A stretch of 64,000 nucleotides of DNA from an uncultured Candidatus Micrarchaeota archaeon (lineage in GTDB: Archaea > Micrarchaeota > Micrarchaeia > Anstonellales > Bilamarchaeaceae), in NCBI GenBank assembly GCA_963714085.1, contig OY970229.1, forward strand, positions 160,001 to 224,000, written 5' to 3'. The first letter of the stretch is position 1. The number at the start of each line of letters is the position of its first letter. Positions 1-64,000 of the stretch are shown piece after piece. The position numbers and the translations under genes are program-made. The notes below the pieces were generated by a model. That model was given only the letters and a program-made list of their open reading frames with translations. It did not search any database and was not told the origin of the DNA.

Positions 1-165
1 TCAAAACTGTTCGGCAGGATTGTCGGTAAAAAGGAAATCCAGCACCTATTGTGCCAGGTAATCCAAAAACCCAACGACCAGTATCTGGTACAGTTCAAAT
101 CGCCCCAAAACAACCAGCTCGCTAATTTGTTGATTCCATTATACCGGAGCCCTTTAATCGCATAG
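1..165 (+). CDS. 3' end of a hypothetical protein, truncated by the window edge
   Basis: Frame 1 is open from base 1 (SKLFGRIVGKKEIQ...YRSPLIA) to TAG at 163-165. Confidence 0.4.
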   Translation, partial: SKLFGRIVGKKEIQHLLCQVIQKPNDQYLVQFKSPQNNQLANLLIPLYRSPLIA

Positions 166-261
166 ATTTCCATCGCACGAACAAGGAACTTGAACCCGGA
201 GTACATATTCCGTCGAGGGCTTTTTCCATTCAAACCCCGTATTTTCCGGCATGACGAACCA

Positions 262-304
262 TTTTAAACACTAAAAGCCATAATGGCATACGTGAACTTG
301 AATG
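262..304 (+). promoter_or_regulatory. Archaeal TATA-like promoter and leader, duplicated at 1941-1984
   Basis: TTTAAACAC(T/C)AAAAGCCATAAT..CATACGTGA...TGAATG occurs upstream of both 302 and 1982. Confidence 0.6.
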
Positions 305-859
305 AAAACACTGGCCATAAAGCGTGATCCGTTCAAAGCGCCCAAGGGGATGGAGAGCGTATACGCGATCGTGCGCCAGCAGCAGAAGCGCGAGATGCTG
401 CGCCTCGAGCCCGAGGCGCGCCTCGAATGCGCGCTGGCGGAGAGGCAGCTTGGAGACGCGGCGGCGGCAGAGCGGAAAAGCGCCGCGAAGACCCTCGGGA
501 AGCTGCGTTATCTGCATTCTTTCGAGCCGCTCCTGCATGCCCTCGCAAGAGAAAACGCGCCGGGCGACGAAGGCCGGGCGGTGAAGGCCGCCATGCTCAA
601 GGCCCTCCGGAACATCGGTTCCGACCATTGCTGCCATATTGCGCTGGAGGTCGGGCGCGTGCCGCTCAGGGACTTCGCCATGGCGCACCTGGACGACCAC
701 GTGCTCGTGGGAAGCGCCCTCAATGCACTGGCATCGACCTGCTTGAGGTGCGAATCGCTCGCGGACATGGAAAAAGTCATGAAGGCCGCGGATGAGAAAG
801 GATATAGAGAGACCGGTATCGCGGCGGGCAGCATCTGGCTCGATACTTTGAGAGACTGA
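302..859 (+). CDS. HEAT/ARM-like helical repeat protein, paralog 1
   Basis: RKSAAKTLGKL..SFEPLLHALARE..VKAAMLKAL pattern resembles HEAT repeats and is shared with the next two ORFs. Confidence 0.75.
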   Translation: MKTLAIKRDPFKAPKGMESVYAIVRQQQKREMLRLEPEARLECALAERQLGDAAAAERKSAAKTLGKLRYLHSFEPLLHALARENAPGDEGRAVKAAMLKALRNIGSDHCCHIALEVGRVPLRDFAMAHLDDHVLVGSALNALASTCLRCESLADMEKVMKAADEKGYRETGIAAGSIWLDTLRD

Positions 860-864
860 TACCT

Positions 865-1905
865 ATGCCAACTTCATCCTTCAGACATCCCGGGCCCAAA
901 TCCCCTCCACCGATCGGATTGGAGCGCGAGCGCGCGATCCTGCGCTATGCGCACGAGCGGGAGATGTGCCGGCTCCAGGGCCGGAACGGGATCTTGCAGG
1001 TCCGGGCGCAGAACAGGCTGTGGAGCGGAGTGGCGGCAGCGCGGAAGAGCGCCGCCAGGATCCTCGGGCGCCTGCGTTTCATCTATTCCTACGAGCCGCT
1101 CGTACAAGCCCTCGCCCGCGAATGCAAGTCCGGCGACGAAGGCAGCGCAGTGAAGGCCGCGATGCTGAAAAGCCTTGACAAGATCGGCTCCGAGCACTGC
1201 GGCCAGAAGACGCTCACTACCGGGCGCGAGCCGCTCAACGAGTTCATCATGGCGCACCTGGACGACCACGTGCTCGTGAGAGCCGCCCTCAAGGCGTTGA
1301 GATGGACCGGCTCATTCGACGATACGATCCAGGACACGCGCAGTATCGAGGAGGCGGCCAGGGCTGCAGGATACGAAAAGAGCGCCGGTGTCGCGAGCAA
1401 GATCTATCTCGGCCGGATAGAGGCTGGGGCTGAGCTCACCCGGGCAGAGGCGGAGGTTTTACTTAGAAGCGCCGTGGCGGCAGAACGGAAGCGCGCCGCG
1501 AACAACCTCGGGCGACTGCATGATCTCCGTTCCTACCAACCGCTGCTCAATGCCCTTGCCCAGGAAAGCGGGCCCGCCTTCGGAAACCGGGAGGTGAAGG
1601 CCGCCATACTGGAAGCGCTTGAGAGCATCGGCGGAGAGCACGCCGGCCAGGCGGCGCTCGGTGCAGGGCGTGAGCCGCTCAAGAGGTTCAGCATGGCGCA
1701 CCTGGACGACGCCGGACTGGTGAGGGCCGCCTTGGAAGCGTCGGGATGGACGGTTTCCATCACGGGGGACGCGATCCACGACCTGGACGAGGTCAAGGAA
1801 GCGGCGAGAAGCGCTGCAGCCAAAGGTGGCCCAGATGCGGAAAAATACAGGGCGACTGCCACTGAGGCAACAGATATCTATTTCGACTGGATAAGATCCC
1901 GCTGA
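865..1905 (+). CDS. HEAT/ARM-like protein, paralog 2 (two tandem domain copies)
   Basis: The ~150-aa domain occurs twice (RKSAARILGRL... and RKRAANNLGRL..., each with MAHLDD). Confidence 0.75.
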   Translation: MPTSSFRHPGPKSPPPIGLERERAILRYAHEREMCRLQGRNGILQVRAQNRLWSGVAAARKSAARILGRLRFIYSYEPLVQALARECKSGDEGSAVKAAMLKSLDKIGSEHCGQKTLTTGREPLNEFIMAHLDDHVLVRAALKALRWTGSFDDTIQDTRSIEEAARAAGYEKSAGVASKIYLGRIEAGAELTRAEAEVLLRSAVAAERKRAANNLGRLHDLRSYQPLLNALAQESGPAFGNREVKAAILEALESIGGEHAGQAALGAGREPLKRFSMAHLDDAGLVRAALEASGWTVSITGDAIHDLDEVKEAARSAAAKGGPDAEKYRATATEATDIYFDWIRSR

Positions 1906-1981
1906 GACGCCCCGGGGCTTGGCCCGTCAAGAACGCAAGGTATTTAAACACCAAAAGCCATAATAACATACGTGATAATGA

Positions 1982-2533
1982 ATGGGACAGGTAGCCGTCA
2001 AACGTCGTGAATCCAGAACGCCGCCTCCTGAAGGATTGGCGCGCGCGATTCTGCGCGCACAACAAGAGCGGCAGCTGCGGCGCCTGGAGCCCGATGCGGG
2101 AGTTCAACGTGCCGGGGCCGAGAGCCTGCTGAAAGAAGGCACGACTGCGCAAAGGATAAGCGCCGCGGCCAGCCTCGGGAATCTGCGTTTTCTCTGCTCT
2201 TTCGAGCCCCTGCTCAATGCCCTCGCACGCGAAAGCGAACCTGGCTTCGGAGACCGGAGGGTGAAAACCGCCATACTCCAGGCTCTTGATAATGTCGGTT
2301 CCGAGCACGCCGGCCAGACGGCGCTCAGGACAGGGCATGAGCAGCTCAGGGGATTCATCAATGCGCATCTGTCCGACCCTGAACTCGTGGGAAAGGCCAT
2401 GAAGGCGTTGGCATGGACTGGCAACAGGGCGGAGTCTATCCACGACGCGGACGACATCAAAAAGGCGGCTAGGAAGGCCGGATATAAAAGTACCGCCAGT
2501 GCGGCGAGCGCCGCCTATTTCAGCAGGATATGA
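1982..2533 (+). CDS. HEAT/ARM-like protein, paralog 3
   Basis: SFEPLLNALARE..VKTAILQAL..GSEHAGQ motif and duplicated promoter. Confidence 0.75.
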   Translation: MGQVAVKRRESRTPPPEGLARAILRAQQERQLRRLEPDAGVQRAGAESLLKEGTTAQRISAAASLGNLRFLCSFEPLLNALARESEPGFGDRRVKTAILQALDNVGSEHAGQTALRTGHEQLRGFINAHLSDPELVGKAMKALAWTGNRAESIHDADDIKKAARKAGYKSTASAASAAYFSRI

Positions 2534-3474
2534 GCCGATTCCGGCTTGCCGCCTGCGCTCCGCATGATATCGAATATCCTTTTCTTCACTTCGTCATAGC
2601 CCACGGCAAGGAGGAATCTGTCGACTACTTCTGCCTTGAATTGCGCGCCGCGCTCACTCCGCGCGTCTTCCATGGCATCATCGAAAGATTTCACGCCGTG
2701 GTCGTATATCCTGTCGGACGTCATGGTGTCCAGGGCATCGCAAAAGCAGGTGATTGACGCACCGATGGATATGCCGCCTCTCTTGATCTTGCCCGGATAC
2801 CCTTCACCATCATCCCTCTCATGATGGTGTAAAACGATGTCGGCTATCGTGTCACGGTGCGCGGGATCGATGCCGGCAAGCGAAGCGAAGACCGCGAGCA
2901 GGATGGCCCCGCCATAAATCGGATGCATGTTGATGATGCTGATTTGCGGTTTTGTCAGCGTTTCATCCTCGCGCAGGATGTGCCCCGGCACCGCAGCCTT
3001 CCCGATGTCGTGCATCAGAGCCCCGAGCAGCTGCAAGGCGCGTTCCGACTCGTTCACAGACATCTGGTCCAGCAGCATCTCGGCGTATTGCATGGTGCGG
3101 TGCTGATGGCCGTAATAGCCGAAGCACGTCCTTTCAGCGATGTCTAGAAGCGGGATCAGCAGTTTGGCTGCCGCATCGACCGTCCTTTCGTCCCAGATGG
3201 TATCGCCCAGTGCGCGGAAATCATGGTCCATGGCTCCGAGAATGGGCAGCCTGCTGCTCATGGCCTTGGAGATGAACCCGCTGTTCCTGCCCCTGTCGCC
3301 CCTCTTGGTGAGCCAGGTCGTGTCATCTGCGTTCTCCCTGACACCCGGGATCTGTTTAGCCTGGACGATGCGGATGACGGGCTCGACCAGACCAGCGAAG
3401 TCCGTCGAGATCTTCTGTCCCATGGTTTCCATGGTTTTAAGATTCGGACGGGAGGGCTTCTGTGAAACGCGCAT
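2515..3474 (-). CDS. HD-GYP domain phosphohydrolase
   Basis: MHDIGK, HPIYG, HHHERDDGEGYP and DALDTMTSDRIY motifs. Confidence 0.9.
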   Translation of the reverse strand: MRVSQKPSRPNLKTMETMGQKISTDFAGLVEPVIRIVQAKQIPGVRENADDTTWLTKRGDRGRNSGFISKAMSSRLPILGAMDHDFRALGDTIWDERTVDAAAKLLIPLLDIAERTCFGYYGHQHRTMQYAEMLLDQMSVNESERALQLLGALMHDIGKAAVPGHILREDETLTKPQISIINMHPIYGGAILLAVFASLAGIDPAHRDTIADIVLHHHERDDGEGYPGKIKRGGISIGASITCFCDALDTMTSDRIYDHGVKSFDDAMEDARSERGAQFKAEVVDRFLLAVGYDEVKKRIFDIMRSAGGKPESAHILLK

Positions 3475-3577
3475 CTGTCTGCACCTGGGCCATATGGTGT
3501 TTTATAGTAAATAAATGTGTAATAGTATTTTTAAAGTAGTGGGGTGATGCATGCCTGGGAGGCGTGCCGCGCCGAGC

Positions 3578-4549
3578 TCACTGCACGAGCTCGTACACCA
3601 CGGTGATGGAGCTGCTCATCTGCGTGGTGGTCGGGAAGATCTCGGTCGGCACTGCGGGAGGCGCTGCGGTCCCTGCGGACTGATACGCGTAGACCGGATA
3701 TACCGGGTAGTAGTTCGGGTTCACGGAGATTATCTTGCCGAGGCTCGCGCCCAGCCCGCTGGCGATGTCCTCCCCCTTGGTCTTGGCGTTCGCCGCGGCC
3801 TCTGCCTGGAGCTCGGAATCCACCGTATTGCTCATCGCGTCGCTCACGGAGAAGTAAACGTAATCCACGGATGTCGAGTTCGAGGCTTTCAGCGCGGCGT
3901 CCACATATGCGCCGCCATCGCTCGTATTCGCGCTCTGGACCTCTATGGACTGGACGGTCTCGTATCCGACTATCGCGCAGCTGCCCAGGGTCTGGCATGG
4001 AACTGGCGGAGACGGTACTGGATAACCCGGGGAGACTATCACTCCGGAAGATGTCGTGCCTGAGGCTCCGGAAGAGGTGCCGGTTCCAGAGACGGCTTCG
4101 GGCACCGGAGCGGAACCTTCGCTCGCGCCGTTCGACGGGACAGCCACTCCGCTGCCGTACGAGTAGTATTGCTGGGTGTAGCAGGAGGAGCAGGACTGGT
4201 TGTAGACCGGGGACGTGTAATACGAGACGGTCTGTATCTCCGACTCGTTCAATCCGGCAGCGAGCAGGGTCGCCTTCACCGCCGCGGTCTGCGCGGCGTT
4301 GTCCGACTGCGAGCTCGATGTGTCGTTATCGATAGTGGTTATCGTCAGCCCGACGTCGATGACGTCCGGGGACACGGTCTGCGACGCCTCGCCGGTGACG
4401 GTTATCGTCGCCGGCTGCGCGCTCAGGTTCGTCTGGTTGGCTGGCGGGACAACAATTGTGGCCGGAGCCTTGGCCAGGTAATAAGTGAGCCCTGCGGTCA
4501 GCAGGACGACAATTATGATCCCCACGACAAGCATCGAGTTTTCAGCCAT
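3578..4549 (-). CDS. SIMPL (DUF541) membrane-anchored protein
   Basis: N-terminal TM, ITVTGEASQTVSPD, AAANAKTKGEDIASGLGASLGKI, and a Ser/Gly/Pro-rich insert. Confidence 0.85.
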   Translation of the reverse strand: MAENSMLVVGIIIVVLLTAGLTYYLAKAPATIVVPPANQTNLSAQPATITVTGEASQTVSPDVIDVGLTITTIDNDTSSSQSDNAAQTAAVKATLLAAGLNESEIQTVSYYTSPVYNQSCSSCYTQQYYSYGSGVAVPSNGASEGSAPVPEAVSGTGTSSGASGTTSSGVIVSPGYPVPSPPVPCQTLGSCAIVGYETVQSIEVQSANTSDGGAYVDAALKASNSTSVDYVYFSVSDAMSNTVDSELQAEAAANAKTKGEDIASGLGASLGKIISVNPNYYPVYPVYAYQSAGTAAPPAVPTEIFPTTTQMSSSITVVYELVQ

Positions 4550-4620
4550 TTTTATCTCCGCATGGCTAACGCAGCGGATATTTAAATGATGAAGGAATTG
4601 CTTCGGCCGGCGCCGAAAGC

Positions 4621-5589
4621 CTAGTCCGCGATGGAGATGTACCCGTCTTCGGCCAGCTTCTTAAGCTCGACGCGGATCGCGTGCATGAGGAACGCGTGCT
4701 TCGTTCCGAGCTCGTCCGCTGGCGCGTTGTCGAGGGAGCGGTTGTCGCTCAGCATGCTGTACGCGCTTGCGAGATGGCCCAGCGCATCGACGCATACGAC
4801 CAGTTGCGGAATCGGCGTGCTCAGGTGCTCAGCCAGGATCGCATGGATCTCGCCCTGCGCGGCCGAATCGACCTTGTCGGGGTCCTTGTGAAGCGCTTCG
4901 ATTCTCGCTAACGCGCTCGCCATCCTCGGGTCGTCCAGCTCGTCGATCGCCGCCCAGAGCTCGCGCATCTTGGCTGTGGTCCTTGCCACGGCGTGCCGCG
5001 CGGTCAGTTCCCGCAGCTCCACGAGCGCGGCCCGGTACTCGTCCGGGACCAGCTCAGGCGCGATGCGGAGCGACTTGTGAAAGAGGTACTCAAGTACCGC
5101 GGCTGCATCCCTCGCCAGCGGCTCTATATCCGGATAGGGCTGCGGCGCCTCTCTCCTCGCCTGTGCTTCCAGCACCTGCAGGGGGATCGGGAACACCCGC
5201 TCTTCGCCCATCTCATGGTCGTGCCAGCTTATTATCTCCTCCTCGAGGTGCCTGAGCAGGCCGTCGCCTTTCAGTTCCGAGGGGACCGTGAACGTGTGGC
5301 CGATGGAATCGTGGAGGTAAACGAACTTGTGGATCCCGGCGCCTTCCTGGGCATCGGATACGATGCCCTGGTCGTGAAGGATGCCGACGCTCCCCGGGCC
5401 ATCGAATACTATGCTCCGGTCGTGAAGCTCCTTCACACAGACGCCGAGCCTGCCTTTCAGCGGGTCCTCGCCGATGCGCTCTTTTATGACGCTCACGGCG
5501 TCTCCCACTGGATCAGGATGCTGGAGCATGGACTCGGGCAGCCGTATCAATACGAGTTCGCCCCTGACTGTGACCGGGAATGAGACCAT
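4621..5589 (-). CDS. Hypothetical protein
   Basis: 322-aa ORF with protein-like composition and no recognised motif. Confidence 0.65.
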   Translation of the reverse strand: MVSFPVTVRGELVLIRLPESMLQHPDPVGDAVSVIKERIGEDPLKGRLGVCVKELHDRSIVFDGPGSVGILHDQGIVSDAQEGAGIHKFVYLHDSIGHTFTVPSELKGDGLLRHLEEEIISWHDHEMGEERVFPIPLQVLEAQARREAPQPYPDIEPLARDAAAVLEYLFHKSLRIAPELVPDEYRAALVELRELTARHAVARTTAKMRELWAAIDELDDPRMASALARIEALHKDPDKVDSAAQGEIHAILAEHLSTPIPQLVVCVDALGHLASAYSMLSDNRSLDNAPADELGTKHAFLMHAIRVELKKLAEDGYISIAD

Positions 5590-5993
5590 GGGCTCAGTGT
5601 CTTCGGGCCGGTTGCTCTGGAAGGGCTCTTTGTCCAGGCGGTGATGTCCAGCCTGCGGAACGCCAGGCCCAGCGCCTCCTTTATGGTCGTGGGCTGCGGC
5701 TCGGGCTCCGCCGGCTTCTGTGTTTGGGCCAGTCCGCCCGCCAGCCGGACGAGCGCGTCCATATGCTTGGCCCTGGCCTCGGAGGCCTCGGCTGCGAAAT
5801 CGCGAATTATCAGGCTTTTCACCACCTGGTTCTCGTCCGGCCTGAGCTTCTGCGGCTCGCCGGGCTGCGGCTCCTGCCCTGCGAACGGCGACCTGCCGTT
5901 GGATTCCGGGGCAGTGACCACTATGCCGATTATCGTGCTCTTTTTTACATATGGTCCCGATGGTACGTCTGGGGATTTTCTTTGTTCTGCCAT
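5547..5993 (-). CDS. Hypothetical protein
   Basis: 148-aa ORF downstream of a TTTAAA box (~6047); overlaps the next gene by 43 nt. Confidence 0.55.
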   Translation of the reverse strand: MAEQRKSPDVPSGPYVKKSTIIGIVVTAPESNGRSPFAGQEPQPGEPQKLRPDENQVVKSLIIRDFAAEASEARAKHMDALVRLAGGLAQTQKPAEPEPQPTTIKEALGLAFRRLDITAWTKSPSRATGPKTLSPWSHSRSQSGANSY

Positions 5994-6057
5994 GTTCTCG
6001 CTTCGGCCCTGGGCGGGCCGTATGCTAAGATATGGCAGTTCATGTATTTAAATGTAT

Positions 6058-6345
6058 CTATTCCAGGGCCCTTTTCACCACGCGCGCTATGTCCGATGCG
6101 GTCGCGCCCTCAAGCACGGCGTGGTGCTCAAGAAGAGTCTCTAAAATCAGGTCCGCGATTCCTTGTTCGGCGCTGTCCGCCTCCACGCCCACGAGGTTCC
6201 TCTCCACCTCGCGCATCGCCTCTGGCGGGCGGAGCGAGAAGTCGCCGCTTATCTCTATCTTCTCTATGAAGTCGTGGTGCTCAACCTTCACGCGCACGAG
6301 CCTTCCGCTATGCAGCATCTCCTCTGCCCTGCCCCTCATCTCCAT
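6058..6345 (-). CDS. Stand-alone lipoate-protein ligase C-terminal-like domain protein
   Basis: IEKIEISGDFSLRPPEAMREVERNLVG matches the LplA C-terminal pattern. ATG at 6345 follows GGTGA and overlaps the end of the hydrogenase gene. Confidence 0.7.
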   Translation of the reverse strand: MEMRGRAEEMLHSGRLVRVKVEHHDFIEKIEISGDFSLRPPEAMREVERNLVGVEADSAEQGIADLILETLLEHHAVLEGATASDIARVVKRALE

Positions 6346-7634
6346 TTCACCTTCAGGAAATGCGTGGCGCAGGACATGCACGGGTCGAACGCCCGGATGA
6401 GGGTCTCGACCTCTTTCTGTATGCCGTCCGGTGTTTCGCCCTCGGTGACCCTCTGCTGGACCAGCCTGCCCACGGCCTTTTCCATGAGCACCTGGTTCTG
6501 GGCGGTCGGTATGACGAGGTTGGCGTACGTGAAGTTACCGGCCTTGTCCAGCCTGCCGTGGTAGTACAGGGTCCCCCTGGGCGCCTCCATGACCCCCACG
6601 CCCTCGGACTCCTTGGGCGTTATGCTCATGACAGGCTCCTGCCTGAAGTCGCAGCTTTCCAGCAGCTCTATGGAGGAGTCTATGCAGTGGACGATCTCGA
6701 TCGCCTGGGCGAGGTTGTTATGGTAGATATTGAAGGAGGGGAAGAGCTTGTGCTCGGAGAGGTCCTTGCGCGTCTTTTTGTTCATGGCCGTGCCGTTGAT
6801 GTTCATCCTCGCGAGCGCGCCGACCATGTAGGGCGTGCCCTGGAACCTGAAGCCGGAAGCCTGGGAGTACGGGATCACGCTCTCCTTGAAGAACCTCTCG
6901 AACCCGTGCTCCGGGATGCAGAAGCCCTTGGAGTGCGTGCATATCCCGTCGCCCATGTAGCTGTAGGTCTCGTTGACGTTCGCCACGAAGTCTATGTCCG
7001 GCATCCCGAAGCTGAAGTCCTTCTCCGCGAAGAGATGCACGAACTCCACCGCGCCCTCCCTCACCGCCTTGAGCTCGGACACTATGCCCTTCGCCTTATC
7101 CTTGGACGGGACGTGGAGGAAATGGCCCACGGCGGGGAACGGGGGGTGCACGGTCCTGCCCCCTATCTCGGACGAGAGCGAGTTGCCCGCCTGCTTTATC
7201 GCGAGCGCGCTATGGAGCAGCTCGTGCTCGGGCCCGGAGTCCGCGAATTCCAGCACGGAGTCCTTCCCGAACAGGTCCGGGAGCACGAAGAGGAAGAGGT
7301 GCATCGCATGGTCCCGGATGTTCACGCCGTGGAGCGTGAGGTCGCGCAGCATCCTGGTCTGCTCGGTCGGCTCGAATCCGAACGCGTGCTCTATGCATTT
7401 TATCGAGCACAGAAGATGCGCGGCCGAGCAGGTGCCGCATATCCTCGAGACGAGCTGGGGCACAGCGGCGTAGTTCTTGCCGCGGACCGCGAGCTCGAAG
7501 AAGCGCCTGTTCTCGAATATCTCGAGCTTGACGTCCTTGACCTCGCCCTTCCTCACCTTGAGCTCCAATGAAGCGTGGCCCTCTATCTTGCTCATGTCCG
7601 CGATGTTTATGTCGAAATCCTCCTGGTGCATCAT
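6336..7634 (-). CDS. hydA: [NiFe]-hydrogenase large subunit, group 3 (3b/sulfhydrogenase-alpha-like)
   Basis: KIEGH, L1 motif RICGTCSAAH, EAPRGTLYYH, L2 motif DPCMSCATH followed by a short C-terminal extension. Confidence 0.92.
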   Translation of the reverse strand: MMHQEDFDINIADMSKIEGHASLELKVRKGEVKDVKLEIFENRRFFELAVRGKNYAAVPQLVSRICGTCSAAHLLCSIKCIEHAFGFEPTEQTRMLRDLTLHGVNIRDHAMHLFLFVLPDLFGKDSVLEFADSGPEHELLHSALAIKQAGNSLSSEIGGRTVHPPFPAVGHFLHVPSKDKAKGIVSELKAVREGAVEFVHLFAEKDFSFGMPDIDFVANVNETYSYMGDGICTHSKGFCIPEHGFERFFKESVIPYSQASGFRFQGTPYMVGALARMNINGTAMNKKTRKDLSEHKLFPSFNIYHNNLAQAIEIVHCIDSSIELLESCDFRQEPVMSITPKESEGVGVMEAPRGTLYYHGRLDKAGNFTYANLVIPTAQNQVLMEKAVGRLVQQRVTEGETPDGIQKEVETLIRAFDPCMSCATHFLKVKWR

Positions 7635-8113
7635 CCCACTCCGAATTCAGCGATGTATCGCTCCAATAGCGCTACGAACTGCGTCGGAGCCATGGGGCAG
7701 CCGGGCAGGGAGTCGTCCACCTTCACTATCGCGCTCAGCGGGACTATCTTGTCGCGCAGATGGTGCTTCTCGAGGAACGGCCTTATCGTGCCGAGCATCA
7801 GCGGGGTGAAGGAGTTGCGCTGCCCTGCCGGGAGCCCGGTGCACGCGCACGCTCCCATCGCGACCAGCTTCTTCGACCGCTTGCGTATGTCTTTGAGCTC
7901 GTCCTCCTCCTTTTCCGTGGATATCGCGCCCTCTATGAACGCGACGTCGAACTCGCCGTGCTTGTTGTCGGTCTTGAGCTGGCGGCAGTGCTTGAACTCG
8001 ATCTTATCCTTCCACTCGAAATAGTACTGGTTCAGGAGCTCCACGAAGAGTATGGTGTTGTCCTCGGAGCAGGTGAACGTGAACCAGCCCACGGCCAGCT
8101 TCCTCTTTGCCAT
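7631..8113 (-). CDS. hydD: [NiFe]-hydrogenase small subunit, truncated (proximal-cluster domain only)
   Basis: DVAFIEGAI, LVAMGACACTG and VDDSLPGCP motifs; N-terminal motif reads TCSED; 160 aa. Confidence 0.85.
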   Translation of the reverse strand: MAKRKLAVGWFTFTCSEDNTILFVELLNQYYFEWKDKIEFKHCRQLKTDNKHGEFDVAFIEGAISTEKEEDELKDIRKRSKKLVAMGACACTGLPAGQRNSFTPLMLGTIRPFLEKHHLRDKIVPLSAIVKVDDSLPGCPMAPTQFVALLERYIAEFGVG

Positions 8114-8162
8114 GCGTCCTTATTCCATATCAGGTTAAAATAGATTACCTAATACGAACCCT

Positions 8163-8558
8163 TTGATGGAAAAAATCCTGGTGTTCGGGAACCCGCTCGT
8201 GGAGGGGGATTCGCTCCCGCTCCGGCTGCTGCCCAGCTTGAAAAAGGCCTTTCCGGGGATAGAGTTCGTGGAGTTCGACGCTGTGGAGGACCTGGAGAAG
8301 GCCGGTGAGGAGATAACCCTGCTGGACACCGTGCAGGGGATAGGAGAGGTGACGGTCTTCCACGGGATGGATTCCTTCTCCCAGAGCCCGCGCTTCAGCA
8401 TGCACGATTTCGACCTGCCGGTCTATCTCAGGCTGCTCACGAAGATGGGCATGGTGAAGAAGGTCACTATAATAGGAGTACCGGAAACAGGGAAAGAGGA
8501 CACGCTGAGACAAGCCGAGGAAGCGATATCGGGGCTGTTGGATGGAGAAGCTGATTGA
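8163..8558 (+). CDS. Hydrogenase maturation protease-like protein
   Basis: ILVFGNPLVEGDS, LLDTV and SMHDF motifs of the HycI/HybD family; divergent from the hydrogenase genes. Confidence 0.8.
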   Translation: MMEKILVFGNPLVEGDSLPLRLLPSLKKAFPGIEFVEFDAVEDLEKAGEEITLLDTVQGIGEVTVFHGMDSFSQSPRFSMHDFDLPVYLRLLTKMGMVKKVTIIGVPETGKEDTLRQAEEAISGLLDGEAD

Positions 8559-9189
8559 AATAAACGGCCGGATATACTCCGTCATACGGGTCACGTCCAC
8601 GAACAGGAACGCGATAGCCAGGCTCAAGGACGACAGGATAATCATCAGCGTCCCGCGCAGGTGGCCCCAGGGCGAGGCGGACGCGGTGGCTGGAAGGCTG
8701 GAGGCCCGCGCGATAAAGAGCATCTCCAAAGGGAGATGGGGCAGCCGCAGTATGAGGGGGCTGGAGTTCCAGCCTGGCCAGGAGCTGGAGATCCTCGGGA
8801 GAAGATTCAGGATAACTGGGAATTCCAAGCCGGAGAGGATACGCAAGGGAATAGCCAGGCGCGTGCTTCCGGACCTGGAAGCCAGGATAAGGATGATAAA
8901 CGAGGCGCATTTCAGGGCCGAGATAAGGCGCGTGTCGCTCCGGGACAACAGCAGCCGATGGGGCAGCTACTCCACCAAGGGCACGGTGAACCTGAATTTC
9001 AGGCTGCTCTTCGCGCCTCCGGAAATATTGGAATATGTGATAGTCCACGAGCTGGCGCACAGCAGATACCGCGGCCACGGGCCCAGGTTCTGGGGCGTGG
9101 TGGAGAAGCTGGTCCCGGATTACAAGGAGAAACGGAAGTGGCTCAGGGAGAACGGGCACACGCTGGGAACCGGACCATCTTTCCAGTGA
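8542..9189 (+). CDS. M48/YgjP(DUF45)-like zinc metallopeptidase
   Basis: SRWGSYS, LNFRL, EYVIVHELAH and HGPRFW motifs. Confidence 0.88.
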   Translation: MEKLIEINGRIYSVIRVTSTNRNAIARLKDDRIIISVPRRWPQGEADAVAGRLEARAIKSISKGRWGSRSMRGLEFQPGQELEILGRRFRITGNSKPERIRKGIARRVLPDLEARIRMINEAHFRAEIRRVSLRDNSSRWGSYSTKGTVNLNFRLLFAPPEILEYVIVHELAHSRYRGHGPRFWGVVEKLVPDYKEKRKWLRENGHTLGTGPSFQ

Positions 9190-9204
9190 TTGGGGATTTG
9201 AACC
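9172..9204. repeat. 33-bp direct repeat, copy 1 (M48 gene 3' end)
   Basis: GGACCATCTTTCCAGTGATTGGGGATTTGAACC, identical at 10310-10342. Confidence 0.95.
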
Positions 9205-9332
9205 TCCATAAATATCCAGTGTCTGCATTCAGCATTTGTGATATTCAAAGTTATTCTTCGTCAAATGTCATATTTGTCGCTTGAAATGGATAAAAACGAT
9301 AAATTTAAATACTGTTTTTATGTAATATATTT

Positions 9333-10247
9333 ATGGAGCATGCGCAGCCCAAAAACCGTAAACTTGAATTACGGCTTAAAGAAGGATTTCTTTCACCTAA
9401 TGTAAGAAGAGAACTCAAAGGACCCATTTCATGCATTACTACTATGAAGCCTATTGTTGAAGTTACATTTAATAGAAAGCCACCTGTTTTTGGAGCGATT
9501 GATAATACTAGACCCCGGCAGATTGTCGGTCCTAGCCAAAAACTTGAAACTCTTAAAACAATGGCAATGGCATTGAGGACATTTGGTGAAAAAGTTCGCA
9601 TAGCTGAATTAGTTGATATGGTAAGAAAAAACCTGGTCTATCCGTACCCTGGTTCTGGCTTAGAGGCCCGATTTGATGCTTTGGAAAATGATGCCAAACA
9701 AGATGATGATAAACGACTTTCATTGGGGAAAGGAGTGCGATCTGAAAATCTGTCCGTTTTTGTAGATGCTGGAATTGGCAAATGCAGGCATTTTGCTGCA
9801 CTTTATGGGATTCTTGGCGCTTCGGCTAATTTAGACGTAGAACTTTTAGGCGGAATTGTAAGAAATTTCAATAGACCTGACACTAAATTACCTGCTTTCA
9901 AATCAATCCCCTTGGGCGTACAAGTTGAGCATGCTTTCAATGAAGTTCATTTAAATGGCGAAAGGATTCCTGTTGATCCTACGGCAAACATGGTTTGTTT
10001 TGACGATTCATCAAAAGCAGTGCACTACGAAAATTATGGTGTATGCCAGTTCAAAGACGACGAGGTCTCAATCCATGCATCAGATAGAGTTTTGAGCATG
10101 ACACAGCAATTTAATCTTACACGAAGTGGTTTGATAGTAAGGATTAGTGTAGCTGGGGAACCCAAAGCCCCATTGACTGCTTCTTTTGATATGGAAATTC
10201 AAAGCGCTAAACCTATAGTTGAAGGAGTCGAAATCCAAGTTTCATGA
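9333..10247 (+). CDS. Transglutaminase/papain-like Cys-His-Asp domain protein, AT-rich
   Basis: GKCRHFAAL, EHAFNEV and VDPT give the triad; visibly AT-richer than its flanks. Confidence 0.7.
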   Translation: MEHAQPKNRKLELRLKEGFLSPNVRRELKGPISCITTMKPIVEVTFNRKPPVFGAIDNTRPRQIVGPSQKLETLKTMAMALRTFGEKVRIAELVDMVRKNLVYPYPGSGLEARFDALENDAKQDDDKRLSLGKGVRSENLSVFVDAGIGKCRHFAALYGILGASANLDVELLGGIVRNFNRPDTKLPAFKSIPLGVQVEHAFNEVHLNGERIPVDPTANMVCFDDSSKAVHYENYGVCQFKDDEVSIHASDRVLSMTQQFNLTRSGLIVRISVAGEPKAPLTASFDMEIQSAKPIVEGVEIQVS

Positions 10248-10309
10248 TTCATTCTTTCGCTCCGTTTCAGCTGCCTAGTAGCCTAATCCGTATAAAGACT
10301 GTTTCGGGT

Positions 10310-10342
10310 GGACCATCTTTCCAGTGATTGGGGATTTGAACC
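10310..10342. repeat. 33-bp direct repeat, copy 2
   Basis: Identical to 9172-9204. Confidence 0.95.
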
Positions 10343-10398
10343 CGAATTCGGTATAATGTCGCTTTTTAAGTATTAATGCGAAGGTTTAAATAAAGCGA

Positions 10399-11052
10399 AT
10401 GGGCAATGATATCATGGGAACGCCATCACTTAGGATGAAAAGCCTTGAGGATACCTGTAGAGATAGGCCCAGGGACAGGCTAACGGTGTATAAGCTGCCT
10501 GCTGAAAAATTGAATCTGCTAGGGACCGAGCTTAGATGCAGACTTGGCCCTACCGAAGCCGGAAATCTCCTTCGCGCTCTTTGCGAGGAAGACGATGCTA
10601 CGTTGGGGATGATCGGCGTCTCTCATGAAACGTTATCTGAACGATTGAAATCCCGGATACTGAATCCGAAAGCTACGGATAGAATCGATTTAAGCAGAGG
10701 CATCGAACACTGCCCATTCGGCAATGCGGGCTCATGCGACGTTCCTGAGCTATCTTCTGCAACGATCGCCCTCGTCAAAGTAGAATTGGATGCCGCACTG
10801 CGGTTTTCGCATCTGTTGGTCCATTTGGTCGCTGGGCACGGTTTTTTCGGATTTCCGGAACCGTCCTACACCGGCGTACCGGTCAGTACGTCCCGTGCGT
10901 GGCCCTTGGATCTCGCGCTCATGCTGGATTTGATTGACTCGGAGAAGCATGCGAGGGTAATTTCACAAGTCTATGGAGACGCGCTTACATGGAAAAGCCG
11001 ATTTTGGCCGGTTCGCGAGCTGGGACCAGGTCCTACTAGCGACTATAGATAG
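10399..11052 (+). CDS. Hypothetical protein
   Basis: 217-aa ORF after an AT-rich TATA-like region. Confidence 0.65.
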   Translation: MGNDIMGTPSLRMKSLEDTCRDRPRDRLTVYKLPAEKLNLLGTELRCRLGPTEAGNLLRALCEEDDATLGMIGVSHETLSERLKSRILNPKATDRIDLSRGIEHCPFGNAGSCDVPELSSATIALVKVELDAALRFSHLLVHLVAGHGFFGFPEPSYTGVPVSTSRAWPLDLALMLDLIDSEKHARVISQVYGDALTWKSRFWPVRELGPGPTSDYR

Positions 11053-11228
11053 AGTTGATTACTCCATCCGATCCATGCGAACAGAAGACATCGCATTTCA
11101 ATTCTTTTTAGGCCGATCCAAGCATTCTCTTCCTGGAACTGCTTTTCCTAGCCCTTGACGGAAATGGATTGGCGCCGATGCGCCCGCCCTATTGAAAAAG
11201 TTTTTTAAACGTTAACTAGGAAATCCGC

Positions 11229-11291
11229 TATGGCGATGAAGCTCACCAGGCACTAGACCGAACCGCCCTCACCGGGCTGATGGCTTCTACT
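11229..11291 (+). ncRNA. Fluoride (crcB-class) riboswitch
   Basis: TATGGCGATGAAGCTCACC...AACCGCCCTCACCGGGCTGATGGCTTCTAC. Shows GGCGATG start, P1 GGCGA/TCACC (one mismatch), P2 GCCC/GGGC, GCTGATG and pseudoknot GAAGC/GCTTC-TAC. A TTTTAAA box lies ~25 nt upstream. Confidence 0.8.
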
Positions 11292-11309
11292 TCCAGAGGG
11301 ACAGATGCT

Positions 11310-11462
11310 ATGAACGTTGAAGACGCAAGGGTATGCACGACATGCCTCATGAACACCGGAATGAACATTTTGTTGGCCAAGAAAGACGACGTGTTCGTAT
11401 GCCCCAAGAATCCTGCGCACAGGTTCAGGCTGGGAAAAGACGGCTACCTGAGATCGATTTAG
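11310..11462 (+). CDS. 50-aa zinc-ribbon-like micro-protein
   Basis: CTTC...CPKNPAH ligand set; GAGGG RBS-like element upstream of the ATG. Confidence 0.7.
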   Translation: MNVEDARVCTTCLMNTGMNILLAKKDDVFVCPKNPAHRFRLGKDGYLRSI

Positions 11463-11918
11463 CATTCGTATTCGAAGACGGTTTCCATGGACGCGGCTTG
11501 AGCCTCGGCGCGTCAATCGCTCTGGACGACCGGAAAACAAAAGATTAGCGTCTTTCACTCGTCGTCCTTAACCGGAGCAAGCTGCGGCTTGCAATTAAGC
11601 CTAAGGAAAGATTCGTCATACCCTGAGACGAGCGAAAAAAGAGATGCCTTGATTCCGTCAAACAATCGGATCCGCATGACTCCCTTTAGCCGGACCTTGT
11701 ATATAATGCCGCGTTTTCACGTCGGAGAGTTCCGGAAGGCCTGAAACGATGGCTTTGCACAGGAAAAACCGCGAAACGTGTCCCCAAACCATAGGAAACC
11801 CCGGCCTGCGGATGACGCTGACCCTAATCGCCGGTTTTTGGGTTAGGGCGCGCGCAGCGGAAAGAACGGTGTCAGAAAGAGGACTGACACGCTGAAGCAA
11901 AGCGTTTTATAACCTAGT

Positions 11919-12785
11919 ATGGAAAATCAGCTCATGCGGACTCTCATCCTATTGTGCGTACTTGGAATCTTCGCGGTTTTCCTGGCCGGCTGCACGCAGG
12001 CCCCGACCACGTCCCCGCCGCCACAGACGCAGCACCTGTGCAGCGACGGCACCACGATAGTCACGGATATGAGCCAGTGCCCGCAGGTGGACAGCGAGAT
12101 GCTCCAATGCCAGAAGGAGTCCACGGCCGAGGATTCCAACGGCGACAGCCCGCACAGCACGTGCCTCTTCAACCTCGCAGTGGAGCGCAACAACGTCTCT
12201 CTCTGCAAGGAGATATACACCAGCCAGCCGGACTACGCGCAGTACAGCCCGGCCAAATGCGGTGCGCATATCGCGGACAGCATGAACGACCCGACCGTCT
12301 GCGACCAGCTCGGCCTCACGTCGAGCTCGGAATGCTACAGCCAGCTGGCCACCTCGGCCCAGGACCCGACCATCTGCGAGTCCATAAAAACCAGCACGCT
12401 GAGGGACAACTGCATCTACAGCTATGTGCTCGACAATTCGTATGAGATAAGCGACTGGAGCGTCTGCGACAAGCTGACCCCGGCCAGCTCTGACGCGGAC
12501 TACTGCTATTACACCGCGGCGACGAGCAGCGAGAACTCGAAGTACTGCGACAAGATGTCAGGGAGCTCGATCGCGTATACGACCGCGGACTGCTACGGGG
12601 ACGTGGCCTACGGCACGAGCACCCCGACTCTGTGCGGCTCGCTTTCCAAACAGAGCGACAAGGACGAATGCTACTATGACTACGCAACCAGCGCGTACAA
12701 TACGAGCATGTGCAACTACATCTCGAGCCCGACGAAGAAGACCGACTGCATGATGTACGCCAATTATACCGATAGCTACTATTGA
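11919..12785 (+). CDS. Cys-rich repeat surface (lipo)protein
   Basis: Signal peptide with LAGC lipobox-like motif; repeated (D/N)xxxCxxL/I...xCY units. Confidence 0.85.
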   Translation: MENQLMRTLILLCVLGIFAVFLAGCTQAPTTSPPPQTQHLCSDGTTIVTDMSQCPQVDSEMLQCQKESTAEDSNGDSPHSTCLFNLAVERNNVSLCKEIYTSQPDYAQYSPAKCGAHIADSMNDPTVCDQLGLTSSSECYSQLATSAQDPTICESIKTSTLRDNCIYSYVLDNSYEISDWSVCDKLTPASSDADYCYYTAATSSENSKYCDKMSGSSIAYTTADCYGDVAYGTSTPTLCGSLSKQSDKDECYYDYATSAYNTSMCNYISSPTKKTDCMMYANYTDSYY

Positions 12786-12787
12786 GG

Positions 12788-13477
12788 CTACCAGACGTAG
12801 GGGACCAGCCGGTACCTGGTCCTCTGGCAATACTCTTCGTATCCTTTTAGCTCCTTCTGCAGCGTCCCATCCTCCATGTAAGTGCGGACTACGAACAATG
12901 CGGACGCGCACAGCGCGGGGATGATTCCATAGAGCGAGCCGAACGCAAGCGGGATGCATATGTAGAAGACGATCGCGCCCACGTACATCGGATGCCGCAC
13001 GAACCCGTAGGGGCCTGTGGACACCACGGTCTGGCCCTTCGTGACCTGGACCATCCTCCGGGCGAACGCGTTCTCCCTCATCACGAAGGACGCGAGCACG
13101 AACGCGAGCGCCAGGCCCGCGAAGCCGAGCGCCTCGATTTGAAGCGGCAGCCTGGGCCAGTGGAAGCGCAGCCCGAGCCCGGAGATTACGAATATGGCTA
13201 TGAAAAGCGCTCCTATGAGGGACATTACCGCCATGTCCCAGCCCCTGGCGGACCACCCTTTCATGCCGACGCGTTCCTCGAGAAGGCCAGGATTATTTTT
13301 CAGCAGCCATGCCCCTATCACGAGCGAGAAGACGGCGTACAATCCGAGGAACGCCCATCCCTCGGGCCAGTTCAGGGTGCCTGCGGGCGCGAACACGAGG
13401 ATTGCGAAAAAGAGGAGGAAAAGCACCCAGCGGGCCAGGATGCCGGCAATCGGAACCTTCTTCGGCGATATGTCCAT
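12788..13477 (-). CDS. Isoprenylcysteine carboxyl methyltransferase/PEMT-family membrane protein
   Basis: Multiple TM segments; VVSTGPYGFVRHPMY, EDGTL and RYRLVPYVW motifs. Confidence 0.88.
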   Translation of the reverse strand: MDISPKKVPIAGILARWVLFLLFFAILVFAPAGTLNWPEGWAFLGLYAVFSLVIGAWLLKNNPGLLEERVGMKGWSARGWDMAVMSLIGALFIAIFVISGLGLRFHWPRLPLQIEALGFAGLALAFVLASFVMRENAFARRMVQVTKGQTVVSTGPYGFVRHPMYVGAIVFYICIPLAFGSLYGIIPALCASALFVVRTYMEDGTLQKELKGYEEYCQRTRYRLVPYVW

Positions 13478-13545
13478 GTGGTTAGAATGCCAGCGAAGAA
13501 TAAAAATAGCGCGGACGCGCGGAGCCGTCCGCCATTAATACGATA

Positions 13546-13638
13546 AGCCAGGTGGAGGAGTTGAACCACCCTATGCCGCTTTGTGCCGCCCGGATGGGGC
13601 GACTGCAGGCGGCCGCATAGCCGATCTGCCAACCTGGC
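13546..13638 (-). tRNA. tRNA-Cys(GCA) with a 22-nt intron at position 37/38 (intron 13581-13602)
   Basis: Acceptor stem GCCAGGT/ACCTGGC, U73 discriminator, anticodon stem GCCGC/GCGGC, loop CT-GCA-G|intron|A, T-arm GGTGG-TTCAACT-CCTCC. CCA is not encoded. TTTAAA box upstream. Confidence 0.92.
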
Positions 13639-13699
13639 TTGTTGGGATGATTAGAAGGCATGAAAAGATTTAAATTGCATGGGCACGGGGGCCGGAAGC

Positions 13700-14173
13700 T
13701 CATGCCAGTTTGAGCGAGTTGTCCGCTGCCAGGTGGGAGAAGAAGCCGATGAAGCCGGCCAGCGCGTAGTACCTGCCGATGAAGACGTAGAGCAGGACCG
13801 TGAACCCGATGCACATCGCCAGGGAATGGACGACGCCCCTGTGCCTGGGCATCACGAAAACGACGAAGAGGAGGTACGCGCCGAGCAGGGCGAGGGCTAT
13901 CATGGCGATTGCGCCCAGCTGCCCCAGGCCCGGGATGCAGATGGTTCCGCTGCAGGAGGACGAATACGACAGGAAGAAGGCGGCGGCGACTGCGACCACG
14001 TCCATGACCTTCCTCCCCTTGCTCTGGCCGGTGTCGATGTCCGGAATCAGGGCAGAGAGCCCGGCGATTGCGGCCAGGGGCAGCAGCTGCAGAGGGCTGG
14101 TCACGCCTATGAGGAGATAGAAGAGCGCCAGGGACGCGACGATCCCGATGACCAGGTGGGATTTCCAGTCCAT
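13700..14173 (-). CDS. YdjM-like membrane metal-dependent hydrolase
   Basis: KSH, PDID, HRGVVHSL and SHLAAD motifs with TM helices. Confidence 0.85.
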   Translation of the reverse strand: MDWKSHLVIGIVASLALFYLLIGVTSPLQLLPLAAIAGLSALIPDIDTGQSKGRKVMDVVAVAAAFFLSYSSSCSGTICIPGLGQLGAIAMIALALLGAYLLFVVFVMPRHRGVVHSLAMCIGFTVLLYVFIGRYYALAGFIGFFSHLAADNSLKLA

Positions 14174-14212
14174 GATAAGGGATTGGAAAAGAAAGAATAA
14201 AAGAGAGGCGGG

Positions 14213-15070
14213 TCAGTGGACCTCGAAGCTCACTGAGACCGTGGTGCTTACCTCCACCTGGCCCGATGAGAGCTGGGTGGACACCGCGGCTCCCGGCGCC
14301 ATCGCGGACAGCATCGCCCCGCTGTTGTATACCGGCTGCGGGACGTAGTACGACTCGCTTGCCGAGCTCACGTTGCCCAGCGACACGCCGAGGCCCGTGG
14401 CTATGTTCTGCGCCTTGGCCTTGGCCTCCGCGGAGGCGTTCTCGAGCAGCGACTGCTCCACAGCCGCGCGGGTCGAGTCCTGGAGCGTGAACGACACCGA
14501 GTTCACAAGCGTCTGGTTCACTCCGGCGGTCGATGCCGCATCTATTATCTGGCCTCCCTTGTCAAGATGCTTCACGCTCAGGAGGAGCTCCTGGGTCGTG
14601 GTGTACCCGATCACAGTGGACTGGTACTGGCAGTTGCCGCTGGTCTTGTCGCACACGTAGCTGCTGTTGTAGTCCGGCTCCACGTTGTAGTACGTGGTCT
14701 GGATGTCCGAGCTCGTGAGGCCCTGGGCCTCCAGCTTGGTCATCAGGTCAGCCACCACTGCCGCGTTGTCCGACTGGGACTTCGCCGCGGTCGTGCCGTC
14801 CGTCTTGACGCTCATGTCTATGAGGAGCAGGTCCGGAGCTACGTTCTGCGTCGCCTCCGCGGACACGCTTATGGTGTGGTCCTCAGGGGTGCTCGACACG
14901 TATACGTTCGGGCTCGCGGGGTTCACGGTCACCTTGGGCGCGTAATCGCCCAAAGAGAGCAGATATGCTCCCCCAAGCATGCCTATCATCAGCAGGAACG
15001 CGCCGGCGATCATCATGCCGCGCCTAGGCGGGCCGCGCATCGGTGGTTCATCCTCATCATTCTTTGCCAT
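14213..15070 (-). CDS. SIMPL (DUF541) protein, second paralog
   Basis: TISVSAEATQNVAPD and AKAKAQNIATGLGVSLG motifs; N-terminal TM. Confidence 0.88.
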   Translation of the reverse strand: MAKNDEDEPPMRGPPRRGMMIAGAFLLMIGMLGGAYLLSLGDYAPKVTVNPASPNVYVSSTPEDHTISVSAEATQNVAPDLLLIDMSVKTDGTTAAKSQSDNAAVVADLMTKLEAQGLTSSDIQTTYYNVEPDYNSSYVCDKTSGNCQYQSTVIGYTTTQELLLSVKHLDKGGQIIDAASTAGVNQTLVNSVSFTLQDSTRAAVEQSLLENASAEAKAKAQNIATGLGVSLGNVSSASESYYVPQPVYNSGAMLSAMAPGAAVSTQLSSGQVEVSTTVSVSFEVH

Positions 15071-15141
15071 ATTATCACCTGAGATGATAAAACAGGCAAA
15101 TAATAAGTAGTTTCGGTTTTGCTTCGGTGTAGACCGCGGGG

Positions 15142-15822
15142 CTATGGCGAGGTCGGAATGGGCGGGCCTGTTGTGCCAGGCCCTTGAGGAACGCTCTTGG
15201 CCCCTTTGGGGAGCAGGCTCTCCAGGAGGCGGACTATCCTCTGGAAGAAACGCTCGGTGACATAATGCAATAGCGTGATTTCGCGGGCGTATTCTACGCC
15301 GGAGGACGCTTCGAAGGCAGCGGCCGCGTGTTTGGCTATCGCAGCGTAGTCCCGGTCAGAAAGCGATACGATATGGAGCGACTCCAGTTTGTGCGCGGAG
15401 AATAAACCTCTGCTGTTGTGATGATACGCATTGGCCAGCATGACCGGAAGCTCGCCAGCAGGGCCGAATGACGTATGCCCGCCCGCATTGTACGCCTTTA
15501 GCGCGAAGCGGAATGCGAATTGGAGGGATGAGGAAACCGAATCTGCGCCCAATCCAAGGGAGCTGAGGAACTCATTGACCGTGCATGGCTTGGCCGGGTC
15601 TGGCATCTTGCTGGCATGGCCGAAGAAACCGTGCTTCTCGATGTGCCATAATTCCGAGCGCCTGGTGCAGTGGAAGGAGAGGCGCGGGAGCCTGGGCAAA
15701 TCGCTCTCCGTGAGTGAGGTCCGCACAATCACCTCGTCCAGCGCCGCGTGGATGCGGAAGCGCCTTTGCACGCGCCCTTTGTCAGGAGCGGTCTTGTCAG
15801 TGGCTGTGCGTAACGTGGTCAT
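15142..15822 (-). CDS. Hypothetical protein
   Basis: 226-aa ORF with a TTTATAAA box upstream. Confidence 0.6.
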   Translation of the reverse strand: MTTLRTATDKTAPDKGRVQRRFRIHAALDEVIVRTSLTESDLPRLPRLSFHCTRRSELWHIEKHGFFGHASKMPDPAKPCTVNEFLSSLGLGADSVSSSLQFAFRFALKAYNAGGHTSFGPAGELPVMLANAYHHNSRGLFSAHKLESLHIVSLSDRDYAAIAKHAAAAFEASSGVEYAREITLLHYVTERFFQRIVRLLESLLPKGAKSVPQGPGTTGPPIPTSP

Positions 15823-15910
15823 ATAGTTATTATATATGTATAATAGTGTTTATAAATAGTCGCATGTCGCGATTCTGGAGAACGCGGGCGGCCCGGCTTT
15901 GGCTTTAATG

Positions 15911-15934
15911 CGTCGTATTGGCCGGCTTCACGTG
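15911..15934. repeat. 24-bp direct repeat, second copy at 16528-16551
   Basis: CGTCGTATTGGCCGGCTTCACGTG is exact in both places and brackets gene 15971-16504. Confidence 0.9.
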
Positions 15935-15970
15935 CAGAATTATAAAACTAATCGTTGCAATACACGTATT

Positions 15971-16504
15971 ATGAAAAGACTCGTGGCAAAACAACTTGCA
16001 ATAGGCGCACTCGCAGGGGTGTTGGCGTTTACCGGAGTTCCGGCTTGCGGCAACAGAGCAGGGCAGGAAGCGAAGCAGCGGGAGAACCTGGCTCTCAGGC
16101 AGGAACTGCTGAGATTCAAGAATGAGCGCATCGAAGGCGCGTGCCGGCTCTCTACCAGCGAAGTTTTGCTCACGCTGAAAAACGGCAAAGGCGTGGTCCT
16201 CCAGTCAATCGAGCCGCTCCACCGCATGTCTTTTGATGCAAGGATCGAACTCACGAAAGATAAGACGCTATTCTTCAGATTGCCGGGCGAAATCAGCCCG
16301 GATACCCAGCAAGGCGAGTTGACGCTGACCACCTGGGACGGCAGGAACCAATACTCCAGCGGACCCCTTATCCTCGAGGTTCCGATGTGCGAAAAAGGCC
16401 AGGCAAGGATGCGCAATCCGAACATCTCCGCGATTGCAGCCCATGGCAACGCCAGCGGAGATAGCGGGATATTGCTGCTCGGAACGCTCTTTCTCCTGAT
16501 GTGA
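15971..16504 (+). CDS. Secreted/lipoprotein-like hypothetical protein
   Basis: MKRLVAKQLAIGALAG...PAC signal; hydrophobic C-terminus. Confidence 0.65.
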   Translation: MKRLVAKQLAIGALAGVLAFTGVPACGNRAGQEAKQRENLALRQELLRFKNERIEGACRLSTSEVLLTLKNGKGVVLQSIEPLHRMSFDARIELTKDKTLFFRLPGEISPDTQQGELTLTTWDGRNQYSSGPLILEVPMCEKGQARMRNPNISAIAAHGNASGDSGILLLGTLFLLM

Positions 16505-16615
16505 CGAACAGGCCTTGCGATTCAATCCGTCGTATTGGCCGGCTTCACGTGTGACTTTGGGTGCAAAGCTTCCCGGACCCAAGGCATTTAAAATCACGCG
16601 ACGCTAGAGTCAGGC

Positions 16616-17017
16616 ATGGAACCCGTGACTTCGCTGCTGGAGGCGTTCGCGCTGTTGGTCGGCCTGGGGATGGCCGGCCGCATCGTGGCGGTGATATGGC
16701 CAGCCCGCACCAAGGAACTGGTCAGACAGAAAGTCGGGATGGTCAGCGACGGCCAACTGAGGATGATCGGCGCCGCGCTCGTCGTCCTCGGCGTCCTCTC
16801 AGGCGTCGTGGTCTTCAGCGCGCTCTCGGTGACGCAAGTCGCGGCGGTGTTGTTCGCTTTCAGCTTTCTTGCAGGGGGCTGCGTGCTCCTCGTCCCCAGG
16901 CTCGCCAGGTCGTTCTGGAGGGAGGATGCCGAGATGTCCGACGCGAACATGCGCATGCTCGCGGCCCTAACGACGCTCATCGGCCTGATCATAATCTATC
17001 TGGTGCTGCGATCCTAA
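16616..17017 (+). CDS. Small multi-pass membrane protein
   Basis: 133 aa with about 4 hydrophobic segments; TTTAAAA box upstream. Confidence 0.7.
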   Translation: MEPVTSLLEAFALLVGLGMAGRIVAVIWPARTKELVRQKVGMVSDGQLRMIGAALVVLGVLSGVVVFSALSVTQVAAVLFAFSFLAGGCVLLVPRLARSFWREDAEMSDANMRMLAALTTLIGLIIIYLVLRS

Positions 17018-18623
17018 CTTCCAGCCCCTCGAATTCCTTCAAGGGCGCTTTCCGATATCTCCCCTTTTTGTCCATACTGACAAGCCCTTCGTCCAGGACC
17101 TGCCTGTCTATGAACAGGCGCGTCGGCTTCATCCCGGAGTCTATCCTCTGGTTTATCCCTTCCATGGCGTATTCCATGCACCGGTCGACCCGGTCTGGTG
17201 TGAGGATGGTGGACATCGGCTGGTTCGAGCCCGCGGATTCCAGCAGGCGGTATATGCCGTGGTTCTCCTGCGCATGGTAGCCGAGCTTCTTTGCGACGCG
17301 GGGGAGGAACCAGCCGGCGCTGATCGGACGGACGCCGGAAGGCCGGACTTGGCTGTAGGCCGGATGGCCGGGCACGTCGGCCGCTTCGCTCCCTGGCATG
17401 AACCGCAGCCCGTTGAAGTTCAGGTAATCCGGCCCGCACGAGAGCGCGAACCGTATCGCCTCCAGATCGTCCTCCAGCGTGGAATGCGCGTATCCGCTTA
17501 TCCTCGCCCCGCCGGAACCGACGACCGCCTTGGGAAGCCCGAGTATCATGAAATAGGAGCTGGGCATGCCTGCCAGCCCGAGGCTCCTGAAGAACGCCCT
17601 GACTTTGTCAGGATACAGGAAGGATTCCCGTATCTGGCATCCCTCTTTCCCGTTGAACTTCCGCTGGGCCAGTATTACCTCTGGTTTGGAATGCTCCACG
17701 CCCGCGAACAGGTAGACGCAGCCGTTCTTCGAGAAGAAGCTGGCGTCCGCTTCGCTGAGCATGTCTATGCGCGTGTTCGTGCCCCAGACGAATCCCGCCT
17801 CCTTTAGCGCCAGCGCCTCCTTGCGCGCCAGCTCTGGGTTTATGGTGAACGTGTCCACGTCTATGTACGCTGCCTCGAAACCATCGGCTCTGGCTCTCGC
17901 CAAGTGCTCCTTGAACCTCTCCAGGTCCAGCCGGACGATCCCTCTCTGCTCCGCGCTCTTGTTGCAGAAGGAGCAGGAGTAGGCGCAGCCGCGCTGGGTG
18001 AAGAGCTCGACGGTCTTGAGCTGCCTCCCGTTCCGGACGAAGATGTCCATGTCGTGCTTGTCCGGGACGTGGGTGAAACCGAAATCCTGGTCTATCGCAT
18101 CGAAGTTTTGTACCCGCTCTGCCCTTGAGAAGTGGAATGCGCCCTGCCTGTCCACGAAACATAATCCCTGTATGGAACCGAGCTCGTTCTCCAGTCTCCC
18201 CCTGGACACGGATCGGGCGATGCGCACGATCCCCTCCTCGCCTTCCCCGTTGAAGAACGCGGTGATCTGCGGCATCTCGGCGATCACGTCGCCTATGCCC
18301 TTGGACACGTAGCCGCCGGCTATGATAGGGACGTTGAGGCCTTTTTGCTTCAGGTGCGAGCGGAGCTCCATGGACGCGGAATCCAGTTCAGGCAGCTGGG
18401 GCGACTGCACGCCTGCGAATGCGACCAGGTCCGCGCCTTCGGCTGCCTTGCAGATATTTTCTATTTTCACATCCGGCCGTTCCATGTCCAGCTGCTTCAC
18501 TCTGGCGAATCCCGCGTTACGCAGCGCGGACGCTAGCACCGGCAGTGCCTTGTTCGCCCCGTTGAACGTGCGATGGCGCAGCGGAGGGGCGGTGAGCAGG
18601 ATCATCGGGTCATTTGCCATCAT
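16989..18623 (-). CDS. Cobalamin-binding-domain radical SAM enzyme (class B-like)
   Basis: N-terminal B12-binding-like features (PIIAGG, FNGEGEE), TQRGCAYSCSFC, DVDTFT, GVEH and MILGLP; start overlaps the upstream gene. Confidence 0.88.
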   Translation of the reverse strand: MMANDPMILLTAPPLRHRTFNGANKALPVLASALRNAGFARVKQLDMERPDVKIENICKAAEGADLVAFAGVQSPQLPELDSASMELRSHLKQKGLNVPIIAGGYVSKGIGDVIAEMPQITAFFNGEGEEGIVRIARSVSRGRLENELGSIQGLCFVDRQGAFHFSRAERVQNFDAIDQDFGFTHVPDKHDMDIFVRNGRQLKTVELFTQRGCAYSCSFCNKSAEQRGIVRLDLERFKEHLARARADGFEAAYIDVDTFTINPELARKEALALKEAGFVWGTNTRIDMLSEADASFFSKNGCVYLFAGVEHSKPEVILAQRKFNGKEGCQIRESFLYPDKVRAFFRSLGLAGMPSSYFMILGLPKAVVGSGGARISGYAHSTLEDDLEAIRFALSCGPDYLNFNGLRFMPGSEAADVPGHPAYSQVRPSGVRPISAGWFLPRVAKKLGYHAQENHGIYRLLESAGSNQPMSTILTPDRVDRCMEYAMEGINQRIDSGMKPTRLFIDRQVLDEGLVSMDKKGRYRKAPLKEFEGLEVRIAAPDRL

Positions 18624-19668
18624 GATCCCCGCGTATGTTATAAAGCTCAATATCGTCAGCTGCCTTGAACGGGCATGTGGATTGGTTCGTATCGAGCCAC
18701 AGACCCATCCGATCAGCCAATTTGTGATTGACCTGCTTCAGCATCTCCGTCCGCTCGCGTACCGCGACGCGCTCGGCTACCCTGACGAGTTCCACCGCCT
18801 TCTCCAGCCCTAGGTCGGAGATGTTTCCGATGGTATCTCTGATATCCTGCATCGTGCAGTAGGAGACGAAGCCGTCCTGGTTTATGCGTATCCCGTAGCT
18901 GGCGAAGATGCAGGTGATCCCGACATACCCAGACTCCCACGAACCCAGCCTGTACTTCGCCTCTTTTATCCTCTCTTTGCCGACCCGGAGCTGGTCCCGG
19001 TTCTCGTATGCCCTTCCCACCAGGCCCAGCTGGTCCACCATGAGCAAAATCCCCTTGCTCTCGCAGAACTCCTGCAGGCTGGCCAGGCCGTCGATGTTCA
19101 TGGCCGTATAGACGGCTGCGACTCCGATCCTCGTCAAGCCGTCCTGGACGCTCCCGTAACCCGCATCTATGAGTTTCCCTATGGCGTCGTACGCCTTCGC
19201 GAACGATCCTTCTTTTCTGGTGATGGCGTCATGGATTTTCGCATCGAGCGATTCGAGCTTCACTAGCGGGGAGACGTTGTTCTCGAAAAGGAATTTGGCC
19301 ATCGGCCCGTCGATGTCCTGCGCCGCGGTGTATATCACGCTCGTCATGCCGAGCGAATGCGCGTGGGACACCACTTCGGTGAAACCAGGATCCAACAAGG
19401 GCTCGCCAGCGCCGGTCGCGACGAACGTGCTGGCGCCGAGCCTTTTCGCATCATCCAGGATGGCTTTCCTGTCCTGGGTGGTGAGCTTGCCCTCCCGGTG
19501 ATCCGTGAAGCAGTATAGGCAATTCAGCATGCAGTGGCCGCTGAAATAGAGGTCAATGAAATGGAGGCCTTTCGGATTTTTCGAGAAATCCACATCGTGC
19601 AGCCCGACCAGGCGCTTAGGTGCGGAGCTGTCCGTGTATTTCCCGGTCAACAGATGCAATTGCTTCAT
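18610..19668 (-). CDS. Radical SAM enzyme with Twitch/SPASM-like C-terminus
   Basis: CMLNCLYC, TGAGEPLL, CIFASYGIRINQDGFVSYC and a terminal CPF. Confidence 0.9.
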   Translation of the reverse strand: MKQLHLLTGKYTDSSAPKRLVGLHDVDFSKNPKGLHFIDLYFSGHCMLNCLYCFTDHREGKLTTQDRKAILDDAKRLGASTFVATGAGEPLLDPGFTEVVSHAHSLGMTSVIYTAAQDIDGPMAKFLFENNVSPLVKLESLDAKIHDAITRKEGSFAKAYDAIGKLIDAGYGSVQDGLTRIGVAAVYTAMNIDGLASLQEFCESKGILLMVDQLGLVGRAYENRDQLRVGKERIKEAKYRLGSWESGYVGITCIFASYGIRINQDGFVSYCTMQDIRDTIGNISDLGLEKAVELVRVAERVAVRERTEMLKQVNHKLADRMGLWLDTNQSTCPFKAADDIELYNIRGDHDGK

Positions 19669-19773
19669 ATAACATCACCAATAATAACTACTATTCCATG
19701 TTAAATATAATTATCTAAAAATTATTCTCACAAAATGACAATGCTTATATATTTACTGTTACAATAGTAAAAT

Positions 19774-20787
19774 ATGGACAATGTCTATATTCTTGATACC
19801 AAGGACAGGAAGATACTCGCTGAGCTTGACAGCGACGCCAGACAGTCCAACAGCGAGATAGGGAAGAAGGTCGGCCTCAGCAAGGAGGTCGTGAAATACC
19901 GGATAGACAAGCTCATGGAGAGGGGCGTCATACTCCGGTTCCATACGATAGTGAACTATTTCCGCATCGGCATCATGAAGTACAAGCTCTACCTCAAGCT
20001 GAAGAACGTCAACAGGAAAAAGCGGGAGGAGATAGGGCGGCATTTCTCCAGCCACCCCAGGAGCGAGTGGGTCGTGCTCACCAGCGGCAAATGGGACATG
20101 ATAGTAGGGTTCTACGCGAGGAACGTGAACGAGTTCGACGACGACGTCCTCGCGGCGATGAACCGCTTCACGGACTGCATCCAGGACAAGGCCGTGACGA
20201 CCACGCTCTATCTGGCGCACCAGATGCGCGGCTTCGTAGAAGGCCGCGAGGAGAAGGAGCCCTCGACTGTCGTCTATTACACCACCAAGGACAGGCTGGA
20301 GAAAATAGACCGGCTGGACGAGGAGCTTCTACGGACGATCGCAAACAACGCCCGCATGCCCACCACCATGATCGCCAAAAGGCTGAAGACCACTCCCAGG
20401 GTGGTGCAGTACCGCATCAGGGAGCTGGAGCGGAAGAAGGTCATACTCGGATACAGGTCGCACCTCGAGCCGAAGGCCATGGGGAACCTGTTCTGCAAGG
20501 CGATAATCTACCTGACCAACGCGAACGAGGAGAGGATAAACTCGTTCATCGGCTTCGTGTCGTCAATGAAGGGCGTTGTCTGGCCCCAGAGGGTGCTCGG
20601 CTCGTGGGATTTCGAGATAGACTTCGAGCTCCCCAGCTACGACGAGTTCCAGGAGAGCATAATGAGGCTGAAGGAGAGGTTCCCGGACATAATGAAGGAC
20701 CAGGACTTCACGATAACGTACAAGGAGTTCAAGCTCGACCTGTTCCCAGGAGCGATTCCGTCGGTCAAGGAGGATGCGAAGGCGTGA
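19774..20787 (+). CDS. Tandem (double) Lrp/AsnC-family transcription regulator
   Basis: Two HTH units (LDTKDRKILAELDSDARQSNSEIGKKV and IDRLDEELLRTIANNARMPTTMIAKRL), each followed by a RAM-like domain with GxWD. Confidence 0.92.
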   Translation: MDNVYILDTKDRKILAELDSDARQSNSEIGKKVGLSKEVVKYRIDKLMERGVILRFHTIVNYFRIGIMKYKLYLKLKNVNRKKREEIGRHFSSHPRSEWVVLTSGKWDMIVGFYARNVNEFDDDVLAAMNRFTDCIQDKAVTTTLYLAHQMRGFVEGREEKEPSTVVYYTTKDRLEKIDRLDEELLRTIANNARMPTTMIAKRLKTTPRVVQYRIRELERKKVILGYRSHLEPKAMGNLFCKAIIYLTNANEERINSFIGFVSSMKGVVWPQRVLGSWDFEIDFELPSYDEFQESIMRLKERFPDIMKDQDFTITYKEFKLDLFPGAIPSVKEDAKA

Positions 20788-20855
20788 ACAGGCGCTTCGT
20801 GGTCGCTTAGCGTACCGTGGGAGAACGGTGCGCCGATGGGCCTGTGCCGCTCCCC

Positions 20856-21464
20856 TCAGTCAGGCCCCTGGTAGAGGACCACGCAGGAACCGTCGTCGAG
20901 CCCGCATGAGACGTTTCCTGCGAGGAGGAACTCCGGGCACATCCCGGGTTTGGAGTATATGGCGCCGTATTGCGAAGAGACGTTCGCGGCGTATCGCTGG
21001 TTCACGCAGACGAACTGGCTCGGCACGTTGTTGTCGCACTGGCTTATCAGCTCCTTGGCGCAGTCGGAGGAGGAGTTCGCATGGAACATGCCCTCGTCCA
21101 GGCTGAATCCGGCTCCGGCCGAATTGTTCAGTTCCTGCGCGAGGTTCACCTCTTTGGATCCGGACGCGTTGATTGGCGGGACCGGCTCGTTGGGGCAGTT
21201 GTACACCGCGCCTGGAACCGCGCATCCGTCGGACGCTATGCCGCAGACGTAGCCGTCAGGGCACGTGGCCGGGGGTTCGGTCCCGTTCACGGATGTGTTG
21301 TTGGCGGGCGTCGGTATCGGAGGCACGCACGGAGGTATGTTGTTCGGAGCGCGGCAGGACGTCACTCCGTTGCAGGTCACGTTGATGCAGCTCACAGGCG
21401 GCGTCGTGGCGCAGCCGAAAAGGAATACCAGGATTATCAAACCCGCGAAGCCAATAAGTCTCAT
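20856..21464 (-). CDS. Cys-rich lipoprotein-like surface protein
   Basis: LFGC lipobox-like signal; many Cys and NxS/T sites. Confidence 0.75.
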   Translation of the reverse strand: MRLIGFAGLIILVFLFGCATTPPVSCINVTCNGVTSCRAPNNIPPCVPPIPTPANNTSVNGTEPPATCPDGYVCGIASDGCAVPGAVYNCPNEPVPPINASGSKEVNLAQELNNSAGAGFSLDEGMFHANSSSDCAKELISQCDNNVPSQFVCVNQRYAANVSSQYGAIYSKPGMCPEFLLAGNVSCGLDDGSCVVLYQGPD

Positions 21465-21522
21465 GCCATCACCGGATATATGGGTTCGCGTGATGGCAAT
21501 AAAAGGGTATGCGCCGCCGCGC

Positions 21523-21858
21523 TCATTTCCCGGACTTCTTCGCGGACTCTATCTCCCTGGTGAGGGACCAGCTCAGGACGGTCCGTATGGCGACCGTGAG
21601 CGCCACGGTCAGGATGTCGTTTATGCCGGTTGCCAGGACCAGGCGCACCAACCCTGAGGCGACGAAGAGATCCAGGGATATGATTATCTTCTGGATGAAC
21701 CAGAGCTTGGCGTCCTCGTAATCGCCGAACAGGTTCTTGCGCGAGAGCTCGGCCCTGACCATCTTCACGACCGCGACGATCACTCCGTAGATGAGCAGGA
21801 TTATGCCCAGCGCGTCTATGGCGAGCGCGACGTAGTTCAGGAGGTCGGTGACGTCCAT
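21523..21858 (-). CDS. DUF1622-like membrane protein
   Basis: IIISLDLFVASGLVR and VAIRTVLSWSLTREI pattern. Confidence 0.8.
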   Translation of the reverse strand: MDVTDLLNYVALAIDALGIILLIYGVIVAVVKMVRAELSRKNLFGDYEDAKLWFIQKIIISLDLFVASGLVRLVLATGINDILTVALTVAIRTVLSWSLTREIESAKKSGK

Positions 21859-21972
21859 GGTGGGGTTAGCGAAGTCATGGCTTAAGAAACTTGCGCCCGC
21901 GCCACAGGACAGAGACCGCCCCCAGCAATTTAAAACATTTCTCTCCATAAGAAGCGAATCAGCTCAGGAGGG

Positions 21973-22656
21973 ATGATGATGCAGACAGGACTGGCTCGTT
22001 CAAGATCCGGCTATTCGATAAAGAGGGCTCTCGCGTTCGCAGCGCTCGGCTTCCAGGTGCTCACAAGCCAGATGATGGTGTCCTGCACCGAAAAGGACCA
22101 GGCTCCGATCGTAGCTCCGAAGAAGGACAGAAAGCAGCTGAACCAGGAACTCCTGCAGGCCGCGGAAAAAGCGGATTGGAGAGCGCTGGTCGATGCGCTC
22201 AACGGCGGGGCGGACGTGAACGCGAGGAACAAGGACAATAGGACGGCGCTGATGGGGATCGCCGGGCTGGAGAGCTGGGGACGCACGACGGCTACGACGA
22301 GCGATGGAAGCGGCATGGATGCCGCCAGGTTTCTGCTCGCGAAGGGAGCGAAGGTGGATGCGAAGGACAACCGTGACCAAACGGCGCTGATGGTTGCTGC
22401 CGGGATGGGGAACAGGGATATCGCAGAGCTCCTGATGGCGAACGGCGCAGATGTGAATCTAAAGGATATCGATCGCGAGACGGCGCTGACCAGGACCGCC
22501 GTCACGGGCGATGCCGAACTCGCGAGGGCCCTCATGGAGAGAGGGGCGGACGCGGATGTGAAGAACGTCAAGGAGGGCAGGACCGCGCTGTCGATCGCAG
22601 TCAGGAACGGATGCACGGCCACCGAGCAGTTCCTCAGGAAGCGCGGGGCCGATTAG
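21973..22656 (+). CDS. Secreted ankyrin-repeat protein 1
   Basis: Signal peptide ending VSC; GADVNA...TALM repeats. Confidence 0.92.
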   Translation: MMMQTGLARSRSGYSIKRALAFAALGFQVLTSQMMVSCTEKDQAPIVAPKKDRKQLNQELLQAAEKADWRALVDALNGGADVNARNKDNRTALMGIAGLESWGRTTATTSDGSGMDAARFLLAKGAKVDAKDNRDQTALMVAAGMGNRDIAELLMANGADVNLKDIDRETALTRTAVTGDAELARALMERGADADVKNVKEGRTALSIAVRNGCTATEQFLRKRGAD

Positions 22657-22980
22657 GGACCGATTAATTCCGTGGATGCTCCAAGGCGCAGATCCCGCCG
22701 CCGAGACACTGTTTTCGGCCTGGATGCCCCTCGCGCATGCTTGTTAATCGAGGACCGTCCCGTTGCTCACCTCACTGAGCACGTACTTGTTGCCGGAGCC
22801 GCAGCGAAACGCGGGTTGTTCCCGACCTGGTCCGTGGCGATCACGGAGAGCGGGCTGTCGGCCGGGACTCCACCGCCCCCGAAGCCTCGCCCCATCGGGA
22901 TCATGCATCTGCAGTTCTGGCTACACACGGAATTGCAACGAGCATAACTGTTAAAAGACATCCCCTGTAACATAAGTCCC

Positions 22981-24327
22981 ATGTTCAACTCAAAACAGCT
23001 CTATAGGACGTGCAAGGCTGCTCTCGTCGGCATCGCCCTCTCGCACGCAGTCTCGGGATGCGCTCCGCTGGTCGAAGCCAGGCGGCCGAGCACGACGGTA
23101 GCAGCGCAGCCGAGCGTAGCTGTCTCGGATGACACCGGAAAGGGCCAGATCAAGCAGCCGAACGCGATTGGATCTGGCAACACGAATAATCCGGTTGGAA
23201 AGGACTCGGAACAGAAATGCGTTCTTTGCTCGCCGGGTGTGAAGGATTTTGAATCGGAGCGGCTGCTTTCGTTCGCTCGCACGAAGGATGCGAAGCTTGT
23301 CGAACGGCTAATCGCAAGTGGAGCGGATGTGAATACGCACGATATGAATGGTTTTACGGTACTGATGTTGGCCGTCATGGAAGGGCATAAGGAGATCGTA
23401 GAGCTGCTGATCGCGCATGGAGCGGATGTGGATGCTAAGGACATGGATGGTCAGACGGTGCTGGGGTGGGCCGCTTTCAAAAGGCAAAAAGACATCGTCG
23501 AGCTGTTGATTGCACATGGAGCGGACGTGAATGCAACGGCTATGGGGGGGCGTACAGCGCTGTCAGGGGTAGCTTTCGACGGGTGCAAGGAGATTGCCGA
23601 GCTGCTGGTCGCGCATGGGGCGGATGTGGATGCTAAGGATGTGTTGTCTGGTTCCACGCCACTGAAGACCGCTGCTATAGAGGGGCATAAGGAGATCGTA
23701 GAGCTGCTGATCGCGCATGGGGCGGATGTGGATGCGAGGGATGGGTATGGCATGACTGCGCTGATGTGGGCTGCCATGAAGAGCCAAACAGAGGTTGCAG
23801 AGCTGCTGGTCGCGAAAGGAGCGAATGCGAATACGAAGGACTACTACGGCATGACCGCGCTCATGTATGCTGCAGAGGAGGGGCACACAGAAACAGCCAG
23901 GCTGCTACTGGAAAAGGGTGCCCGGGTGGATGCAAGGAACAGGATTGTCGGTAAGACAGCGCTCGTGTATGCCGCAGAGAGGGGGCATACAGAAACGGTC
24001 AGGCTGCTCCGGGAGAAGGGTGCGGATGTGAACGCAAAGGATTACACCAGCGAGACCGCGCTCATGCAGGCTGCAGTTAATGGGCAAACAGAAACAGCCA
24101 AGTTGCTCCTGGAAAAGGATGCCGATGTGGATGCAAAAACCACCACTGGCGCGACCGCGCTCATGTTCGCTGCAGATAAGGGGCAAACAGAAACAGTCAG
24201 GCTGCTCTTGAAAAAAGGCGCTGATGCGAACGCAAAAACCAACAATGGCAAGACCGCGTTCGATTGCGCAGTAGAACATGGCCACACGGAAACCGCCGCT
24301 CTCCTGCGCGCGAAGATGGCCAAATGA
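22981..24327 (+). CDS. Secreted ankyrin-repeat protein 2
   Basis: VSGC lipobox-like signal; about 10 ankyrin repeats; ends LRAKMAK. Confidence 0.93.
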   Translation: MFNSKQLYRTCKAALVGIALSHAVSGCAPLVEARRPSTTVAAQPSVAVSDDTGKGQIKQPNAIGSGNTNNPVGKDSEQKCVLCSPGVKDFESERLLSFARTKDAKLVERLIASGADVNTHDMNGFTVLMLAVMEGHKEIVELLIAHGADVDAKDMDGQTVLGWAAFKRQKDIVELLIAHGADVNATAMGGRTALSGVAFDGCKEIAELLVAHGADVDAKDVLSGSTPLKTAAIEGHKEIVELLIAHGADVDARDGYGMTALMWAAMKSQTEVAELLVAKGANANTKDYYGMTALMYAAEEGHTETARLLLEKGARVDARNRIVGKTALVYAAERGHTETVRLLREKGADVNAKDYTSETALMQAAVNGQTETAKLLLEKDADVDAKTTTGATALMFAADKGQTETVRLLLKKGADANAKTNNGKTAFDCAVEHGHTETAALLRAKMAK

Positions 24328-24560
24328 ACTCGCCCGTCGGACCTGCGAAAGGATCCTGAAGCTTCGCGCCATCGTGCAGCGGCGGTCCTGGCTTCACACG
24401 AAATCGCAAAGGGCACAACTCTTAAAAAACATCCCCAGCAACATAAGTGCCATGCTCAACACAAAACAGCTCGGTAGGACGTGCAAGGCGACCATCTTCG
24501 GCTTTTCTCTTTCGCTCATGGTCGCGGGATACCATCCGATGGCGGAGGCCAGGCAGCCGG
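24305..24560. repeat. Conserved ankyrin-array junction unit (gene tail, intergenic region, promoter, next leader)
   Basis: GCGCGCGAAGATGGCCAARTGAACTCGCCCGTC...GAAGCTTCGCGCCATCGTGCAGCGGCGGTCCTGGCT...TTAAAA...CATAAGTGCCATG recurs at ~25530-25790 and ~26629-26790, with partial copies at ~27430-27465 and ~22915-22990. Confidence 0.9.
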
Positions 24561-25552
24561 ACGCGGCGGCCGCAGAGCGGCCGGGCAAGGCTGTTTCAGA
24601 CAGCGCGCTGCGACGTGGCATTGAATCACTCGAACGTCAGCGGCGTCAGCGAGCTAGGAATAGGGCTTCAGACAGCGCGCTGCTCCATGCCATTGAATCA
24701 CAGGATATGGAAGGAGCCAGATCCGCGATCACGGCCGGGGCGGATGTGAACGCAAAACACAAAAACGGCTGGACCGCGCTCATGGTTGCTGCATTGAAAG
24801 CGGGCACAGAGATGGTCAGGCTGCTGGTGGATAAGGGCGCTGATGTGAATGCAAAGGACAGCGGCAACAATGGCTGGACCGCGCTCATGATTGCTGCATC
24901 GAAAGGGGACACAGAGACGGTCAGGCTGCTACTGAAGAAGGACGCTGATGCGAATGCAGAGGATAACGACAGCGGCTGGACCGCGCTCATGTATGCTGCA
25001 TCGCATGGGCACACAGGAACGGTCAGGCTGCTCCTGGAGAAGGGCGCTGATGTGAATGAATCGGTCCACGGCGGCGTGACCCCGCTCATGTATGCTGCAT
25101 GGCATGGGCGAACAGAGATAGCCAGGTTGCTCCTGGAGAAGGGCGCTGATGTGAATGCGAGGGACAACGACGAGTCAACCGCGCTCGTATGGGCTGCACG
25201 GTTTGGGAGAACGGAAATAGCCAAACTGATCCTAGATAAGGGCGCTGATGTGAATGCGAAGGACAAAGACGGCGAGACCGCGCTCATGCATGCTGCAACA
25301 AATAGGCGAACGGAAACAGCCAAACTGCTTCTAGATAGGAGCGCTGATGTGGATGCGAAGGACAAAGACGGCGGGTGGACCGCGCTCATGCATGCTGCAT
25401 CGGCAGGAGCCACAGAAATAGCCAAGCTGCTCCTGAAGAAGGGCGCTGATGTGAACGCGAAGGGCGACCACGGCAATACCGCGCTTGATATGGCCATAGA
25501 AAACAATCACACGGAAACCGCCAACCTTCTGCGCGCGAAGATGGCCAAGTGA
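24452..25552 (+). CDS. Secreted ankyrin-repeat protein 3
   Basis: Start MLNTKQL inferred from the paralogs; ankyrin repeats; ends LRAKMAK. Confidence 0.92.
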   Translation: MLNTKQLGRTCKATIFGFSLSLMVAGYHPMAEARQPDAAAAERPGKAVSDSALRRGIESLERQRRQRARNRASDSALLHAIESQDMEGARSAITAGADVNAKHKNGWTALMVAALKAGTEMVRLLVDKGADVNAKDSGNNGWTALMIAASKGDTETVRLLLKKDADANAEDNDSGWTALMYAASHGHTGTVRLLLEKGADVNESVHGGVTPLMYAAWHGRTEIARLLLEKGADVNARDNDESTALVWAARFGRTEIAKLILDKGADVNAKDKDGETALMHAATNRRTETAKLLLDRSADVDAKDKDGGWTALMHAASAGATEIAKLLLKKGADVNAKGDHGNTALDMAIENNHTETANLLRAKMAK

Positions 25553-25676
25553 ACTCGCCCGTCAGACCTGCGAAAGGCTCCTGAAGCTTCGCGCCATCGT
25601 GCAGCGGCGGTCCTGGCTACACACGAAATCGCAAAGGGCACAACTCTTAAAAAACATCCCCAGCAACATAAGTGCC

Positions 25677-26651
25677 ATGCTCAACACAAAACAGCTCGGT
25701 AGGACGTGCAAGGCGACCATCGTCGGGGTTTCTCTTTCGCTCATGGTCGCGGGATACCATCCGATGGCGGAGGCCAGGCAGCCAGACGCGGTGGCCGTAG
25801 TGCAGCCGGACAAGGCCGTTTCAAACAGCGCGCTGTTCCGTGCCATTGAATCACGGGATGTTGAACAAGTCAGATCCGCGATCGCGGCCGGGACGGATGT
25901 GAACGCAAAAAGACATGGCACGACCGCGCTTGAGAGTGCTGCATGGGACGGGCAAACAGAAACGGTCAGGGTGCTGCTGGAGAATGGCGCAAAAGTGAAT
26001 GCTGACTCAGGCGGCGCGCTCAGGGGCGCTGCAGGGAATGGGCACACAGAAACGGTCAGGCTGCTGCTGGAGAATGGCGCAAAAGATGCTAGCTCAGGCG
26101 GGACCGCGCTCATGGAAGCTGCATATGATGGGCGAAAAGAAGCCAGGCTGATATCTTTTCGTCCGCTTTTTCCTCTATTACGGAATTACCACCGGGCATA
26201 TAATGGGCGAACAGAGATAGCCAAGCTGTTACTGGAAAATGGCGCAAAAGTGAATGCAAAGAATGGCTCAGGCGCGACCGCGCTCATGATTGCTGCGCAT
26301 GAAGGGCAAACAGAAATGGCCAGGCTGCTACTGAAAAAGGGCGCTGATGCGATTGCAAAGGACAACACATACGGCTGGACCGCGCTCATGTTTGCTGCAG
26401 ATGAAGGGCAGACAGAAACAGCCAAACTGCTTCTAGGGAAGGGCTCCGATGTGGATGCAAAGGACGAACACGGCGAAACCGCGCTCATGATTGCTGCATC
26501 GAAGGGGTACACAGAAACAGTCAAGCTGCTACTGGAGAAGGGTGCCGATGTGGATGCAAAGAACGAACACGGCGAAACCGCGTTCGGTAATGCCACAAGA
26601 ATGGACCACCCTGACATCGCCGCTCTCCTGCGCGCGAAGATGGCCAAGTGA
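25677..26651 (+). CDS. Secreted ankyrin-repeat protein 4
   Basis: Leader nearly identical to gene 3; one repeat carries an AT-rich in-frame insert (ISFRPLFPLLRNYHR); ends LRAKMAK. Confidence 0.92.
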   Translation: MLNTKQLGRTCKATIVGVSLSLMVAGYHPMAEARQPDAVAVVQPDKAVSNSALFRAIESRDVEQVRSAIAAGTDVNAKRHGTTALESAAWDGQTETVRVLLENGAKVNADSGGALRGAAGNGHTETVRLLLENGAKDASSGGTALMEAAYDGRKEARLISFRPLFPLLRNYHRAYNGRTEIAKLLLENGAKVNAKNGSGATALMIAAHEGQTEMARLLLKKGADAIAKDNTYGWTALMFAADEGQTETAKLLLGKGSDVDAKDEHGETALMIAASKGYTETVKLLLEKGADVDAKNEHGETAFGNATRMDHPDIAALLRAKMAK

Positions 26652-26775
26652 ACTCGCCCGTCAGACCTGCGAAAGGCTCCTGAAGCTTCGCGCCATCGTG
26701 CAGCGGCGGTCCTGGCTACACACGAAATTACAACGAGCATAACTGTTAAAAGATATTCTCCGCAACATAAGTGCC

Positions 26776-27450
26776 ATGTTCAACACAAGAAGGCTAACAA
26801 TGACGTGCAAGGCGACTGTTGTCGGGGTTTCAATCGTGGTTGCTTTGTCAGGATGCCACCCGAAAACAGACAAACTGGGTCTGGCCATGGAAAACGCCAT
26901 CACTTCCGGGGATGTGAAGAAGGTCGGATCGCTGATTGCATGTTGCGTGGACGTGAATGCGAAGGACAAAGATAACCACACCGCACTCATGTATGCTGCA
27001 GAGCTTGAGCAAACAGAAACAGCCAGATTGCTCATGGAGAAAGGCGCTGACGTGAATGCGAAGGACAAAAACGGCTATACTGCGCTCATGGTTGCCGCAT
27101 TGAGAGGGCAAACAGAAACAGCCGGGCTGCTCCTGGAAAAGGGCGCTGGTGTGGATGCGAAGACCCACGACGGCTGGACTGCGCTCATGGAGACCGCATG
27201 GTTTGGGCAAACAGAAACAGCCAAACTGCTACTGGAGAAGGGTGCGGATGTGAATGCGAAGGACAACTACGACTGGAACGCACTCATGGTTGCTGCGGAG
27301 TATGGGCGTACAGAAACGGTCAGGCTGCTACTGAAGAAGGGTGCTGATGCGAATGCCAAGGATATCAGTAGCAAAACCGCTCTCGATATCGCCGTAAAAT
27401 ATAGCTACGCTGAGATCGCCGACCTTCTCCGCGCGAAGATGGCCAAGTGA
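26776..27450 (+). CDS. Secreted ankyrin-repeat protein 5
   Basis: LSGC lipobox-like signal; ankyrin repeats; ends LRAKMAK. Confidence 0.92.
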   Translation: MFNTRRLTMTCKATVVGVSIVVALSGCHPKTDKLGLAMENAITSGDVKKVGSLIACCVDVNAKDKDNHTALMYAAELEQTETARLLMEKGADVNAKDKNGYTALMVAALRGQTETAGLLLEKGAGVDAKTHDGWTALMETAWFGQTETAKLLLEKGADVNAKDNYDWNALMVAAEYGRTETVRLLLKKGADANAKDISSKTALDIAVKYSYAEIADLLRAKMAK

Positions 27451-27636
27451 ACTCGCCCGTCGGACTTGTGAAAACCGGCGGTGTTTGGTCGCTGCGTTTC
27501 CCATGCTCGAAACAGCCGGAACCGGGCCCGGAACGGCCTCGCCGGCGCTTCTTTGCCGCTAGTGTTGTCAATAGTAGTAAAATATATATTTATAAAGGAT
27601 TTGATGCTTATTGTATGTCATCCAAGAGGCGCGTTT

Positions 27637-28068
27637 ATGGGGGAATTAGTTCGTAGGCCAACCAAGCTGGGCGTGCGTTCGCCAGGCGCATCCTTGCCCA
27701 AAGTAGATGCGATCCTGACAAGCAGATTGCTGGATAAGAGCGCCAGCTTAGATGAGATGAGGGCCCGCATAGGAAGGAGCTTCGGGCAAGCGTTGGAGGC
27801 GGTCCCGGACGGGTACAGGCCTGCGGTCGTCGATGCCTTGGCGAACAGGCTCGCGGGCATGGCACGCGAATACGAACGCGCGCCTCAGCCGCAGAAACAG
27901 CACGCGCTGGGGACCGTTCTCATCGCGGTATGCGGTTTTTTTGATGTGGCACACCTTGCAGGGCCCCGGGATATGCCTGAATTGGTGGAGACGGTCTGCG
28001 CCACCATCCAGAATATGGTGGTGGACTTCGGCTATTTCAAGCCGCGATACGAAGGCATCAGGCACTGA
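27637..28068 (+). CDS. Hypothetical protein
   Basis: ATG downstream of a TTTATAAA box; 143 aa. Confidence 0.6.
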   Translation: MGELVRRPTKLGVRSPGASLPKVDAILTSRLLDKSASLDEMRARIGRSFGQALEAVPDGYRPAVVDALANRLAGMAREYERAPQPQKQHALGTVLIAVCGFFDVAHLAGPRDMPELVETVCATIQNMVVDFGYFKPRYEGIRH

Positions 28069-28077
28069 GCCAGAAGA

Positions 28078-28127
28078 TTCTTTTCCTCTCCGTGCCTCTT
28101 GAGGGCTCGGGGGACACGAACGAGTCG
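28078..28127 (-). repeat. Degenerate orphan copy of the atpD 3' tail (copy C)
   Basis: GACACGAACGAGTCGC (28112-28127) is identical to 30464-30479; upstream TTCCTCTC..TGCCTCTT is also shared. Confidence 0.7.
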
Positions 28128-28164
28128 CATGCATTCTTAAACACTTTTATATACATTAGAATCC

Positions 28165-29055
28165 ATGAAACAGGACGTGAGGCGGGGGAAGGAAGTGACC
28201 CAGAAGCCGATGAGGCATCTGGATGCTTCGGTGATAACAGGTTTAGGAGAGAAATACCAGCCCAAAGAGACCGTCATCCCCTGCACGGGCAATGCGATAA
28301 GGTTGGGGGTCGGCGACGGAGCCGTGGGGATGACCGATCATGAGATAATGGACATCCTACGGAAAGACCGCGAATCGGCCGGGATCGACAGATTGCCCCT
28401 TAAGCAAAGAAAGACGCTTGTCGAGTTACGCATCAAATTAAGCAAAGACGGGGCCGGATCGTTCACACCGCAGGAAAGAATGTGGTTACAGCGGTCTATC
28501 CGCCCGGTCCAGGAGGCCGTCAACCCGGAAGAGAGGCAGAGGCGGGATACCCGGGTCGCCGCGTTCCTGGCGTTCTATGATGGCAAGCGATGCGATGAAG
28601 GCGTCTTGAACGATTTTTTCACCCGGGAAGCGATTGAAACGCTGGTAAGCGACGCTTCGGAGGTGCTGGGCCCGTATGGCGTCGGTGAAGAGAAGGCGCG
28701 CGGGTTCGCCCATAGGTGCGGAAGATGCTTCCTGGAGAATTGCCGCGCTATCATAGACGAAGGATTCGAAACCGGCCAGATCACGCGTTCAAACCTGGCC
28801 CGCACGTTGTTTGCCAGATATCTGAATCCGAAACACATGCTGTATTTCCTCGATTACATCCATTTCGGCACAGAGGAGCGTTTCGGCTTCAGCGGGATCC
28901 CCGAGCTGCTCGGACGCGAATTGAAAAATATGACGAAGAAAGATCCCGAAGATATCGAGGGGAAGCTGGAGACCGTCCAGTTCCCGACGAGCCTGTACGC
29001 GCTGCATATCACTGCGTTCAATCCCGGGAGGGGCGGCTCTACAGGGAACAGATAG
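28165..29055 (+). CDS. Hypothetical protein
   Basis: 296-aa ORF with a TTTTATAT box upstream. Confidence 0.7.
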   Translation: MKQDVRRGKEVTQKPMRHLDASVITGLGEKYQPKETVIPCTGNAIRLGVGDGAVGMTDHEIMDILRKDRESAGIDRLPLKQRKTLVELRIKLSKDGAGSFTPQERMWLQRSIRPVQEAVNPEERQRRDTRVAAFLAFYDGKRCDEGVLNDFFTREAIETLVSDASEVLGPYGVGEEKARGFAHRCGRCFLENCRAIIDEGFETGQITRSNLARTLFARYLNPKHMLYFLDYIHFGTEERFGFSGIPELLGRELKNMTKKDPEDIEGKLETVQFPTSLYALHITAFNPGRGGSTGNR

Positions 29056-29063
29056 CGTGAACG

Positions 29064-29087
29064 GCCTTGAGGGAGACGAACGAGTCG
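29064..29087 (-). repeat. Orphan copy of the atpD 3' tail (copy B)
   Basis: GCCTTGAGGGAGACGAACGAGTCG, 22/24 identical to 30455-30478. Confidence 0.8.
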
Positions 29088-29145
29088 GCCGCGGCTTGGG
29101 GAATCGTGGAGCTTACCGATCATATTTCTGTTTTTACCCTGGGCA

Positions 29146-29481
29146 TCATTTGCCAAGAATGGCCTTGACTGCGGTTTCGAGGGCAGGGAGCTTGTTCGTC
29201 ACCACATCCCAGACGATCGCCATGTCCACGGCAGCGTATTCGTGGACGAGGACGTCCCTCAGACCGGATATCTTCTTCCATTCGATGTCCGGATGCTGCT
29301 TTTTGATATCGGCTGGCACGCTTTTCGCGGCTTCGCCTATGATGAGAAGGTTTCTTATCACCGCATCAGACGTGAGGCTGTTTCCAGCGAACGCCTCGAA
29401 GTCCATGCCTTTTGAATATCTGCGTATTTTGCCTGCCGCTTCGAGGATATCCTCGAGATAGACATTATAGTCCTTGGACAT
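29146..29481 (-). CDS. hepT: HepT-like (DUF86/HEPN) ribonuclease toxin
   Basis: IIGEAA, EWKKISGLRDVLVHEY (RX4HXY motif). Confidence 0.92.
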   Translation of the reverse strand: MSKDYNVYLEDILEAAGKIRRYSKGMDFEAFAGNSLTSDAVIRNLLIIGEAAKSVPADIKKQHPDIEWKKISGLRDVLVHEYAAVDMAIVWDVVTNKLPALETAVKAILGK

Positions 29482-29755
29482 AAAGCGCCTCTTCTTTCAC
29501 GTAGCTGAGAGCGGGCTTCAGACTGCTTTCCATCACCAGGTCCACTTTCCGGTGGAACAGGCGTTCAAGGAAGAATTTAAGCTCCATGTAGTTGTCGAAT
29601 GTCGCGGTCCTGAAGGAGACCAGGAAATCCAGGTCGCTGCCCTTCTTCTCCGTGCCTTTGAGCACCGAGCCGAAGAGCCCTATCTGCTTGACTTCGTATC
29701 TCCTTATCTCCTCTTTGTGCTCTTCGAGCGTCTGCACTATTCGTTTCGGAGTCAT
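29465..29755 (-). CDS. mntA: MNT-family minimal nucleotidyltransferase antitoxin
   Basis: LFGSVLKGTEKKGSDLDFLV (GSX10DXD) and RKVDLV; overlaps the HepT gene. Confidence 0.92.
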   Translation of the reverse strand: MTPKRIVQTLEEHKEEIRRYEVKQIGLFGSVLKGTEKKGSDLDFLVSFRTATFDNYMELKFFLERLFHRKVDLVMESSLKPALSYVKEEALYVQGL

Positions 29756-29849
29756 TGCTCGCACGCGTTTCATGGATAAAGATTGCACTTCAAGCATTAA
29801 AAAGGACTCCGGTTTCCGCTCCCGCAAGCGGGCCTTGCTTTTGCGGCGT

Positions 29850-29904
29850 TCAGCCGGCCTTCTTCTCGAGTTGCCTCTTTATTGACTTGAGGGAGACGAA
29901 CGAG
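29850..29904 (-). repeat. Orphan copy of the atpD 3' tail (copy A), reads SFVSLKSIKRQLEKKAG*
   Basis: 29864-29904 is 37/41 identical to 30435-30475; 3 of the 4 differences are synonymous. Confidence 0.92.
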
Positions 29905-29994
29905 CCGGCCGAGCATCGCTCTCGCCTTAAAGGCCAGGCCCTCGTTCACGCGCAGTGGCAACCGTTTATAATAATTCGATTCGTACTACCCTCC

Positions 29995-30405
29995 ATGAGG
30001 ATCTACATCTGCTGCAGCAAGCACTTCTACCACCTGATAGCTCCGATAAAGGGAAAGCTCGAAGAGCGGGGCCATGCGGTGACCCTTCCCAACAGCTACG
30101 ACGAGCCGTTCAAGGAGGAGGAGATGAAGAAGCAGGGGAAAGCGGCGCACGTGGCGTGGAAGGCGGGCATGATAAGGATGCAGGACCCGAAGGTGCGGGC
30201 GAATGACGCGGTGCTGGTGCTGAACTTCGAGAAAAACGGGGTCAAGAACTATATCGGCGGGGCAACTTTCCTGGAAATCTTCATGGCGTTCCAGCTCGGG
30301 AAGAGGATATTCCTCTACAACCCGGTGCCGGACAATATTTTCCGGGACGAGCTGGTCGCGATGGACCCCGTCCTGATAGAGGGGGACCTGTCGCGGATAA
30401 GATAG
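29995..30405 (+). CDS. Nucleoside 2-deoxyribosyltransferase-like protein
   Basis: MRIYICCS and DAVLVLN...YIGGATFLEIFMAFQLGKRIFL motifs. Confidence 0.7.
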   Translation: MRIYICCSKHFYHLIAPIKGKLEERGHAVTLPNSYDEPFKEEEMKKQGKAAHVAWKAGMIRMQDPKVRANDAVLVLNFEKNGVKNYIGGATFLEIFMAFQLGKRIFLYNPVPDNIFRDELVAMDPVLIEGDLSRIR

Positions 30406-30408
30406 CCC

Positions 30409-31062
30409 TCAGCCGTTCTTCTCCTTCTTCTTCCTCTCGAGCTGCCTCTTTATTGCCTTGAGCGACACGAACGAGTCGCGCTCCATCTCGTCCAGCCTGA
30501 AGGATATCATGAGCCTGGTCTCGTCCAGCTGGGGTATGAGCACGAACTCGAGCGCATTGACTCTTCTCTTTGTCTTCTCGATCTCCACGATGAGCTTCTT
30601 CATCGCGGTCTCGCTCTCGGCCAGCTTGATGACGAGTTTGAGGACGTCGTCGAACTTCTCCACGCCCTGGTCTATCTTGGCAGAGGTCGATGCGACGGAG
30701 TAGGTCGGCAGCTCTATGAAGCGCGTGGATGCCATCTGGGTCGTCAGGTACGGTATCTTCACGCCCATGACGTTCTTGACCTCGATGTCTATGTCGATGT
30801 CCTTCCTGAGGTTGAGCGACACCGAGCCCAGCTCCCACGACGGATGATAGGTGCCGGCCAGCGATACCGCTGCGTAGCCCTCTTTCATCTTGACCCCGAG
30901 CTCGCCGCGCAGGTCCTGGGCCTTCTTGAGTATCTTGAAGAACTCCAGGATGAGCGCGTCCCTCTTCTGCTTGAGCAATTTATGCCCCTTCTTGGCCAGG
31001 GCTATGCGCTCCTTGATCTTTATGAGCTCCATGCGCGTCGGGTTGACGTCGAGTACCGCCAT
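30409..31062 (-). CDS. atpD: A/V-type ATP synthase subunit D
   Basis: NPTRMEL, GHKLLKQKRDAL and KTKRRVNALE motifs. Confidence 0.97.
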   Translation of the reverse strand: MAVLDVNPTRMELIKIKERIALAKKGHKLLKQKRDALILEFFKILKKAQDLRGELGVKMKEGYAAVSLAGTYHPSWELGSVSLNLRKDIDIDIEVKNVMGVKIPYLTTQMASTRFIELPTYSVASTSAKIDQGVEKFDDVLKLVIKLAESETAMKKLIVEIEKTKRRVNALEFVLIPQLDETRLMISFRLDEMERDSFVSLKAIKRQLERKKKEKNG

Positions 31063-32462
31063 TATTTCTTCTCCTCCGATGGCTCGCCTTTCCGCTTCAT
31101 GTACTTGGCGATGTGCTCCTTCTTCACCCTCTTGAGCTCGCTGTCAGGCATTATGGACAGCAGGTCCCATGAGATGTCGAGCGTCTTCTCTATGTCCCTG
31201 TCCTCGTACGGCCCCTGCTGGACGAACCTCTTCTCGAAATCGTCGGCCAGGCGCAGGAACTTCCTGTCGGTTTCAGTGAGCGCCTCCTCGCCGACCACGG
31301 CCGAGAGCGACCGCAGGTCACGGCCCGCGGCGTATCCTGCGTAGAGCTGGTCGGCCACTCCCTTGTGGTCCTCGCGGGTCTTGCCCGCGCCGATGCCCAG
31401 GTTCATGAGCCTGGACAATGAGGGCAATACATCAACAGGCGGATAGATGTTCTTCCTGTGCAGGTCCCTTGAGAGGATTATCTGCCCCTCGGTGATGTAA
31501 CCCGTGAGGTCGGGGATCGGGTGCGTCTTGTCGTCCCCGGGCATGGTCAGGATGGGCAGTTGCGTCACCGAGCCCTTGCTTCCGCGCACACGCCCCGCCC
31601 TTTCATAGATGGTGGAGAGGTCCGTGTACATGTAGCCCGGATAGCCCCGCCTTCCCGGCACCTCCTGCCTCGCCGAGGATATCTCACGCAGAGCCTCGCA
31701 GTAGTTCGTGAGGTCCGTGAGCAGCACCAGCGTGTGCATCCCCATCTCGTAAGCCAGGTATTCGGCTGTGGTCAATGCGAGCCTTGGCGTGATGATGCGC
31801 TCCACAGAAGGGTCGTCGGCCAGGTTCAAAAACAGCACCGCGTTCTCCAGCGCTCCGGTCTTCTCGAAATCCCTGATGAAGAACGAGGCCTCCTCGTGCG
31901 TGATGCCTATGGCGGCGAAGATCACCGCGAACTTCTCGCCCGAACCGCGCACCTTGGCCTGCCGCGCTATCTGCACCGCCAGCTGGTTGTGCGGAAGCCC
32001 TGAGCCCGAGAAGATGGGCAGCTTCTGCCCTCTGACCAGCGTGTTCATGCCGTCTATGGTCGATATTCCGGTCTGGATGAACTCCGCCGGGGTCTCACGC
32101 GAATACGGATTGATGGGCAGTCCCGAGATGTCCACCCGCTCCTTGGGGATTATCTTCGGGCCCTTGTCCCTGGGCTCGCCGAGGCCGTTGAACGCGCGGC
32201 CGAGCATGTCGGTGCTGAGCCCGAGCTGCATGGTCTCCCCGAGGAACCGCACCGTGGTCTGCGACGTGGATATCCCGGTGGTCGGACCGAACACCTGGAC
32301 CACGGCGACCTTCTCGCCGACATCCAGCACCTGCCCCTTGCGGCGCTCGCCGTCGGGGAGGATTATCTCGACTATCTCGTTGTAGCCGACGCCCGTGACC
32401 TTGTCCACGAAGACCAGCGGACCCGCTATCTCGCTTATCGTCTGGTATTCCTTCAGCATCAT
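31062..32462 (-). CDS. atpB: A/V-type ATP synthase subunit B
   Basis: [30 protein letters not shown] and [14 protein letters not shown] motifs. Confidence 0.98.
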
Positions 32463-32464
32463 AA

Positions 32465-34225
32465 TCACCTTGTCTTGATGAGCTCCTCGAACTCGCTGTC
32501 CATGTCCTTGTGCAGCTTGTCGAACTCCTCCATCTTCGTCTCGGGTATCTCCTTCATGCGCCCTATGCGCACGATGCACGGGAGGCCGGACACCTTCTTG
32601 AGCTGTATGCCCAGGTCGAGCGCTCCCTTGGCCCTCTCGTGGAACTTGAGGATGGACTTGAGCATCACGTACTGCTTCTTCAATCCGGATTTCGCGTCCA
32701 CGTCCGAGAACGCGTTCTGCTGGAGATAGTCCTCACGCAGCATCTTCGTCACCAGCAGTATCGCCTGCTCCTTCTCCGGTAAAGCGTCCGGCCCGACCAG
32801 CTGGACCACTTCCTGCAGCTCGGCCTCCTTCTGCAGCAGCGCCATGGCGGTTTTGACCAGGCCCGGAAAATCCGATGAGACGTTCTCGACCAGGTACTCC
32901 TCCAGCGTGTCGTTGTAGAGCGAGTAGCTTTTCAGCCAGTTGATGGCGGGGAAGTGCCTCCTGTACGCGAGCGGCGCGTCCAGGGCGAGGAACACCTTGG
33001 TCACACGCAGCGTGTTCTGCGACACTGGCTCGGATATGTCCCCTCCTGGCGGTGAAACCGCGCCGATTATCGTTACAGAGCCGTAGCGCTCGTCGGAACC
33101 CAAGGTCCTCACACGCCCGGCCCGCTCGTAGAACTCGGCCAGCCTCCTCGCCAGGTAAGCCGGATAGCCTTCCTCTCCAGGCATCTCCTCCAGCCTGCCC
33201 CCGATCTCACGCATGGCCTCTGCCCACCTCGATGTGGAGTCTGCCATGAGCGCGACGTCGTAGCCCATGTCCCTGTAGTATTCAGCAAGAGTTATTCCGG
33301 TGTAGATCGAAGCCTCACGCGCTGCAACAGGCATGTTGGACGTGTTCGCGATGAGCACGGTCCGTTCCATGAGCGGCTTGCCTGATTTCGGGTCTATCAG
33401 GTGCGGGAATTCCTTGAGCACCTCGGTCATCTCGTTGCCTCGTTCGCCGCAGCCGACATAGACGACTATCTGAGTGTCGGAATATTTGGCGAGCGCCTGC
33501 TGCGTGACGGTTTTCCCGCTCCCGAACGGCCCTGGTATGCAAGCAGTGCCTCCCTTGGCTATCGGGAAGAACGTGTCTATCACCCTCTGCCCGGTCACCA
33601 GCGGGATGATGGGCGGGAACTTCTCTATGCACGGCCTGGACTTCCTCACGAACCATTTCTGGTAGAGCATGATGGGCTTGGTCTTGGCCTCGAACTCGAT
33701 CGCTCCGACCGGATCGTCCACCGTGAAGCTGCCCGCGGATATCTCCTTTATCTTGCCCTCGTAGGCGGAGAGCACCCTGTGCTCTATGAGCTCGGTCTCC
33801 TGCACCGTGCCGAGTATGTCGCCGACCTTGACCTTGTCGCCCTTCTTCACTTTCGGCTTGAACTCCCATTTCACGGTGCGGTCGAGGGGAGAGACCTGTA
33901 TGCCCCTCTTGATGAACACGCCCTTGGAAGCCTCCTCTATGCGCTTGAGCGGCCTCTGGATCCCGTCGTAGATGCTTTTCAGCACGCCCGGGCCGAGCTC
34001 GACCGAGAGCGGCTCGCCCGTGGTCTCCACCGGCTCCCCGGGCTTGAGGCCCGAGGTGTCCTCGTAGACCTGGATGACCGAGGTGTCGCCCACTATCTTG
34101 ATTATCTCTCCCGTGAGCCGGGAATCGCCGACCTTCACCACGTCGTAGAGCCTGGCGCCTTCGACCATCGCCTCAACGACCGGTCCGGATATCCTCCGGA
34201 TATAGCCTCCCTTCTTGTTAGCCAT
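32465..34225 (-). CDS. atpA: A/V-type ATP synthase subunit A
   Basis: [17 protein letters not shown] and [13 protein letters not shown] motifs; no intein. Confidence 0.98.
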
Positions 34226-34244
34226 GTGTAATCACCGTCAAGCA

Positions 34245-34568
34245 TCATTTCTTCGCCGAGAGGTCGAAACCGAGCGCCCGCTTTATCAGGCTCCTTATCT
34301 CGTCGCCCTCAACGCTCGCGCCGGACACGTCAGGCATCGGTATCACGACCGGGTATGCCATGCTGTCCAGCTTCTTCCGCAGCCTCCAGTCTATGCCGTT
34401 GAACATCTGCTCGTTCACCACGAGTATACCGTACTCCGGCTTGGCGAGGACGTCCTCGAGCTCCTTCTGGAAACCGTCCCTGGTGGTCTGGACGCAGTCC
34501 TCGAGCCCCGCGAGCCGGAAGCCGGTCACGAGGGGCGCGTCCCCGATCACCATCATCTTGGCCTTCAT
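34245..34568 (-). CDS. atpF: A/V-type ATP synthase subunit F
   Basis: VIGDAPLVTGFRLAG and IKRALGFDL motifs. Confidence 0.93.
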   Translation of the reverse strand: MKAKMMVIGDAPLVTGFRLAGLEDCVQTTRDGFQKELEDVLAKPEYGILVVNEQMFNGIDWRLRKKLDSMAYPVVIPMPDVSGASVEGDEIRSLIKRALGFDLSAKK

Positions 34569-35659
34569 GAGACAGTCACCAGCATCTCCTTTATCTCCCT
34601 CTCCGGGAGCCCGAACTCCTTGCCCTTGGCTATCTTCCGGAGGTTGTGCAGCTCCTCCTCCTTGAGCAGCAGTATGCACAGTATCGAGCCTATGGACAGT
34701 ATGGACCTGTGGAACGCCACGGACTTCTCCGCGGCCACCGCCTTCTCCAGCGCGATCTCGAGGTCCGGCAGTTTCACTTCGCCCTCTTTCAGCTCGAGCC
34801 TCCTGAACTTGGACTTGGCCAGCGACACCGCGGCCGAGAGGTCCTTCGCGTCGATCAGCGAGCGGATGAAGGCCGGGCTCAGGGTGCCGCCGTGTATGAT
34901 GTAGTTCTGTATCCTCTCAGGCTCGAAGCCGTAGGACTTGAGCCGCTCCACTATCAGTATGTTCTTCGCGTCTATCTCGCTCTCCAGCAGCCTTCTGACC
35001 AGGCGGATGTCCTTCCCGTGCACCTCGCTGAGCGCCTTGTGCATGAAAAGGTACGTGTACGCGTCCAGGATGGTGCCGAGCTGCACGAACATGTCCATGT
35101 TCTTGAGCGCGTTCCTGAAGGTGTCCCACATCTGCCTGGAGAAGTCCGCGGTCGAGAGCGCGAGCATCTCGGAGCCGACCGCGGTCCGCTTTATCTCGTT
35201 GAACAGCTGGTCCTTGTCCGCGCCCGCGATGCGCTCGAAATCCTCCTCCGTGAAGCCCCCGACCGGGAACAGGTACGGCCTTATCTCCTTGTAGGGCTTG
35301 TTCAGCCGCCTGCCGTTCACTATGGTCTTGAGGTTCATGATGTCCCATTTCCGGAGCAGCGCCTTCACGGCCGGCAGGTCGTCCTTGGGCGTGATGCGCC
35401 GGAGTTTGGCCACCATGCGCATGAAGTTCCTGCTGCCCGCGAACTCGACCAGGTGCGAGCCCGAATGGTCTATGGACACGGCGACCAGGTCGTCGCGGTA
35501 GACCGTGCGCTGGAGCAGCTCGACCATGGCGTCCACGGTCTGGACCTTTATCATCTCGTCCAGCGCCGCGCTTTTGAGCAGGTCTCCCTTCATGGCCTTG
35601 GCTCGCGCATTCGAGTACCCGTACTTGAGCGCCGCGCTCTCTATCTTCGGAATCTTCAT
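34565..35659 (-). CDS. atpC: A/V-type ATP synthase subunit C
   Basis: YGYSNARAKAMKGDLL, WDIMNLKT and EIDAKNI motifs; operon position. Confidence 0.93.
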   Translation of the reverse strand: MKIPKIESAALKYGYSNARAKAMKGDLLKSAALDEMIKVQTVDAMVELLQRTVYRDDLVAVSIDHSGSHLVEFAGSRNFMRMVAKLRRITPKDDLPAVKALLRKWDIMNLKTIVNGRRLNKPYKEIRPYLFPVGGFTEEDFERIAGADKDQLFNEIKRTAVGSEMLALSTADFSRQMWDTFRNALKNMDMFVQLGTILDAYTYLFMHKALSEVHGKDIRLVRRLLESEIDAKNILIVERLKSYGFEPERIQNYIIHGGTLSPAFIRSLIDAKDLSAAVSLAKSKFRRLELKEGEVKLPDLEIALEKAVAAEKSVAFHRSILSIGSILCILLLKEEELHNLRKIAKGKEFGLPEREIKEMLVTVS

Positions 35660-35662
35660 AGC

Positions 35663-36229
35663 TCAACCCTTGCTGAAAAGCATGTCGTGGACATCCTTCC
35701 TCAGGCCGTCCTTCTTGAGCTCGAAAAGCGTCTCGAGCCTCAGGTCGATCCTGACCGAGCGGTCCTGCGACTCCACTATCGCGCCGCCGAGCCCCTCGAG
35801 GTCGGCCACGACCTGGCAGCCGTGGAGCTTCCCGAGGATGGCGGAGTCGGATTTCGCGACGTGCACCGTGCCGCCGCCGAGCTCCTTGGCCGCCTCGGCG
35901 ACCGACTTCTCCAGGAACGACTTGTAGGACGCTCCTTTGCGCGCGTCCTTCAATGCGTCGAAGAAGCCCTCCAGGTTGTTGGTTATGGCATCCTCCCTGG
36001 CCTCGGCCATGATGCGCTTGGCCTCCAGCCTCGCCCAGGCCAGCCGCTCGTTGCGCTGCGCCTCGAGCCTGGCCTTCACCTCGGCCGACGCCTTCCCCTT
36101 GAGCTCGTCCTCCTTGGACTGCTCGTCTTTTAGCATCTGGTCCACGTGCGACTGCGCGGCCTTCACGATCTCGCTGGCACCCTGGTTCGCCTCGCCCACG
36201 AGGGAACCGGTCAGTTTCTCTATTCCCAT
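35663..36229 (-). CDS. atpE: A/V-type ATP synthase subunit E
   Basis: MGIEKL coiled coil and GLGGAIVES motif; operon position. Confidence 0.92.
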   Translation of the reverse strand: MGIEKLTGSLVGEANQGASEIVKAAQSHVDQMLKDEQSKEDELKGKASAEVKARLEAQRNERLAWARLEAKRIMAEAREDAITNNLEGFFDALKDARKGASYKSFLEKSVAEAAKELGGGTVHVAKSDSAILGKLHGCQVVADLEGLGGAIVESQDRSVRIDLRLETLFELKKDGLRKDVHDMLFSKG

Positions 36230-36250
36230 TCACAAAACCCCGTTCGAGGT

Positions 36251-36517
36251 TTAGTGTCCGGCGACCGAGCCCGTCAGCATTATGGCTATGATGAACCCGA
36301 GGATGACCAGCACTTCGGGAAGCGCGATGTATATCAGGATGCTCTTCTCGAACTCCGGCCTCTCGGCCACCACGCCGAGCGCCGCCGCGCCCAGCGTCCC
36401 CTGGGACCATGCCGCCGCTATTGCGGATATCCCGATAGCCAATCCAGCGCCGAGCGCCGCGCCCGCGCCAGTCGTCAAACCACTTGCCGCACTTGCCACA
36501 GTTGTTGCATCTGCCAT
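36251..36517 (-). CDS. atpK: A/V-type ATP synthase proteolipid subunit K (single hairpin)
   Basis: GAGLAIGISAIAAAWSQG and IALPEVLVILG motifs. Confidence 0.95.
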   Translation of the reverse strand: MADATTVASAASGLTTGAGAALGAGLAIGISAIAAAWSQGTLGAAALGVVAERPEFEKSILIYIALPEVLVILGFIIAIMLTGSVAGH

Positions 36518-36540
36518 TTCATTTCACCTCTCATATATTC

Positions 36541-38427
36541 TCATTTAGTGAGCGAGAACGGGGCGAACTCCTTGCCCCCTCCGTGCAGGAACTTCGAGCG
36601 GAACTCTATGATGTTGAGACGGCCCCCTTGTATCAAAGCCTCGAATATCGCGAGCACCATGTTCGCGAAATGCAGTATTATGAACAGCGGTATCGCGGCT
36701 ATCACGAAGAGCCCCATCGCCGGGCTGGGCGCGAAGTACTGGTTTATCAGCTCTGCCAATGCCACGCCCGCGACTCCGATGGCCGCGATCCTCGCGTAGG
36801 AGAGCACGTTGCCCACGAGCCCCGGGAGCTCCATCATGCCGGTGATGCCCTCCGTGAATGCGAGCGCGACTATCGCAATCCCCAATACGGCCAATCCTAC
36901 GGTCCCGTACACCGCGGGTATCAAAGCGAATCCCATCGCAGCGAGCGCGAGCACGCCGCCGACCTCGACGCCCATCCACGCGACCTTTGCCGCCGCGTGC
37001 TTCTTGTTATGATTCCACTCGCTGTACGCCCCGATGAGGAACGCCAGGAACAGGTGCACGAGCCCGATGCACGCAGTGATGGCCACGAGCAGCTCGATGT
37101 TCTCCATCCTGCCGAAGCCCTGCCATAATGCGTTCGCCGGAGCGGGCAGTCCCCAGGAGCGCAGCAGCGTGAAGACCTCGGACTGGTGGAAGCCGGCCCA
37201 TTCGTCGAATATCAGGCCGAAGAATATCGCCGAGAAGCCGCTGTAGAGCCATATCTTGGATACGTTGGACATCATGTAGCTCTTCTCGAACTTCTTGATG
37301 AGCCAGAGCGAGAAGAGCACGGTGGCGATGCCGTATATCACGTCGCCTATCATCATGCCCATTATCACCATGAGGCCGACCGCGTAGAATATGGTCGGGT
37401 CCAGCTCGTAGTAGTTGGGCAGTGAATAGTTCCTTGTGATGAACTCGAACGGGCCCATGGACTCCGGGTTGGCGAGCACGACCGGCGGCTGCTCCTCGTG
37501 GCCGAACTCCACCTCGGACATCGTCGCCTTGTCGCCGAACGTGGCGACAACGTCGGAGAGCTTCTGGACGTGGGATTCTAGCACCCAGCCCTCGAAAACC
37601 GCCATGGACCTGGAGAACCCGAAGCCGGACGCGACCTCGGCCCGGTCCGCCTCCACGCCCAATGAGTATATTATGTCCTGGACCTTGGCCAGATTCGCGT
37701 CGGATATCGATGCGAGCTCGGAACGTATGTCCTTCACCCTGGCCTGAGCGTCGGCGTATGCCTTCTCCAGCGCGGCCCTGGTCTGCGCCGGGGTCGTGGT
37801 GCCGGCGGGTATGTCGATGGGCTCGAACCCCGCGGCCGAAAGCACCTGAGCCGGGCTCTTGTCCGTCTTCTTATATAATAGCAATGCGGTCCTGCTGCGC
37901 GCCGGCTGGATGAGGTTGTACGTCTTGAGCTCCCCGTCCAGCACGCTCTTGAGGGACGGGAGCTTCTCGGCCTGCACGTCGCCCACAGCGTATGCGAGGG
38001 TCCTGGTCTCGAGCTTGGAGAAGTCTATTCCGGCGAACGGGGCTATCTTGTCCATGAGCGCCGTCTGCGCCTTGAGCCGGTTCATCTCCGACTCCTTGGC
38101 CGAAGCCTCGGCCACCAGGCCCTTGAGCTTGTCTTCTATGCCCATCTCGCGGGCGGCTTTCACGGCCTCCTCGGCTCCGAGCAGGCTCTTGCCGGCGTCC
38201 TGCTTCTTGGACGCGTATTTGCTGAGCATGGAGTTTATCGCGCGCATCCGCACGAGCTGCTCGGACACCACGCTGAAGAACTCGAGAGGCCTGCCCTCGT
38301 CCAGGCCGGTGAAGGCGCCCTTCTTTATCTCGACGATGCCCTCGTTGTGCAGAGCGGCGATTAGTTCTGGAAGGGCGGTCCTAAGTGCGAATACCCTGAC
38401 CTTTCGCATCTCCGCTGCCCTGAACAT
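36541..38427 (-). CDS. atpI: A/V-type ATP synthase subunit I
   Basis: LPNYYELDPT, NVLSYARIAA and RLNIIEF motifs. Confidence 0.96.
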   Translation of the reverse strand: MFRAAEMRKVRVFALRTALPELIAALHNEGIVEIKKGAFTGLDEGRPLEFFSVVSEQLVRMRAINSMLSKYASKKQDAGKSLLGAEEAVKAAREMGIEDKLKGLVAEASAKESEMNRLKAQTALMDKIAPFAGIDFSKLETRTLAYAVGDVQAEKLPSLKSVLDGELKTYNLIQPARSRTALLLYKKTDKSPAQVLSAAGFEPIDIPAGTTTPAQTRAALEKAYADAQARVKDIRSELASISDANLAKVQDIIYSLGVEADRAEVASGFGFSRSMAVFEGWVLESHVQKLSDVVATFGDKATMSEVEFGHEEQPPVVLANPESMGPFEFITRNYSLPNYYELDPTIFYAVGLMVIMGMMIGDVIYGIATVLFSLWLIKKFEKSYMMSNVSKIWLYSGFSAIFFGLIFDEWAGFHQSEVFTLLRSWGLPAPANALWQGFGRMENIELLVAITACIGLVHLFLAFLIGAYSEWNHNKKHAAAKVAWMGVEVGGVLALAAMGFALIPAVYGTVGLAVLGIAIVALAFTEGITGMMELPGLVGNVLSYARIAAIGVAGVALAELINQYFAPSPAMGLFVIAAIPLFIILHFANMVLAIFEALIQGGRLNIIEFRSKFLHGGGKEFAPFSLTK

Positions 38428-38433
38428 CGCTGA

Positions 38434-38766
38434 TCACTCCGTGAGAAAACCCTTCACGAGCTTGTCTACGTCCTTGCCTGCCAGCTTCTCCTTCCTTATC
38501 TTGTCAGCATCGTGGCCGGCGTCCTTCACGATCTTCTGCACGTCCGCCTCGATGTCCTTGCTGCCCTTGTCCAGCAGGGAGTTCTTCATGGCCACGACCT
38601 TCTCCTCGGTCGCGGCCCTCTGCTTCTGGACGTCCTCCTTGGCTTTCCTGAGGATGTCGTCCGCGTTGACCTTCGCCGTGCGCAGGATCTCGTCCGATTC
38701 CTGCTCGGCCAGTTTTATCTCTTCGACCGTCTTCATAAAGTCTGAGTGTTCTGAAGCTTCAGTCAT
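38434..38766 (-). CDS. atpH: A/V-type ATP synthase subunit H(G)
   Basis: Coiled coil EEIKLAEQESDEIL; first gene of the operon. Confidence 0.85.
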   Translation of the reverse strand: MTEASEHSDFMKTVEEIKLAEQESDEILRTAKVNADDILRKAKEDVQKQRAATEEKVVAMKNSLLDKGSKDIEADVQKIVKDAGHDADKIRKEKLAGKDVDKLVKGFLTE

Positions 38767-38883
38767 GCTAACACCAAAAACAGTTGCTTTCATTATAAAA
38801 GAGAAATGTTTAAAAAGATGTGCCGCCCAAACTGAGTTCACGACTTAGGTTCACAGTATAAAATGCCTAGACAGCGTGATGAT

Positions 38884-39402
38884 ATGGGAGCGTACAAATA
38901 CATCCAGGAAACGTTGCAGAAGGAATACAAGGCCCGCGACTCCATGTACAGGGAGAAGGTCAGGTCGTGGAGGCACGGCCCGGTCATGGAGAAGGTCGAG
39001 CACCCGGCCAACATAACCCGCGCGAGGCGCCTGGGCTACAAGGCCAAGCAGGGCTACGCCGTGGTCCGCATAAGGATAGACAAGGGCAGGCGCAGGAGGC
39101 AGACGCCCATGGGAGGGAGGAAGCCGAGGCACAACTACGTCTACGTCCAGCCGCAGCTCTCGCACCAGGCCATAGCCGAGCAGCGTGTGAACCGCATCTA
39201 CAAGAACATGGAAGTGCTCAACTCCTACTGGATCGGCGAGGACGGGAACAACAAGTATTTCGAGGTCATCCTCGCGGACCCGTCCAGGAAGGGCGTGGAC
39301 CCCAAGGTCGTGGCCAGGAAGGGCAGGGCGTTCCGCGGGCTCACGAGCTCGGGAAGGAAGGCCCGCGGCCTCGGGCGCGGCAGGCAGAAGCACAGCAGCT
39401 GA
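38884..39402 (+). CDS. rpl15e: 50S ribosomal protein eL15
   Basis: MGAYKY, RARRLGYKAKQG, LNSYWIGEDG, YFEVILADP and RAFRGLTSSG motifs. Confidence 0.97.
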   Translation: MGAYKYIQETLQKEYKARDSMYREKVRSWRHGPVMEKVEHPANITRARRLGYKAKQGYAVVRIRIDKGRRRRQTPMGGRKPRHNYVYVQPQLSHQAIAEQRVNRIYKNMEVLNSYWIGEDGNNKYFEVILADPSRKGVDPKVVARKGRAFRGLTSSGRKARGLGRGRQKHSS

Positions 39403-39460
39403 TTTTCTTTTTTCTATTTATGTTAAAGATATACTAAACCATTAGCTTGAGGCTAGTAAG

Positions 39461-39766
39461 ATGGCGCTAGAGCTTTTCTTGATATGGTATTTCATAATCG
39501 GTTTTCTGCTGGCCAACGGCGTGCCACATTTCGTATTTGGTGCGGCAGGGAAGATATTCAGGAGCCCGTTCGGCCAAAAATCGCAACCCACGGTCAACGT
39601 ACTCTGGGGACTGTTCAACTTCGTGCTCGCAACGATAATCGCCATGGGGCTGGTGATGCTCAACCTGTACGATAGCTATGCGCTGCCGGCCATGCTGATC
39701 GGGTTCTGGCTCAGTGCGTTGATATTCGGGTTAGAAATCAAGAGATTCCTGAACGAGCCTAAATGA
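39461..39766 (+). CDS. Small membrane protein
   Basis: Three TM segments; ANGVPHF..G...SPF..NVLWG pattern. Confidence 0.75.
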   Translation: MALELFLIWYFIIGFLLANGVPHFVFGAAGKIFRSPFGQKSQPTVNVLWGLFNFVLATIIAMGLVMLNLYDSYALPAMLIGFWLSALIFGLEIKRFLNEPK

Positions 39767-39920
39767 TAAAGTATAGAACATCCGGGCTTAAAAAAAAGTT
39801 CTTCAAACCCATGAGATGTCCAGCGGCGGGCAGAAGAGGAAATATGTTCCTTTTAAATAATCTTTTTCCTATATAAGATACTGTTTCTCACATACAGACG
39901 ATTCCAGGGGGTCGATACTC

Positions 39921-40697
39921 ATGAAATGCGCGATGGTCTCGCTGGTAGGCGACCAGAGCAGGGCGAACAGGGCCGCGTTCAGGAAGGAGAAGTTCGGCAA
40001 CGCCGTGCTGGTCAGCAGCATACTCGAGAGGACGAAGGGCAGCGACCTCGTGCTCTTCTCGGGCTGGACGCTCAAAAGCAAGGAGGAGCTGGAGGAGGTC
40101 GTCCGCAGGACCGCGGGCACGGCGCAGACATTCATACTCGAGGTCGGGTTCGGCCTGCGCGCGAAGGACGCGAGCGAGGGCTACTACGTGATAAGCCCTA
40201 GGAAGGACGGCCCCGAGGCATTGAAGCAGGAGTTCGCCTTCAGCAAGGACGTCAACGGCAAGCGAGACAGGATAAACTCCTATCTGGACAAGCTGGAGAA
40301 GGAGCGCTGCTTCGACATAAACGGCAGGAAGATGCGGCTCATAATCTGCGGCGAGAACAACGTGCTGAAGAACATCCAGTCGCAGGGGAATAAAGTAGTG
40401 TGCCGCGTGGACGACGAGGGCTCGCGCAGGAGGCTGGACGCGATACTCAGGGACACGGACGTGTTCCTCAACCCCTCGCACACGCCGCCCGGCAACCTCG
40501 GCAAGATGCACAGGCGCTGGGAGTTCCTGAGCCAGGACGGACGCGCGGCGCTGTTCGTCACGAACGAGAACCCGGGGCGGAGCAAGGACCTGGGCAAGCG
40601 CTCGCTCTCGTACGCGTTCCAGGACGGCGCGCAGAAGAAGGCCACGCACGAGATCGACGAGGCGGGCAACTACAGGATGACGTTCGTGGAGCTCTAG
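39921..40697 (+). CDS. Divergent carbon-nitrogen hydrolase (nitrilase-fold)-like protein
   Basis: DLVLFSG and RLIICGENN (nucleophile-Cys context), FLNPSH. Confidence 0.6.
   Translation: MKCAMVSLVGDQSRANRAAFRKEKFGNAVLVSSILERTKGSDLVLFSGWTLKSKEELEEVVRRTAGTAQTFILEVGFGLRAKDASEGYYVISPRKDGPEALKQEFAFSKDVNGKRDRINSYLDKLEKERCFDINGRKMRLIICGENNVLKNIQSQGNKVVCRVDDEGSRRRLDAILRDTDVFLNPSHTPPGNLGKMHRRWEFLSQDGRAALFVTNENPGRSKDLGKRSLSYAFQDGAQKKATHEIDEAGNYRMTFVEL
40646..40693 (+). repeat. 48-bp direct repeat (gene tail), second copy at 41439-41486
   Basis: GCACGAGATCGACGAGGCGGGCAACTACAGGATGAC(G/A)TTCGTGGAGCT, 47/48 identical; brackets the TA pair. Confidence 0.95.
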
Positions 40698-40731
40698 GAC
40701 GCCTTTGATGGCAGGCGTGCTCTCCGGATGA

Positions 40732-41097
40732 TCACTTTTTCCGGTAGCCGAACATTCTGTCATACGTCGGATGGTCTATGACGTAAAGGATGAACGCGAC
40801 AATCTCGATCTGGTTTCCATCGAGAGTATACAGCATCCTCCAATAGCCGGTCAGTTCAACGCGGAACAGGTTCGAGACATCCAAGGTTTTCGGAATCAGG
40901 TTATGGGCGACCTTATCCCCGAAAGTCGGATTGATCTTCAGGAGTTCTGACTTTTGTTTTATGGACTTCAATAGCTGGATCTCTTCCGAGTTTGTTATCC
41001 CCTTGGCCTGTTGCCCGCCAACGATCCGGTTAAGCTCTTCGAACTGCTCTTTGGCCTGGTCCAGCAGGATGACTTTGACGGGGCGCCTGTCGCTCAT
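40732..41097 (-). CDS. RelE-like toxin (putative)
   Basis: VKVILLDQAKEQF and LFRVELTGYWRMLYTL pattern; ATG overlaps the upstream gene's stop. Confidence 0.7.
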   Translation of the reverse strand: MSDRRPVKVILLDQAKEQFEELNRIVGGQQAKGITNSEEIQLLKSIKQKSELLKINPTFGDKVAHNLIPKTLDVSNLFRVELTGYWRMLYTLDGNQIEIVAFILYVIDHPTYDRMFGYRKK

Positions 41098-41363
41098 ATT
41101 TCCAACCCTCGTTGTTTGATTCTCTCGAGCTCTGCTGGAGGACGATAGATCCAAACGACGCCTTTGGTGGTGATGAGGACTTTGCCGCTTTCTTGGAGAT
41201 AATCCAGGACTTGCAGGAGCGTCGAGTGCATCACTTGCTTTGGGAGCCTCCGTTTCAGCTCTGAAACCTTGATTATCTCTTTTGCCTCTTGCAGCACTTT
41301 CTCCACCATCATCACGGTATTGAGTGTTGGCGAGTGCATTATCTGGATTTGTTCTCCTCTCAT
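41094..41363 (-). CDS. wHTH antitoxin-like protein (putative)
   Basis: HSPTLNTVMMVE..ELKRRLP..LDYLQESGKV; small gene coupled to the toxin. Confidence 0.7.
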   Translation of the reverse strand: MRGEQIQIMHSPTLNTVMMVEKVLQEAKEIIKVSELKRRLPKQVMHSTLLQVLDYLQESGKVLITTKGVVWIYRPPAELERIKQRGLEI

Positions 41364-41591
41364 AATATATGTTTATACAATAAAGGTATATAAATATATC
41401 TATTTTGCATGGATTTAATTTAAACGATGCTTCGGGATGCACGAGATCGACGAGGCGGGCAACTACAGGATGACATTCGTGGAGCTGTGAGGGCGCCGAG
41501 GCGCAGCGGCTGATTTTCCTTTTTCCCTACACTTCTTGGAGGGCTGGATGATCGCCGGGATATGGCCGTGCTTTCCTGCATCGGCAGGATT

Positions 41592-42686
41592 TCATTCAAT
41601 CATGAATTCTCGCTCTTCGTATCTGTTCCCCATTTTGGGGATCACAACGGTAAAACTCTCACCGCGATTGAGCTCCTTGGCCGCTTGCCGAGGATTTTGG
41701 AGGATGAACTCGTGGATTTTTTTGGCGTTTTGTTCGGATATTACAAACGCATTCCCGCTATGTCCATCTCTACTGCTGGTTCCATGCGACATGCAGAAGG
41801 CTATCTGACCCTGATAAGGGAAAAACAATAAGAAACGCCCTTCCCTAAAGAACATCCCGCAAAACTGGCTACCATCGCGAAGAGCGCTCCAGATCTCGTT
41901 CGCCGTTCCCCCATCCATTTTATTCGCCCTGGTCACGCCGCCTTCGCTTGAACCGGCGCTGGCATTGCGATAGGAATACCCAAAGCCCGGGCTTTCTGCA
42001 AGAAGGCGCTTGATCGCCGCCGCATCCATTGCAGAAGTTCCATCCGCCGGAGCGCCAGCCCATTTCCTGGCCACCAGTTCATGGCCCATCCGTAATGATA
42101 TGTCGGCGTATTGCTTGATGGCATCTTTCACTGCTTGGGCATCAGCGTTCACCGCATGTTGATAAGCCCGTGTCAGCCCGTTCAAAGTTTTTCGTGCCTT
42201 TATGATCGTCGCAGCACCTGCCACTGCGATTACCGTGCCACTGCCGGCAACAGATAGCAAAGACGCTATCCCGCCAATGACAGCAGCAACAGTACCGGCG
42301 GCAGCGATGGTTTTCCCGATTAACAGGGTTTTCCCCGAACGTTGCCTGGAAAGCACCTTTGCGCACCTGGCCACCCGCTTATCGGCATCATCGACATTTT
42401 GGTTTACTTTGTCCGAATCGGCGGCGAGCCTCAGGTAAAGGCCAAACTCGGTTCTGACCGCATCGCCGGATGCTTTGATTTCATCAGCTGTCGGTGCATC
42501 GGACAGATTCGTGACTCCGCTATTGCGCAAACATCGGACTATGGTTTGGTTTAATTCACCCAGCCCATGCCTGACCGTATCTTGTCGTTGAGAGAGCGTG
42601 TCGTGCATAGGAGCTTCGGATATCGGGGATAGTCTGCGTCTTTCCCCTGTTTGTCCAACTGAAGCTTTTAACGAGGTCATGACCAT
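41592..42686 (-). CDS. Hypothetical protein with a central hydrophobic Gly/Ala hairpin
   Basis: 364 aa; TIAAAGTVAAVIGGIASLLSVAGSGTVIAVAGAA segment. Confidence 0.7.
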   Translation of the reverse strand: MVMTSLKASVGQTGERRRLSPISEAPMHDTLSQRQDTVRHGLGELNQTIVRCLRNSGVTNLSDAPTADEIKASGDAVRTEFGLYLRLAADSDKVNQNVDDADKRVARCAKVLSRQRSGKTLLIGKTIAAAGTVAAVIGGIASLLSVAGSGTVIAVAGAATIIKARKTLNGLTRAYQHAVNADAQAVKDAIKQYADISLRMGHELVARKWAGAPADGTSAMDAAAIKRLLAESPGFGYSYRNASAGSSEGGVTRANKMDGGTANEIWSALRDGSQFCGMFFREGRFLLFFPYQGQIAFCMSHGTSSRDGHSGNAFVISEQNAKKIHEFILQNPRQAAKELNRGESFTVVIPKMGNRYEEREFMIE

Positions 42687-42852
42687 GAAATAGTTACTCC
42701 AAAACTCTTCTTAAATCTATCTTTTTTATCCGTTTTATACAACATATACGTTATTTGACGAAAAGAGCCTGGATCAGGATTGTTATAAATCCATTTATTA
42801 TTTTTTAATAAAAAAAATGCAGTATAATGACAGTTATGGATCACGACCGGAC

Positions 42853-42909
42853 CTCTTCCGAGTTTGTTATCCCCTTGGCCTGTTGCGCACCAACAATCCG
42901 GTCAAGCTC
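42853..42909. repeat. 57-bp internal fragment of the toxin gene (matches 40981-41037)
   Basis: 53/57 identical, first 34 bp exact. Confidence 0.9.
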
Positions 42910-42959
42910 ATGTGGTCAACCATTAAAAACTATTTGCCGCTACATGACTAGCGATTGCA

Positions 42960-44399
42960 ATGAAGACTTCATTCATATCGCCGCAGGAGAGCGTGAAAAT
43001 GACGATACGGGACCACGTCATAGGGCCGGGCGAGAGGGGCGCGATGAGCGCGGCCCTCACGCGCCTGGAGCCGCTATTCGACAGCGGCGGGGGATTCGCG
43101 ACCCTGCCGCGCGTCACGATGACGCCGCAGTTCTTTTCCGGGTTCCTCAAGCGCGCCGGGGCATCGCACGACAACCCCAAGGCGGAGGACGCGATACGCT
43201 CCGCCAGATTCAACAGGACGGAGAGCGACGCGGTGCGCGAGGCGCTGGAGCAGTTCAAGGGCCTGTACGTGGAGATACGCGCAGACGAATGCACGGCGCT
43301 CAGGAGCGGGCTCTGGGCCAGGAAATACGCCTATTACAACAACTGGGGCGACTCGATAGACGAGATCCTGGACATGGTGAAGAAGGTGCTCGAGTCCGAG
43401 TTCTCCAGGGACGCCATCGCGTTCAAGAGGAGGATGGGGCTGCTGATGGGAGATACCGCGGGCGTGATGTTCATGCCAGTGGACGTCATGCCCTGCCTTG
43501 GCACCATGCAGACCACGCCGCTGCACGCCGTAGCCACCACCGGATTCGCGAAAGACGAGCCCCTTGTCATGATCGGCAGCGGCATCATGGGCGCGGACAA
43601 GCGCGATGCGACAGTCATGCTCGGCAGCGAGCTGGATGAGAGGCACATAAACGACCTGGCGAGGCAGGCCAGGAACAGACACGCGCTCAGCCTCGAGAGC
43701 AAGAGCATATTGCTGAGAGACAAAGAAGAGTACGCAGAGGTGCAGGAGGCGGTCGCGAGGTTCCTTGCGCACCCCGGGCGCGCCCTGTCCAGGCTCAAGC
43801 GGGGGCTCGACGCGCTCAGGTGCTCCGTGCCCATGCAGCTCGAGCTGGCTTACAGCGGGGTGCAGTGGTCTGTGTCCCGCATCAAGCCGGCGGAGTTTAC
43901 GCATATCGCGAAGCCGGAACATTGCGGAAGCATCGTCAGCATGGAGGGCGGCGCCGGACGCGAGCCCGGCACGCAGTACGGCATAGGCGTCTCGGGCAGG
44001 AAGGTGGTGGACTCGGACACCGTGTTCCCGGTCCGCTGCTCTGAGAAAGGGAGGAAGGCGCTGGCAGAGTTCAACGCGCAGGCCGACGGCTACGTGCTGC
44101 TGCTCGACGCCCCGCTCTACAAGCTGCGCACGTCGTTCTCGTTCGCGGACTACTCCAACGCCGCCGCGGTGCTGTGCAGGGAGGAGCCGTGCGGGCGCTC
44201 GGCGATGCCCCAGGTGGGAGGCGCGCTGCGCGAGGCAGGCATAATCGTGCTGGCCAGCAGCATGAACAACGACTTCCTCAGCGGGCTGGAGTTGGGCGAC
44301 GAATTCCTCAACGGGCTGAGGTTCATGCGGCCGAACGAAGTGAAGATGCGCGTGTACGTGAACGACGAGGTGCCCGAGGGCTGGGCGTCGCTGCGCTGA
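42960..44399 (+). CDS. Degenerate PEP synthase/PPDK-like protein
   Basis: VEIRADE..SGLW, AGVMFMPV, PMQLELAY..WSVSRIKP and QVGGALREAGIIVL resemble PPDK_N and swivel-domain motifs. Confidence 0.5.
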   Translation: MKTSFISPQESVKMTIRDHVIGPGERGAMSAALTRLEPLFDSGGGFATLPRVTMTPQFFSGFLKRAGASHDNPKAEDAIRSARFNRTESDAVREALEQFKGLYVEIRADECTALRSGLWARKYAYYNNWGDSIDEILDMVKKVLESEFSRDAIAFKRRMGLLMGDTAGVMFMPVDVMPCLGTMQTTPLHAVATTGFAKDEPLVMIGSGIMGADKRDATVMLGSELDERHINDLARQARNRHALSLESKSILLRDKEEYAEVQEAVARFLAHPGRALSRLKRGLDALRCSVPMQLELAYSGVQWSVSRIKPAEFTHIAKPEHCGSIVSMEGGAGREPGTQYGIGVSGRKVVDSDTVFPVRCSEKGRKALAEFNAQADGYVLLLDAPLYKLRTSFSFADYSNAAAVLCREEPCGRSAMPQVGGALREAGIIVLASSMNNDFLSGLELGDEFLNGLRFMRPNEVKMRVYVNDEVPEGWASLR

Positions 44400-44426
44400 G
44401 AGGCGCAGCTTCTTTCCATAAAAAGC

Positions 44427-45425
44427 TCACTTCCGTACTCCTTCCAAGCGCTCCGCCAATGCGATGAAACGGTCAGCTATGCCCAGGAGCGGCTGTATGA
44501 TGCCGGTCTGGGCGGCTTCCAGGTCTACGAATCGGATTTGAAGGAACCCTGCGACTTCCCTCAGCTGGGCGGCCTCCTCCCTTAGCTTTTGCGGGTCGGC
44601 GGCGTAAAACTCCATCGCCCCGGGCGCGCCTCTTGCGAGCCATTCGATTGCTTCCGCGATGCCGTCTACTTGCGCTTCAGAGCCATGGACGATGAGGCGC
44701 TCGGGCGATTGTCTTACGAGCGAGAGCAGGTTGGCGGTTTCAAGCGACACGTCGGCTGCCGTGGCCACCGCGAGAGCATCGAACGCTGCGGAGGCCGAGA
44801 GGCTGGCGACCCACCTGTCCTGGCCCTGAAAGTCGTTGTGGAATACGTGGAGGAGGCCGAGGCTGGGGAAAACAGGGATCCTGGTGGAGACGCTCCTGCC
44901 ATCGGATTCCTCGAGCGCGATGCCGCTCCGGTTCGGGAGCTCGAGCGGGTGGACTTCGCCGTTGAACTCCATGATCACGCCTTTTGCCGCGATCATCTCG
45001 GCAGGCGTGCTTATCGGGTTGCCGCTCTCCGAGTCGAGCAGCGGGACCAGCGGCTTGCCGTCCGGGGCGAAGCCCTGGTCGCAGAGGAGCATGGTGTCTA
45101 CAAGGCCCGCCTGCCCGTTGCTCGGCCTGAAGAAGACCTTTTTCTTGATTCCATAGTACTGGCATTCGGTCACGACGGAGTCGCCGAGGGCCTTGCCATG
45201 GGCTCCGACCACGGCGGCCGTGCCGACGTGGAATTTCTCGAATCTGAGCCCGTCGGGAAGCGGTTTGAAGTCCCGTGATGCGCCATTTCCCAGGGCGATG
45301 TCGCTGAAGGCGCTGATTGGAAGCATCGCCTTGCGGGCGAGATTGTATGTTGAAAGCCCCTCCAGCCACGTATACGTGGCAGAAGTCGTCCTGACCTCCT
45401 TTTTAGCGACCGCCAAAACGTTCAT
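44427..45425 (-). CDS. Hypothetical protein
   Basis: 332-aa ORF with a GAGAGGTG RBS-like element upstream. Confidence 0.7.
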   Translation of the reverse strand: MNVLAVAKKEVRTTSATYTWLEGLSTYNLARKAMLPISAFSDIALGNGASRDFKPLPDGLRFEKFHVGTAAVVGAHGKALGDSVVTECQYYGIKKKVFFRPSNGQAGLVDTMLLCDQGFAPDGKPLVPLLDSESGNPISTPAEMIAAKGVIMEFNGEVHPLELPNRSGIALEESDGRSVSTRIPVFPSLGLLHVFHNDFQGQDRWVASLSASAAFDALAVATAADVSLETANLLSLVRQSPERLIVHGSEAQVDGIAEAIEWLARGAPGAMEFYAADPQKLREEAAQLREVAGFLQIRFVDLEAAQTGIIQPLLGIADRFIALAERLEGVRK

Positions 45426-45575
45426 TACCGCACCTCTCCATCAGTAAACGTGTTATTCAACAACGTACTTAAAAACTTGTCTATTAACACACGCCTCTGG
45501 CGTTCCTTCCGCGTTTCAGCTTCGGATCAAAGGCTAAAGCAGCCGGCATGAAGGACGAGAGCGGCTGACCTTTTC

Positions 45576-46118
45576 TTATAATTCGTCATCGGCCTTACGA
45601 CGAGGGCGTTCCGGCCTTTTCGGAGGCGCGGCGATTTTCTCGCTCAGGTATCTTGTTCTGGGGTCCGCGTACCGGCTCTCGAACACGCTGATTCGCGCTG
45701 ACGGGTCCAGCCTGAAGCGGTCGAGCGCTGCGGGCAGGTTTATGTCGGTGGACTCCAGCGTCTTCAGGTAGCCGACATAACCGAGCAGCGCGAGCCGCTG
45801 CACTTCGGAGCCGTAGCACCTGCACATGGCGAGCACGGTGATATGCTCGCGCTCGGTGAGCGGCCTGTCAGCGAAAGACAGCAGGGTCAGGCAGCTTTTC
45901 GTGATCATCACGTCTGGATGGAACTGCTCGATTCTCCGGTTTAGAAGCCGCCTGACGCTCTTTTCCATCGCTTTTTTTCTCCGGTTCAGAAGGCGCCTGG
46001 CGTTCCTGCGCATTATCGTCTCCGGGTCCAGCGGTTGGCGCGGCTTCGGGGCTGCGCGCGGCACCCGTCTTTCGCAGGGCGGTTCCATCATTATCGCGAA
46101 ACTTAGCTGCCTCCCCAA
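45576..46118 (-). CDS. Hypothetical basic protein
   Basis: 180-aa Arg-rich ORF with a TTG start. Confidence 0.55.
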   Translation of the reverse strand: MGRQLSFAIMMEPPCERRVPRAAPKPRQPLDPETIMRRNARRLLNRRKKAMEKSVRRLLNRRIEQFHPDVMITKSCLTLLSFADRPLTEREHITVLAMCRCYGSEVQRLALLGYVGYLKTLESTDINLPAALDRFRLDPSARISVFESRYADPRTRYLSEKIAAPPKRPERPRRKADDEL

Positions 46119-46190
46119 ATCAATCCCCTTTTAACTCCTATCCGGTATGTATATGATTGATATTATAAATGTTTATTCCGGTGTTCCATA

Positions 46191-46646
46191 ATGTTCGATA
46201 TAATAAGATGCGGCGCCGATGCCAAGGCGCACGGATTCGAGAGGCTGTTCAGCTCCGAGGAGGCCAATGCCAGGATAAGCGTCGTGGACAACGCGGAGAA
46301 GGCCGCAGAGCTCAAGAACAGGAAGGCGCTCCTCATGCTGAGAGACTGGAAGTTCGACGAAGGCGCGATAAAGGTCATAGCCGAGAAGAAAAAAGCATGC
46401 TTCCTCATAGACCTGTCCACCGTGATTGGCTCGCACGGCATGAGGCGGGCGGTGGAGATGTCCAAGCTGCGGAGCTTCCTGCGCCTGTGCGCCAAGCACG
46501 GCGCTTTTTACGCGTTCGCGAGCTTCTCCGAGAAGGAGGAGGACATCCGGAGCCCGGAGGAGCTCGAGCACATAATAATGCTGTTCGGATTGAACCGCGG
46601 GCAGGCGAAATTCTCGCTGAAGATGCTCGGGGAATACCTGGGATGA
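46191..46646 (+). CDS. rnp3: RNase P protein subunit Rpp30-like (short form)
   Basis: LRLCAKHGAFYAFASFSEKEEDIRSPEELEHIIMLFGL resembles the Rpp30 C-terminal half; lies downstream of rpl15e on the same strand. Confidence 0.7.
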   Translation: MFDIIRCGADAKAHGFERLFSSEEANARISVVDNAEKAAELKNRKALLMLRDWKFDEGAIKVIAEKKKACFLIDLSTVIGSHGMRRAVEMSKLRSFLRLCAKHGAFYAFASFSEKEEDIRSPEELEHIIMLFGLNRGQAKFSLKMLGEYLG

Positions 46647-46658
46647 TGCGGCACGCTC

Positions 46659-47933
46659 TCAGTTCCCGTTCCCTTGCGGGCCGTGCGCTCCCTGCCTTGG
46701 CTCGGCGCGCCTCTCACGCCAGTGCCTGTAGAGCGAGAGCACCCTCGCCAGGTTGTGCCCGCCGACGAACTCCTTGCCGCCGATGCCTGATATCTCTTCC
46801 AGGAACCATCCCGGGACTATGCCGACGCTTTGGGCCAGCATGAGCGAGCGCCTGGCCGACTCCCTGATTTCGTCCTGTGGCGTGGAGCAGAAATAGCGGA
46901 TGTAATCGAGCGCGGATTCCATCGGTCTCATGGACGCGAGATTGCCGATGACCGCCAGCTCATCCTCTATCTCGCCCATGGCGCTGCCGCGGGACCCGGT
47001 CAGCGCCGCTAATGAATACCTGCCTATCAGCGAAAGCGTGCGGGCGGTATCGCCATACGCCATGGACGCCACGTACTGGATAGTCTCCGGCAGGAGGCTG
47101 AGCTCTCCGCATGCCCGCACCAGCTCGTCGCGTATCGAGCCGTTCAGGACTGCGACGACATGGCTGGTCTCGTCCTCGGCATAATGCTCCTTCATGCACA
47201 GATATGAGGAATGGTAATTCAGCGCGTTCAGCAGGAGCGCGAGGGTCGGGAGCCTGGGGCCGGACGAGAGGCTTTCGAGATAAGCGGGGTCTACGGTCTC
47301 CTTGCGCAGCTGCTGTGCTTCCCTGCTGGATTCCAGGGCAGATCCAACGGGGCCGAGCACATCGACCGAGGATTCTTCGGAATCCCGGAACCTGCAGTTC
47401 TCCACGATGCCCAGGGCATCCTTCATCAGAAAGGATACGTCGGTCACCGCCTCATGGCCGCTTATCAGCCAGGATACGCTGCCGGCATTGGAAAACATGG
47501 AGCCTATGAGAAGCGTGTTGCGCCCGGTGTCGTGTTTATCGAAGATGACGCCGTATGCCCTGTAATGGCCGGTATCCCCGTCCATGCCGCCGCTGCCCGC
47601 GTCCATAAGGAAACCGTTGTCCAGGAAAGCGCGGCACGCGTCCGGCACATTCTTGTCATCCGCCGGGCCTGCGGACATGAGCTTTGCGGCCACCGGGTCG
47701 CCGAGCTCGCGAAGTTTCGCGAGTATCCTGAACCGCTTCGCGGCGATCTCGCCCACCACGGTTCCCAGGCTCGCGCTGTCGAAGGACGGTGCCAGGATAA
47801 TACTGGCGGAGGACGCCGCATGCTCGATAAACTCCGCCCTCTTGAGCGTCAGCTCGTCCAGGGGCTCGGCCCTGAGGAGCATCCGCCTCTCCAGCTCGCC
47901 GACCGGGCGCCTCCCGGCTTTCATCGTGGCCAT
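46659..47933 (-). CDS. Uncharacterised paralog family, member 3
   Basis: Shares LDxxTLKRAE, YGxxFD, IRDELVRAC and MAYGDT with the two upstream genes. Confidence 0.8.
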   Translation of the reverse strand: MATMKAGRRPVGELERRMLLRAEPLDELTLKRAEFIEHAASSASIILAPSFDSASLGTVVGEIAAKRFRILAKLRELGDPVAAKLMSAGPADDKNVPDACRAFLDNGFLMDAGSGGMDGDTGHYRAYGVIFDKHDTGRNTLLIGSMFSNAGSVSWLISGHEAVTDVSFLMKDALGIVENCRFRDSEESSVDVLGPVGSALESSREAQQLRKETVDPAYLESLSSGPRLPTLALLLNALNYHSSYLCMKEHYAEDETSHVVAVLNGSIRDELVRACGELSLLPETIQYVASMAYGDTARTLSLIGRYSLAALTGSRGSAMGEIEDELAVIGNLASMRPMESALDYIRYFCSTPQDEIRESARRSLMLAQSVGIVPGWFLEEISGIGGKEFVGGHNLARVLSLYRHWRERRAEPRQGAHGPQGNGN

Positions 47934-47934
47934 G

Positions 47935-49251
47935 TCATTGCAGCCTCCTTTCCTGGTTCCCGCTTCTGTTCGTGGGCGTGGCCTCGGACTCGCGCTCCTC
48001 GTTCTCCCTGCGCGCAGCGTAGGCGGCGAGCGCCGTCGCCAGGTTCCCCCGATGTACGAACTGTTTCTCTTCCAGCTCAGATACCTCGGCTACGGTTTTC
48101 CTGAGCTCCGGCATCCGGCCGGCCGCCTTGATTATCGTCTTTCGCGCGCGGAGCCTCACGACGTCCTCGTCAAGGCAGCAGAGCGTTGCCAGGTACGTGA
48201 TTGCGGATGTGTGCGCGAAGCCCGTTGTCAACGAGGCTATGTTCATCAGGTACGACTGCGCAGCGGCCAGGCCGACTCCGGCCTTGTTCAGGTTCTCGAG
48301 CACGTCCAGGCCTATGAGCGCGAGCGCCCTGGCCGTGTCACCGTACGCAATGGACATGGCATGCTCGACGTACCTGGGCATGCCGTTCAGCTGGGCGCAG
48401 CCCCGGACCATCTCGTCGCGTATGGTGCCGTTCGTCAACGACATCACGTAGGCGGACTCGTCTTGCGAGTGGTGCTTCCTCATGCGCATGTAATCGAAGC
48501 GCAGGCGCAGCGCTTTGAGCGCGAGCTCCAGGCCCTCCTTTCCGCCGACGCAGAGGAGCCGGGCGATGTGTCCGGGATCGGCATCGCTCCTGCGCAGCTG
48601 CGCGAGATCCGCGGCGGTGAACCGGACCCCTTCCATGTTGGCCTCCGTGCCGTACAAGTCGGATGGGATGGAATTGTAGGCGTCGACCTTCAGCATGGCG
48701 AGCATCAGCGGCTCGAACATGTCCACGATGAGCCCGCCGTCTGCCGTCTTCGATGTCGTCTGATCGCTGTTGTGGAGCATCGCGCCGACGCGGTACGCGG
48801 CGTTGCCCGCGTCGCAGCGGTCGAACACGATGCCGTAGACGCCGGATCGCGTGACCGCGACGCCACCTGGCGTTTCCATGAGCCCGATGCGGGCTTCCAT
48901 CAGGAAGCCGTCCTCGAGGAACATAGGCCCGGTGGTATTCATCACCCGCGCGTCGTTGCGCAACGAGGCTGACAGCGCGACCGAGGCTATCGAGTCGCCA
49001 AGCCCAGCGAGCTCTCCGAGCAGCCTGACGGACGTATCGTGTTCGGCTTTGAGGACTTCCAGCTCTGCTTCGGCTGCGGCCCGGTCTCCGGACTTCGCCA
49101 TGCACATGACCTTGGCACCCCGCGTGGCGCTGCTCATGAGATTCTCCGCGAACTCCGCGCGCTTGAGCGTTATCGGGTCCAGGCGTCCGGCCTTGAGGAG
49201 CATCCGCCTCTCCAGCTCGCAGCCCCAGCGCTCTTTCATCGCGCCCGCCAT
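47935..49251 (-). CDS. Uncharacterised paralog family, member 2
   Basis: Same motifs; TGA-C-ATG junctions. Confidence 0.8.
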   Translation of the reverse strand: MAGAMKERWGCELERRMLLKAGRLDPITLKRAEFAENLMSSATRGAKVMCMAKSGDRAAAEAELEVLKAEHDTSVRLLGELAGLGDSIASVALSASLRNDARVMNTTGPMFLEDGFLMEARIGLMETPGGVAVTRSGVYGIVFDRCDAGNAAYRVGAMLHNSDQTTSKTADGGLIVDMFEPLMLAMLKVDAYNSIPSDLYGTEANMEGVRFTAADLAQLRRSDADPGHIARLLCVGGKEGLELALKALRLRFDYMRMRKHHSQDESAYVMSLTNGTIRDEMVRGCAQLNGMPRYVEHAMSIAYGDTARALALIGLDVLENLNKAGVGLAAAQSYLMNIASLTTGFAHTSAITYLATLCCLDEDVVRLRARKTIIKAAGRMPELRKTVAEVSELEEKQFVHRGNLATALAAYAARRENEERESEATPTNRSGNQERRLQ

Positions 49252-49252
49252 G

Positions 49253-50617
49253 TCAGTTCCCCCTCTTGTCCGCGTTCGGGCTCTCCGCGGTGTCTGCGTC
49301 AGGGGGCTGCCTGCGCTGCTCCGAAGCCTCCTCCCTGAGCCTGTAGACCTCGAGTATCCTTGGCAGGTTCTCCCGCGTCACGAACGCCTTCCCTCTTATG
49401 GAATCGAGCTCTGCCACCAGGGACTCGGGTAACGTGGGTTCGCCCCGGGTCGTTGAGATGAAGATGTTCCTGGCCTTTTCTCTGACCACCTCGTCGCTCA
49501 CCATGCACATCCAGAACAGGGATGAGAGCGGGCTCTGGTTCGACATCCCCATCAGCAGGTTGCCGAGCGATGCGAATTGCCTCCTCGTTTTCTCGGCTTC
49601 GCCCTCGTCGCCGAAAGCGAGCTCCGCCAGCGCCTGCGTCCCGAGCTGGTAGAGCCCGCGGTAGGTGTCGCCGAACGCCATCGAGACCATGAAGTCGTAT
49701 CCCAGGAGGCCGGATTGCGTCGCGCAGGCACGGACCAGCTCGTCCTGTATCATTGAATTGAGCGATGCGACGACGTGCTCGGTCTCGTCATCCGCATGCG
49801 CGCCCTTGGCCGTCATGTAGTTGAAATGGTAGTGCAGGACCTCCAGCATGCTCTCGAACGCGCTGTCGCCACCGGCGCTGATGAGCCGCGTGAGGAACCT
49901 GGGGTCCGGCGCATCGGTGCGCACGTACCGCCTCATGTCATCAGGGCTTATCCTTGCCGCCATCGCGCCGACCCTGGTGCCTTCGGTGGTGAAGCAGTTC
50001 ATCTCGCCGAAGTCGCACTTCCGTGTCCTGAAGGCCTCCACGTTCTCGATCGATTCCATGAGAAGGAAATGCGTGTCCAGCGTCAGCCCAACCCCCAGCG
50101 TCGCGGCCTCCCATGAGACCCTGACGTCGTTGTCGAGCATCGCGCCGATGTTGACGGCCCTCTGGCCCGTGCGGCATTTATCGAACAGTATCCCGTACGC
50201 GGCGTGCCCGAATTTCACGCCCATGCCCCCGGGCCTCGGGACGATTGTGATGCCGTGGTCAATGAGGAACCCGCCGTTCGCGAGCATGGCGCCGATGTCC
50301 GGCACTTCGGCCTGCGTGGCCAGCGCCATGGCCCGCTGAGCGACCGTATCGCCCATCCGCGAGAGCTCCTCGACCGTCCTGGTGATCTTCTCCATGGATG
50401 GCGCCTTGGCGGGCCCCTTCCTGCCCTGCGCCCTGGCCGCGGCCACCAGCATCTCGCGGCTCGCTGGTATGAAATGCCTCGCCAGCTCCGCGCGCTTGAG
50501 CGTTATCTGGTCGAGCGGCTCGGCCATCGCGAAGAGCCTCTGCCTGAGGCCGTCCGATGGCTTGGGTTGCGCCTTGGCTTTATGAACTGTCATGGATGTG
50601 CCTCTGCTGATAGGCAT
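49253..50617 (-). CDS. Uncharacterised paralog family, member 1
   Basis: Same motifs; TTTAAA box upstream. Confidence 0.8.
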   Translation of the reverse strand: MPISRGTSMTVHKAKAQPKPSDGLRQRLFAMAEPLDQITLKRAELARHFIPASREMLVAAARAQGRKGPAKAPSMEKITRTVEELSRMGDTVAQRAMALATQAEVPDIGAMLANGGFLIDHGITIVPRPGGMGVKFGHAAYGILFDKCRTGQRAVNIGAMLDNDVRVSWEAATLGVGLTLDTHFLLMESIENVEAFRTRKCDFGEMNCFTTEGTRVGAMAARISPDDMRRYVRTDAPDPRFLTRLISAGGDSAFESMLEVLHYHFNYMTAKGAHADDETEHVVASLNSMIQDELVRACATQSGLLGYDFMVSMAFGDTYRGLYQLGTQALAELAFGDEGEAEKTRRQFASLGNLLMGMSNQSPLSSLFWMCMVSDEVVREKARNIFISTTRGEPTLPESLVAELDSIRGKAFVTRENLPRILEVYRLREEASEQRRQPPDADTAESPNADKRGN

Positions 50618-50735
50618 CTTATGTCCAGAACTGCTTTAAAAGCTACTGTTTTTTACATTTTTAGCAACCAAAGCCACGGACCCGCGTTCCCCAGAGGGAT
50701 GGACTGGCGAGGCCCTCCTTCAAGAGAAAGCAGGA

Positions 50736-51176
50736 TCAGAGGAACTTGCTCATCACGCTGAGGGTACGTTTCCCTCCCCATTGCCTCTCCAGGCGCGCTT
50801 CCTCCGCGTATCCCTTTCTCTTGTAGAATCCGTAGGCTTTTGAGGATGGGAAGGTCCACAGCCAGATTTTCCTGCATTTGTGCCTCTTGGCCGCGGCCTC
50901 GCATCTTCCGAGTAGCATGGAGCCTGCTCCGGCCCCGCGGCGGTCTTTGGCCACTATGAAGGCCCCTATCTTGGCCACGTTGCGGCCTATGTGCAGGGAC
51001 GCCACCCCGACGGTCTTCCCGTCCTCCACGGCCTTGAAGAACAGCTTCTTTTCCCTGATGGAGAAGGTCAGGTACTCGTCCCGCCCTTCCTTGCCGAAGA
51101 ACTCGCCGAAATAGCGCTCGAACTCCCTGTCCGCGAAGCGCTGGTAGGCCCACTTGGACGACGTCTTGACTTCCAT
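50736..51176 (-). CDS. GNAT-family N-acetyltransferase
   Basis: VAKDRRGAGAGSMLL and AYGFYKRKGY motifs. Confidence 0.9.
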   Translation of the reverse strand: MEVKTSSKWAYQRFADREFERYFGEFFGKEGRDEYLTFSIREKKLFFKAVEDGKTVGVASLHIGRNVAKIGAFIVAKDRRGAGAGSMLLGRCEAAAKRHKCRKIWLWTFPSSKAYGFYKRKGYAEEARLERQWGGKRTLSVMSKFL

Positions 51177-51262
51177 GGACAAAGAAGGTGGCGGCAAACT
51201 ATAAATATCATTGTTTTTGGCGATGCGCCCGCTTTTTAAATTGTTTTAATTAGTATATTAGT

Positions 51263-52162
51263 GTGAATACTAAACAGGGACTCCCGGAGGCGCGCGCGTC
51301 GCTGCTTTCGACGTTTCGCGCGGCGTCCGAGGACAATACCGCCCGGTCCGCGATAAGGGCGCACCGCCTGCGCAGGCTGCACGAGCCCACTGTGGAGGAG
51401 ATAGGCGCCTACAGGAAGAGCGGCGGCAAGGCCAATATCTACCAGGTGTGCGCCGAGTCGCTCCTGCGCCTGCGGGGCATGCCCATGGCGAAAGGCAAGA
51501 TAGAGAGGGCGCTCTTCGCTGAAGAGGTGGAGAGGCTGCTCTGCAACAGCGCAGAAACGAAGGACACGGAGCACAAGGAGAGGTTCGGCGAGCTCGCGCA
51601 CTCGTTCTCCCGCCTCATCGCGGTGCATTACGAGGACGAGTACGGGAGGCAACCCGGGCGGCTGGACGGGGAGCTCAAGATGATCCTGCCTTACCTGGCC
51701 AAACACCTTATGGCCGAGCTGGAGCTGTGCATGGAGGCGAGATTCGCGCGGCCCGCGAGCAACCTGTGCAAGGTCTCGTTCTTCGACATCCAAGCCAAGC
51801 TCGACATGCTCGGAAGCCATCCTGAGAGGATAGTGAAGGCCAATGACAGGAGCATCATCGACGCCGCCATGAACGGCGTGAACCTAAGGCTCGCGGACAC
51901 TCTCGCAGCTGGGGCGAAGGCCAAGCTCGACATGCTGGAGGCCCATCCTCTGAAGGCAGTGAGGATCAATGCCAGGAGCATCCTCAATGCCGCGCTGATA
52001 AGGGGGACCCTGAGGCTCGCGGACACTCTCGCCGCCGGAGCTGCCGAAGCCCTCAGGAAGATGGAGAAGCGGCTCGGGGTGGGAATGGCCAAAACGCCGT
52101 TTTCCGAGATGCTCGCATCCGGCACCCTGGACGTGGACGCGTTCCTCAAGAGGGACACCTGA
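51263..52162 (+). CDS. Hypothetical protein with an internal 42-aa tandem duplication
   Basis: AKLDML...LRLADTLAAGA occurs twice with a 126-bp period. Confidence 0.7.
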   Translation: MNTKQGLPEARASLLSTFRAASEDNTARSAIRAHRLRRLHEPTVEEIGAYRKSGGKANIYQVCAESLLRLRGMPMAKGKIERALFAEEVERLLCNSAETKDTEHKERFGELAHSFSRLIAVHYEDEYGRQPGRLDGELKMILPYLAKHLMAELELCMEARFARPASNLCKVSFFDIQAKLDMLGSHPERIVKANDRSIIDAAMNGVNLRLADTLAAGAKAKLDMLEAHPLKAVRINARSILNAALIRGTLRLADTLAAGAAEALRKMEKRLGVGMAKTPFSEMLASGTLDVDAFLKRDT

Positions 52163-52292
52163 GAAGAAAAATGACATTTCGCGTAATGAATTCGGATGGA
52201 TATTTACGACGCGCGAGTGTGCCCGGAAACGCGTAAAGACCCGGGAGCAACCGTTCAATATATATTATTAATATCGTTTCGTCATCAGTATC

Positions 52293-52850
52293 ATGATGGT
52301 TTCTAATGTGATTGTGGCGGGCGTAGTCATAGTTGCAATTCTGCTCGTATTATTCTACCTCTCGCCTTACTCTGACATTGATCATGTAGACTGCATTACG
52401 CCAACGAACGTGCCGAACCCTGCCGGAGCGGAACTCTCGCCCTTCTGTGGTGTCGAAGTTGTCCCGTTCCCTGAGTCCCTTTTCATTCCGCCATTCCCAT
52501 TCAGGTCCAGAGATTCAGAATTCGTCGATTTTTGTAGGAGGAACATACCTACTGTCGAGGATTCGTGCAACGTTACGGTAACAAAAACGATGATTGAGAC
52601 CTTAAGCAGCGTAGATGACGAGTATTCGTGCGTATACTTTGTTAATAATTATACCTCGACAATATCGCTTGACAAATTTGCGGAACCGCTAACGCCCCAA
52701 GACACCCAAGCGATAACATTATTCAATTTGGATATGATATACCTGAAGGGTTTTGCGGTCAGCATCACTTCCGGGCCATTTGATTACGATTCATCTTGGG
52801 CCCCGTTGGATTATCAAAACTGTACGGATTTGAAGACGCGATTGCGTTAA
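52293..52850 (+). CDS. Membrane-anchored extracellular protein, paralog A
   Basis: N-terminal TM; clearly paralogous to 54658-55215 (PPFPFRSRDSEF.DFCRRNIPT). Confidence 0.8.
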   Translation: MMVSNVIVAGVVIVAILLVLFYLSPYSDIDHVDCITPTNVPNPAGAELSPFCGVEVVPFPESLFIPPFPFRSRDSEFVDFCRRNIPTVEDSCNVTVTKTMIETLSSVDDEYSCVYFVNNYTSTISLDKFAEPLTPQDTQAITLFNLDMIYLKGFAVSITSGPFDYDSSWAPLDYQNCTDLKTRLR

Positions 52851-52882
52851 TAACCCAATTTACCTTTTATGGATGTTAGAGT
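52847..52882 (-). repeat. Orphan copy of the glycoside hydrolase gene 3' tail (TLTSIKGKLGY*)
   Basis: Matches 55212-55247 with three differences, all silent in the GH frame (TTA/CTA, ACC/ACA, TAG/TAA). Confidence 0.9.
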
Positions 52883-52914
52883 GAAAGCATTTTGAGTGCA
52901 ATGCCGGCCGGTTT

Positions 52915-54015
52915 CTAGCCGCTTATCTTCTTCACGAAGATATTCCGCCCATCGAAGCTATATGCGAGTTTGGTGCCATCCGGGGACCAGTCAAAGAGGT
53001 CTGTGTTGTCGGTCGCCTCGCCTCCCTGGTCGGAGAAGACGAGCGTGCGGTTATCAAGGTCTATCACCGCAATGAACCCTCCTACGCATACCTGGGGTCC
53101 AGCCGATTCCGGGCATGCGGATTCCGAAAGGGTTCCACCCACAGCCACGTATCGGCCATCCGGGGAGGCTTCGATCTGATCCAACGAGCAGTCATATCCG
53201 AAAATCGCTTCGCAATCGAACGAATACAGCGTTTTCGCGGGGGCAGACTGGTTGAACGGATCGAGAGAGATCACGCTGGAAGTCCAGGGCGAGTCTGGCG
53301 AGGATCCATACAGCATCAGCATGTCACTATCGTTTATCCACTCGAAATTGTCCGCACGGTAATCTGAGAAATTGCCCAGCTGGTCGAAGCCGGGGATTGA
53401 ATAGATGGTCATCGTAGAATCGGCGCCGAAGAGGCGGTCATAGACCAAAACACCCAGATACCTCCCATCCGGGCTGAATTTGGTTATCGGGAGGTCATAT
53501 GTGCTGAAGTTTCGGATCACGGACAGGTTATCCATGTTGATGATGTAGAATCCATATCCGATCGTGAGATTGTTGATGTCCTGTGCATTATTGGAATTAG
53601 AAAACGATAAAGCGAGAAATCTTGAATCATTGGAGAGGGCCAGTGCAGGGACATCATCTGAGAACTGATTGATCGACATCGATGTGTTTGCTTCGATAAC
53701 GCCATTGTTCCAGATTGTGAGCAAGAAATCCGAGCCGTTGCACGAATATTCTTTCTCGTAGTCGGAAACCACGGTGCTATTGTCCGACCAGACGAAATCG
53801 CCCATCTGGTAGCAGTTTATTCCTCCGAACGAACCTGCTGGGGCGAGGTTTTGGTTGTAGAGCGAGACACCCTGGGTGCTGCCCAGGGAAATCTGGCCGG
53901 AAGGCGAGTATCTTAATCTGAGATTCCGGGCGATCTCCCCGCCCCTTGGTGATGTGGAAGTCGAGAGGCACCCGGCCAGAATTAGGAATGCGCATACGAA
54001 AAGGACTGCTTTCAT
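52915..54015 (-). CDS. WD40/TolB-like beta-propeller lipoprotein
   Basis: LAGC lipobox-like signal; SPDGRYL, SPDGRYV and WSPDGTKLAY repeats. Confidence 0.85.
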   Translation of the reverse strand: MKAVLFVCAFLILAGCLSTSTSPRGGEIARNLRLRYSPSGQISLGSTQGVSLYNQNLAPAGSFGGINCYQMGDFVWSDNSTVVSDYEKEYSCNGSDFLLTIWNNGVIEANTSMSINQFSDDVPALALSNDSRFLALSFSNSNNAQDINNLTIGYGFYIINMDNLSVIRNFSTYDLPITKFSPDGRYLGVLVYDRLFGADSTMTIYSIPGFDQLGNFSDYRADNFEWINDSDMLMLYGSSPDSPWTSSVISLDPFNQSAPAKTLYSFDCEAIFGYDCSLDQIEASPDGRYVAVGGTLSESACPESAGPQVCVGGFIAVIDLDNRTLVFSDQGGEATDNTDLFDWSPDGTKLAYSFDGRNIFVKKISG

Positions 54016-54098
54016 GAGGGGATATGGATTCGTATCCTCTTTTATTGTTACCCGTTTCGTTCGTACAGGGATCCTGTCGATGAATTTTCCATACAAGA

Positions 54099-54488
54099 CT
54101 ATTGGTAACTACTAAGGATACTAGTGCAATTAGTTATACTGGCATTAAGGCATTGTGGACATTCGTCCCTGCAATCGATTGCATAATGGTTTTCGCAGAG
54201 TTGAGTTCCGTTCGAATCGAAGTAATACTCGTTTATTTCGGAAGTCGCATACGCGCTAGTAACATCGAAGATATCGGTGTTTTCCAGTTTGCAGGCATAC
54301 AAATAGTAATACGTTGCCCCCAAGATGGACGTGCTTTTTATTGAAAAATACTTGTTATATACTTCTGGCGGAACGCCTTTGGACTTGGCAGCGTTGTAAT
54401 CCGGGAAATAAAGAACGTAACTCGCTACGATAATGACTGCGATGATAAAAATCGCAATAAGAAATACCTGGAAGATCTTTTTGTTCAT
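54099..54488 (-). CDS. Small membrane-anchored Cys-containing protein
   Basis: N-terminal TM; YYFDSNGTQLC..C..C motif; AT-rich. Confidence 0.7.
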   Translation of the reverse strand: MNKKIFQVFLIAIFIIAVIIVASYVLYFPDYNAAKSKGVPPEVYNKYFSIKSTSILGATYYYLYACKLENTDIFDVTSAYATSEINEYYFDSNGTQLCENHYAIDCRDECPQCLNASITNCTSILSSYQ

Positions 54489-54657
54489 ATCCCACTCTAG
54501 AAACTTGTATTTTTTTAATCCAGCCGGTATATTCCGGCTGTCTTGGCCGGAATAGCGATCCGTTCACGACCCGGACCGTTCCTTATCAATTCCGGAAGGT
54601 TCTCGAACGCTTGCGCCAGGAGCATGCCTTATTTAACATTAACGTGCTAATACTATC

Positions 54658-55215
54658 ATGGTGGGTAAGAAGGCACTTGCGGTAGGCATTGCCATAGTCG
54701 TAATCTTACTCGTATTGTTCTACCTCTCGCCTTTTTCTAAATTTGATTTCAATCAGTGTTATACCCCGCAAAATATGTCGAATTCCCGCGAAGGAGAACT
54801 TATGCCGACTTGTGGGAATTTGGTATTTCCATTCCCCGCATCCGTTCTTCTTCCGCCCTTTCCATTCAGGTCCAGGGATTCTGAATTCATTGATTTTTGC
54901 AGAAGGAACATACCTACCATCGAGAATTCATGCAATGTAACCGTAGATACAACCCTGATCGAGACTTTAAGCAATGAAGATGATGAATACGCGTGTACTT
55001 ATATTTTCAATAATCCCAGATCATATATTTCGCTTAAAAAATTTGTGGAACCACTGACACCCCAAGAAACCGACGAGATAGGTACGTACAATCTGAATAT
55101 GATATACCTAAAGGATTTTGCAGTGAGCATATCCTCTGGGCCATTTGATTATGCCCCGTCTGTACCGAAATTCGATTATAAGAACTGCGCGGACTTGAAA
55201 GCGCGATTGCGCTAA
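54658..55215 (+). CDS. Membrane-anchored extracellular protein, paralog B
   Basis: Paralog of 52293-52850. Confidence 0.8.
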   Translation: MVGKKALAVGIAIVVILLVLFYLSPFSKFDFNQCYTPQNMSNSREGELMPTCGNLVFPFPASVLLPPFPFRSRDSEFIDFCRRNIPTIENSCNVTVDTTLIETLSNEDDEYACTYIFNNPRSYISLKKFVEPLTPQETDEIGTYNLNMIYLKDFAVSISSGPFDYAPSVPKFDYKNCADLKARLR

Positions 55216-57020
55216 TAACCCAATTTACCTTTTATGGAGGTTAAAGTGGAACGCCCAGTTTGCGATAATAACGAATCGTAAGTAAATGGTGCATACCCAT
55301 CTGCGCCTCCTTTCCGTACGGCGGCAATGTCAGATGTTAAATCATTTATAAGTCCGTTCATTTGCGGGGCAACCCAACCTCGAACGCAAGCAACCATTTT
55401 TTTAGTCGGGTAAGCAGTTTTGAGTGTGGCAATATAATTACCCATATCTTCAGAAGTTCCGCCTTTCCCAGCATAACTATACGCCATTGGCATGATTATA
55501 TCAACCTGAGCAGACACTTTGTCCTGCCCAACTCCGCTCATAACACCAACGGAAGCGAATACGTCGGCTGATAGCGTTTTATTCGGGAATGCCGTCTTGA
55601 CCATCTTTACAAATGTTTCAACCGCGCTTGAATCATAATTCCAGATGCTAAGTTTGGCGATATTTGGCGGTGTACTTGAATCATGTATGAGTTGAATAGG
55701 ACCACCTGGTGTAGATACTTCGAAGACATCTTCAGGTTGCGGGTATCTTATATAATCCAGATTGATTCCGTATAAGCCGGGATAGGCACTCGTGATTTCG
55801 GTCAGAATTGCCAATTCCTGGTTTCTTACATCGCTACTTTTAGGGTCTGCAAACAAATGGCTCGTATAACTGGCATCCCATAACGGAATGCCTTTGCTGT
55901 CAAGGAAACCGTCAAGCTTATCAGCCCCTGGGATGCTAAGTGGGATATTGTTTAGACTGAATTTCAACTTTCCCGTCACTCCCTGAATCTGTGCTGCATA
56001 CGGATCCTGGAACACCGGGAACCATGCGTGGAACCTAATCGTTTTGTTCCCATAAACTTGTTTGCAAACGGACATTATGCTGCCATTAGGGTCGAAACGG
56101 GCTTTTTGGGCGCTAGTAATTATCGGACTGACTCTCCCGCTGTATGCGCTACTTGGATAAAGCAATTGCCCGTAAGCCCCGCATTGAGGCGCATGCAGTT
56201 GGTCGTCAACTTTGAACGGAAGGAAGATATCAGTGACCCCGGCGTTCATCAGGTCCTGGCAGGCCGCTTTTAAGGTCCCGCCACCCACCAGGGTCTGTAG
56301 TTTTGTCAGGTCGATGGGGAATCTCCGCGGGGATAGGCTGGGATCAAAGACTGGTCCTTTGCAAGCCGGGAAGGAGAACATCCCGAATTGGTTCTGCATA
56401 GGGAACATGGTGGGATCGTAGAACGACCCGGGGCAAGGCCTTATGAAGACCCCCTTTACAATGTTACTAACTGGTCTGCATGTTCCGGTATCTAAAGTAT
56501 ATCCCGTATCTCCAAGATCGGGTAACTCCGAATTGCTAAGCCAAGTCTTATTGACGAGCGCCACAATTTCCGTATTCGGGGCGCTAAAAAAAGCTGTGTA
56601 ATCAGGTGCATGACCCAAATTCTGGGTCTGGCCTTCGTATTGATTTGCTCCGGGAACGTTAGGGTTGGGTTTAAGCGTTTTATTGTTGAATTCATTGTTG
56701 GAGTAGGGGTGATTGCTGCTCAAGGAAACGCTTTGAGGCGGAGAACCTGCCCCAAAACCTACAGCCAGCTCAAGAGTGTACTCTGAATGATTTAACCTTA
56801 GCGGTTCAGATTGTGACAGAGGACTGGCGGCATAGGTTTCAGCTTGCATGGAACAAGTGTATTTCTTTGATACGGCAGTAACTGATCCACTCACAGCAGC
56901 ATCAGGTTGATCCGCCTTGACCCGGTCCACCAGCGGTTTGGTTCCGAAAAAAGACACCGCGACCGCGATAGCCACGAGCGTTCTTTTTATCGTTCTTTTC
57001 GTGGATTCCATCATCGCCAT
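55212..57020 (-). CDS. Secreted glycoside hydrolase-like TIM barrel (GHL10/DUF187-like)
   Basis: Signal peptide; FHAWFPVF, GINLDYIRYP, LSADVF and VDIIMPMAY motifs. Confidence 0.8.
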   Translation of the reverse strand: MAMMESTKRTIKRTLVAIAVAVSFFGTKPLVDRVKADQPDAAVSGSVTAVSKKYTCSMQAETYAASPLSQSEPLRLNHSEYTLELAVGFGAGSPPQSVSLSSNHPYSNNEFNNKTLKPNPNVPGANQYEGQTQNLGHAPDYTAFFSAPNTEIVALVNKTWLSNSELPDLGDTGYTLDTGTCRPVSNIVKGVFIRPCPGSFYDPTMFPMQNQFGMFSFPACKGPVFDPSLSPRRFPIDLTKLQTLVGGGTLKAACQDLMNAGVTDIFLPFKVDDQLHAPQCGAYGQLLYPSSAYSGRVSPIITSAQKARFDPNGSIMSVCKQVYGNKTIRFHAWFPVFQDPYAAQIQGVTGKLKFSLNNIPLSIPGADKLDGFLDSKGIPLWDASYTSHLFADPKSSDVRNQELAILTEITSAYPGLYGINLDYIRYPQPEDVFEVSTPGGPIQLIHDSSTPPNIAKLSIWNYDSSAVETFVKMVKTAFPNKTLSADVFASVGVMSGVGQDKVSAQVDIIMPMAYSYAGKGGTSEDMGNYIATLKTAYPTKKMVACVRGWVAPQMNGLINDLTSDIAAVRKGGADGYAPFTYDSLLSQTGRSTLTSIKGKLGY

Positions 57021-57314
57021 AGATAAGTATATGTGGCGACAAGTATTAAAATGTTGTGATAATAGGTGAATTTACATATATTCATGCAAAAAAATGTGGG
57101 ATTACACGGAAGTTCTGCCATTTTGTCAAAGCTTCTATAAATGGCGTGTCGGACTTGGCGCGGGCCGGAAAATCGGTGGTTTCGTGACATTCAAACTTTA
57201 CAATGCGCAAAATCGTAAACTTTCATGCATCAAGGTCAGGTTCGTGCCGTTGTGGAAATGGCTGGGCGAATGATAAAAAAGCAGATCCGGGGGCCCGGCC
57301 GCATGAAAAAAGCA

Positions 57315-58226
57315 TCAAATCTGCGCGGTCGGCGTGGTGACTTCCTTCGAGAGGATGTCCTTGCCCGTGAGCATGGTATAGGCCTGCAGGTACCTCTTGC
57401 TCGTGTTCTCTATCACTTCGGCGGGCAGGGCGGGCGGCGGCGGGCTCTTGTCCCAGCCGGTCTTCTCAAGGTAGTCGCGCACGAACTGCTTGTCCAGGCT
57501 CACGAGGTTCCCCTTCTCGTACTCGTCGCGGAGCCAGTACCTGCTCGAGTCCGGCGTCAATATCTCGTCTATGAGTATGGTCTGCTTGTGGCCGGTCGCG
57601 TCCAGTATGCTGCCGAACTCCAGCTTGGTGTCCGCCAGGACGAGGCCGGACTTGCGCGCATGGGATTTGCCGAACGCGTATATCTCCATGCTCTTCTTCC
57701 TGATGAAGTCGTAGGTGTCCGCTCCCACGAGCTTCCTCGCCGCGTCCTCGGTGATGTTCTCGTCGTGGCCCTTCTCGGCCTTGGTGGACGGGGTGAATAC
57801 CGGGTGCGGGAGCTCGCTCCCGTTCTTCAATCCTTTCGGCAGCTCGATGCCGCAGACCTTGCCGCCCTTCTCGTACTCCTTCCATGCTGAGCCGGTCAGG
57901 TAGCCGCGCACCACGCATTCGAGCTGCACCGGCTCGGCCCTGGAGACTATCATGCTGCGCTTCTCCAGGAACGCGGGAAGCTTCGCTGGTATCGCGTTGG
58001 TGATGAAGTGGTTCTTGACGATGTCGCTCGTGAGCTTGAACCAGAATATCGACAGAGAGTTGAGCACCGCGCCCTTGTACGGGATCCCTTCCTTGAACAC
58101 GACGTCGAAGGCGCTCAGGCGGTCGCTCGCGACCATGAGCAGGTTGTTGTCCAGCTGGTAGGTGTCGCGCACCTTCCCCTTCTTCACGAGATTAAGATCC
58201 AGTTTAGTGTCGGTGATTACGTCCAT
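57315..58226 (-). CDS. purC: SAICAR synthetase
   Basis: GKVRDTY, SDRLSAFD, ECVVRGYLTGS, ADTKLEFG and DEILTPDSSRYW motifs. Confidence 0.97.
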   Translation of the reverse strand: MDVITDTKLDLNLVKKGKVRDTYQLDNNLLMVASDRLSAFDVVFKEGIPYKGAVLNSLSIFWFKLTSDIVKNHFITNAIPAKLPAFLEKRSMIVSRAEPVQLECVVRGYLTGSAWKEYEKGGKVCGIELPKGLKNGSELPHPVFTPSTKAEKGHDENITEDAARKLVGADTYDFIRKKSMEIYAFGKSHARKSGLVLADTKLEFGSILDATGHKQTILIDEILTPDSSRYWLRDEYEKGNLVSLDKQFVRDYLEKTGWDKSPPPPALPAEVIENTSKRYLQAYTMLTGKDILSKEVTTPTAQI

Positions 58227-58228
58227 CT

Positions 58229-59137
58229 TTATCGAGCCTTCATTCCCTTCATTATGCGCACGAGCTCCGCGTACATCGCCATGCTGAGCACCGGCCTCCC
58301 GAACGCCTCCCTATCATCCGCCAGCCGCGGGCACGCGGTGACGACATAACACTCAAACGACATAAAATTATTTAAAGCTGATGCCGAGATTTCGTTTGAA
58401 ACGAGTATTTCGGCCCTCTTCCCGAGCGCTTCGAGCTCTTTTTTTATTTTTTCCGCGAGCGGAAGGTTGTATTGCCCGATCTTCGTGCTCACCAGGATGC
58501 CGAACGCCCCCGCGTCCACTGCCGCGAGTATCGCGCCCCTCCTCCTTTTCCTCAATCGTTCTATCTCGTCGTTTATCTGCCTTGTCTGCCCGGATTTGGG
58601 GTGTATCACGAAGACCGGCTTGTCGATGTCTATCGCTAAAGCGTGGAAGTTCCCGTCGCCCACGAAGACCACCGCGTCCGCCTTGCTTGCGGCGTTCGTC
58701 ACCGCGCCAGCGTCGCATCCGAGCACCTGGCCCTCGTACGCGGCGAGCGTGCCTTTGGACATGTGGACCTCCTTGCCTGCCTGCTCCAGGATCCTCTTCA
58801 TCGCATCCAGCTGATGGACGTGCTGGACCGTGGTGGCCAGGGCGACGGACCTGGGATCCAGCTGTTTCACCGCCTTCCCGAAATTCGCCAAATCGACGTC
58901 TATCTTCCATTCCACGTATTCCACTTCGATCGGGAGCTTCGTCCTTACGAAGCGGGCGTGGCCGAAATGGATTATCCTGTCCGCGTTCACCGCCTTCGCC
59001 TCGTCCAGGGCGAGGTCGCACGCGCCGTAGCAGGAGGAGCCGGAGAGGAACACCTGGTGGCCCTCTTTCTCGTATTTCTCAGCGTATTCGACGGCCTCTT
59101 TCTTCAGACCCTCTGGAAATTGCAAAAGGAGTCTCAT
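58229..59137 (-). CDS. dph2: Diphthamide biosynthesis enzyme Dph2
   Basis: LQFPEGLK, CYGACD, IHFGH, GQVLGC, VSTKIGQ and TACPRL motifs. Confidence 0.96.
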   Translation of the reverse strand: MRLLLQFPEGLKKEAVEYAEKYEKEGHQVFLSGSSCYGACDLALDEAKAVNADRIIHFGHARFVRTKLPIEVEYVEWKIDVDLANFGKAVKQLDPRSVALATTVQHVHQLDAMKRILEQAGKEVHMSKGTLAAYEGQVLGCDAGAVTNAASKADAVVFVGDGNFHALAIDIDKPVFVIHPKSGQTRQINDEIERLRKRRRGAILAAVDAGAFGILVSTKIGQYNLPLAEKIKKELEALGKRAEILVSNEISASALNNFMSFECYVVTACPRLADDREAFGRPVLSMAMYAELVRIMKGMKAR

Positions 59138-59157
59138 GGTGGTTCAGCCAGGACGGA

Positions 59158-60402
59158 TTAGTTTTTCGCTTGTTTCTTGGGTTGCGCTGAAGCGGCGAAT
59201 CTCGCGGGGTCGGCTGCGACCTTATCCAGTATGAGTTTTATGTAATCCTGCAAGCCCGCCGTGTCTCCGGTCTTGGCCGCCCTTTCCTTCTGGTCTTCGA
59301 ATTTGTTGGGTACGATGTCAGGGCTGATGGCCGAGCCGCGCTTCTCGTATTCCGCTACCTTCGCGTACGCGGCGCGTATCCGCTCTGCGGTCGGCTTCGG
59401 GGCCTTGGCTTTCACGGCTTTGGGCGCCTTGAGCGCGGCCGCCCCGCCTAAAGGCGACGGGGTGTCGACCTCCTTTTCCGGCGCTTTCCCCTGCTCTACG
59501 CGTTGCTGGCCGACCGCGGCTTCGGTCAAGGCAGCCGGGGTCGTGCCCACGCTCTTGGCCAGGAACTCGTTCATGTCATTGACCTGGGATCCGGAGAGCT
59601 TCGGCTTCTCCTCCTTTTCCTCGGCGCGCGCGGCTGCCGGCTCCTTCTCGTGGTGCTCGGTGCCCTTGTCTCGCGCTTTCCTCGCAGCCTCCTCCGCGAT
59701 CTCGTAGAGGTCGTAATTGACGGCGAGCATGAAGTTCTGCGCGACCTGCCTCTCCATGGCTGTGAAGCCGGGGGCGACAGACCCTTTGACATCCTTGAGC
59801 GAGAGGAACGATGTGAATCCGGCGAGGCGGGCGGCTTCCCGAATTGTTTCTCCATATCTCCTGAGTACCTCTTCGCGTGTTATACTTTGAGTTTCAGCAG
59901 CATACTCAACCAACCGTTTTTGAGAATCCAACTCATTCGCAGGTTGCAAGCCAAGTCCTGCTCGTATTTTGTTGTTCTCTTTGTGGTACATTTCCAATGC
60001 TGTTCCTGCTCTTTCGCTGTCACCAGCGACCAATGCTTTAGTACCTTCCACGGCTAGCATTGTTTCGTTAGCACTATTTTGATTATAGAGAATATTAACC
60101 TGCTCAAAGACTGTTCTGACAAGAACCTTTGACCCCATCTCACTTCCAACAACATGATACGCAGCAAGTTCCCTTGCGCATGCTGCAGCTCCGTCATGTT
60201 GACCAAGATGCGGTTCGATATGTTTCCAGTTCTCATTCAGGAATTTTTTCTGTTCTGAATTGAGTATGGGTGACTGTAATAACATTTCGTGCGTATCGGT
60301 TTTGGCGTGAACTGCGATTCGACTAGCGACTAGAGGAGTTAAAGAAGCGGATGCTCCTTTGGCTACAAATTCGTCCGGTTGTTCGACTTGCTTTCCTGCC
60401 AT
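59158..60402 (-). CDS. Hypothetical protein, compositionally mosaic
   Basis: 414-aa ORF; 5' half AT-rich, 3' half GC-rich with a Lys/Ala/Glu low-complexity region. Confidence 0.7.
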   Translation of the reverse strand: MAGKQVEQPDEFVAKGASASLTPLVASRIAVHAKTDTHEMLLQSPILNSEQKKFLNENWKHIEPHLGQHDGAAACARELAAYHVVGSEMGSKVLVRTVFEQVNILYNQNSANETMLAVEGTKALVAGDSERAGTALEMYHKENNKIRAGLGLQPANELDSQKRLVEYAAETQSITREEVLRRYGETIREAARLAGFTSFLSLKDVKGSVAPGFTAMERQVAQNFMLAVNYDLYEIAEEAARKARDKGTEHHEKEPAAARAEEKEEKPKLSGSQVNDMNEFLAKSVGTTPAALTEAAVGQQRVEQGKAPEKEVDTPSPLGGAAALKAPKAVKAKAPKPTAERIRAAYAKVAEYEKRGSAISPDIVPNKFEDQKERAAKTGDTAGLQDYIKLILDKVAADPARFAASAQPKKQAKN

Positions 60403-60433
60403 AGAATAAAAATAGAAAAGATATTTTATTAAG

Positions 60434-61108
60434 TTACCTGTTGGCCGACAATTTGGCTATTTTTGTATCATCTTGTATACGTCGGTATGCTTGACCAGTA
60501 GATACATCGTTAGACTCTTTTCTATACCTAAGCCCGAGAAGTGGGAGACCCGCTTTAAGGTCTGAGCTGTCATTTGGCTTTGGTTTTTCATCGACGAAAG
60601 TAACCCATGCTGTAGCCCCCGCATCGTCAACGTCAACCATTATTTTTGCTAATGGATTATCCTTGGGTTTACGACCTTCAGCTGCGCATGCTTCGACGTA
60701 GTAGTCATAGAGCTTCTGGAGGCTTATGTCAACTTCAACGTTATCCCCATTTCGGTTATTTGGATCTTTAGGGTAAGTGATAATCAGTTTTTTCTCCTTT
60801 GTGTTGGCGTCAGTAAATGCGTATACTCCAATGTATACTCCTTTATCGCCGTTGGTTAAAACTCGTGAACCTCCGTCATCAGCATAGCTTACTGGATATT
60901 TCGATCCCACGAGTGCATCCAATTTTCTTAGCGCCTCCAGCGAAAACGTCTTGAGCTCGCTAACCCCCTGAGCGTGGGCTATGCCTTCTGAAAGGCCCAA
61001 GTATTTGAGAACACTAGAAGCTGACTTAGGCAAACGAGTAGTTAGTCCCAAAGCAGCGGCTGTTACGAACAGCATCTGTCTCCGGTTCAAACCCTTACTT
61101 TCATCCAT
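60434..61108 (-). CDS. Putative Tat-exported protein
   Basis: LNRRQMLFVTAAAL twin-arginine-like signal and AHA cleavage-like site. Confidence 0.7.
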   Translation of the reverse strand: MDESKGLNRRQMLFVTAAALGLTTRLPKSASSVLKYLGLSEGIAHAQGVSELKTFSLEALRKLDALVGSKYPVSYADDGGSRVLTNGDKGVYIGVYAFTDANTKEKKLIITYPKDPNNRNGDNVEVDISLQKLYDYYVEACAAEGRKPKDNPLAKIMVDVDDAGATAWVTFVDEKPKPNDSSDLKAGLPLLGLRYRKESNDVSTGQAYRRIQDDTKIAKLSANR

Positions 61109-61152
61109 ATACTCCCCCGGACTATATACGCACATTCAGACTATTTAAACCT

Positions 61153-61168
61153 ACCGAACGCGTTCGGT
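61153..61168. promoter_or_regulatory. Perfect 16-bp palindrome (operator-like)
   Basis: ACCGAACGCGTTCGGT next to TTTAAA (61144-61149); partial copy CCGAACGCG at 61191. Confidence 0.5.
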
Positions 61169-61383
61169 GCCACGACTGAGAAAAAACGACCCGAACGCGG
61201 GTTTTTAGGTGGTTGGAGATGAATGCCGCGTGGGACTACGACAAAGGACGTAATGAAGAGTACTGACTGTGTAAAATAAAATTTGAAGATTTTGATTTTT
61301 ATAACGTCTCAAGACGACGAAATTTACGAAACGAATACTTTTTTCCACAAATACTACCGTTTAAATAATTTACTAATCATTAT

Positions 61384-63423
61384 ATGATTGTGGGAATAAC
61401 ACGAGTAAAACGATTACCAAGGACAATGCAACTAGTCATGTCGGGACTGTTAGCGCTAAAGCTTTCAGGTTGTGCACCTCTTCCCGAGCCAGCGTACCCC
61501 AAAAATGTGCCGAACGAAATGACCACGAGCAGCATTATCAAAACGCTAAAAAAAGGAGGAGATTACGAAGCGTATGATCGTGCTCTCAGAGATCTAGCTA
61601 GTATGGGAACCCCTGCAGTTTCAGCAGTAGTTTCTGCACTTATTGAAACCTTAGGGAATAACGATACAAACACACGAAGTCGTGCTACTCTTGCACTTGT
61701 AGATATTGGAATGGCTGCAGTTCCTGAACTTATCAAAGCGCTGGGAGACGGAAGGGCATTTGTGCTAGAAAATTCTGCTGAAGCGATTGGAGAGATTGCA
61801 AAAAGGAATCCAAACAATAGCGACATTAAAAATGCAATTCCTGCGCTAATAGAAACCTTCGTACATAAAGATTGGAATGTAAAACGTGCGGCTGCCAAGG
61901 CACTTTGCAATATTGATGAAAACAGCCGTTACATTAATCAAACTGTGAAAGTTGATTTTGCAAAGGTTGTTCCAGTTTTGATTGAGATTTTGGATAAGGG
62001 AGATACGGATCTGAGAAAAGCTGCTGCATTTGCAGTGAAAAGTATTGCCAAAGCGGGACGGGAAGACGCTGAGTTCATAAAGGCAGTTCCTAAGCTGATT
62101 GAAAAGCTGATGGATGAAAATGAACACGTGCAGATGAACGTTGCCTTTGCACTTGGAGATATTAAAGATGTACGAGCCATTCCTAAACTAATTGAAAGAT
62201 TGTCTGACAAAAAATCAAATGCCCAGCCGACTTTTGCTATAGTGCTCGGGGAGATTAAAGACGTACGTGCTCTTCCTGCACTGATTAATGCGCTGAAGGA
62301 TACAGATGAGATAGTACAATTGGATGCTGCCGAAGCGATTGGCGAAATCGGTAAAGCGAATCCAGGAAATGCCGAAGTTGTGAAAGCTATTCCTGCACTA
62401 GTTAAGATGTTAACGAGCATGCATTCCGAAGTGCAAAAGACTGCTGCTAAATCGAAGGATAAACATGAAGTAGTACAATTTGAAGCTGCCAGAGCCCTTG
62501 GAAATATAGGTGAAGCGAATCCAGGAAATGCCGAAGTTGTGAAAGCTATTCCTGCACTAGTTAAGATGTTAAAGAATGTAAATCCTGACTTGCGAAAGAC
62601 TGCGGCCAGATCACTTGGAATGATTGCCATGGCGGGCCTAACGGATCCTAAAATCATAGTTTCTGTTGATCTAGGAATGGATGTGAGAAGCACTGCATTT
62701 ATAGAAGCTGTTTCTGCACTAATCGAAGCGATGGCGTACGGGGGTGAGGAGGTACAAGCAAGTGCTGCTCTGGCATTCATAGAGATTGAAAATTTACTTA
62801 GTATCCGTACGGTGGTGGAGGCAGTGAGTGATGGAGGCACAGAAAAGGACAAAGACGAGCTATTTGAACGAACCATAAACACACGTGTCGTCTCTCTGCT
62901 GATGGAAGCGCTAGAGAACGGAAATGAGACCGCCCGAGCGGGTGCTAGTTGGATGCTTGGAATGGCTAACAAAATGCCTTGGCATTTCGATTTTACGAAA
63001 GCAGTTCCTTTATTGGTTGAAAGTCTGAATGATAAAAGTTGGAAGGTACAATTAAATGCCATAGGGGCACTTGGGAAGCTTGCAGCAAAGAATCATAATA
63101 ATAACGAGTTTGTGAAAGCCGTTCCTGCATCGGTTAAAATGCTCGGTAGCGAATTTGAAGAAATACGGTTAAATGCCATTTTTTTGCTTGGAAAGATTGC
63201 AGAAGCGAATCCTGGAAATGCTGAGATTTTAAATGCGGTTCCTACGCTTATTAAAAAACGAAATGATAAAGTTGTGAGCATACGAAGGAACATAGTTCTG
63301 GTGCTTGGAAAAATCAGAGACCCGCGTGCATTGCAAGCCCTCAAAGAACTAAGTGAAAACGATACAGATCAAAGTGTAAGACAAGCCGCAGCAGATGCAG
63401 TAGGGGCGATGTCTAAAGAATAA
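61384..63423 (+). CDS. HEAT-repeat lipoprotein-like protein, AT-rich
   Basis: LSGC lipobox-like signal; many AIPALIxxL..VxxxAAxALG repeats. Confidence 0.9.
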   Translation: MIVGITRVKRLPRTMQLVMSGLLALKLSGCAPLPEPAYPKNVPNEMTTSSIIKTLKKGGDYEAYDRALRDLASMGTPAVSAVVSALIETLGNNDTNTRSRATLALVDIGMAAVPELIKALGDGRAFVLENSAEAIGEIAKRNPNNSDIKNAIPALIETFVHKDWNVKRAAAKALCNIDENSRYINQTVKVDFAKVVPVLIEILDKGDTDLRKAAAFAVKSIAKAGREDAEFIKAVPKLIEKLMDENEHVQMNVAFALGDIKDVRAIPKLIERLSDKKSNAQPTFAIVLGEIKDVRALPALINALKDTDEIVQLDAAEAIGEIGKANPGNAEVVKAIPALVKMLTSMHSEVQKTAAKSKDKHEVVQFEAARALGNIGEANPGNAEVVKAIPALVKMLKNVNPDLRKTAARSLGMIAMAGLTDPKIIVSVDLGMDVRSTAFIEAVSALIEAMAYGGEEVQASAALAFIEIENLLSIRTVVEAVSDGGTEKDKDELFERTINTRVVSLLMEALENGNETARAGASWMLGMANKMPWHFDFTKAVPLLVESLNDKSWKVQLNAIGALGKLAAKNHNNNEFVKAVPASVKMLGSEFEEIRLNAIFLLGKIAEANPGNAEILNAVPTLIKKRNDKVVSIRRNIVLVLGKIRDPRALQALKELSENDTDQSVRQAAADAVGAMSKE

Positions 63424-63628
63424 AGGCGATTTAAGCGCTTACATGCTCCGTTTATTCTCAAGTCTTATATCAGCAGGGGTTCTCCAGACACAAAATCACC
63501 AGTTTTGTCTTGAAAACATCCAGACTGGGCTTTGCACCTAAAGTCAAGAACCTGCACCTAAAGTCGCCTAAACGACGGACTTAAAATGCAACGCTTCCAG
63601 ACTGCAAACCCTTTTAATTCAAAACAAG

Positions 63629-64000
63629 CTAACTATCGATGGGGGTAATGGTGAAAAAGGACGAAAAGCTAGCTAGCGAAGCAAAACCGCTCAAGACGAA
63701 GGTTCCCAATCGTCCATCCCGTCCCAGCGGGAAAATACCCGAAAAAATGCTAAACAGGATGTCCATCGGATTCGACAGGTCGTTTATCACCAACACGATG
63801 AGCGCCGGCGAGGCCATACAAGACCTCCACAGCAGGGTGAACCCGAAGACCGCAAGATGGCACAAATCCCAGGATTTCATCCCCCATATCGTATACACCA
63901 TCGCAGTCCTGATACTATACCTCATCGTGATCGCCCCCATGTGGATGACGGTCTCCGTTCTCTTCGGAGTGATTTACGGATCCATGAGCATGATAGCACT
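63629..64000 (-). CDS. 3' part of a hypothetical protein, cut by the window edge
   Basis: An ORF ends at 63629; the true frame and strand are uncertain. Confidence 0.25.

What the first reader, a model, noticed from the sequence alone, without database searches (positions are those of the whole stretch)
9172..55250. Recurrent gene-tail-bracketed cassettes: possible integrase-free gene accretion at gene 3' ends
Seen: at four loci, and probably a fifth, accessory genes lie between an anchor gene's 3' end and an orphan 24-55 bp copy of that same 3' end, usually including the stop. The anchors are the M48 gene (9172/10310), atpD (three orphan tails), the CN-hydrolase-like gene (40646/41439), the GH gene (52847/55212) and probably rpl15e (39390/41501). 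In the well-preserved atpD, CN-hydrolase and GH copies the differences are mostly synonymous, so these tails were once functional gene ends of another allele rather than neutral local duplications. No integrase, transposase or shared att motif is visible. Inference: cassettes from related strains recombine into the last codons of a gene, swap its tail and push older cassettes outward, giving integron-like arrays anchored on protein genes.
Basis: partly seen in the sequence, partly recalled or inferred. Interest (0 to 1): 0.82.

Follow-up and report, generated by a model that had tools for sequence, protein, structure and literature searches.

The report
Displaced gene tails mark archaeal insertions
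In a tiny Micrarchaeota archaeon about twenty ordinary genes are followed by a small block of accessory DNA and then a stranded copy of their own last 6-33 codons, scars likely left when the cell's own recombination adds genes from relatives without an integrase, and behind the ATP-synthase gene atpD such blocks stack up at one fixed point in two related genomes.

Summary
Differences are mostly synonymous (60:31). A congener is empty or differently filled at these sites and has its own scars elsewhere. No integrase, shared arm, motif or hairpin marks the cassettes; the three integrases sit on tRNA islands. New here: in 9 of 21 loci the cargo is a diverged homologue of the gene beyond the orphan tail, so many 'cassettes' are locus alleles added instead of replaced. 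The GH case is of this type. atpD is special: five tails in two genomes start within 4 nt, with reshuffled cargo. Best reading: host-recombination scars with re-use of existing brackets, a housekeeping-gene variant of Rhs/T6SS C-terminal displacement; not an integron. An absent trans-acting recombinase is not excluded at atpD. The scan noted this before, in this genome (e1-9844456) and in CPR bacteria (e1-793467).

The parts
8542..9189 (+). Anchor: YgjP-like metallopeptidase gene; ends GTGPSFQ*
   Evidence: PF01863 E 4.6e-37; G001 orthologue ends differently and lacks 9169-11533
9172..9204 (+). Native tail copy (18 nt coding + 15 nt past the stop)
   Evidence: 33/33 to 10310-10342
9333..10247 (+). 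Cargo ORF, 304 aa, GC3 0.29, no family hit
10310..10342 (+). Orphan YgjP tail
10399..11462 (+). Older accessory block (217-aa and 60-aa ORFs), also absent in G001; no significant tail at its far end
28078..28128 (-). atpD orphan tail 3 (decayed); DNA beyond it matches what follows atpD directly in G001
   Evidence: score 73 vs 10
28165..29055 (+). Cassette C cargo, 296 aa, unknown; a 67%-identical homologue is the FIRST cassette behind atpD in L274
29064..29091 (-). atpD orphan tail 2
29146..29755 (-). Cassette B cargo: nucleotidyltransferase (29465-29755) + HepT-like RNase (29146-29481), an MNT-HEPN toxin-antitoxin-type pair
   Evidence: PF01909, PF01934; 69% copy bracketed by another gene's tail in G002; 84% copy in another genus
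29850..29907 (-). atpD orphan tail 1, complete alternative C-terminus with stop
29995..30405 (+). Cassette A cargo, 136 aa, convergent with atpD, unknown
30409..31062 (-). Anchor: A/V-type ATP synthase subunit D (native tail 30430-30478)
   Evidence: PF01813, PRK00373
38884..39402 (+). Anchor: rpl15e (native tail 39384-39414); in G034 and G024 followed directly by the gene at 46191-46646
39461..39766 (+). Cargo ORF, 101 aa membrane protein; lies elsewhere in strain X3
39921..40697 (+). Accessory gene inside the rpl15e block that became a nested anchor (nitrilase-fold label weak); native tail 40646-40693
40732..41363 (-). Cargo: two-gene toxin-antitoxin-like pair (121 + 89 aa; label from gene layout and recall, no Pfam hit); homologues in 25 of 98 family genomes
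41439..41486 (+). Orphan tail of the 39921-40697 gene, one synonymous change
41495..41525 (+). Orphan rpl15e tail (decayed)
45539..45577 (+). Probable distal, more decayed rpl15e tail; a cleaner copy stands at this junction in strain X3
   Evidence: (32 vs null max 30), table 5c
52293..52850 (+). Older copy of the GH-neighbour gene (65% aa to 54658-55215)
52847..52886 (-). Orphan GH tail (TLTSIKGKLGY*)
52915..55215 (.). Cassette: homologue of the neighbour gene (54658-55215 +), 129-aa ORF (54099-54488 -), beta-propeller-like ORF (52915-54096 -)
55212..57011 (-). Anchor: putative glycosyl hydrolase (DUF4015), itself accessory (GC3 0.47)

Best explanation
The repeats are gene ends stranded when DNA from a related lineage was added behind a gene, likely by the host's own recombination rather than an integrase. 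Shown: the orphan copy plus what follows it is the arrangement of the congener, the anchor carries a different allele's end, and the block between them is polymorphic. Inferred steps: (1) donor DNA that carries the same anchor gene followed by other genes (an allele of the variable neighbour gene, a toxin-antitoxin pair, an unknown ORF) pairs through the anchor (RadA present; no NucS mismatch nuclease found); (2) its far, non-homologous end is joined illegitimately near the border where homology stops, i.e. near the stop codon; a joint just inside the gene leaves an 18-99-nt orphan tail, a joint outside leaves no scar; (3) once a bracket exists in the population, the orphan tail can serve as a short second arm, so new cassettes enter at the inherited boundary and push old ones outward, as at atpD. 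The vehicle that brings the DNA is unknown.
For: Direction and excess over controls. Synonymous bias 60:31, third-position 81 of 144 mismatches; 59 of 88 after removing a double-counted hit, still above the 0.36-0.46 expected if both copies arose in place (p 3e-9 to 6e-5). G001's post-stop DNA matches what follows the orphan better in 7 of 19 loci, what follows the native tail in 1, neither or both in 11; at three loci the orphan, not the native tail, encodes the G001-like C-terminus. Three of 8 G001 scars are empty sites in this genome. 9 of 21 cassettes carry a 28-65% aa homologue of the gene beyond the orphan, baseline 67 of 1449 genes, while tails are up to 52/52 identical. Variable boundaries, also at one anchor (gdh-like -67/-57; a shared anchor -84 here vs -51 in G001). 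Same cargo with and without scar: a TA pair 93-96% identical at the same anchor has a scar in G001 only; 1 of 18 other loci of the window's TA-like pair is bracketed; the MNT-HEPN pair is bracketed by a different gene's tail in G002. At least one mirror-image orphan head and one intergenic bracket exist. RadA found, NucS not found in 37 genomes over the cut-off.
Against: Five atpD tails in two genomes begin within 4 nt with four different cargos; de novo illegitimate joints do not predict this, so step 3 is needed and is untested. The long donor arm predicted in the anchor was not seen in the one case examined (anchor 84-94% per 100 nt, cargo 93-97%). ComEC and DprA were not found in this genome (completeness 88%). 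Published HFIR is described as rare (PMC5361080, passages). The 3'-over-5' excess (19 vs 6) is only explained by argument. No donor is in hand, so microhomology at the joints could not be tested.
Confidence: 0.58

Rival explanations
1. att sites of site-specific integrases acting in trans and absent from this genome (lost elements, or helper viruses/plasmids); the cassettes are CIME-like remnants or satellites, each anchor being one integrase's target.
For: The layout equals an integrase identity block with a replacement 3' end (PMC10111431, passages). Fixed boundary at atpD in two genomes. The genome does hold integrase-less units with shared arms at tRNAs.
Against: About 20 different targets here and about 8 more in G001 with no integrase remnant seen in the called cargo genes; no arms shared among cassettes or with tRNA islands; boundaries differ at one anchor; 0 of 24 atpD, 0 of 27 rpl15e and 0 of 23 YgjP loci of relatives show a tail within 0.6-1.5 kb, 1 of 29 atpD loci with up to 6 kb; cargo is often an allele of the neighbour gene.
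Confidence: 0.18
2. Jackson-type circles: cassettes loop out between two tail copies, travel as small circles and re-enter by single crossover in the 20-100-nt tail.
For: Preserves boundaries as at atpD; cargo order differs between this genome (A,B,C) and L274 (C',D); anchor not raised in identity beside a recently shared cassette. One X1 contig joins 9171 to 10310.
Against: The X1 joint runs through an exact 33-nt repeat in a 31-mer assembly and flank depth is not higher than cassette depth, so it may be a graph artefact. No circle junction seen (contigs drop rare forms). Does not explain how the first bracket arises; 18-33-nt homologies with mismatches are poor RadA substrates (own knowledge).
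Confidence: 0.16
3. Local tandem duplication in place (tail plus next gene), followed by divergence or replacement of the duplicated gene.
For: 9 of 21 cassettes hold a homologue of the next gene; the genome has many paralogue arrays.
Against: Tails 85-100% identical beside homologues only 28-65% aa identical; synonymous excess beyond the in-place expectation; native and orphan tails encode different complete C-termini, the orphan matching G001 at three loci; 12 of 21 cassettes are unrelated to their neighbours.
Confidence: 0.06
4. Strain-chimera or assembly artefact.
For: Metagenome-derived genome; G001 has a few 62-128-nt-spaced repeats that look like artefacts.
Against: X1 contigs span the atpD and 41.4-kb tails with no difference; independent assemblies show the same phenomenon with other cargo; tails carry many fixed differences.
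Confidence: 0.02

Closest known systems
C-terminal displacement at rhs loci (Jackson et al. 2009, PMC2935791; passages seen)
   Same: Incoming DNA supplies a new 3' end and shunts the old one downstream; strings of stranded 3' fragments; no integrase known; homologous recombination proposed.
   Different: There the swapped part is a variable toxin domain behind a long conserved core; here the anchors are housekeeping and accessory genes at about 20 unrelated loci, the repeat is 18-99 nt, the protein end barely changes and the gain is the downstream cargo.
Sequential displacement of T6SS effector-immunity modules in Vibrio cholerae (Kirchberger et al. 2017, PMC5361080; passages seen)
   Same: Additive insertion anchored on one side, homology-facilitated illegitimate recombination proposed, old modules pushed back, compared with integrons but no integrase evidence; alleles of the same slot accumulate.
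   Different: Dedicated effector loci in bacteria; here genome-wide, in a DPANN archaeon in which ComEC and DprA were not found, no effector-immunity logic.
Integrase islands in protein genes (icd, fis; attP with replacement sequence) and CIME tandem accretion (PMC10111431 passages; CIME definition recalled)
   Same: Target gene restored by a replacement 3' end; identity block reaching the stop codon; tandems at one site (atpD).
   Different: No integrase in cis, no arms shared with resident elements, many targets, variable boundaries, 0.4-2.4-kb units (one 5.6 kb).
Integrons (own knowledge; comparison also in PMC5361080 passages)
   Same: Small one- or two-gene units, several toxin-antitoxin pairs, newest unit nearest the fixed point.
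   Different: No IntI, no attC hairpin, no common recombination site; units cannot move between anchors without acquiring a new tail.
Additive HGT through flanking homology (PMC11375855, passages)
   Same: Added genes often keep the donor's gene neighbourhood, pointing to recombination in flanks.
   Different: In the passages seen no duplicated gene-end scar is described; here the scar marks the joint to the base.

Membership tests
Integron | Integron integrase beside the array | tested here: not met
   Three PF00589 proteins in the genome, all on tRNA islands far from the arrays
Integron | attC hairpin / common recombination site on cassettes | tested here: not met
   No shared sequence, consensus or folding excess at 21 junctions
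Integron | Excision and re-insertion as circles | tested here: inconclusive
   One ambiguous empty-site joint, no circle joint in contigs
Integrase island / CIME at a CDS 3' end | Replacement 3' end restoring the target gene | tested here: met
Integrase island / CIME at a CDS 3' end | Integrase in cis or in a neighbouring element at the same site | tested here: not met
   no match over the cut-off for PF00239, none for PF01548
Integrase island / CIME at a CDS 3' end | att arms shared with an autonomous element | tested here: not met
   Cassette ends vs nine tRNA-island arms score 9-13, control 10-19; elements absent from this genome could not be tested
Integrase island / CIME at a CDS 3' end | Fixed crossover point per target | tested here: inconclusive
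   Fixed at atpD (5 tails); differs at two other anchors
Rhs/T6SS C-terminal (sequential) displacement | Stranded, formerly functional 3' ends downstream of an intact gene | tested here: met
Rhs/T6SS C-terminal (sequential) displacement | No dedicated recombinase at the locus | tested here: met
Rhs/T6SS C-terminal (sequential) displacement | Polymorphic toxin core with exchangeable effector tip and immunity gene | tested here: not met
   Anchors are atpD, rpl15e, YgjP-like, GH and other ordinary genes
Homology-facilitated illegitimate recombination | Long homologous arm on one side | tested here: inconclusive
   Anchor identity not raised in the one shared recent cassette; no conspecific strains in hand
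Homology-facilitated illegitimate recombination | Microhomology at the illegitimate joint | not testable with these tools
   Donor sequence beyond the joint is not available
Homology-facilitated illegitimate recombination | Natural transformation machinery | tested here: inconclusive
   ComEC and DprA not found in G000 (88% complete); DprA in 4 of 37 relatives over the cut-off, including congener G002; archaeal uptake systems not searched

The most novel reading that the evidence does not exclude
This Micrarchaeota genus runs a population-level cassette platform on housekeeping-gene ends: a shared pool of one-gene and toxin-antitoxin cassettes, each carrying an atpD (or other) tail cut at a fixed base, is inserted and reshuffled by an undescribed, low-specificity or programmable recombinase that is none of the tyrosine, serine, IS110 or reverse-transcriptase families searched, and the same process builds the genome's paralogue arrays from foreign alleles.
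Probability: 0.13. Interest if true: 0.85.

Novelty: new variant of a known kind. Interest (0 to 1): 0.55.

Why it matters
It gives a base-precise, countable record of how a streamlined DPANN archaeon with no recognisable cassette machinery gains genes, and suggests that some of its tandem 'paralogues' are foreign alleles added beside the old copy. Integrase-centred island finders miss such gains. The atpD array, with a fixed boundary and different cargo order in two genomes, is a concrete site at which integrase-free accretion can be tested. The principle (displacement of a 3' end) is known from Rhs and T6SS loci, which limits the surprise.

Tried and rejected
tRNA T-arm look of the YgjP repeat: no tRNA in the window; dropped. 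Six-base palindromes at the joints: 8 of 21 here (post hoc, control 0.10-0.12) but 1 of 12 in a validation set from four other genomes; rejected. Hairpins at joints: mean z -0.5 vs -0.8 in controls. Replication-direction bias: neighbouring anchors lie on both strands, by inspection only. purC tail bracketing the 46.7-57.3-kb accessory region: not found. Old YgjP tail near 11500: score 26, not convincing. X1 empty-site joint 9171-10310: cannot be told from a 31-mer graph path. Runs X2, X4, X5 gave only short pieces; joints in X3/X4 inside atpA/B come from other organisms and were ignored. G032 (another genus, 400 kb of about 1.03 Mb, 391 genes): 1 tail hit at score >=20 vs 0-2 in controls; difference from G000 not significant (p 0.10), so breadth beyond the genus is open; no long stretch from another family was examined. 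Cassette A had no real homologue in 98 family genomes. PDB search of the 39921 protein: nothing under E 0.7. The original HFIR papers were not held. No structure or complex prediction was run; not needed.
Full report
Setting. The window is positions 160001-224000 of a single 1.57-Mb contig. Close relatives are titled Candidatus Micrarchaeota. No gene caller was on hand, so I wrote one (1449 genes); starts are approximate and the catalogue is a lower bound: an ungapped scan missed a gapped tail behind a small gene at genome position 1357023 that I confirmed later.

Observation. All five repeats are present; details are in the observation check. Two corrections: the GH repeat is the edge of a 598-bp duplication that includes a convergent ORF, and both the GH gene and the 39921-40697 gene are accessory genes, the latter nested inside the rpl15e block. 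Genome-wide, a short non-coding copy of a gene's end lies downstream far more often than in controls: 18 of 1443 vs 3, 4, 5, 3, 1; with a wider window and score >=20, 19 of 1449 vs 3, 6, 8, 2, 1. Several control hits are promoter-and-start repeats of paralogue arrays or the same loci seen from the other side; at least one is a true orphan head. An unbiased scan found 66 short local repeats involving non-coding DNA, among them tRNA-island arms, promoter repeats and intergenic brackets, so tails are the largest single class but not the only one.

The tails were functional. Over 20 alignments (hand-excluded: two short or dubious ORFs and one opposite-strand view; one locus counted twice) 60 single-change codons are synonymous and 31 not, against 0.22 expected; 81 of 144 mismatches are third-position. 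With the double count removed, 59 of 88 exceeds even the 0.36-0.46 expected for a duplication in place. rpl15e (0:4) and one other locus (0:3) go against the trend.

Polymorphism and polarity. I rebuilt the congener G001 (68 contigs, median gene identity 83.5%). It is empty at atpD and YgjP. Of 19 alignments with an orthologue, G001's post-stop DNA matches what follows the orphan in 7, what follows the native tail in 1, and is uninformative in 11 (other cargo, both alike, or contig end); at three loci the orphan encodes the G001-like C-terminus. G001 has 10 of 1272 tail hits vs 2, 5, 5, 1, 2, and three of 8 examined are empty sites here. Strain X3 (about 92-93% identical over the ATPase operon) has 1.6 kb of other DNA between rpl15e and the 39921 gene and other DNA after YgjP. 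L274, an independent contig at 92%, has two atpD orphan tails starting at -68 and -67, a 67% homologue of cassette C in first place and a toxin-antitoxin-like pair in second. So the newest block is nearest the anchor, and the orphan with what follows is the older state.

Cargo. In 9 of 21 hand-curated loci a cargo gene is a 28-65% aa homologue of the gene just past the orphan tail (baseline 67 of 1449 genes). The rest include MNT-HEPN and other toxin-antitoxin-type pairs and unknown ORFs, mostly of lower GC3 than the anchors. Cargo is not tied to one anchor: the atpD MNT-HEPN pair is bracketed by a helicase-like gene's tail in G002 (35 nt, 74%, E 0.02; the helicase label is my reading of the sequence) and lies near another gene in G093 at 84%. 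The pair at 40732-41363 has matches in 25 of 98 family genomes; of 18 other loci examined, four with short flanks, one is bracketed. A pair 93-96% identical between this genome and G001 at the same anchor has a scar in G001 only.

No dedicated machinery found. Three tyrosine integrases, all at tRNA islands; no serine recombinase over the cut-off (one sub-threshold hit), no IS110, no reverse transcriptase, no ComEC, no DprA (genome 88% complete by markers; IS200/605 and other transposases were not searched). The tRNA-island arms resemble each other (scores 24-52), the cassette ends do not resemble them or each other (9-13). RadA is present and NucS was not found over the cut-off in any of 37 genomes. 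The anchors are not family-wide hot spots: 0 of 24 atpD, 0 of 27 rpl15e, 0 of 23 YgjP loci of relatives with 0.6-1.5 kb of flank (5, 2 and 5 loci dropped for short flank or missing C-terminus), and 1 of 29 atpD loci with up to 6 kb (4 dropped; partly the same genomes).

Mechanism. I favour addition of a relative's locus by pairing in the anchor plus an illegitimate joint near the end of homology, with later re-use of an existing bracket as a second arm (0.58). It accounts for variable short tails, neighbour homologues, scarred and unscarred copies of the same cargo, and the lack of motifs. It does not by itself predict the fixed atpD boundary, and the long donor arm was not seen in the one testable case. 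Rivals: absent trans-acting integrases (0.18), circles between tails (0.16), duplication in place (0.06), artefact (0.02).

Comparison. It works like C-terminal displacement at rhs (PMC2935791, passages) and sequential displacement at V. cholerae T6SS loci (PMC5361080, passages), and its layout mimics integrase identity blocks (PMC10111431, passages), but it fails membership of integrons and CIMEs on integrase and arms, and of Rhs/T6SS on the anchor type. PMC11375855 (passages) supports flank homology as a route of additive transfer. Nine full-text searches showed no listing that describes genome-wide gene-tail scars in archaea; subscription papers, supplements and the original HFIR papers were not seen, and what I say of CIMEs and integrons beyond the cited passages is recalled. 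Earlier AI notes of this scan report the same kind of scar in this genome and in several bacteria; they gave me the Rhs paper as a lead, which I checked.

Verdict. Real, genome-wide, a new variant of a known kind; interest 0.55. The open and most interesting part is the fixed-boundary atpD array.

Noticed in passing
window 15897-15934 / 16514-16551: 38-nt direct repeat (33/38) in mostly intergenic DNA bracketing a 198-aa ORF (15908-16504): a scar of the same kind that does not use a gene tail.
   Followed up: partly
window 42849-42909 vs 40977-41037: Isolated 61-nt, 92% copy of an internal piece of the 121-aa toxin-like gene, 1.9 kb downstream; probably the remnant of a deleted second copy.
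   Followed up: no
window 302-2533, 21973-27450, 46659-50617: Tandem arrays of HEAT-like, ankyrin and unknown paralogues; may have been built by the same additive transfer of alleles.
   Followed up: no
window 46659-57300: About 10.6 kb of accessory genes between the Rpp30-like gene (46191-46646) and purC; these two genes are adjacent in G024 and G034, and the gap is much shorter in G001. No purC tail found.
   Followed up: partly
genome 758497-758569 / 759545-759618: Orphan 5' head (73 nt, frameshifted) of an Lrp-like gene 1.05 kb upstream, bracketing a HEAT-repeat gene: mirror image of the tail scars.
   Followed up: partly
genome 282937-304665, 1258486-1289329, 1308139-1314210, 487752-489634: tRNA-linked integrase islands and small integrase-less units that share arm sequences with each other; a separate, integrase-dependent system.
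   Followed up: partly
genome 1473487 / 1472741: 16-nt copy of a tRNA-Lys 3' end 750 nt downstream, no integrase nearby.
   Followed up: no
genome 1429612-1429673 / 1431421-1431482: Perfect 62-nt intergenic direct repeat bracketing two ORFs (1.8 kb) at the edge of a low-GC region.
   Followed up: no
L274 1980-3548: About 1.57-kb insertion in atpA relative to the window, likely an intein (not checked).
   Followed up: no
genome-wide: Only three tyrosine recombinases, all 400-450 aa and tRNA-linked; no short XerA-like protein was found with PF00589.
   Followed up: no
L174 1432-2455 (G093): The MNT-HEPN pair there is flanked by a 14-nt repeat, and a 73-nt near-perfect repeat lies on one side; not a gene tail by my reading.
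   Followed up: no

Follow-up and report, generated by a model that had tools for sequence, protein, structure and literature searches.

An ordinary fluoride riboswitch leads a new gene family encoding a 50-residue, zinc-ribbon-like protein in Micrarchaeota

We show that, in the window, by which we mean the whole 64-kb stretch of Micrarchaeota DNA analysed here, a fluoride riboswitch of the known class directly precedes an ORF for a 50-aa protein with the ligand pattern of a zinc ribbon, and that this pairing recurs in other genomes. The riboswitch itself is ordinary; the gene family that it precedes is new. Our preferred reading, to which we give a probability of about 0.72, is that the riboswitch forms the leader of the zinc-ribbon mRNA and acts by translational release, that the module originated as a cassette, and that the protein is an adaptor resembling the N-terminal ribbon of RlmA (RlmA-N). 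The RNA is probably a fluoride ON switch, most likely translational, governing a new regulon member. The first-pass annotation of this DNA had proposed a new fluoride-response gene at this site, and a conserved, selected micro-ORF found repeatedly under a fluoride riboswitch keeps this as the best reading.

The aptamer call made in that annotation withstood the covariance-model check it had suggested: Rfam family RF01734 matches positions 11223-11296 with 42.2 bits, above its cut-off of 34 (E 2.5e-8), and gives the sole over-threshold match in the window among the 4227 Rfam families scanned. The aptamer proper spans 11232..11290 on the + strand and comprises P1 (11232-11235/11244-11247; three of four pairs formed, with C11234.A11245 unpaired), P3 (11265-11268/11274-11277, 4/4 pairs), a weak linker stem, which is a known option of this riboswitch class (PMC2864571 supplement, as far as accessible), and a pseudoknot between GAAGC at 11238-11242 and GCTTC at 11283-11287, in which all five of the pairs claimed earlier can be read from the sequence. 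The conserved GAUG and UGAUG core is canonical, and the linchpin positions A11280, U11281 and U11288 are spaced like the A40-U48 linchpin and U41 in the accessible part of PMC11077080, by a mapping of our own. Across 25 aligned aptamers the pseudoknot is paired in 125 of 125 cells, and 91% of all cells pair, compared with 27-54% in slid controls. By score and anatomy this appears to be a bona fide fluoride riboswitch, and by analogy with its class it would bind fluoride. Its presence in an archaeon, a domain in which the first-pass annotation called riboswitches rare, is no surprise, as archaeal fluoride riboswitches have already been published (PMC2864571, PMC4247193, PMC7266159 and PMC9495176, each as far as accessible).

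Upstream of the aptamer, an archaeal promoter-like BRE/TATA element (11194..11210, + strand), which may function as such, consists of a purine run at 11194-11200 and the TATA-like TTTTAAAC at 11203-11210, where a TATA box had been reported. The aptamer lies 29 nt 3' of this motif and 19 nt 5' of the ATG, and homologues keep the spacing: of 24 riboswitch/micro-ORF loci, 23 have a TATA-like motif that begins 26-32 nt upstream of the first G of the aptamer, the upstream DNA of the 24th being missing. The aptamer therefore probably begins the transcript, and would constitute the whole 5' leader of a short mRNA. No hairpin terminator and no sigma-70 promoter were found on the + strand at the locus; U-rich tails in homologues leave room for termination control. 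An alternative start at 11280 was rejected, as it falls inside the aptamer and homologues start at the position of 11310.

The putative expression platform (11283..11312, + strand) is drawn from the predicted fold, in which the 3' strand of the pseudoknot is able to pair over the Shine-Dalgarno-like GAGGGA at 11296-11301, the spacer and the start codon. The GAGGG described earlier as resembling a ribosome-binding site is indeed present at 11296-11300, and the 16S tail of the source genome (G000) implies a Shine-Dalgarno (SD) sequence of the GGAGGTGA type. When the aptamer is held in the predicted fold of the window copy, the unpaired probability of the AUG rises from 0.34 to 0.92, that of the SD goes from 0.55 to 0.42, and the modelled opening energy falls from 6.9 to 5.4 kcal/mol; here the pseudoknot strand covers mainly the spacer and the AUG, and the SD has drifted. 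For 19 of 24 loci the prediction has this strand pairing across the SD region, and SD accessibility increases with the aptamer held in 21 of 24, a result that is partly built into the constraint and is weakened by leader controls, in which 30% of 243 SD-bearing leaders of the source genome pair as well as the window pseudoknot strand (median over the 24 loci, 31%). Translational ON control is plausible on these models. TCACC does occur twice, at 11243 and 11269, as had been pointed out; the alternative pairing proposed for it did not hold up, as there is no GGTGA partner and its second copy falls within a variable loop, and for want of that partner TCACC was also ruled out as an anti-SD in the window copy.

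The 50-aa ORF spans 11310..11462 on the + strand, and its candidate metal ligands C9, C12, C31 and H37 (C-x2-C...C-x5-H) agree with the CxxC...CxxxxxH pattern of the first reading. Compared with its counterpart on metagenome contig L061, it shows 11 synonymous and two replacement changes (dN/dS 0.037, Fisher p 5e-7); the neighbouring lipoprotein gene gives 0.27 in the same comparison, and the median is 0.16 over 13 riboswitch-linked ORFs (74 of 78 pairs computable). The micro-ORF is conserved under strong purifying selection and is a real gene, whose product, given that selection, is probably translated. Over 98 sequences C9, C12 and C31 are invariant, and H37 and G45 nearly so. No Pfam or NCBIfam family was found for the protein, and in the ESM Atlas unnamed clusters stand at 0.91-0.92 and family-bearing clusters under 0.9. 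A profile search yielded 92 representatives, 87 of them under 70 aa; no longer or fused form gave a score, which is weak evidence, and a 400-aa cluster member considered as a long form proved to be an unrelated RtcB. The family occurs in 50 of 99 genomes of the window's taxonomic family and in 73 of 301 phylum genomes, usually in one or two copies.

The first-pass annotation had suggested testing whether homologues of the micro-ORF carry the aptamer too, and in part they do: there are 26 distinct riboswitch/micro-ORF loci, but 85 of 111 distinct micro-protein rows have no riboswitch, and the source genome has two such paralogues. The fold is thus not specific to fluoride. Rfam scans of 71 locus entries around further members detected aptamers solely at L077, L096, L097, L100 and L105 (L149-L168 were scanned with a self-built aptamer profile only). 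A quick tree of 108 rows and 52 columns places the 24 riboswitch-linked rows, interspersed with 30 unlinked ones, in a single branch of weak support (SH-aLRT 81); linkage requires five changes compared with 22 for shuffled labels, a distribution that would suit either a single ancient link that was later lost in places or a small number of independent recruitments. Among riboswitch-less paralogues, 38 of 83 leaders have GACCA no more than 75 nt from the start, compared with 65 of 975 long-ORF leaders in the source genome (examples are L016, L007, L006, L034-L039 and L044-L056); in one subgroup a GC hairpin also stands immediately ahead of the SD. GACCA is possibly a second cis-element or a start-site motif.

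As to how widespread the pairing is, searches with the RNA alone in 99 family genomes and 151 phylum genomes recovered 14 distinct over-threshold aptamers in 12 genomes, and the micro-ORF is the first gene for eight of the 14, in six of the 12 genomes (three times in G000, and in G071, G122, G227, G208 and G143). The other first genes are crcB, an exchanger and a Prenyltrans-repeat protein, two of each; the Prenyltrans-repeat protein of G125 was assigned by eye from its likeness to that of L076, and we take the type to be COG1689. Protein-led checks add G314 (36.7 bits) and the sub-threshold G095 and G293, so that, with protein-led and sub-threshold cases included, the pairing is found in nine genomes of families f1, f15, f18 and f30, all but f1 lying outside the order of the window; those of their micro-proteins that were compared are 30-58% identical to the window protein, the most divergent only 30-45%. 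Metagenome loci fetched with a riboswitch-linked query (n=18) include 11 with an over-threshold aptamer, one with none, and a further six that score with a self-built profile trained on the same loci. The loci are related and come partly from the same sample series, so the counts are not independent.

The commonest operon runs from riboswitch to micro-ORF to Na+/H+ exchanger. The gene next to the micro-ORF in the 26 loci is an intact cognate exchanger in eight, always 27-28 nt behind, an exchanger stub in three, a distant exchanger in one, a Prenyltrans-repeat protein in two and a dynamin-like GTPase in one; nothing was recognised in ten, and one reaches the contig end. Enolase and MFS genes flank several of these loci and HAD is among the neighbours. 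The accessible part of PMC11139923 counts Na+/H+ antiporters, enolase and HAD among the genes of the regulon. Aptamers that look decayed occur in the MNVED subgroup, to which the window copy belongs (L057/G095 at 28.7 bits, and L062 below cut-off). No CrcB match and no CLC match over cut-off was found in the nine pairing genomes, which are 56-96% complete; CrcB is rare in any case, in three of 99 family genomes. It is conceivable, though we would sooner doubt it, that in Micrarchaeota without Fluc or CLC-F a free RlmA-N-like ribbon is the main riboswitch effector, with a non-transport role at RNA or the ribosome, often accompanied by a CPA2-type exchanger that may export fluoride.

Several further arrangements were observed. 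A CPA2-like exchanger subfamily (L002 155-1309, G000:C1:487924-489078) is present in three of 99 family genomes, in every case behind a fluoride riboswitch; no CrcB was found in these three genomes, and the exchanger is a candidate fluoride-related transporter. Tandem arrangements, such as riboswitch, micro-ORF, second riboswitch, occur at L105 (G293), L071, L074 and L124/L127 (G198): the first aptamer of L105 carries some 50 inserted nt in P3, and the second leads an exchanger stub, L074 has a micro-protein paralogue without riboswitch on its enolase side, and G198 has aptamers before both MFS and exchanger genes. Further fluoride riboswitches of Micrarchaeota lead a Prenyltrans-repeat protein, a dynamin-like GTPase or both (L019, L071, L076, L123 and L125). 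The over-long gene call P0104 (cluster of P0007) has an N-terminal extension that reads like a translated fluoride aptamer, which suggests a further riboswitch-linked subgroup. Behind the third riboswitch copy, at L003 1008-1280, a 91-aa hydrophobic ORF without a Pfam or NCBIfam match begins 57 nt after the micro-ORF.

The source genome is a single 1.57-Mb contig, 87.65% complete by markers, in which no CrcB and no CLC was found and all three fluoride riboswitches directly lead a micro-ORF paralogue. In its second copy the micro-ORF is followed after 27 nt by a 385-aa PF00999 exchanger, the only PF00999 match in the genome. Behind the window copy, alignment with L061 and with this intact copy identifies a spacer and a dead exchanger stub (11463..11523, + strand), the stub itself covering about 35 nt (11487-11523), with an ATG at 11487 and a stop at 11499-11501. 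The earlier remark that no fluoride gene is adjacent is thus true today, but 11487-11523 is what is left of the exchanger still intact behind the paralogous copy. As regards control of fluoride-mitigation genes, the window copy has the stub only, and an intact exchanger lies behind the paralogous copy and at seven other loci. Contig L061, whose micro-protein is 96% identical and precedes the same lipoprotein gene, has a frameshifted remnant of about 85 nt that tblastn of the exchanger matches; the window has lost about 52 nt that L061 keeps, and both switch at the same point to unrelated DNA. All 37 shared aptamer bases are identical between the two. RNA and ORF stayed conserved after the exchanger was lost, and their selection after the cut suggests that the protein is useful without a linked transporter.

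The module lies in a segment (9170..11533, no strand assigned) that also holds a 304-aa transglutaminase-like ORF and a 217-aa ORF. Because G001, of the same genus, joins window positions 8007-9168 to 11534-11881 with 30 nt between, about 9170-11533 is an accessory segment, and the exchanger is cut at its right edge; GC content is 39-49% over 9223-11222, compared with 57% genome-wide. Beyond that edge, window 11534-11881 (L061 315-670; L204) is a stretch of about 350 nt that holds no conserved ORF and is 75-80% identical among three genus members, while synonymous sites of the genes flanking it differ at about 35%. It contains an inverted repeat near 11551-11626, is found in two of 99 family genomes and has no Rfam match; RNase P RNA was rejected as its identity, since that RNA lies elsewhere. 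On the other side of the segment, hydrogenase-like genes were recognised by eye at 6336-8113 (minus strand), and 8163-8558 resembles a HycI-like maturation protease (Pfam E 0.0002, below cut-off).

The AlphaFold2 model of the 50-aa protein (pLDDT 84, pTM 0.58) has a short helix and small beta-hairpins. With hhalign, E. coli RlmA residues 1-50, a comparison chosen beforehand and not drawn from an unbiased search, gave 93% with all four ligands aligned over 37 columns; controls gave 41% for a TFB-type ribbon (label from frame length), 12% for a fused Trm112p domain and 2% for YcaR. The top Foldseek row is again RlmA (1p91), a weak match (E 0.61, rmsd 1.8 over 26 columns), and a wide fold search was also weak (best Z 3.7), its rows including 2jny, many Rieske domains and Trm112 (3q87). 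In the accessible part of PMC11836899, Trm112-like, Rieske and RlmA_N domains belong to one ECOD homologous group, and that of PMC3152332 suggests rRNA contact for the RlmA finger and superposes it on Trm112. Sequence searches of solved structures with two profiles were uninformative (RlmA 1p91 at E 0.84). PF21302 has no match to the 50-aa protein at E up to 1, and matches 10 of 98 relatives weakly (best E 0.0016), below the Pfam threshold. The micro-protein looks like a free RlmA-N-type ribbon that falls short of the Pfam threshold and of the fusion that defines RlmA_N, and it would be expected to bind zinc.

We propose that, without fluoride, the 3' strand of the pseudoknot would pair over the ribosome-binding region and the start codon, and that binding of Mg-fluoride would lock the pseudoknot and free the start region, allowing translation to proceed. 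The ligand and the direction of control are taken from the riboswitch family and the translational step from folding. The module would have arrived as a cassette of riboswitch, micro-ORF and Na+/H+ exchanger, the exchanger then being cut off at the window site. Its product would be a soluble adaptor without enzymatic activity, slightly basic (+3) and shaped like RlmA-N. As a matter of judgement, the activity we prefer within the best reading, with a share well short of half, is binding of RNA or the translation machinery during fluoride stress; a methyltransferase partner, an accessory acting on the exchanger in trans and a metal buffer each receive an equal and clearly smaller share, and all other activities together slightly more than any one of these three. 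An RNA- or ribosome-binding protective adaptor is, in this sense, a guess.

The arrangement could instead be that of a passenger or relic, in which the riboswitch serves the exchanger, the micro-ORF, as a general small protein, rode along in a mobile cassette and the window copy is drifting towards constitutive or no expression. The close intact exchanger in eight of 26 loci and the stub in three would fit, as would the absence of the accessory segment from G001, an integrase beside L059, the decayed aptamers of L057 and L062, the weak modelled switching of the window copy and the frequency of riboswitch-less paralogues. Yet ORF (dN/dS 0.037) and aptamer (37/37 bases) were conserved after exchanger loss, the pairing occurs without an exchanger in families f15 and f18, the source genome keeps three copies, and in G080 and G198 the exchanger stands directly under a riboswitch with no micro-ORF; we regard this reading as unlikely, if far from fanciful. 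If instead the micro-ORF were a translational-coupling or leader-peptide device whose product is irrelevant, its place between the aptamer and the exchanger, at a constant spacing of 27-28 nt, would make sense, as would the MTGEY subgroup, in which the first codons can pair with the 3' strand of P1 at up to -16.5 kcal/mol. That pairing is absent from the window copy (-3.7 kcal/mol, with 59% of recodings as good), and the amino-acid conservation, with four metal ligands over 98 sequences, the strong purifying selection, the confident fold model and the many stand-alone copies with neither a downstream gene nor a riboswitch make such a device very improbable.

Another view would accept the protein as functional and make the family the Micrarchaeia stand-in for Trm112, the methyltransferase-activating hub, with fluoride control adding an extra copy. 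No stand-alone Trm112p gene was found in 99 family genomes, where all 14 matches sit in 304-333-aa frames; the source genome has an Mtq2/HemK-type enzyme, the Trm112 and RlmA fingers superpose (PMC3152332, accessible part), and 2jny and 3q87 are among the wide fold-search rows. We nevertheless hold this to be distinctly improbable, given hhalign values of 2% for YcaR and 12% for the fused Trm112p domain, Trm112p matches to three of 98 members (best E 0.041), an Mtq2-type enzyme in families f6 and f13, in which no micro-protein was found, and no methyltransferase noticed directly behind riboswitch-linked copies. The first-pass annotation had also raised, from the C.A mismatch in P1, a variant aptamer sensing a ligand other than fluoride. 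This mismatch at P1 pair 3 is in none of 24 crcB-alignment rows from the PMC2864571 supplement (the first 30 of 110 matches), and among 25 aptamers it is limited to those before micro-ORFs (12 of 18, and 0 of 7 others). Its carriers, however, are close kin, the remaining six micro-ORF aptamers have a normal pair there, and six C.A aptamers (L002, L022, L063, L066, L072 and L073) stand at the head of the micro-ORF/exchanger operon; within the MTGEY subgroup the A of the C.A strengthens the possible pairing with codons 2-4, a pairing the window copy lacks. The mismatch is a lineage trait. Against another ligand stand the canonical core, linchpin positions and pseudoknot, the typical fluoride-regulon genes beside micro-ORF aptamers, and the same GAAGC/GCUUC pseudoknot in the published alignment (PMC2864571 supplement, accessible part) and, in the genomes searched, before exchanger, crcB and other genes. 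We consider a different ligand unlikely and give the variant-aptamer idea hardly any credence.

The recurrent pairing of riboswitch and micro-ORF points to an undescribed part of the microbial fluoride response. Genes behind fluoride riboswitches have been the route to the discovery of fluoride exporters. In the Micrarchaeota genomes searched, the commonest first gene is an unannotated 50-aa protein that gene callers easily miss, and the source genome, only 1.57 Mb long and with neither Fluc nor CLC recognisable, keeps three regulated copies. The riboswitch provides a first functional handle on a protein family in 73 of 301 phylum genomes, and the micro-protein and its co-regulated exchanger are small and directly testable.

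We found no paper on the micro-protein family or on riboswitches of Micrarchaeota or DPANN in the mostly open-access literature covered, and a 50-aa zinc ribbon is not among the regulon genes named in the accessible parts of PMC11139923, PMC2864571, PMC7266159 and PMC9495176. Like Trm112/YcaR (PF03966), the micro-protein is a small free zinc ribbon, and RlmA_N shares their ECOD group (PMC11836899, accessible part); unlike them, it has His as fourth ligand, matches their profile poorly and shows no co-distribution with Mtq2. With the RlmA N-terminal ribbon (PF21302; 1p91) it shares the C-x2-C...C...H ligands and a closing hairpin with an aromatic and a Gly-aromatic motif. However, RlmA_N is fused to a class I methyltransferase, whereas the micro-protein is a stand-alone archaeal protein, the whole ORF being 50 aa, with a short helix and about six extra residues after C-x2-C. 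The crcB RNA upstream of TK0513-TK0514 in Thermococcus kodakarensis (PMC4247193, accessible part) is likewise archaeal and has a first gene that is not an exporter; there crcB follows, whereas the source genome yielded neither CrcB nor CLC and the zinc ribbon comes first. Relative to RF01734 as a whole, the RNA described here differs by the C.A mismatch in P1, by having no hairpin terminator found behind the aptamer and by the 50-aa zinc ribbon as its first gene, and it shares with that family an over-cut-off score, P1, P3 and the pseudoknot, the optional linker stem, the core nucleotides, the position in a 5' leader and, elsewhere, the association with Na+/H+ exchanger, crcB-DUF190, enolase and MFS genes.
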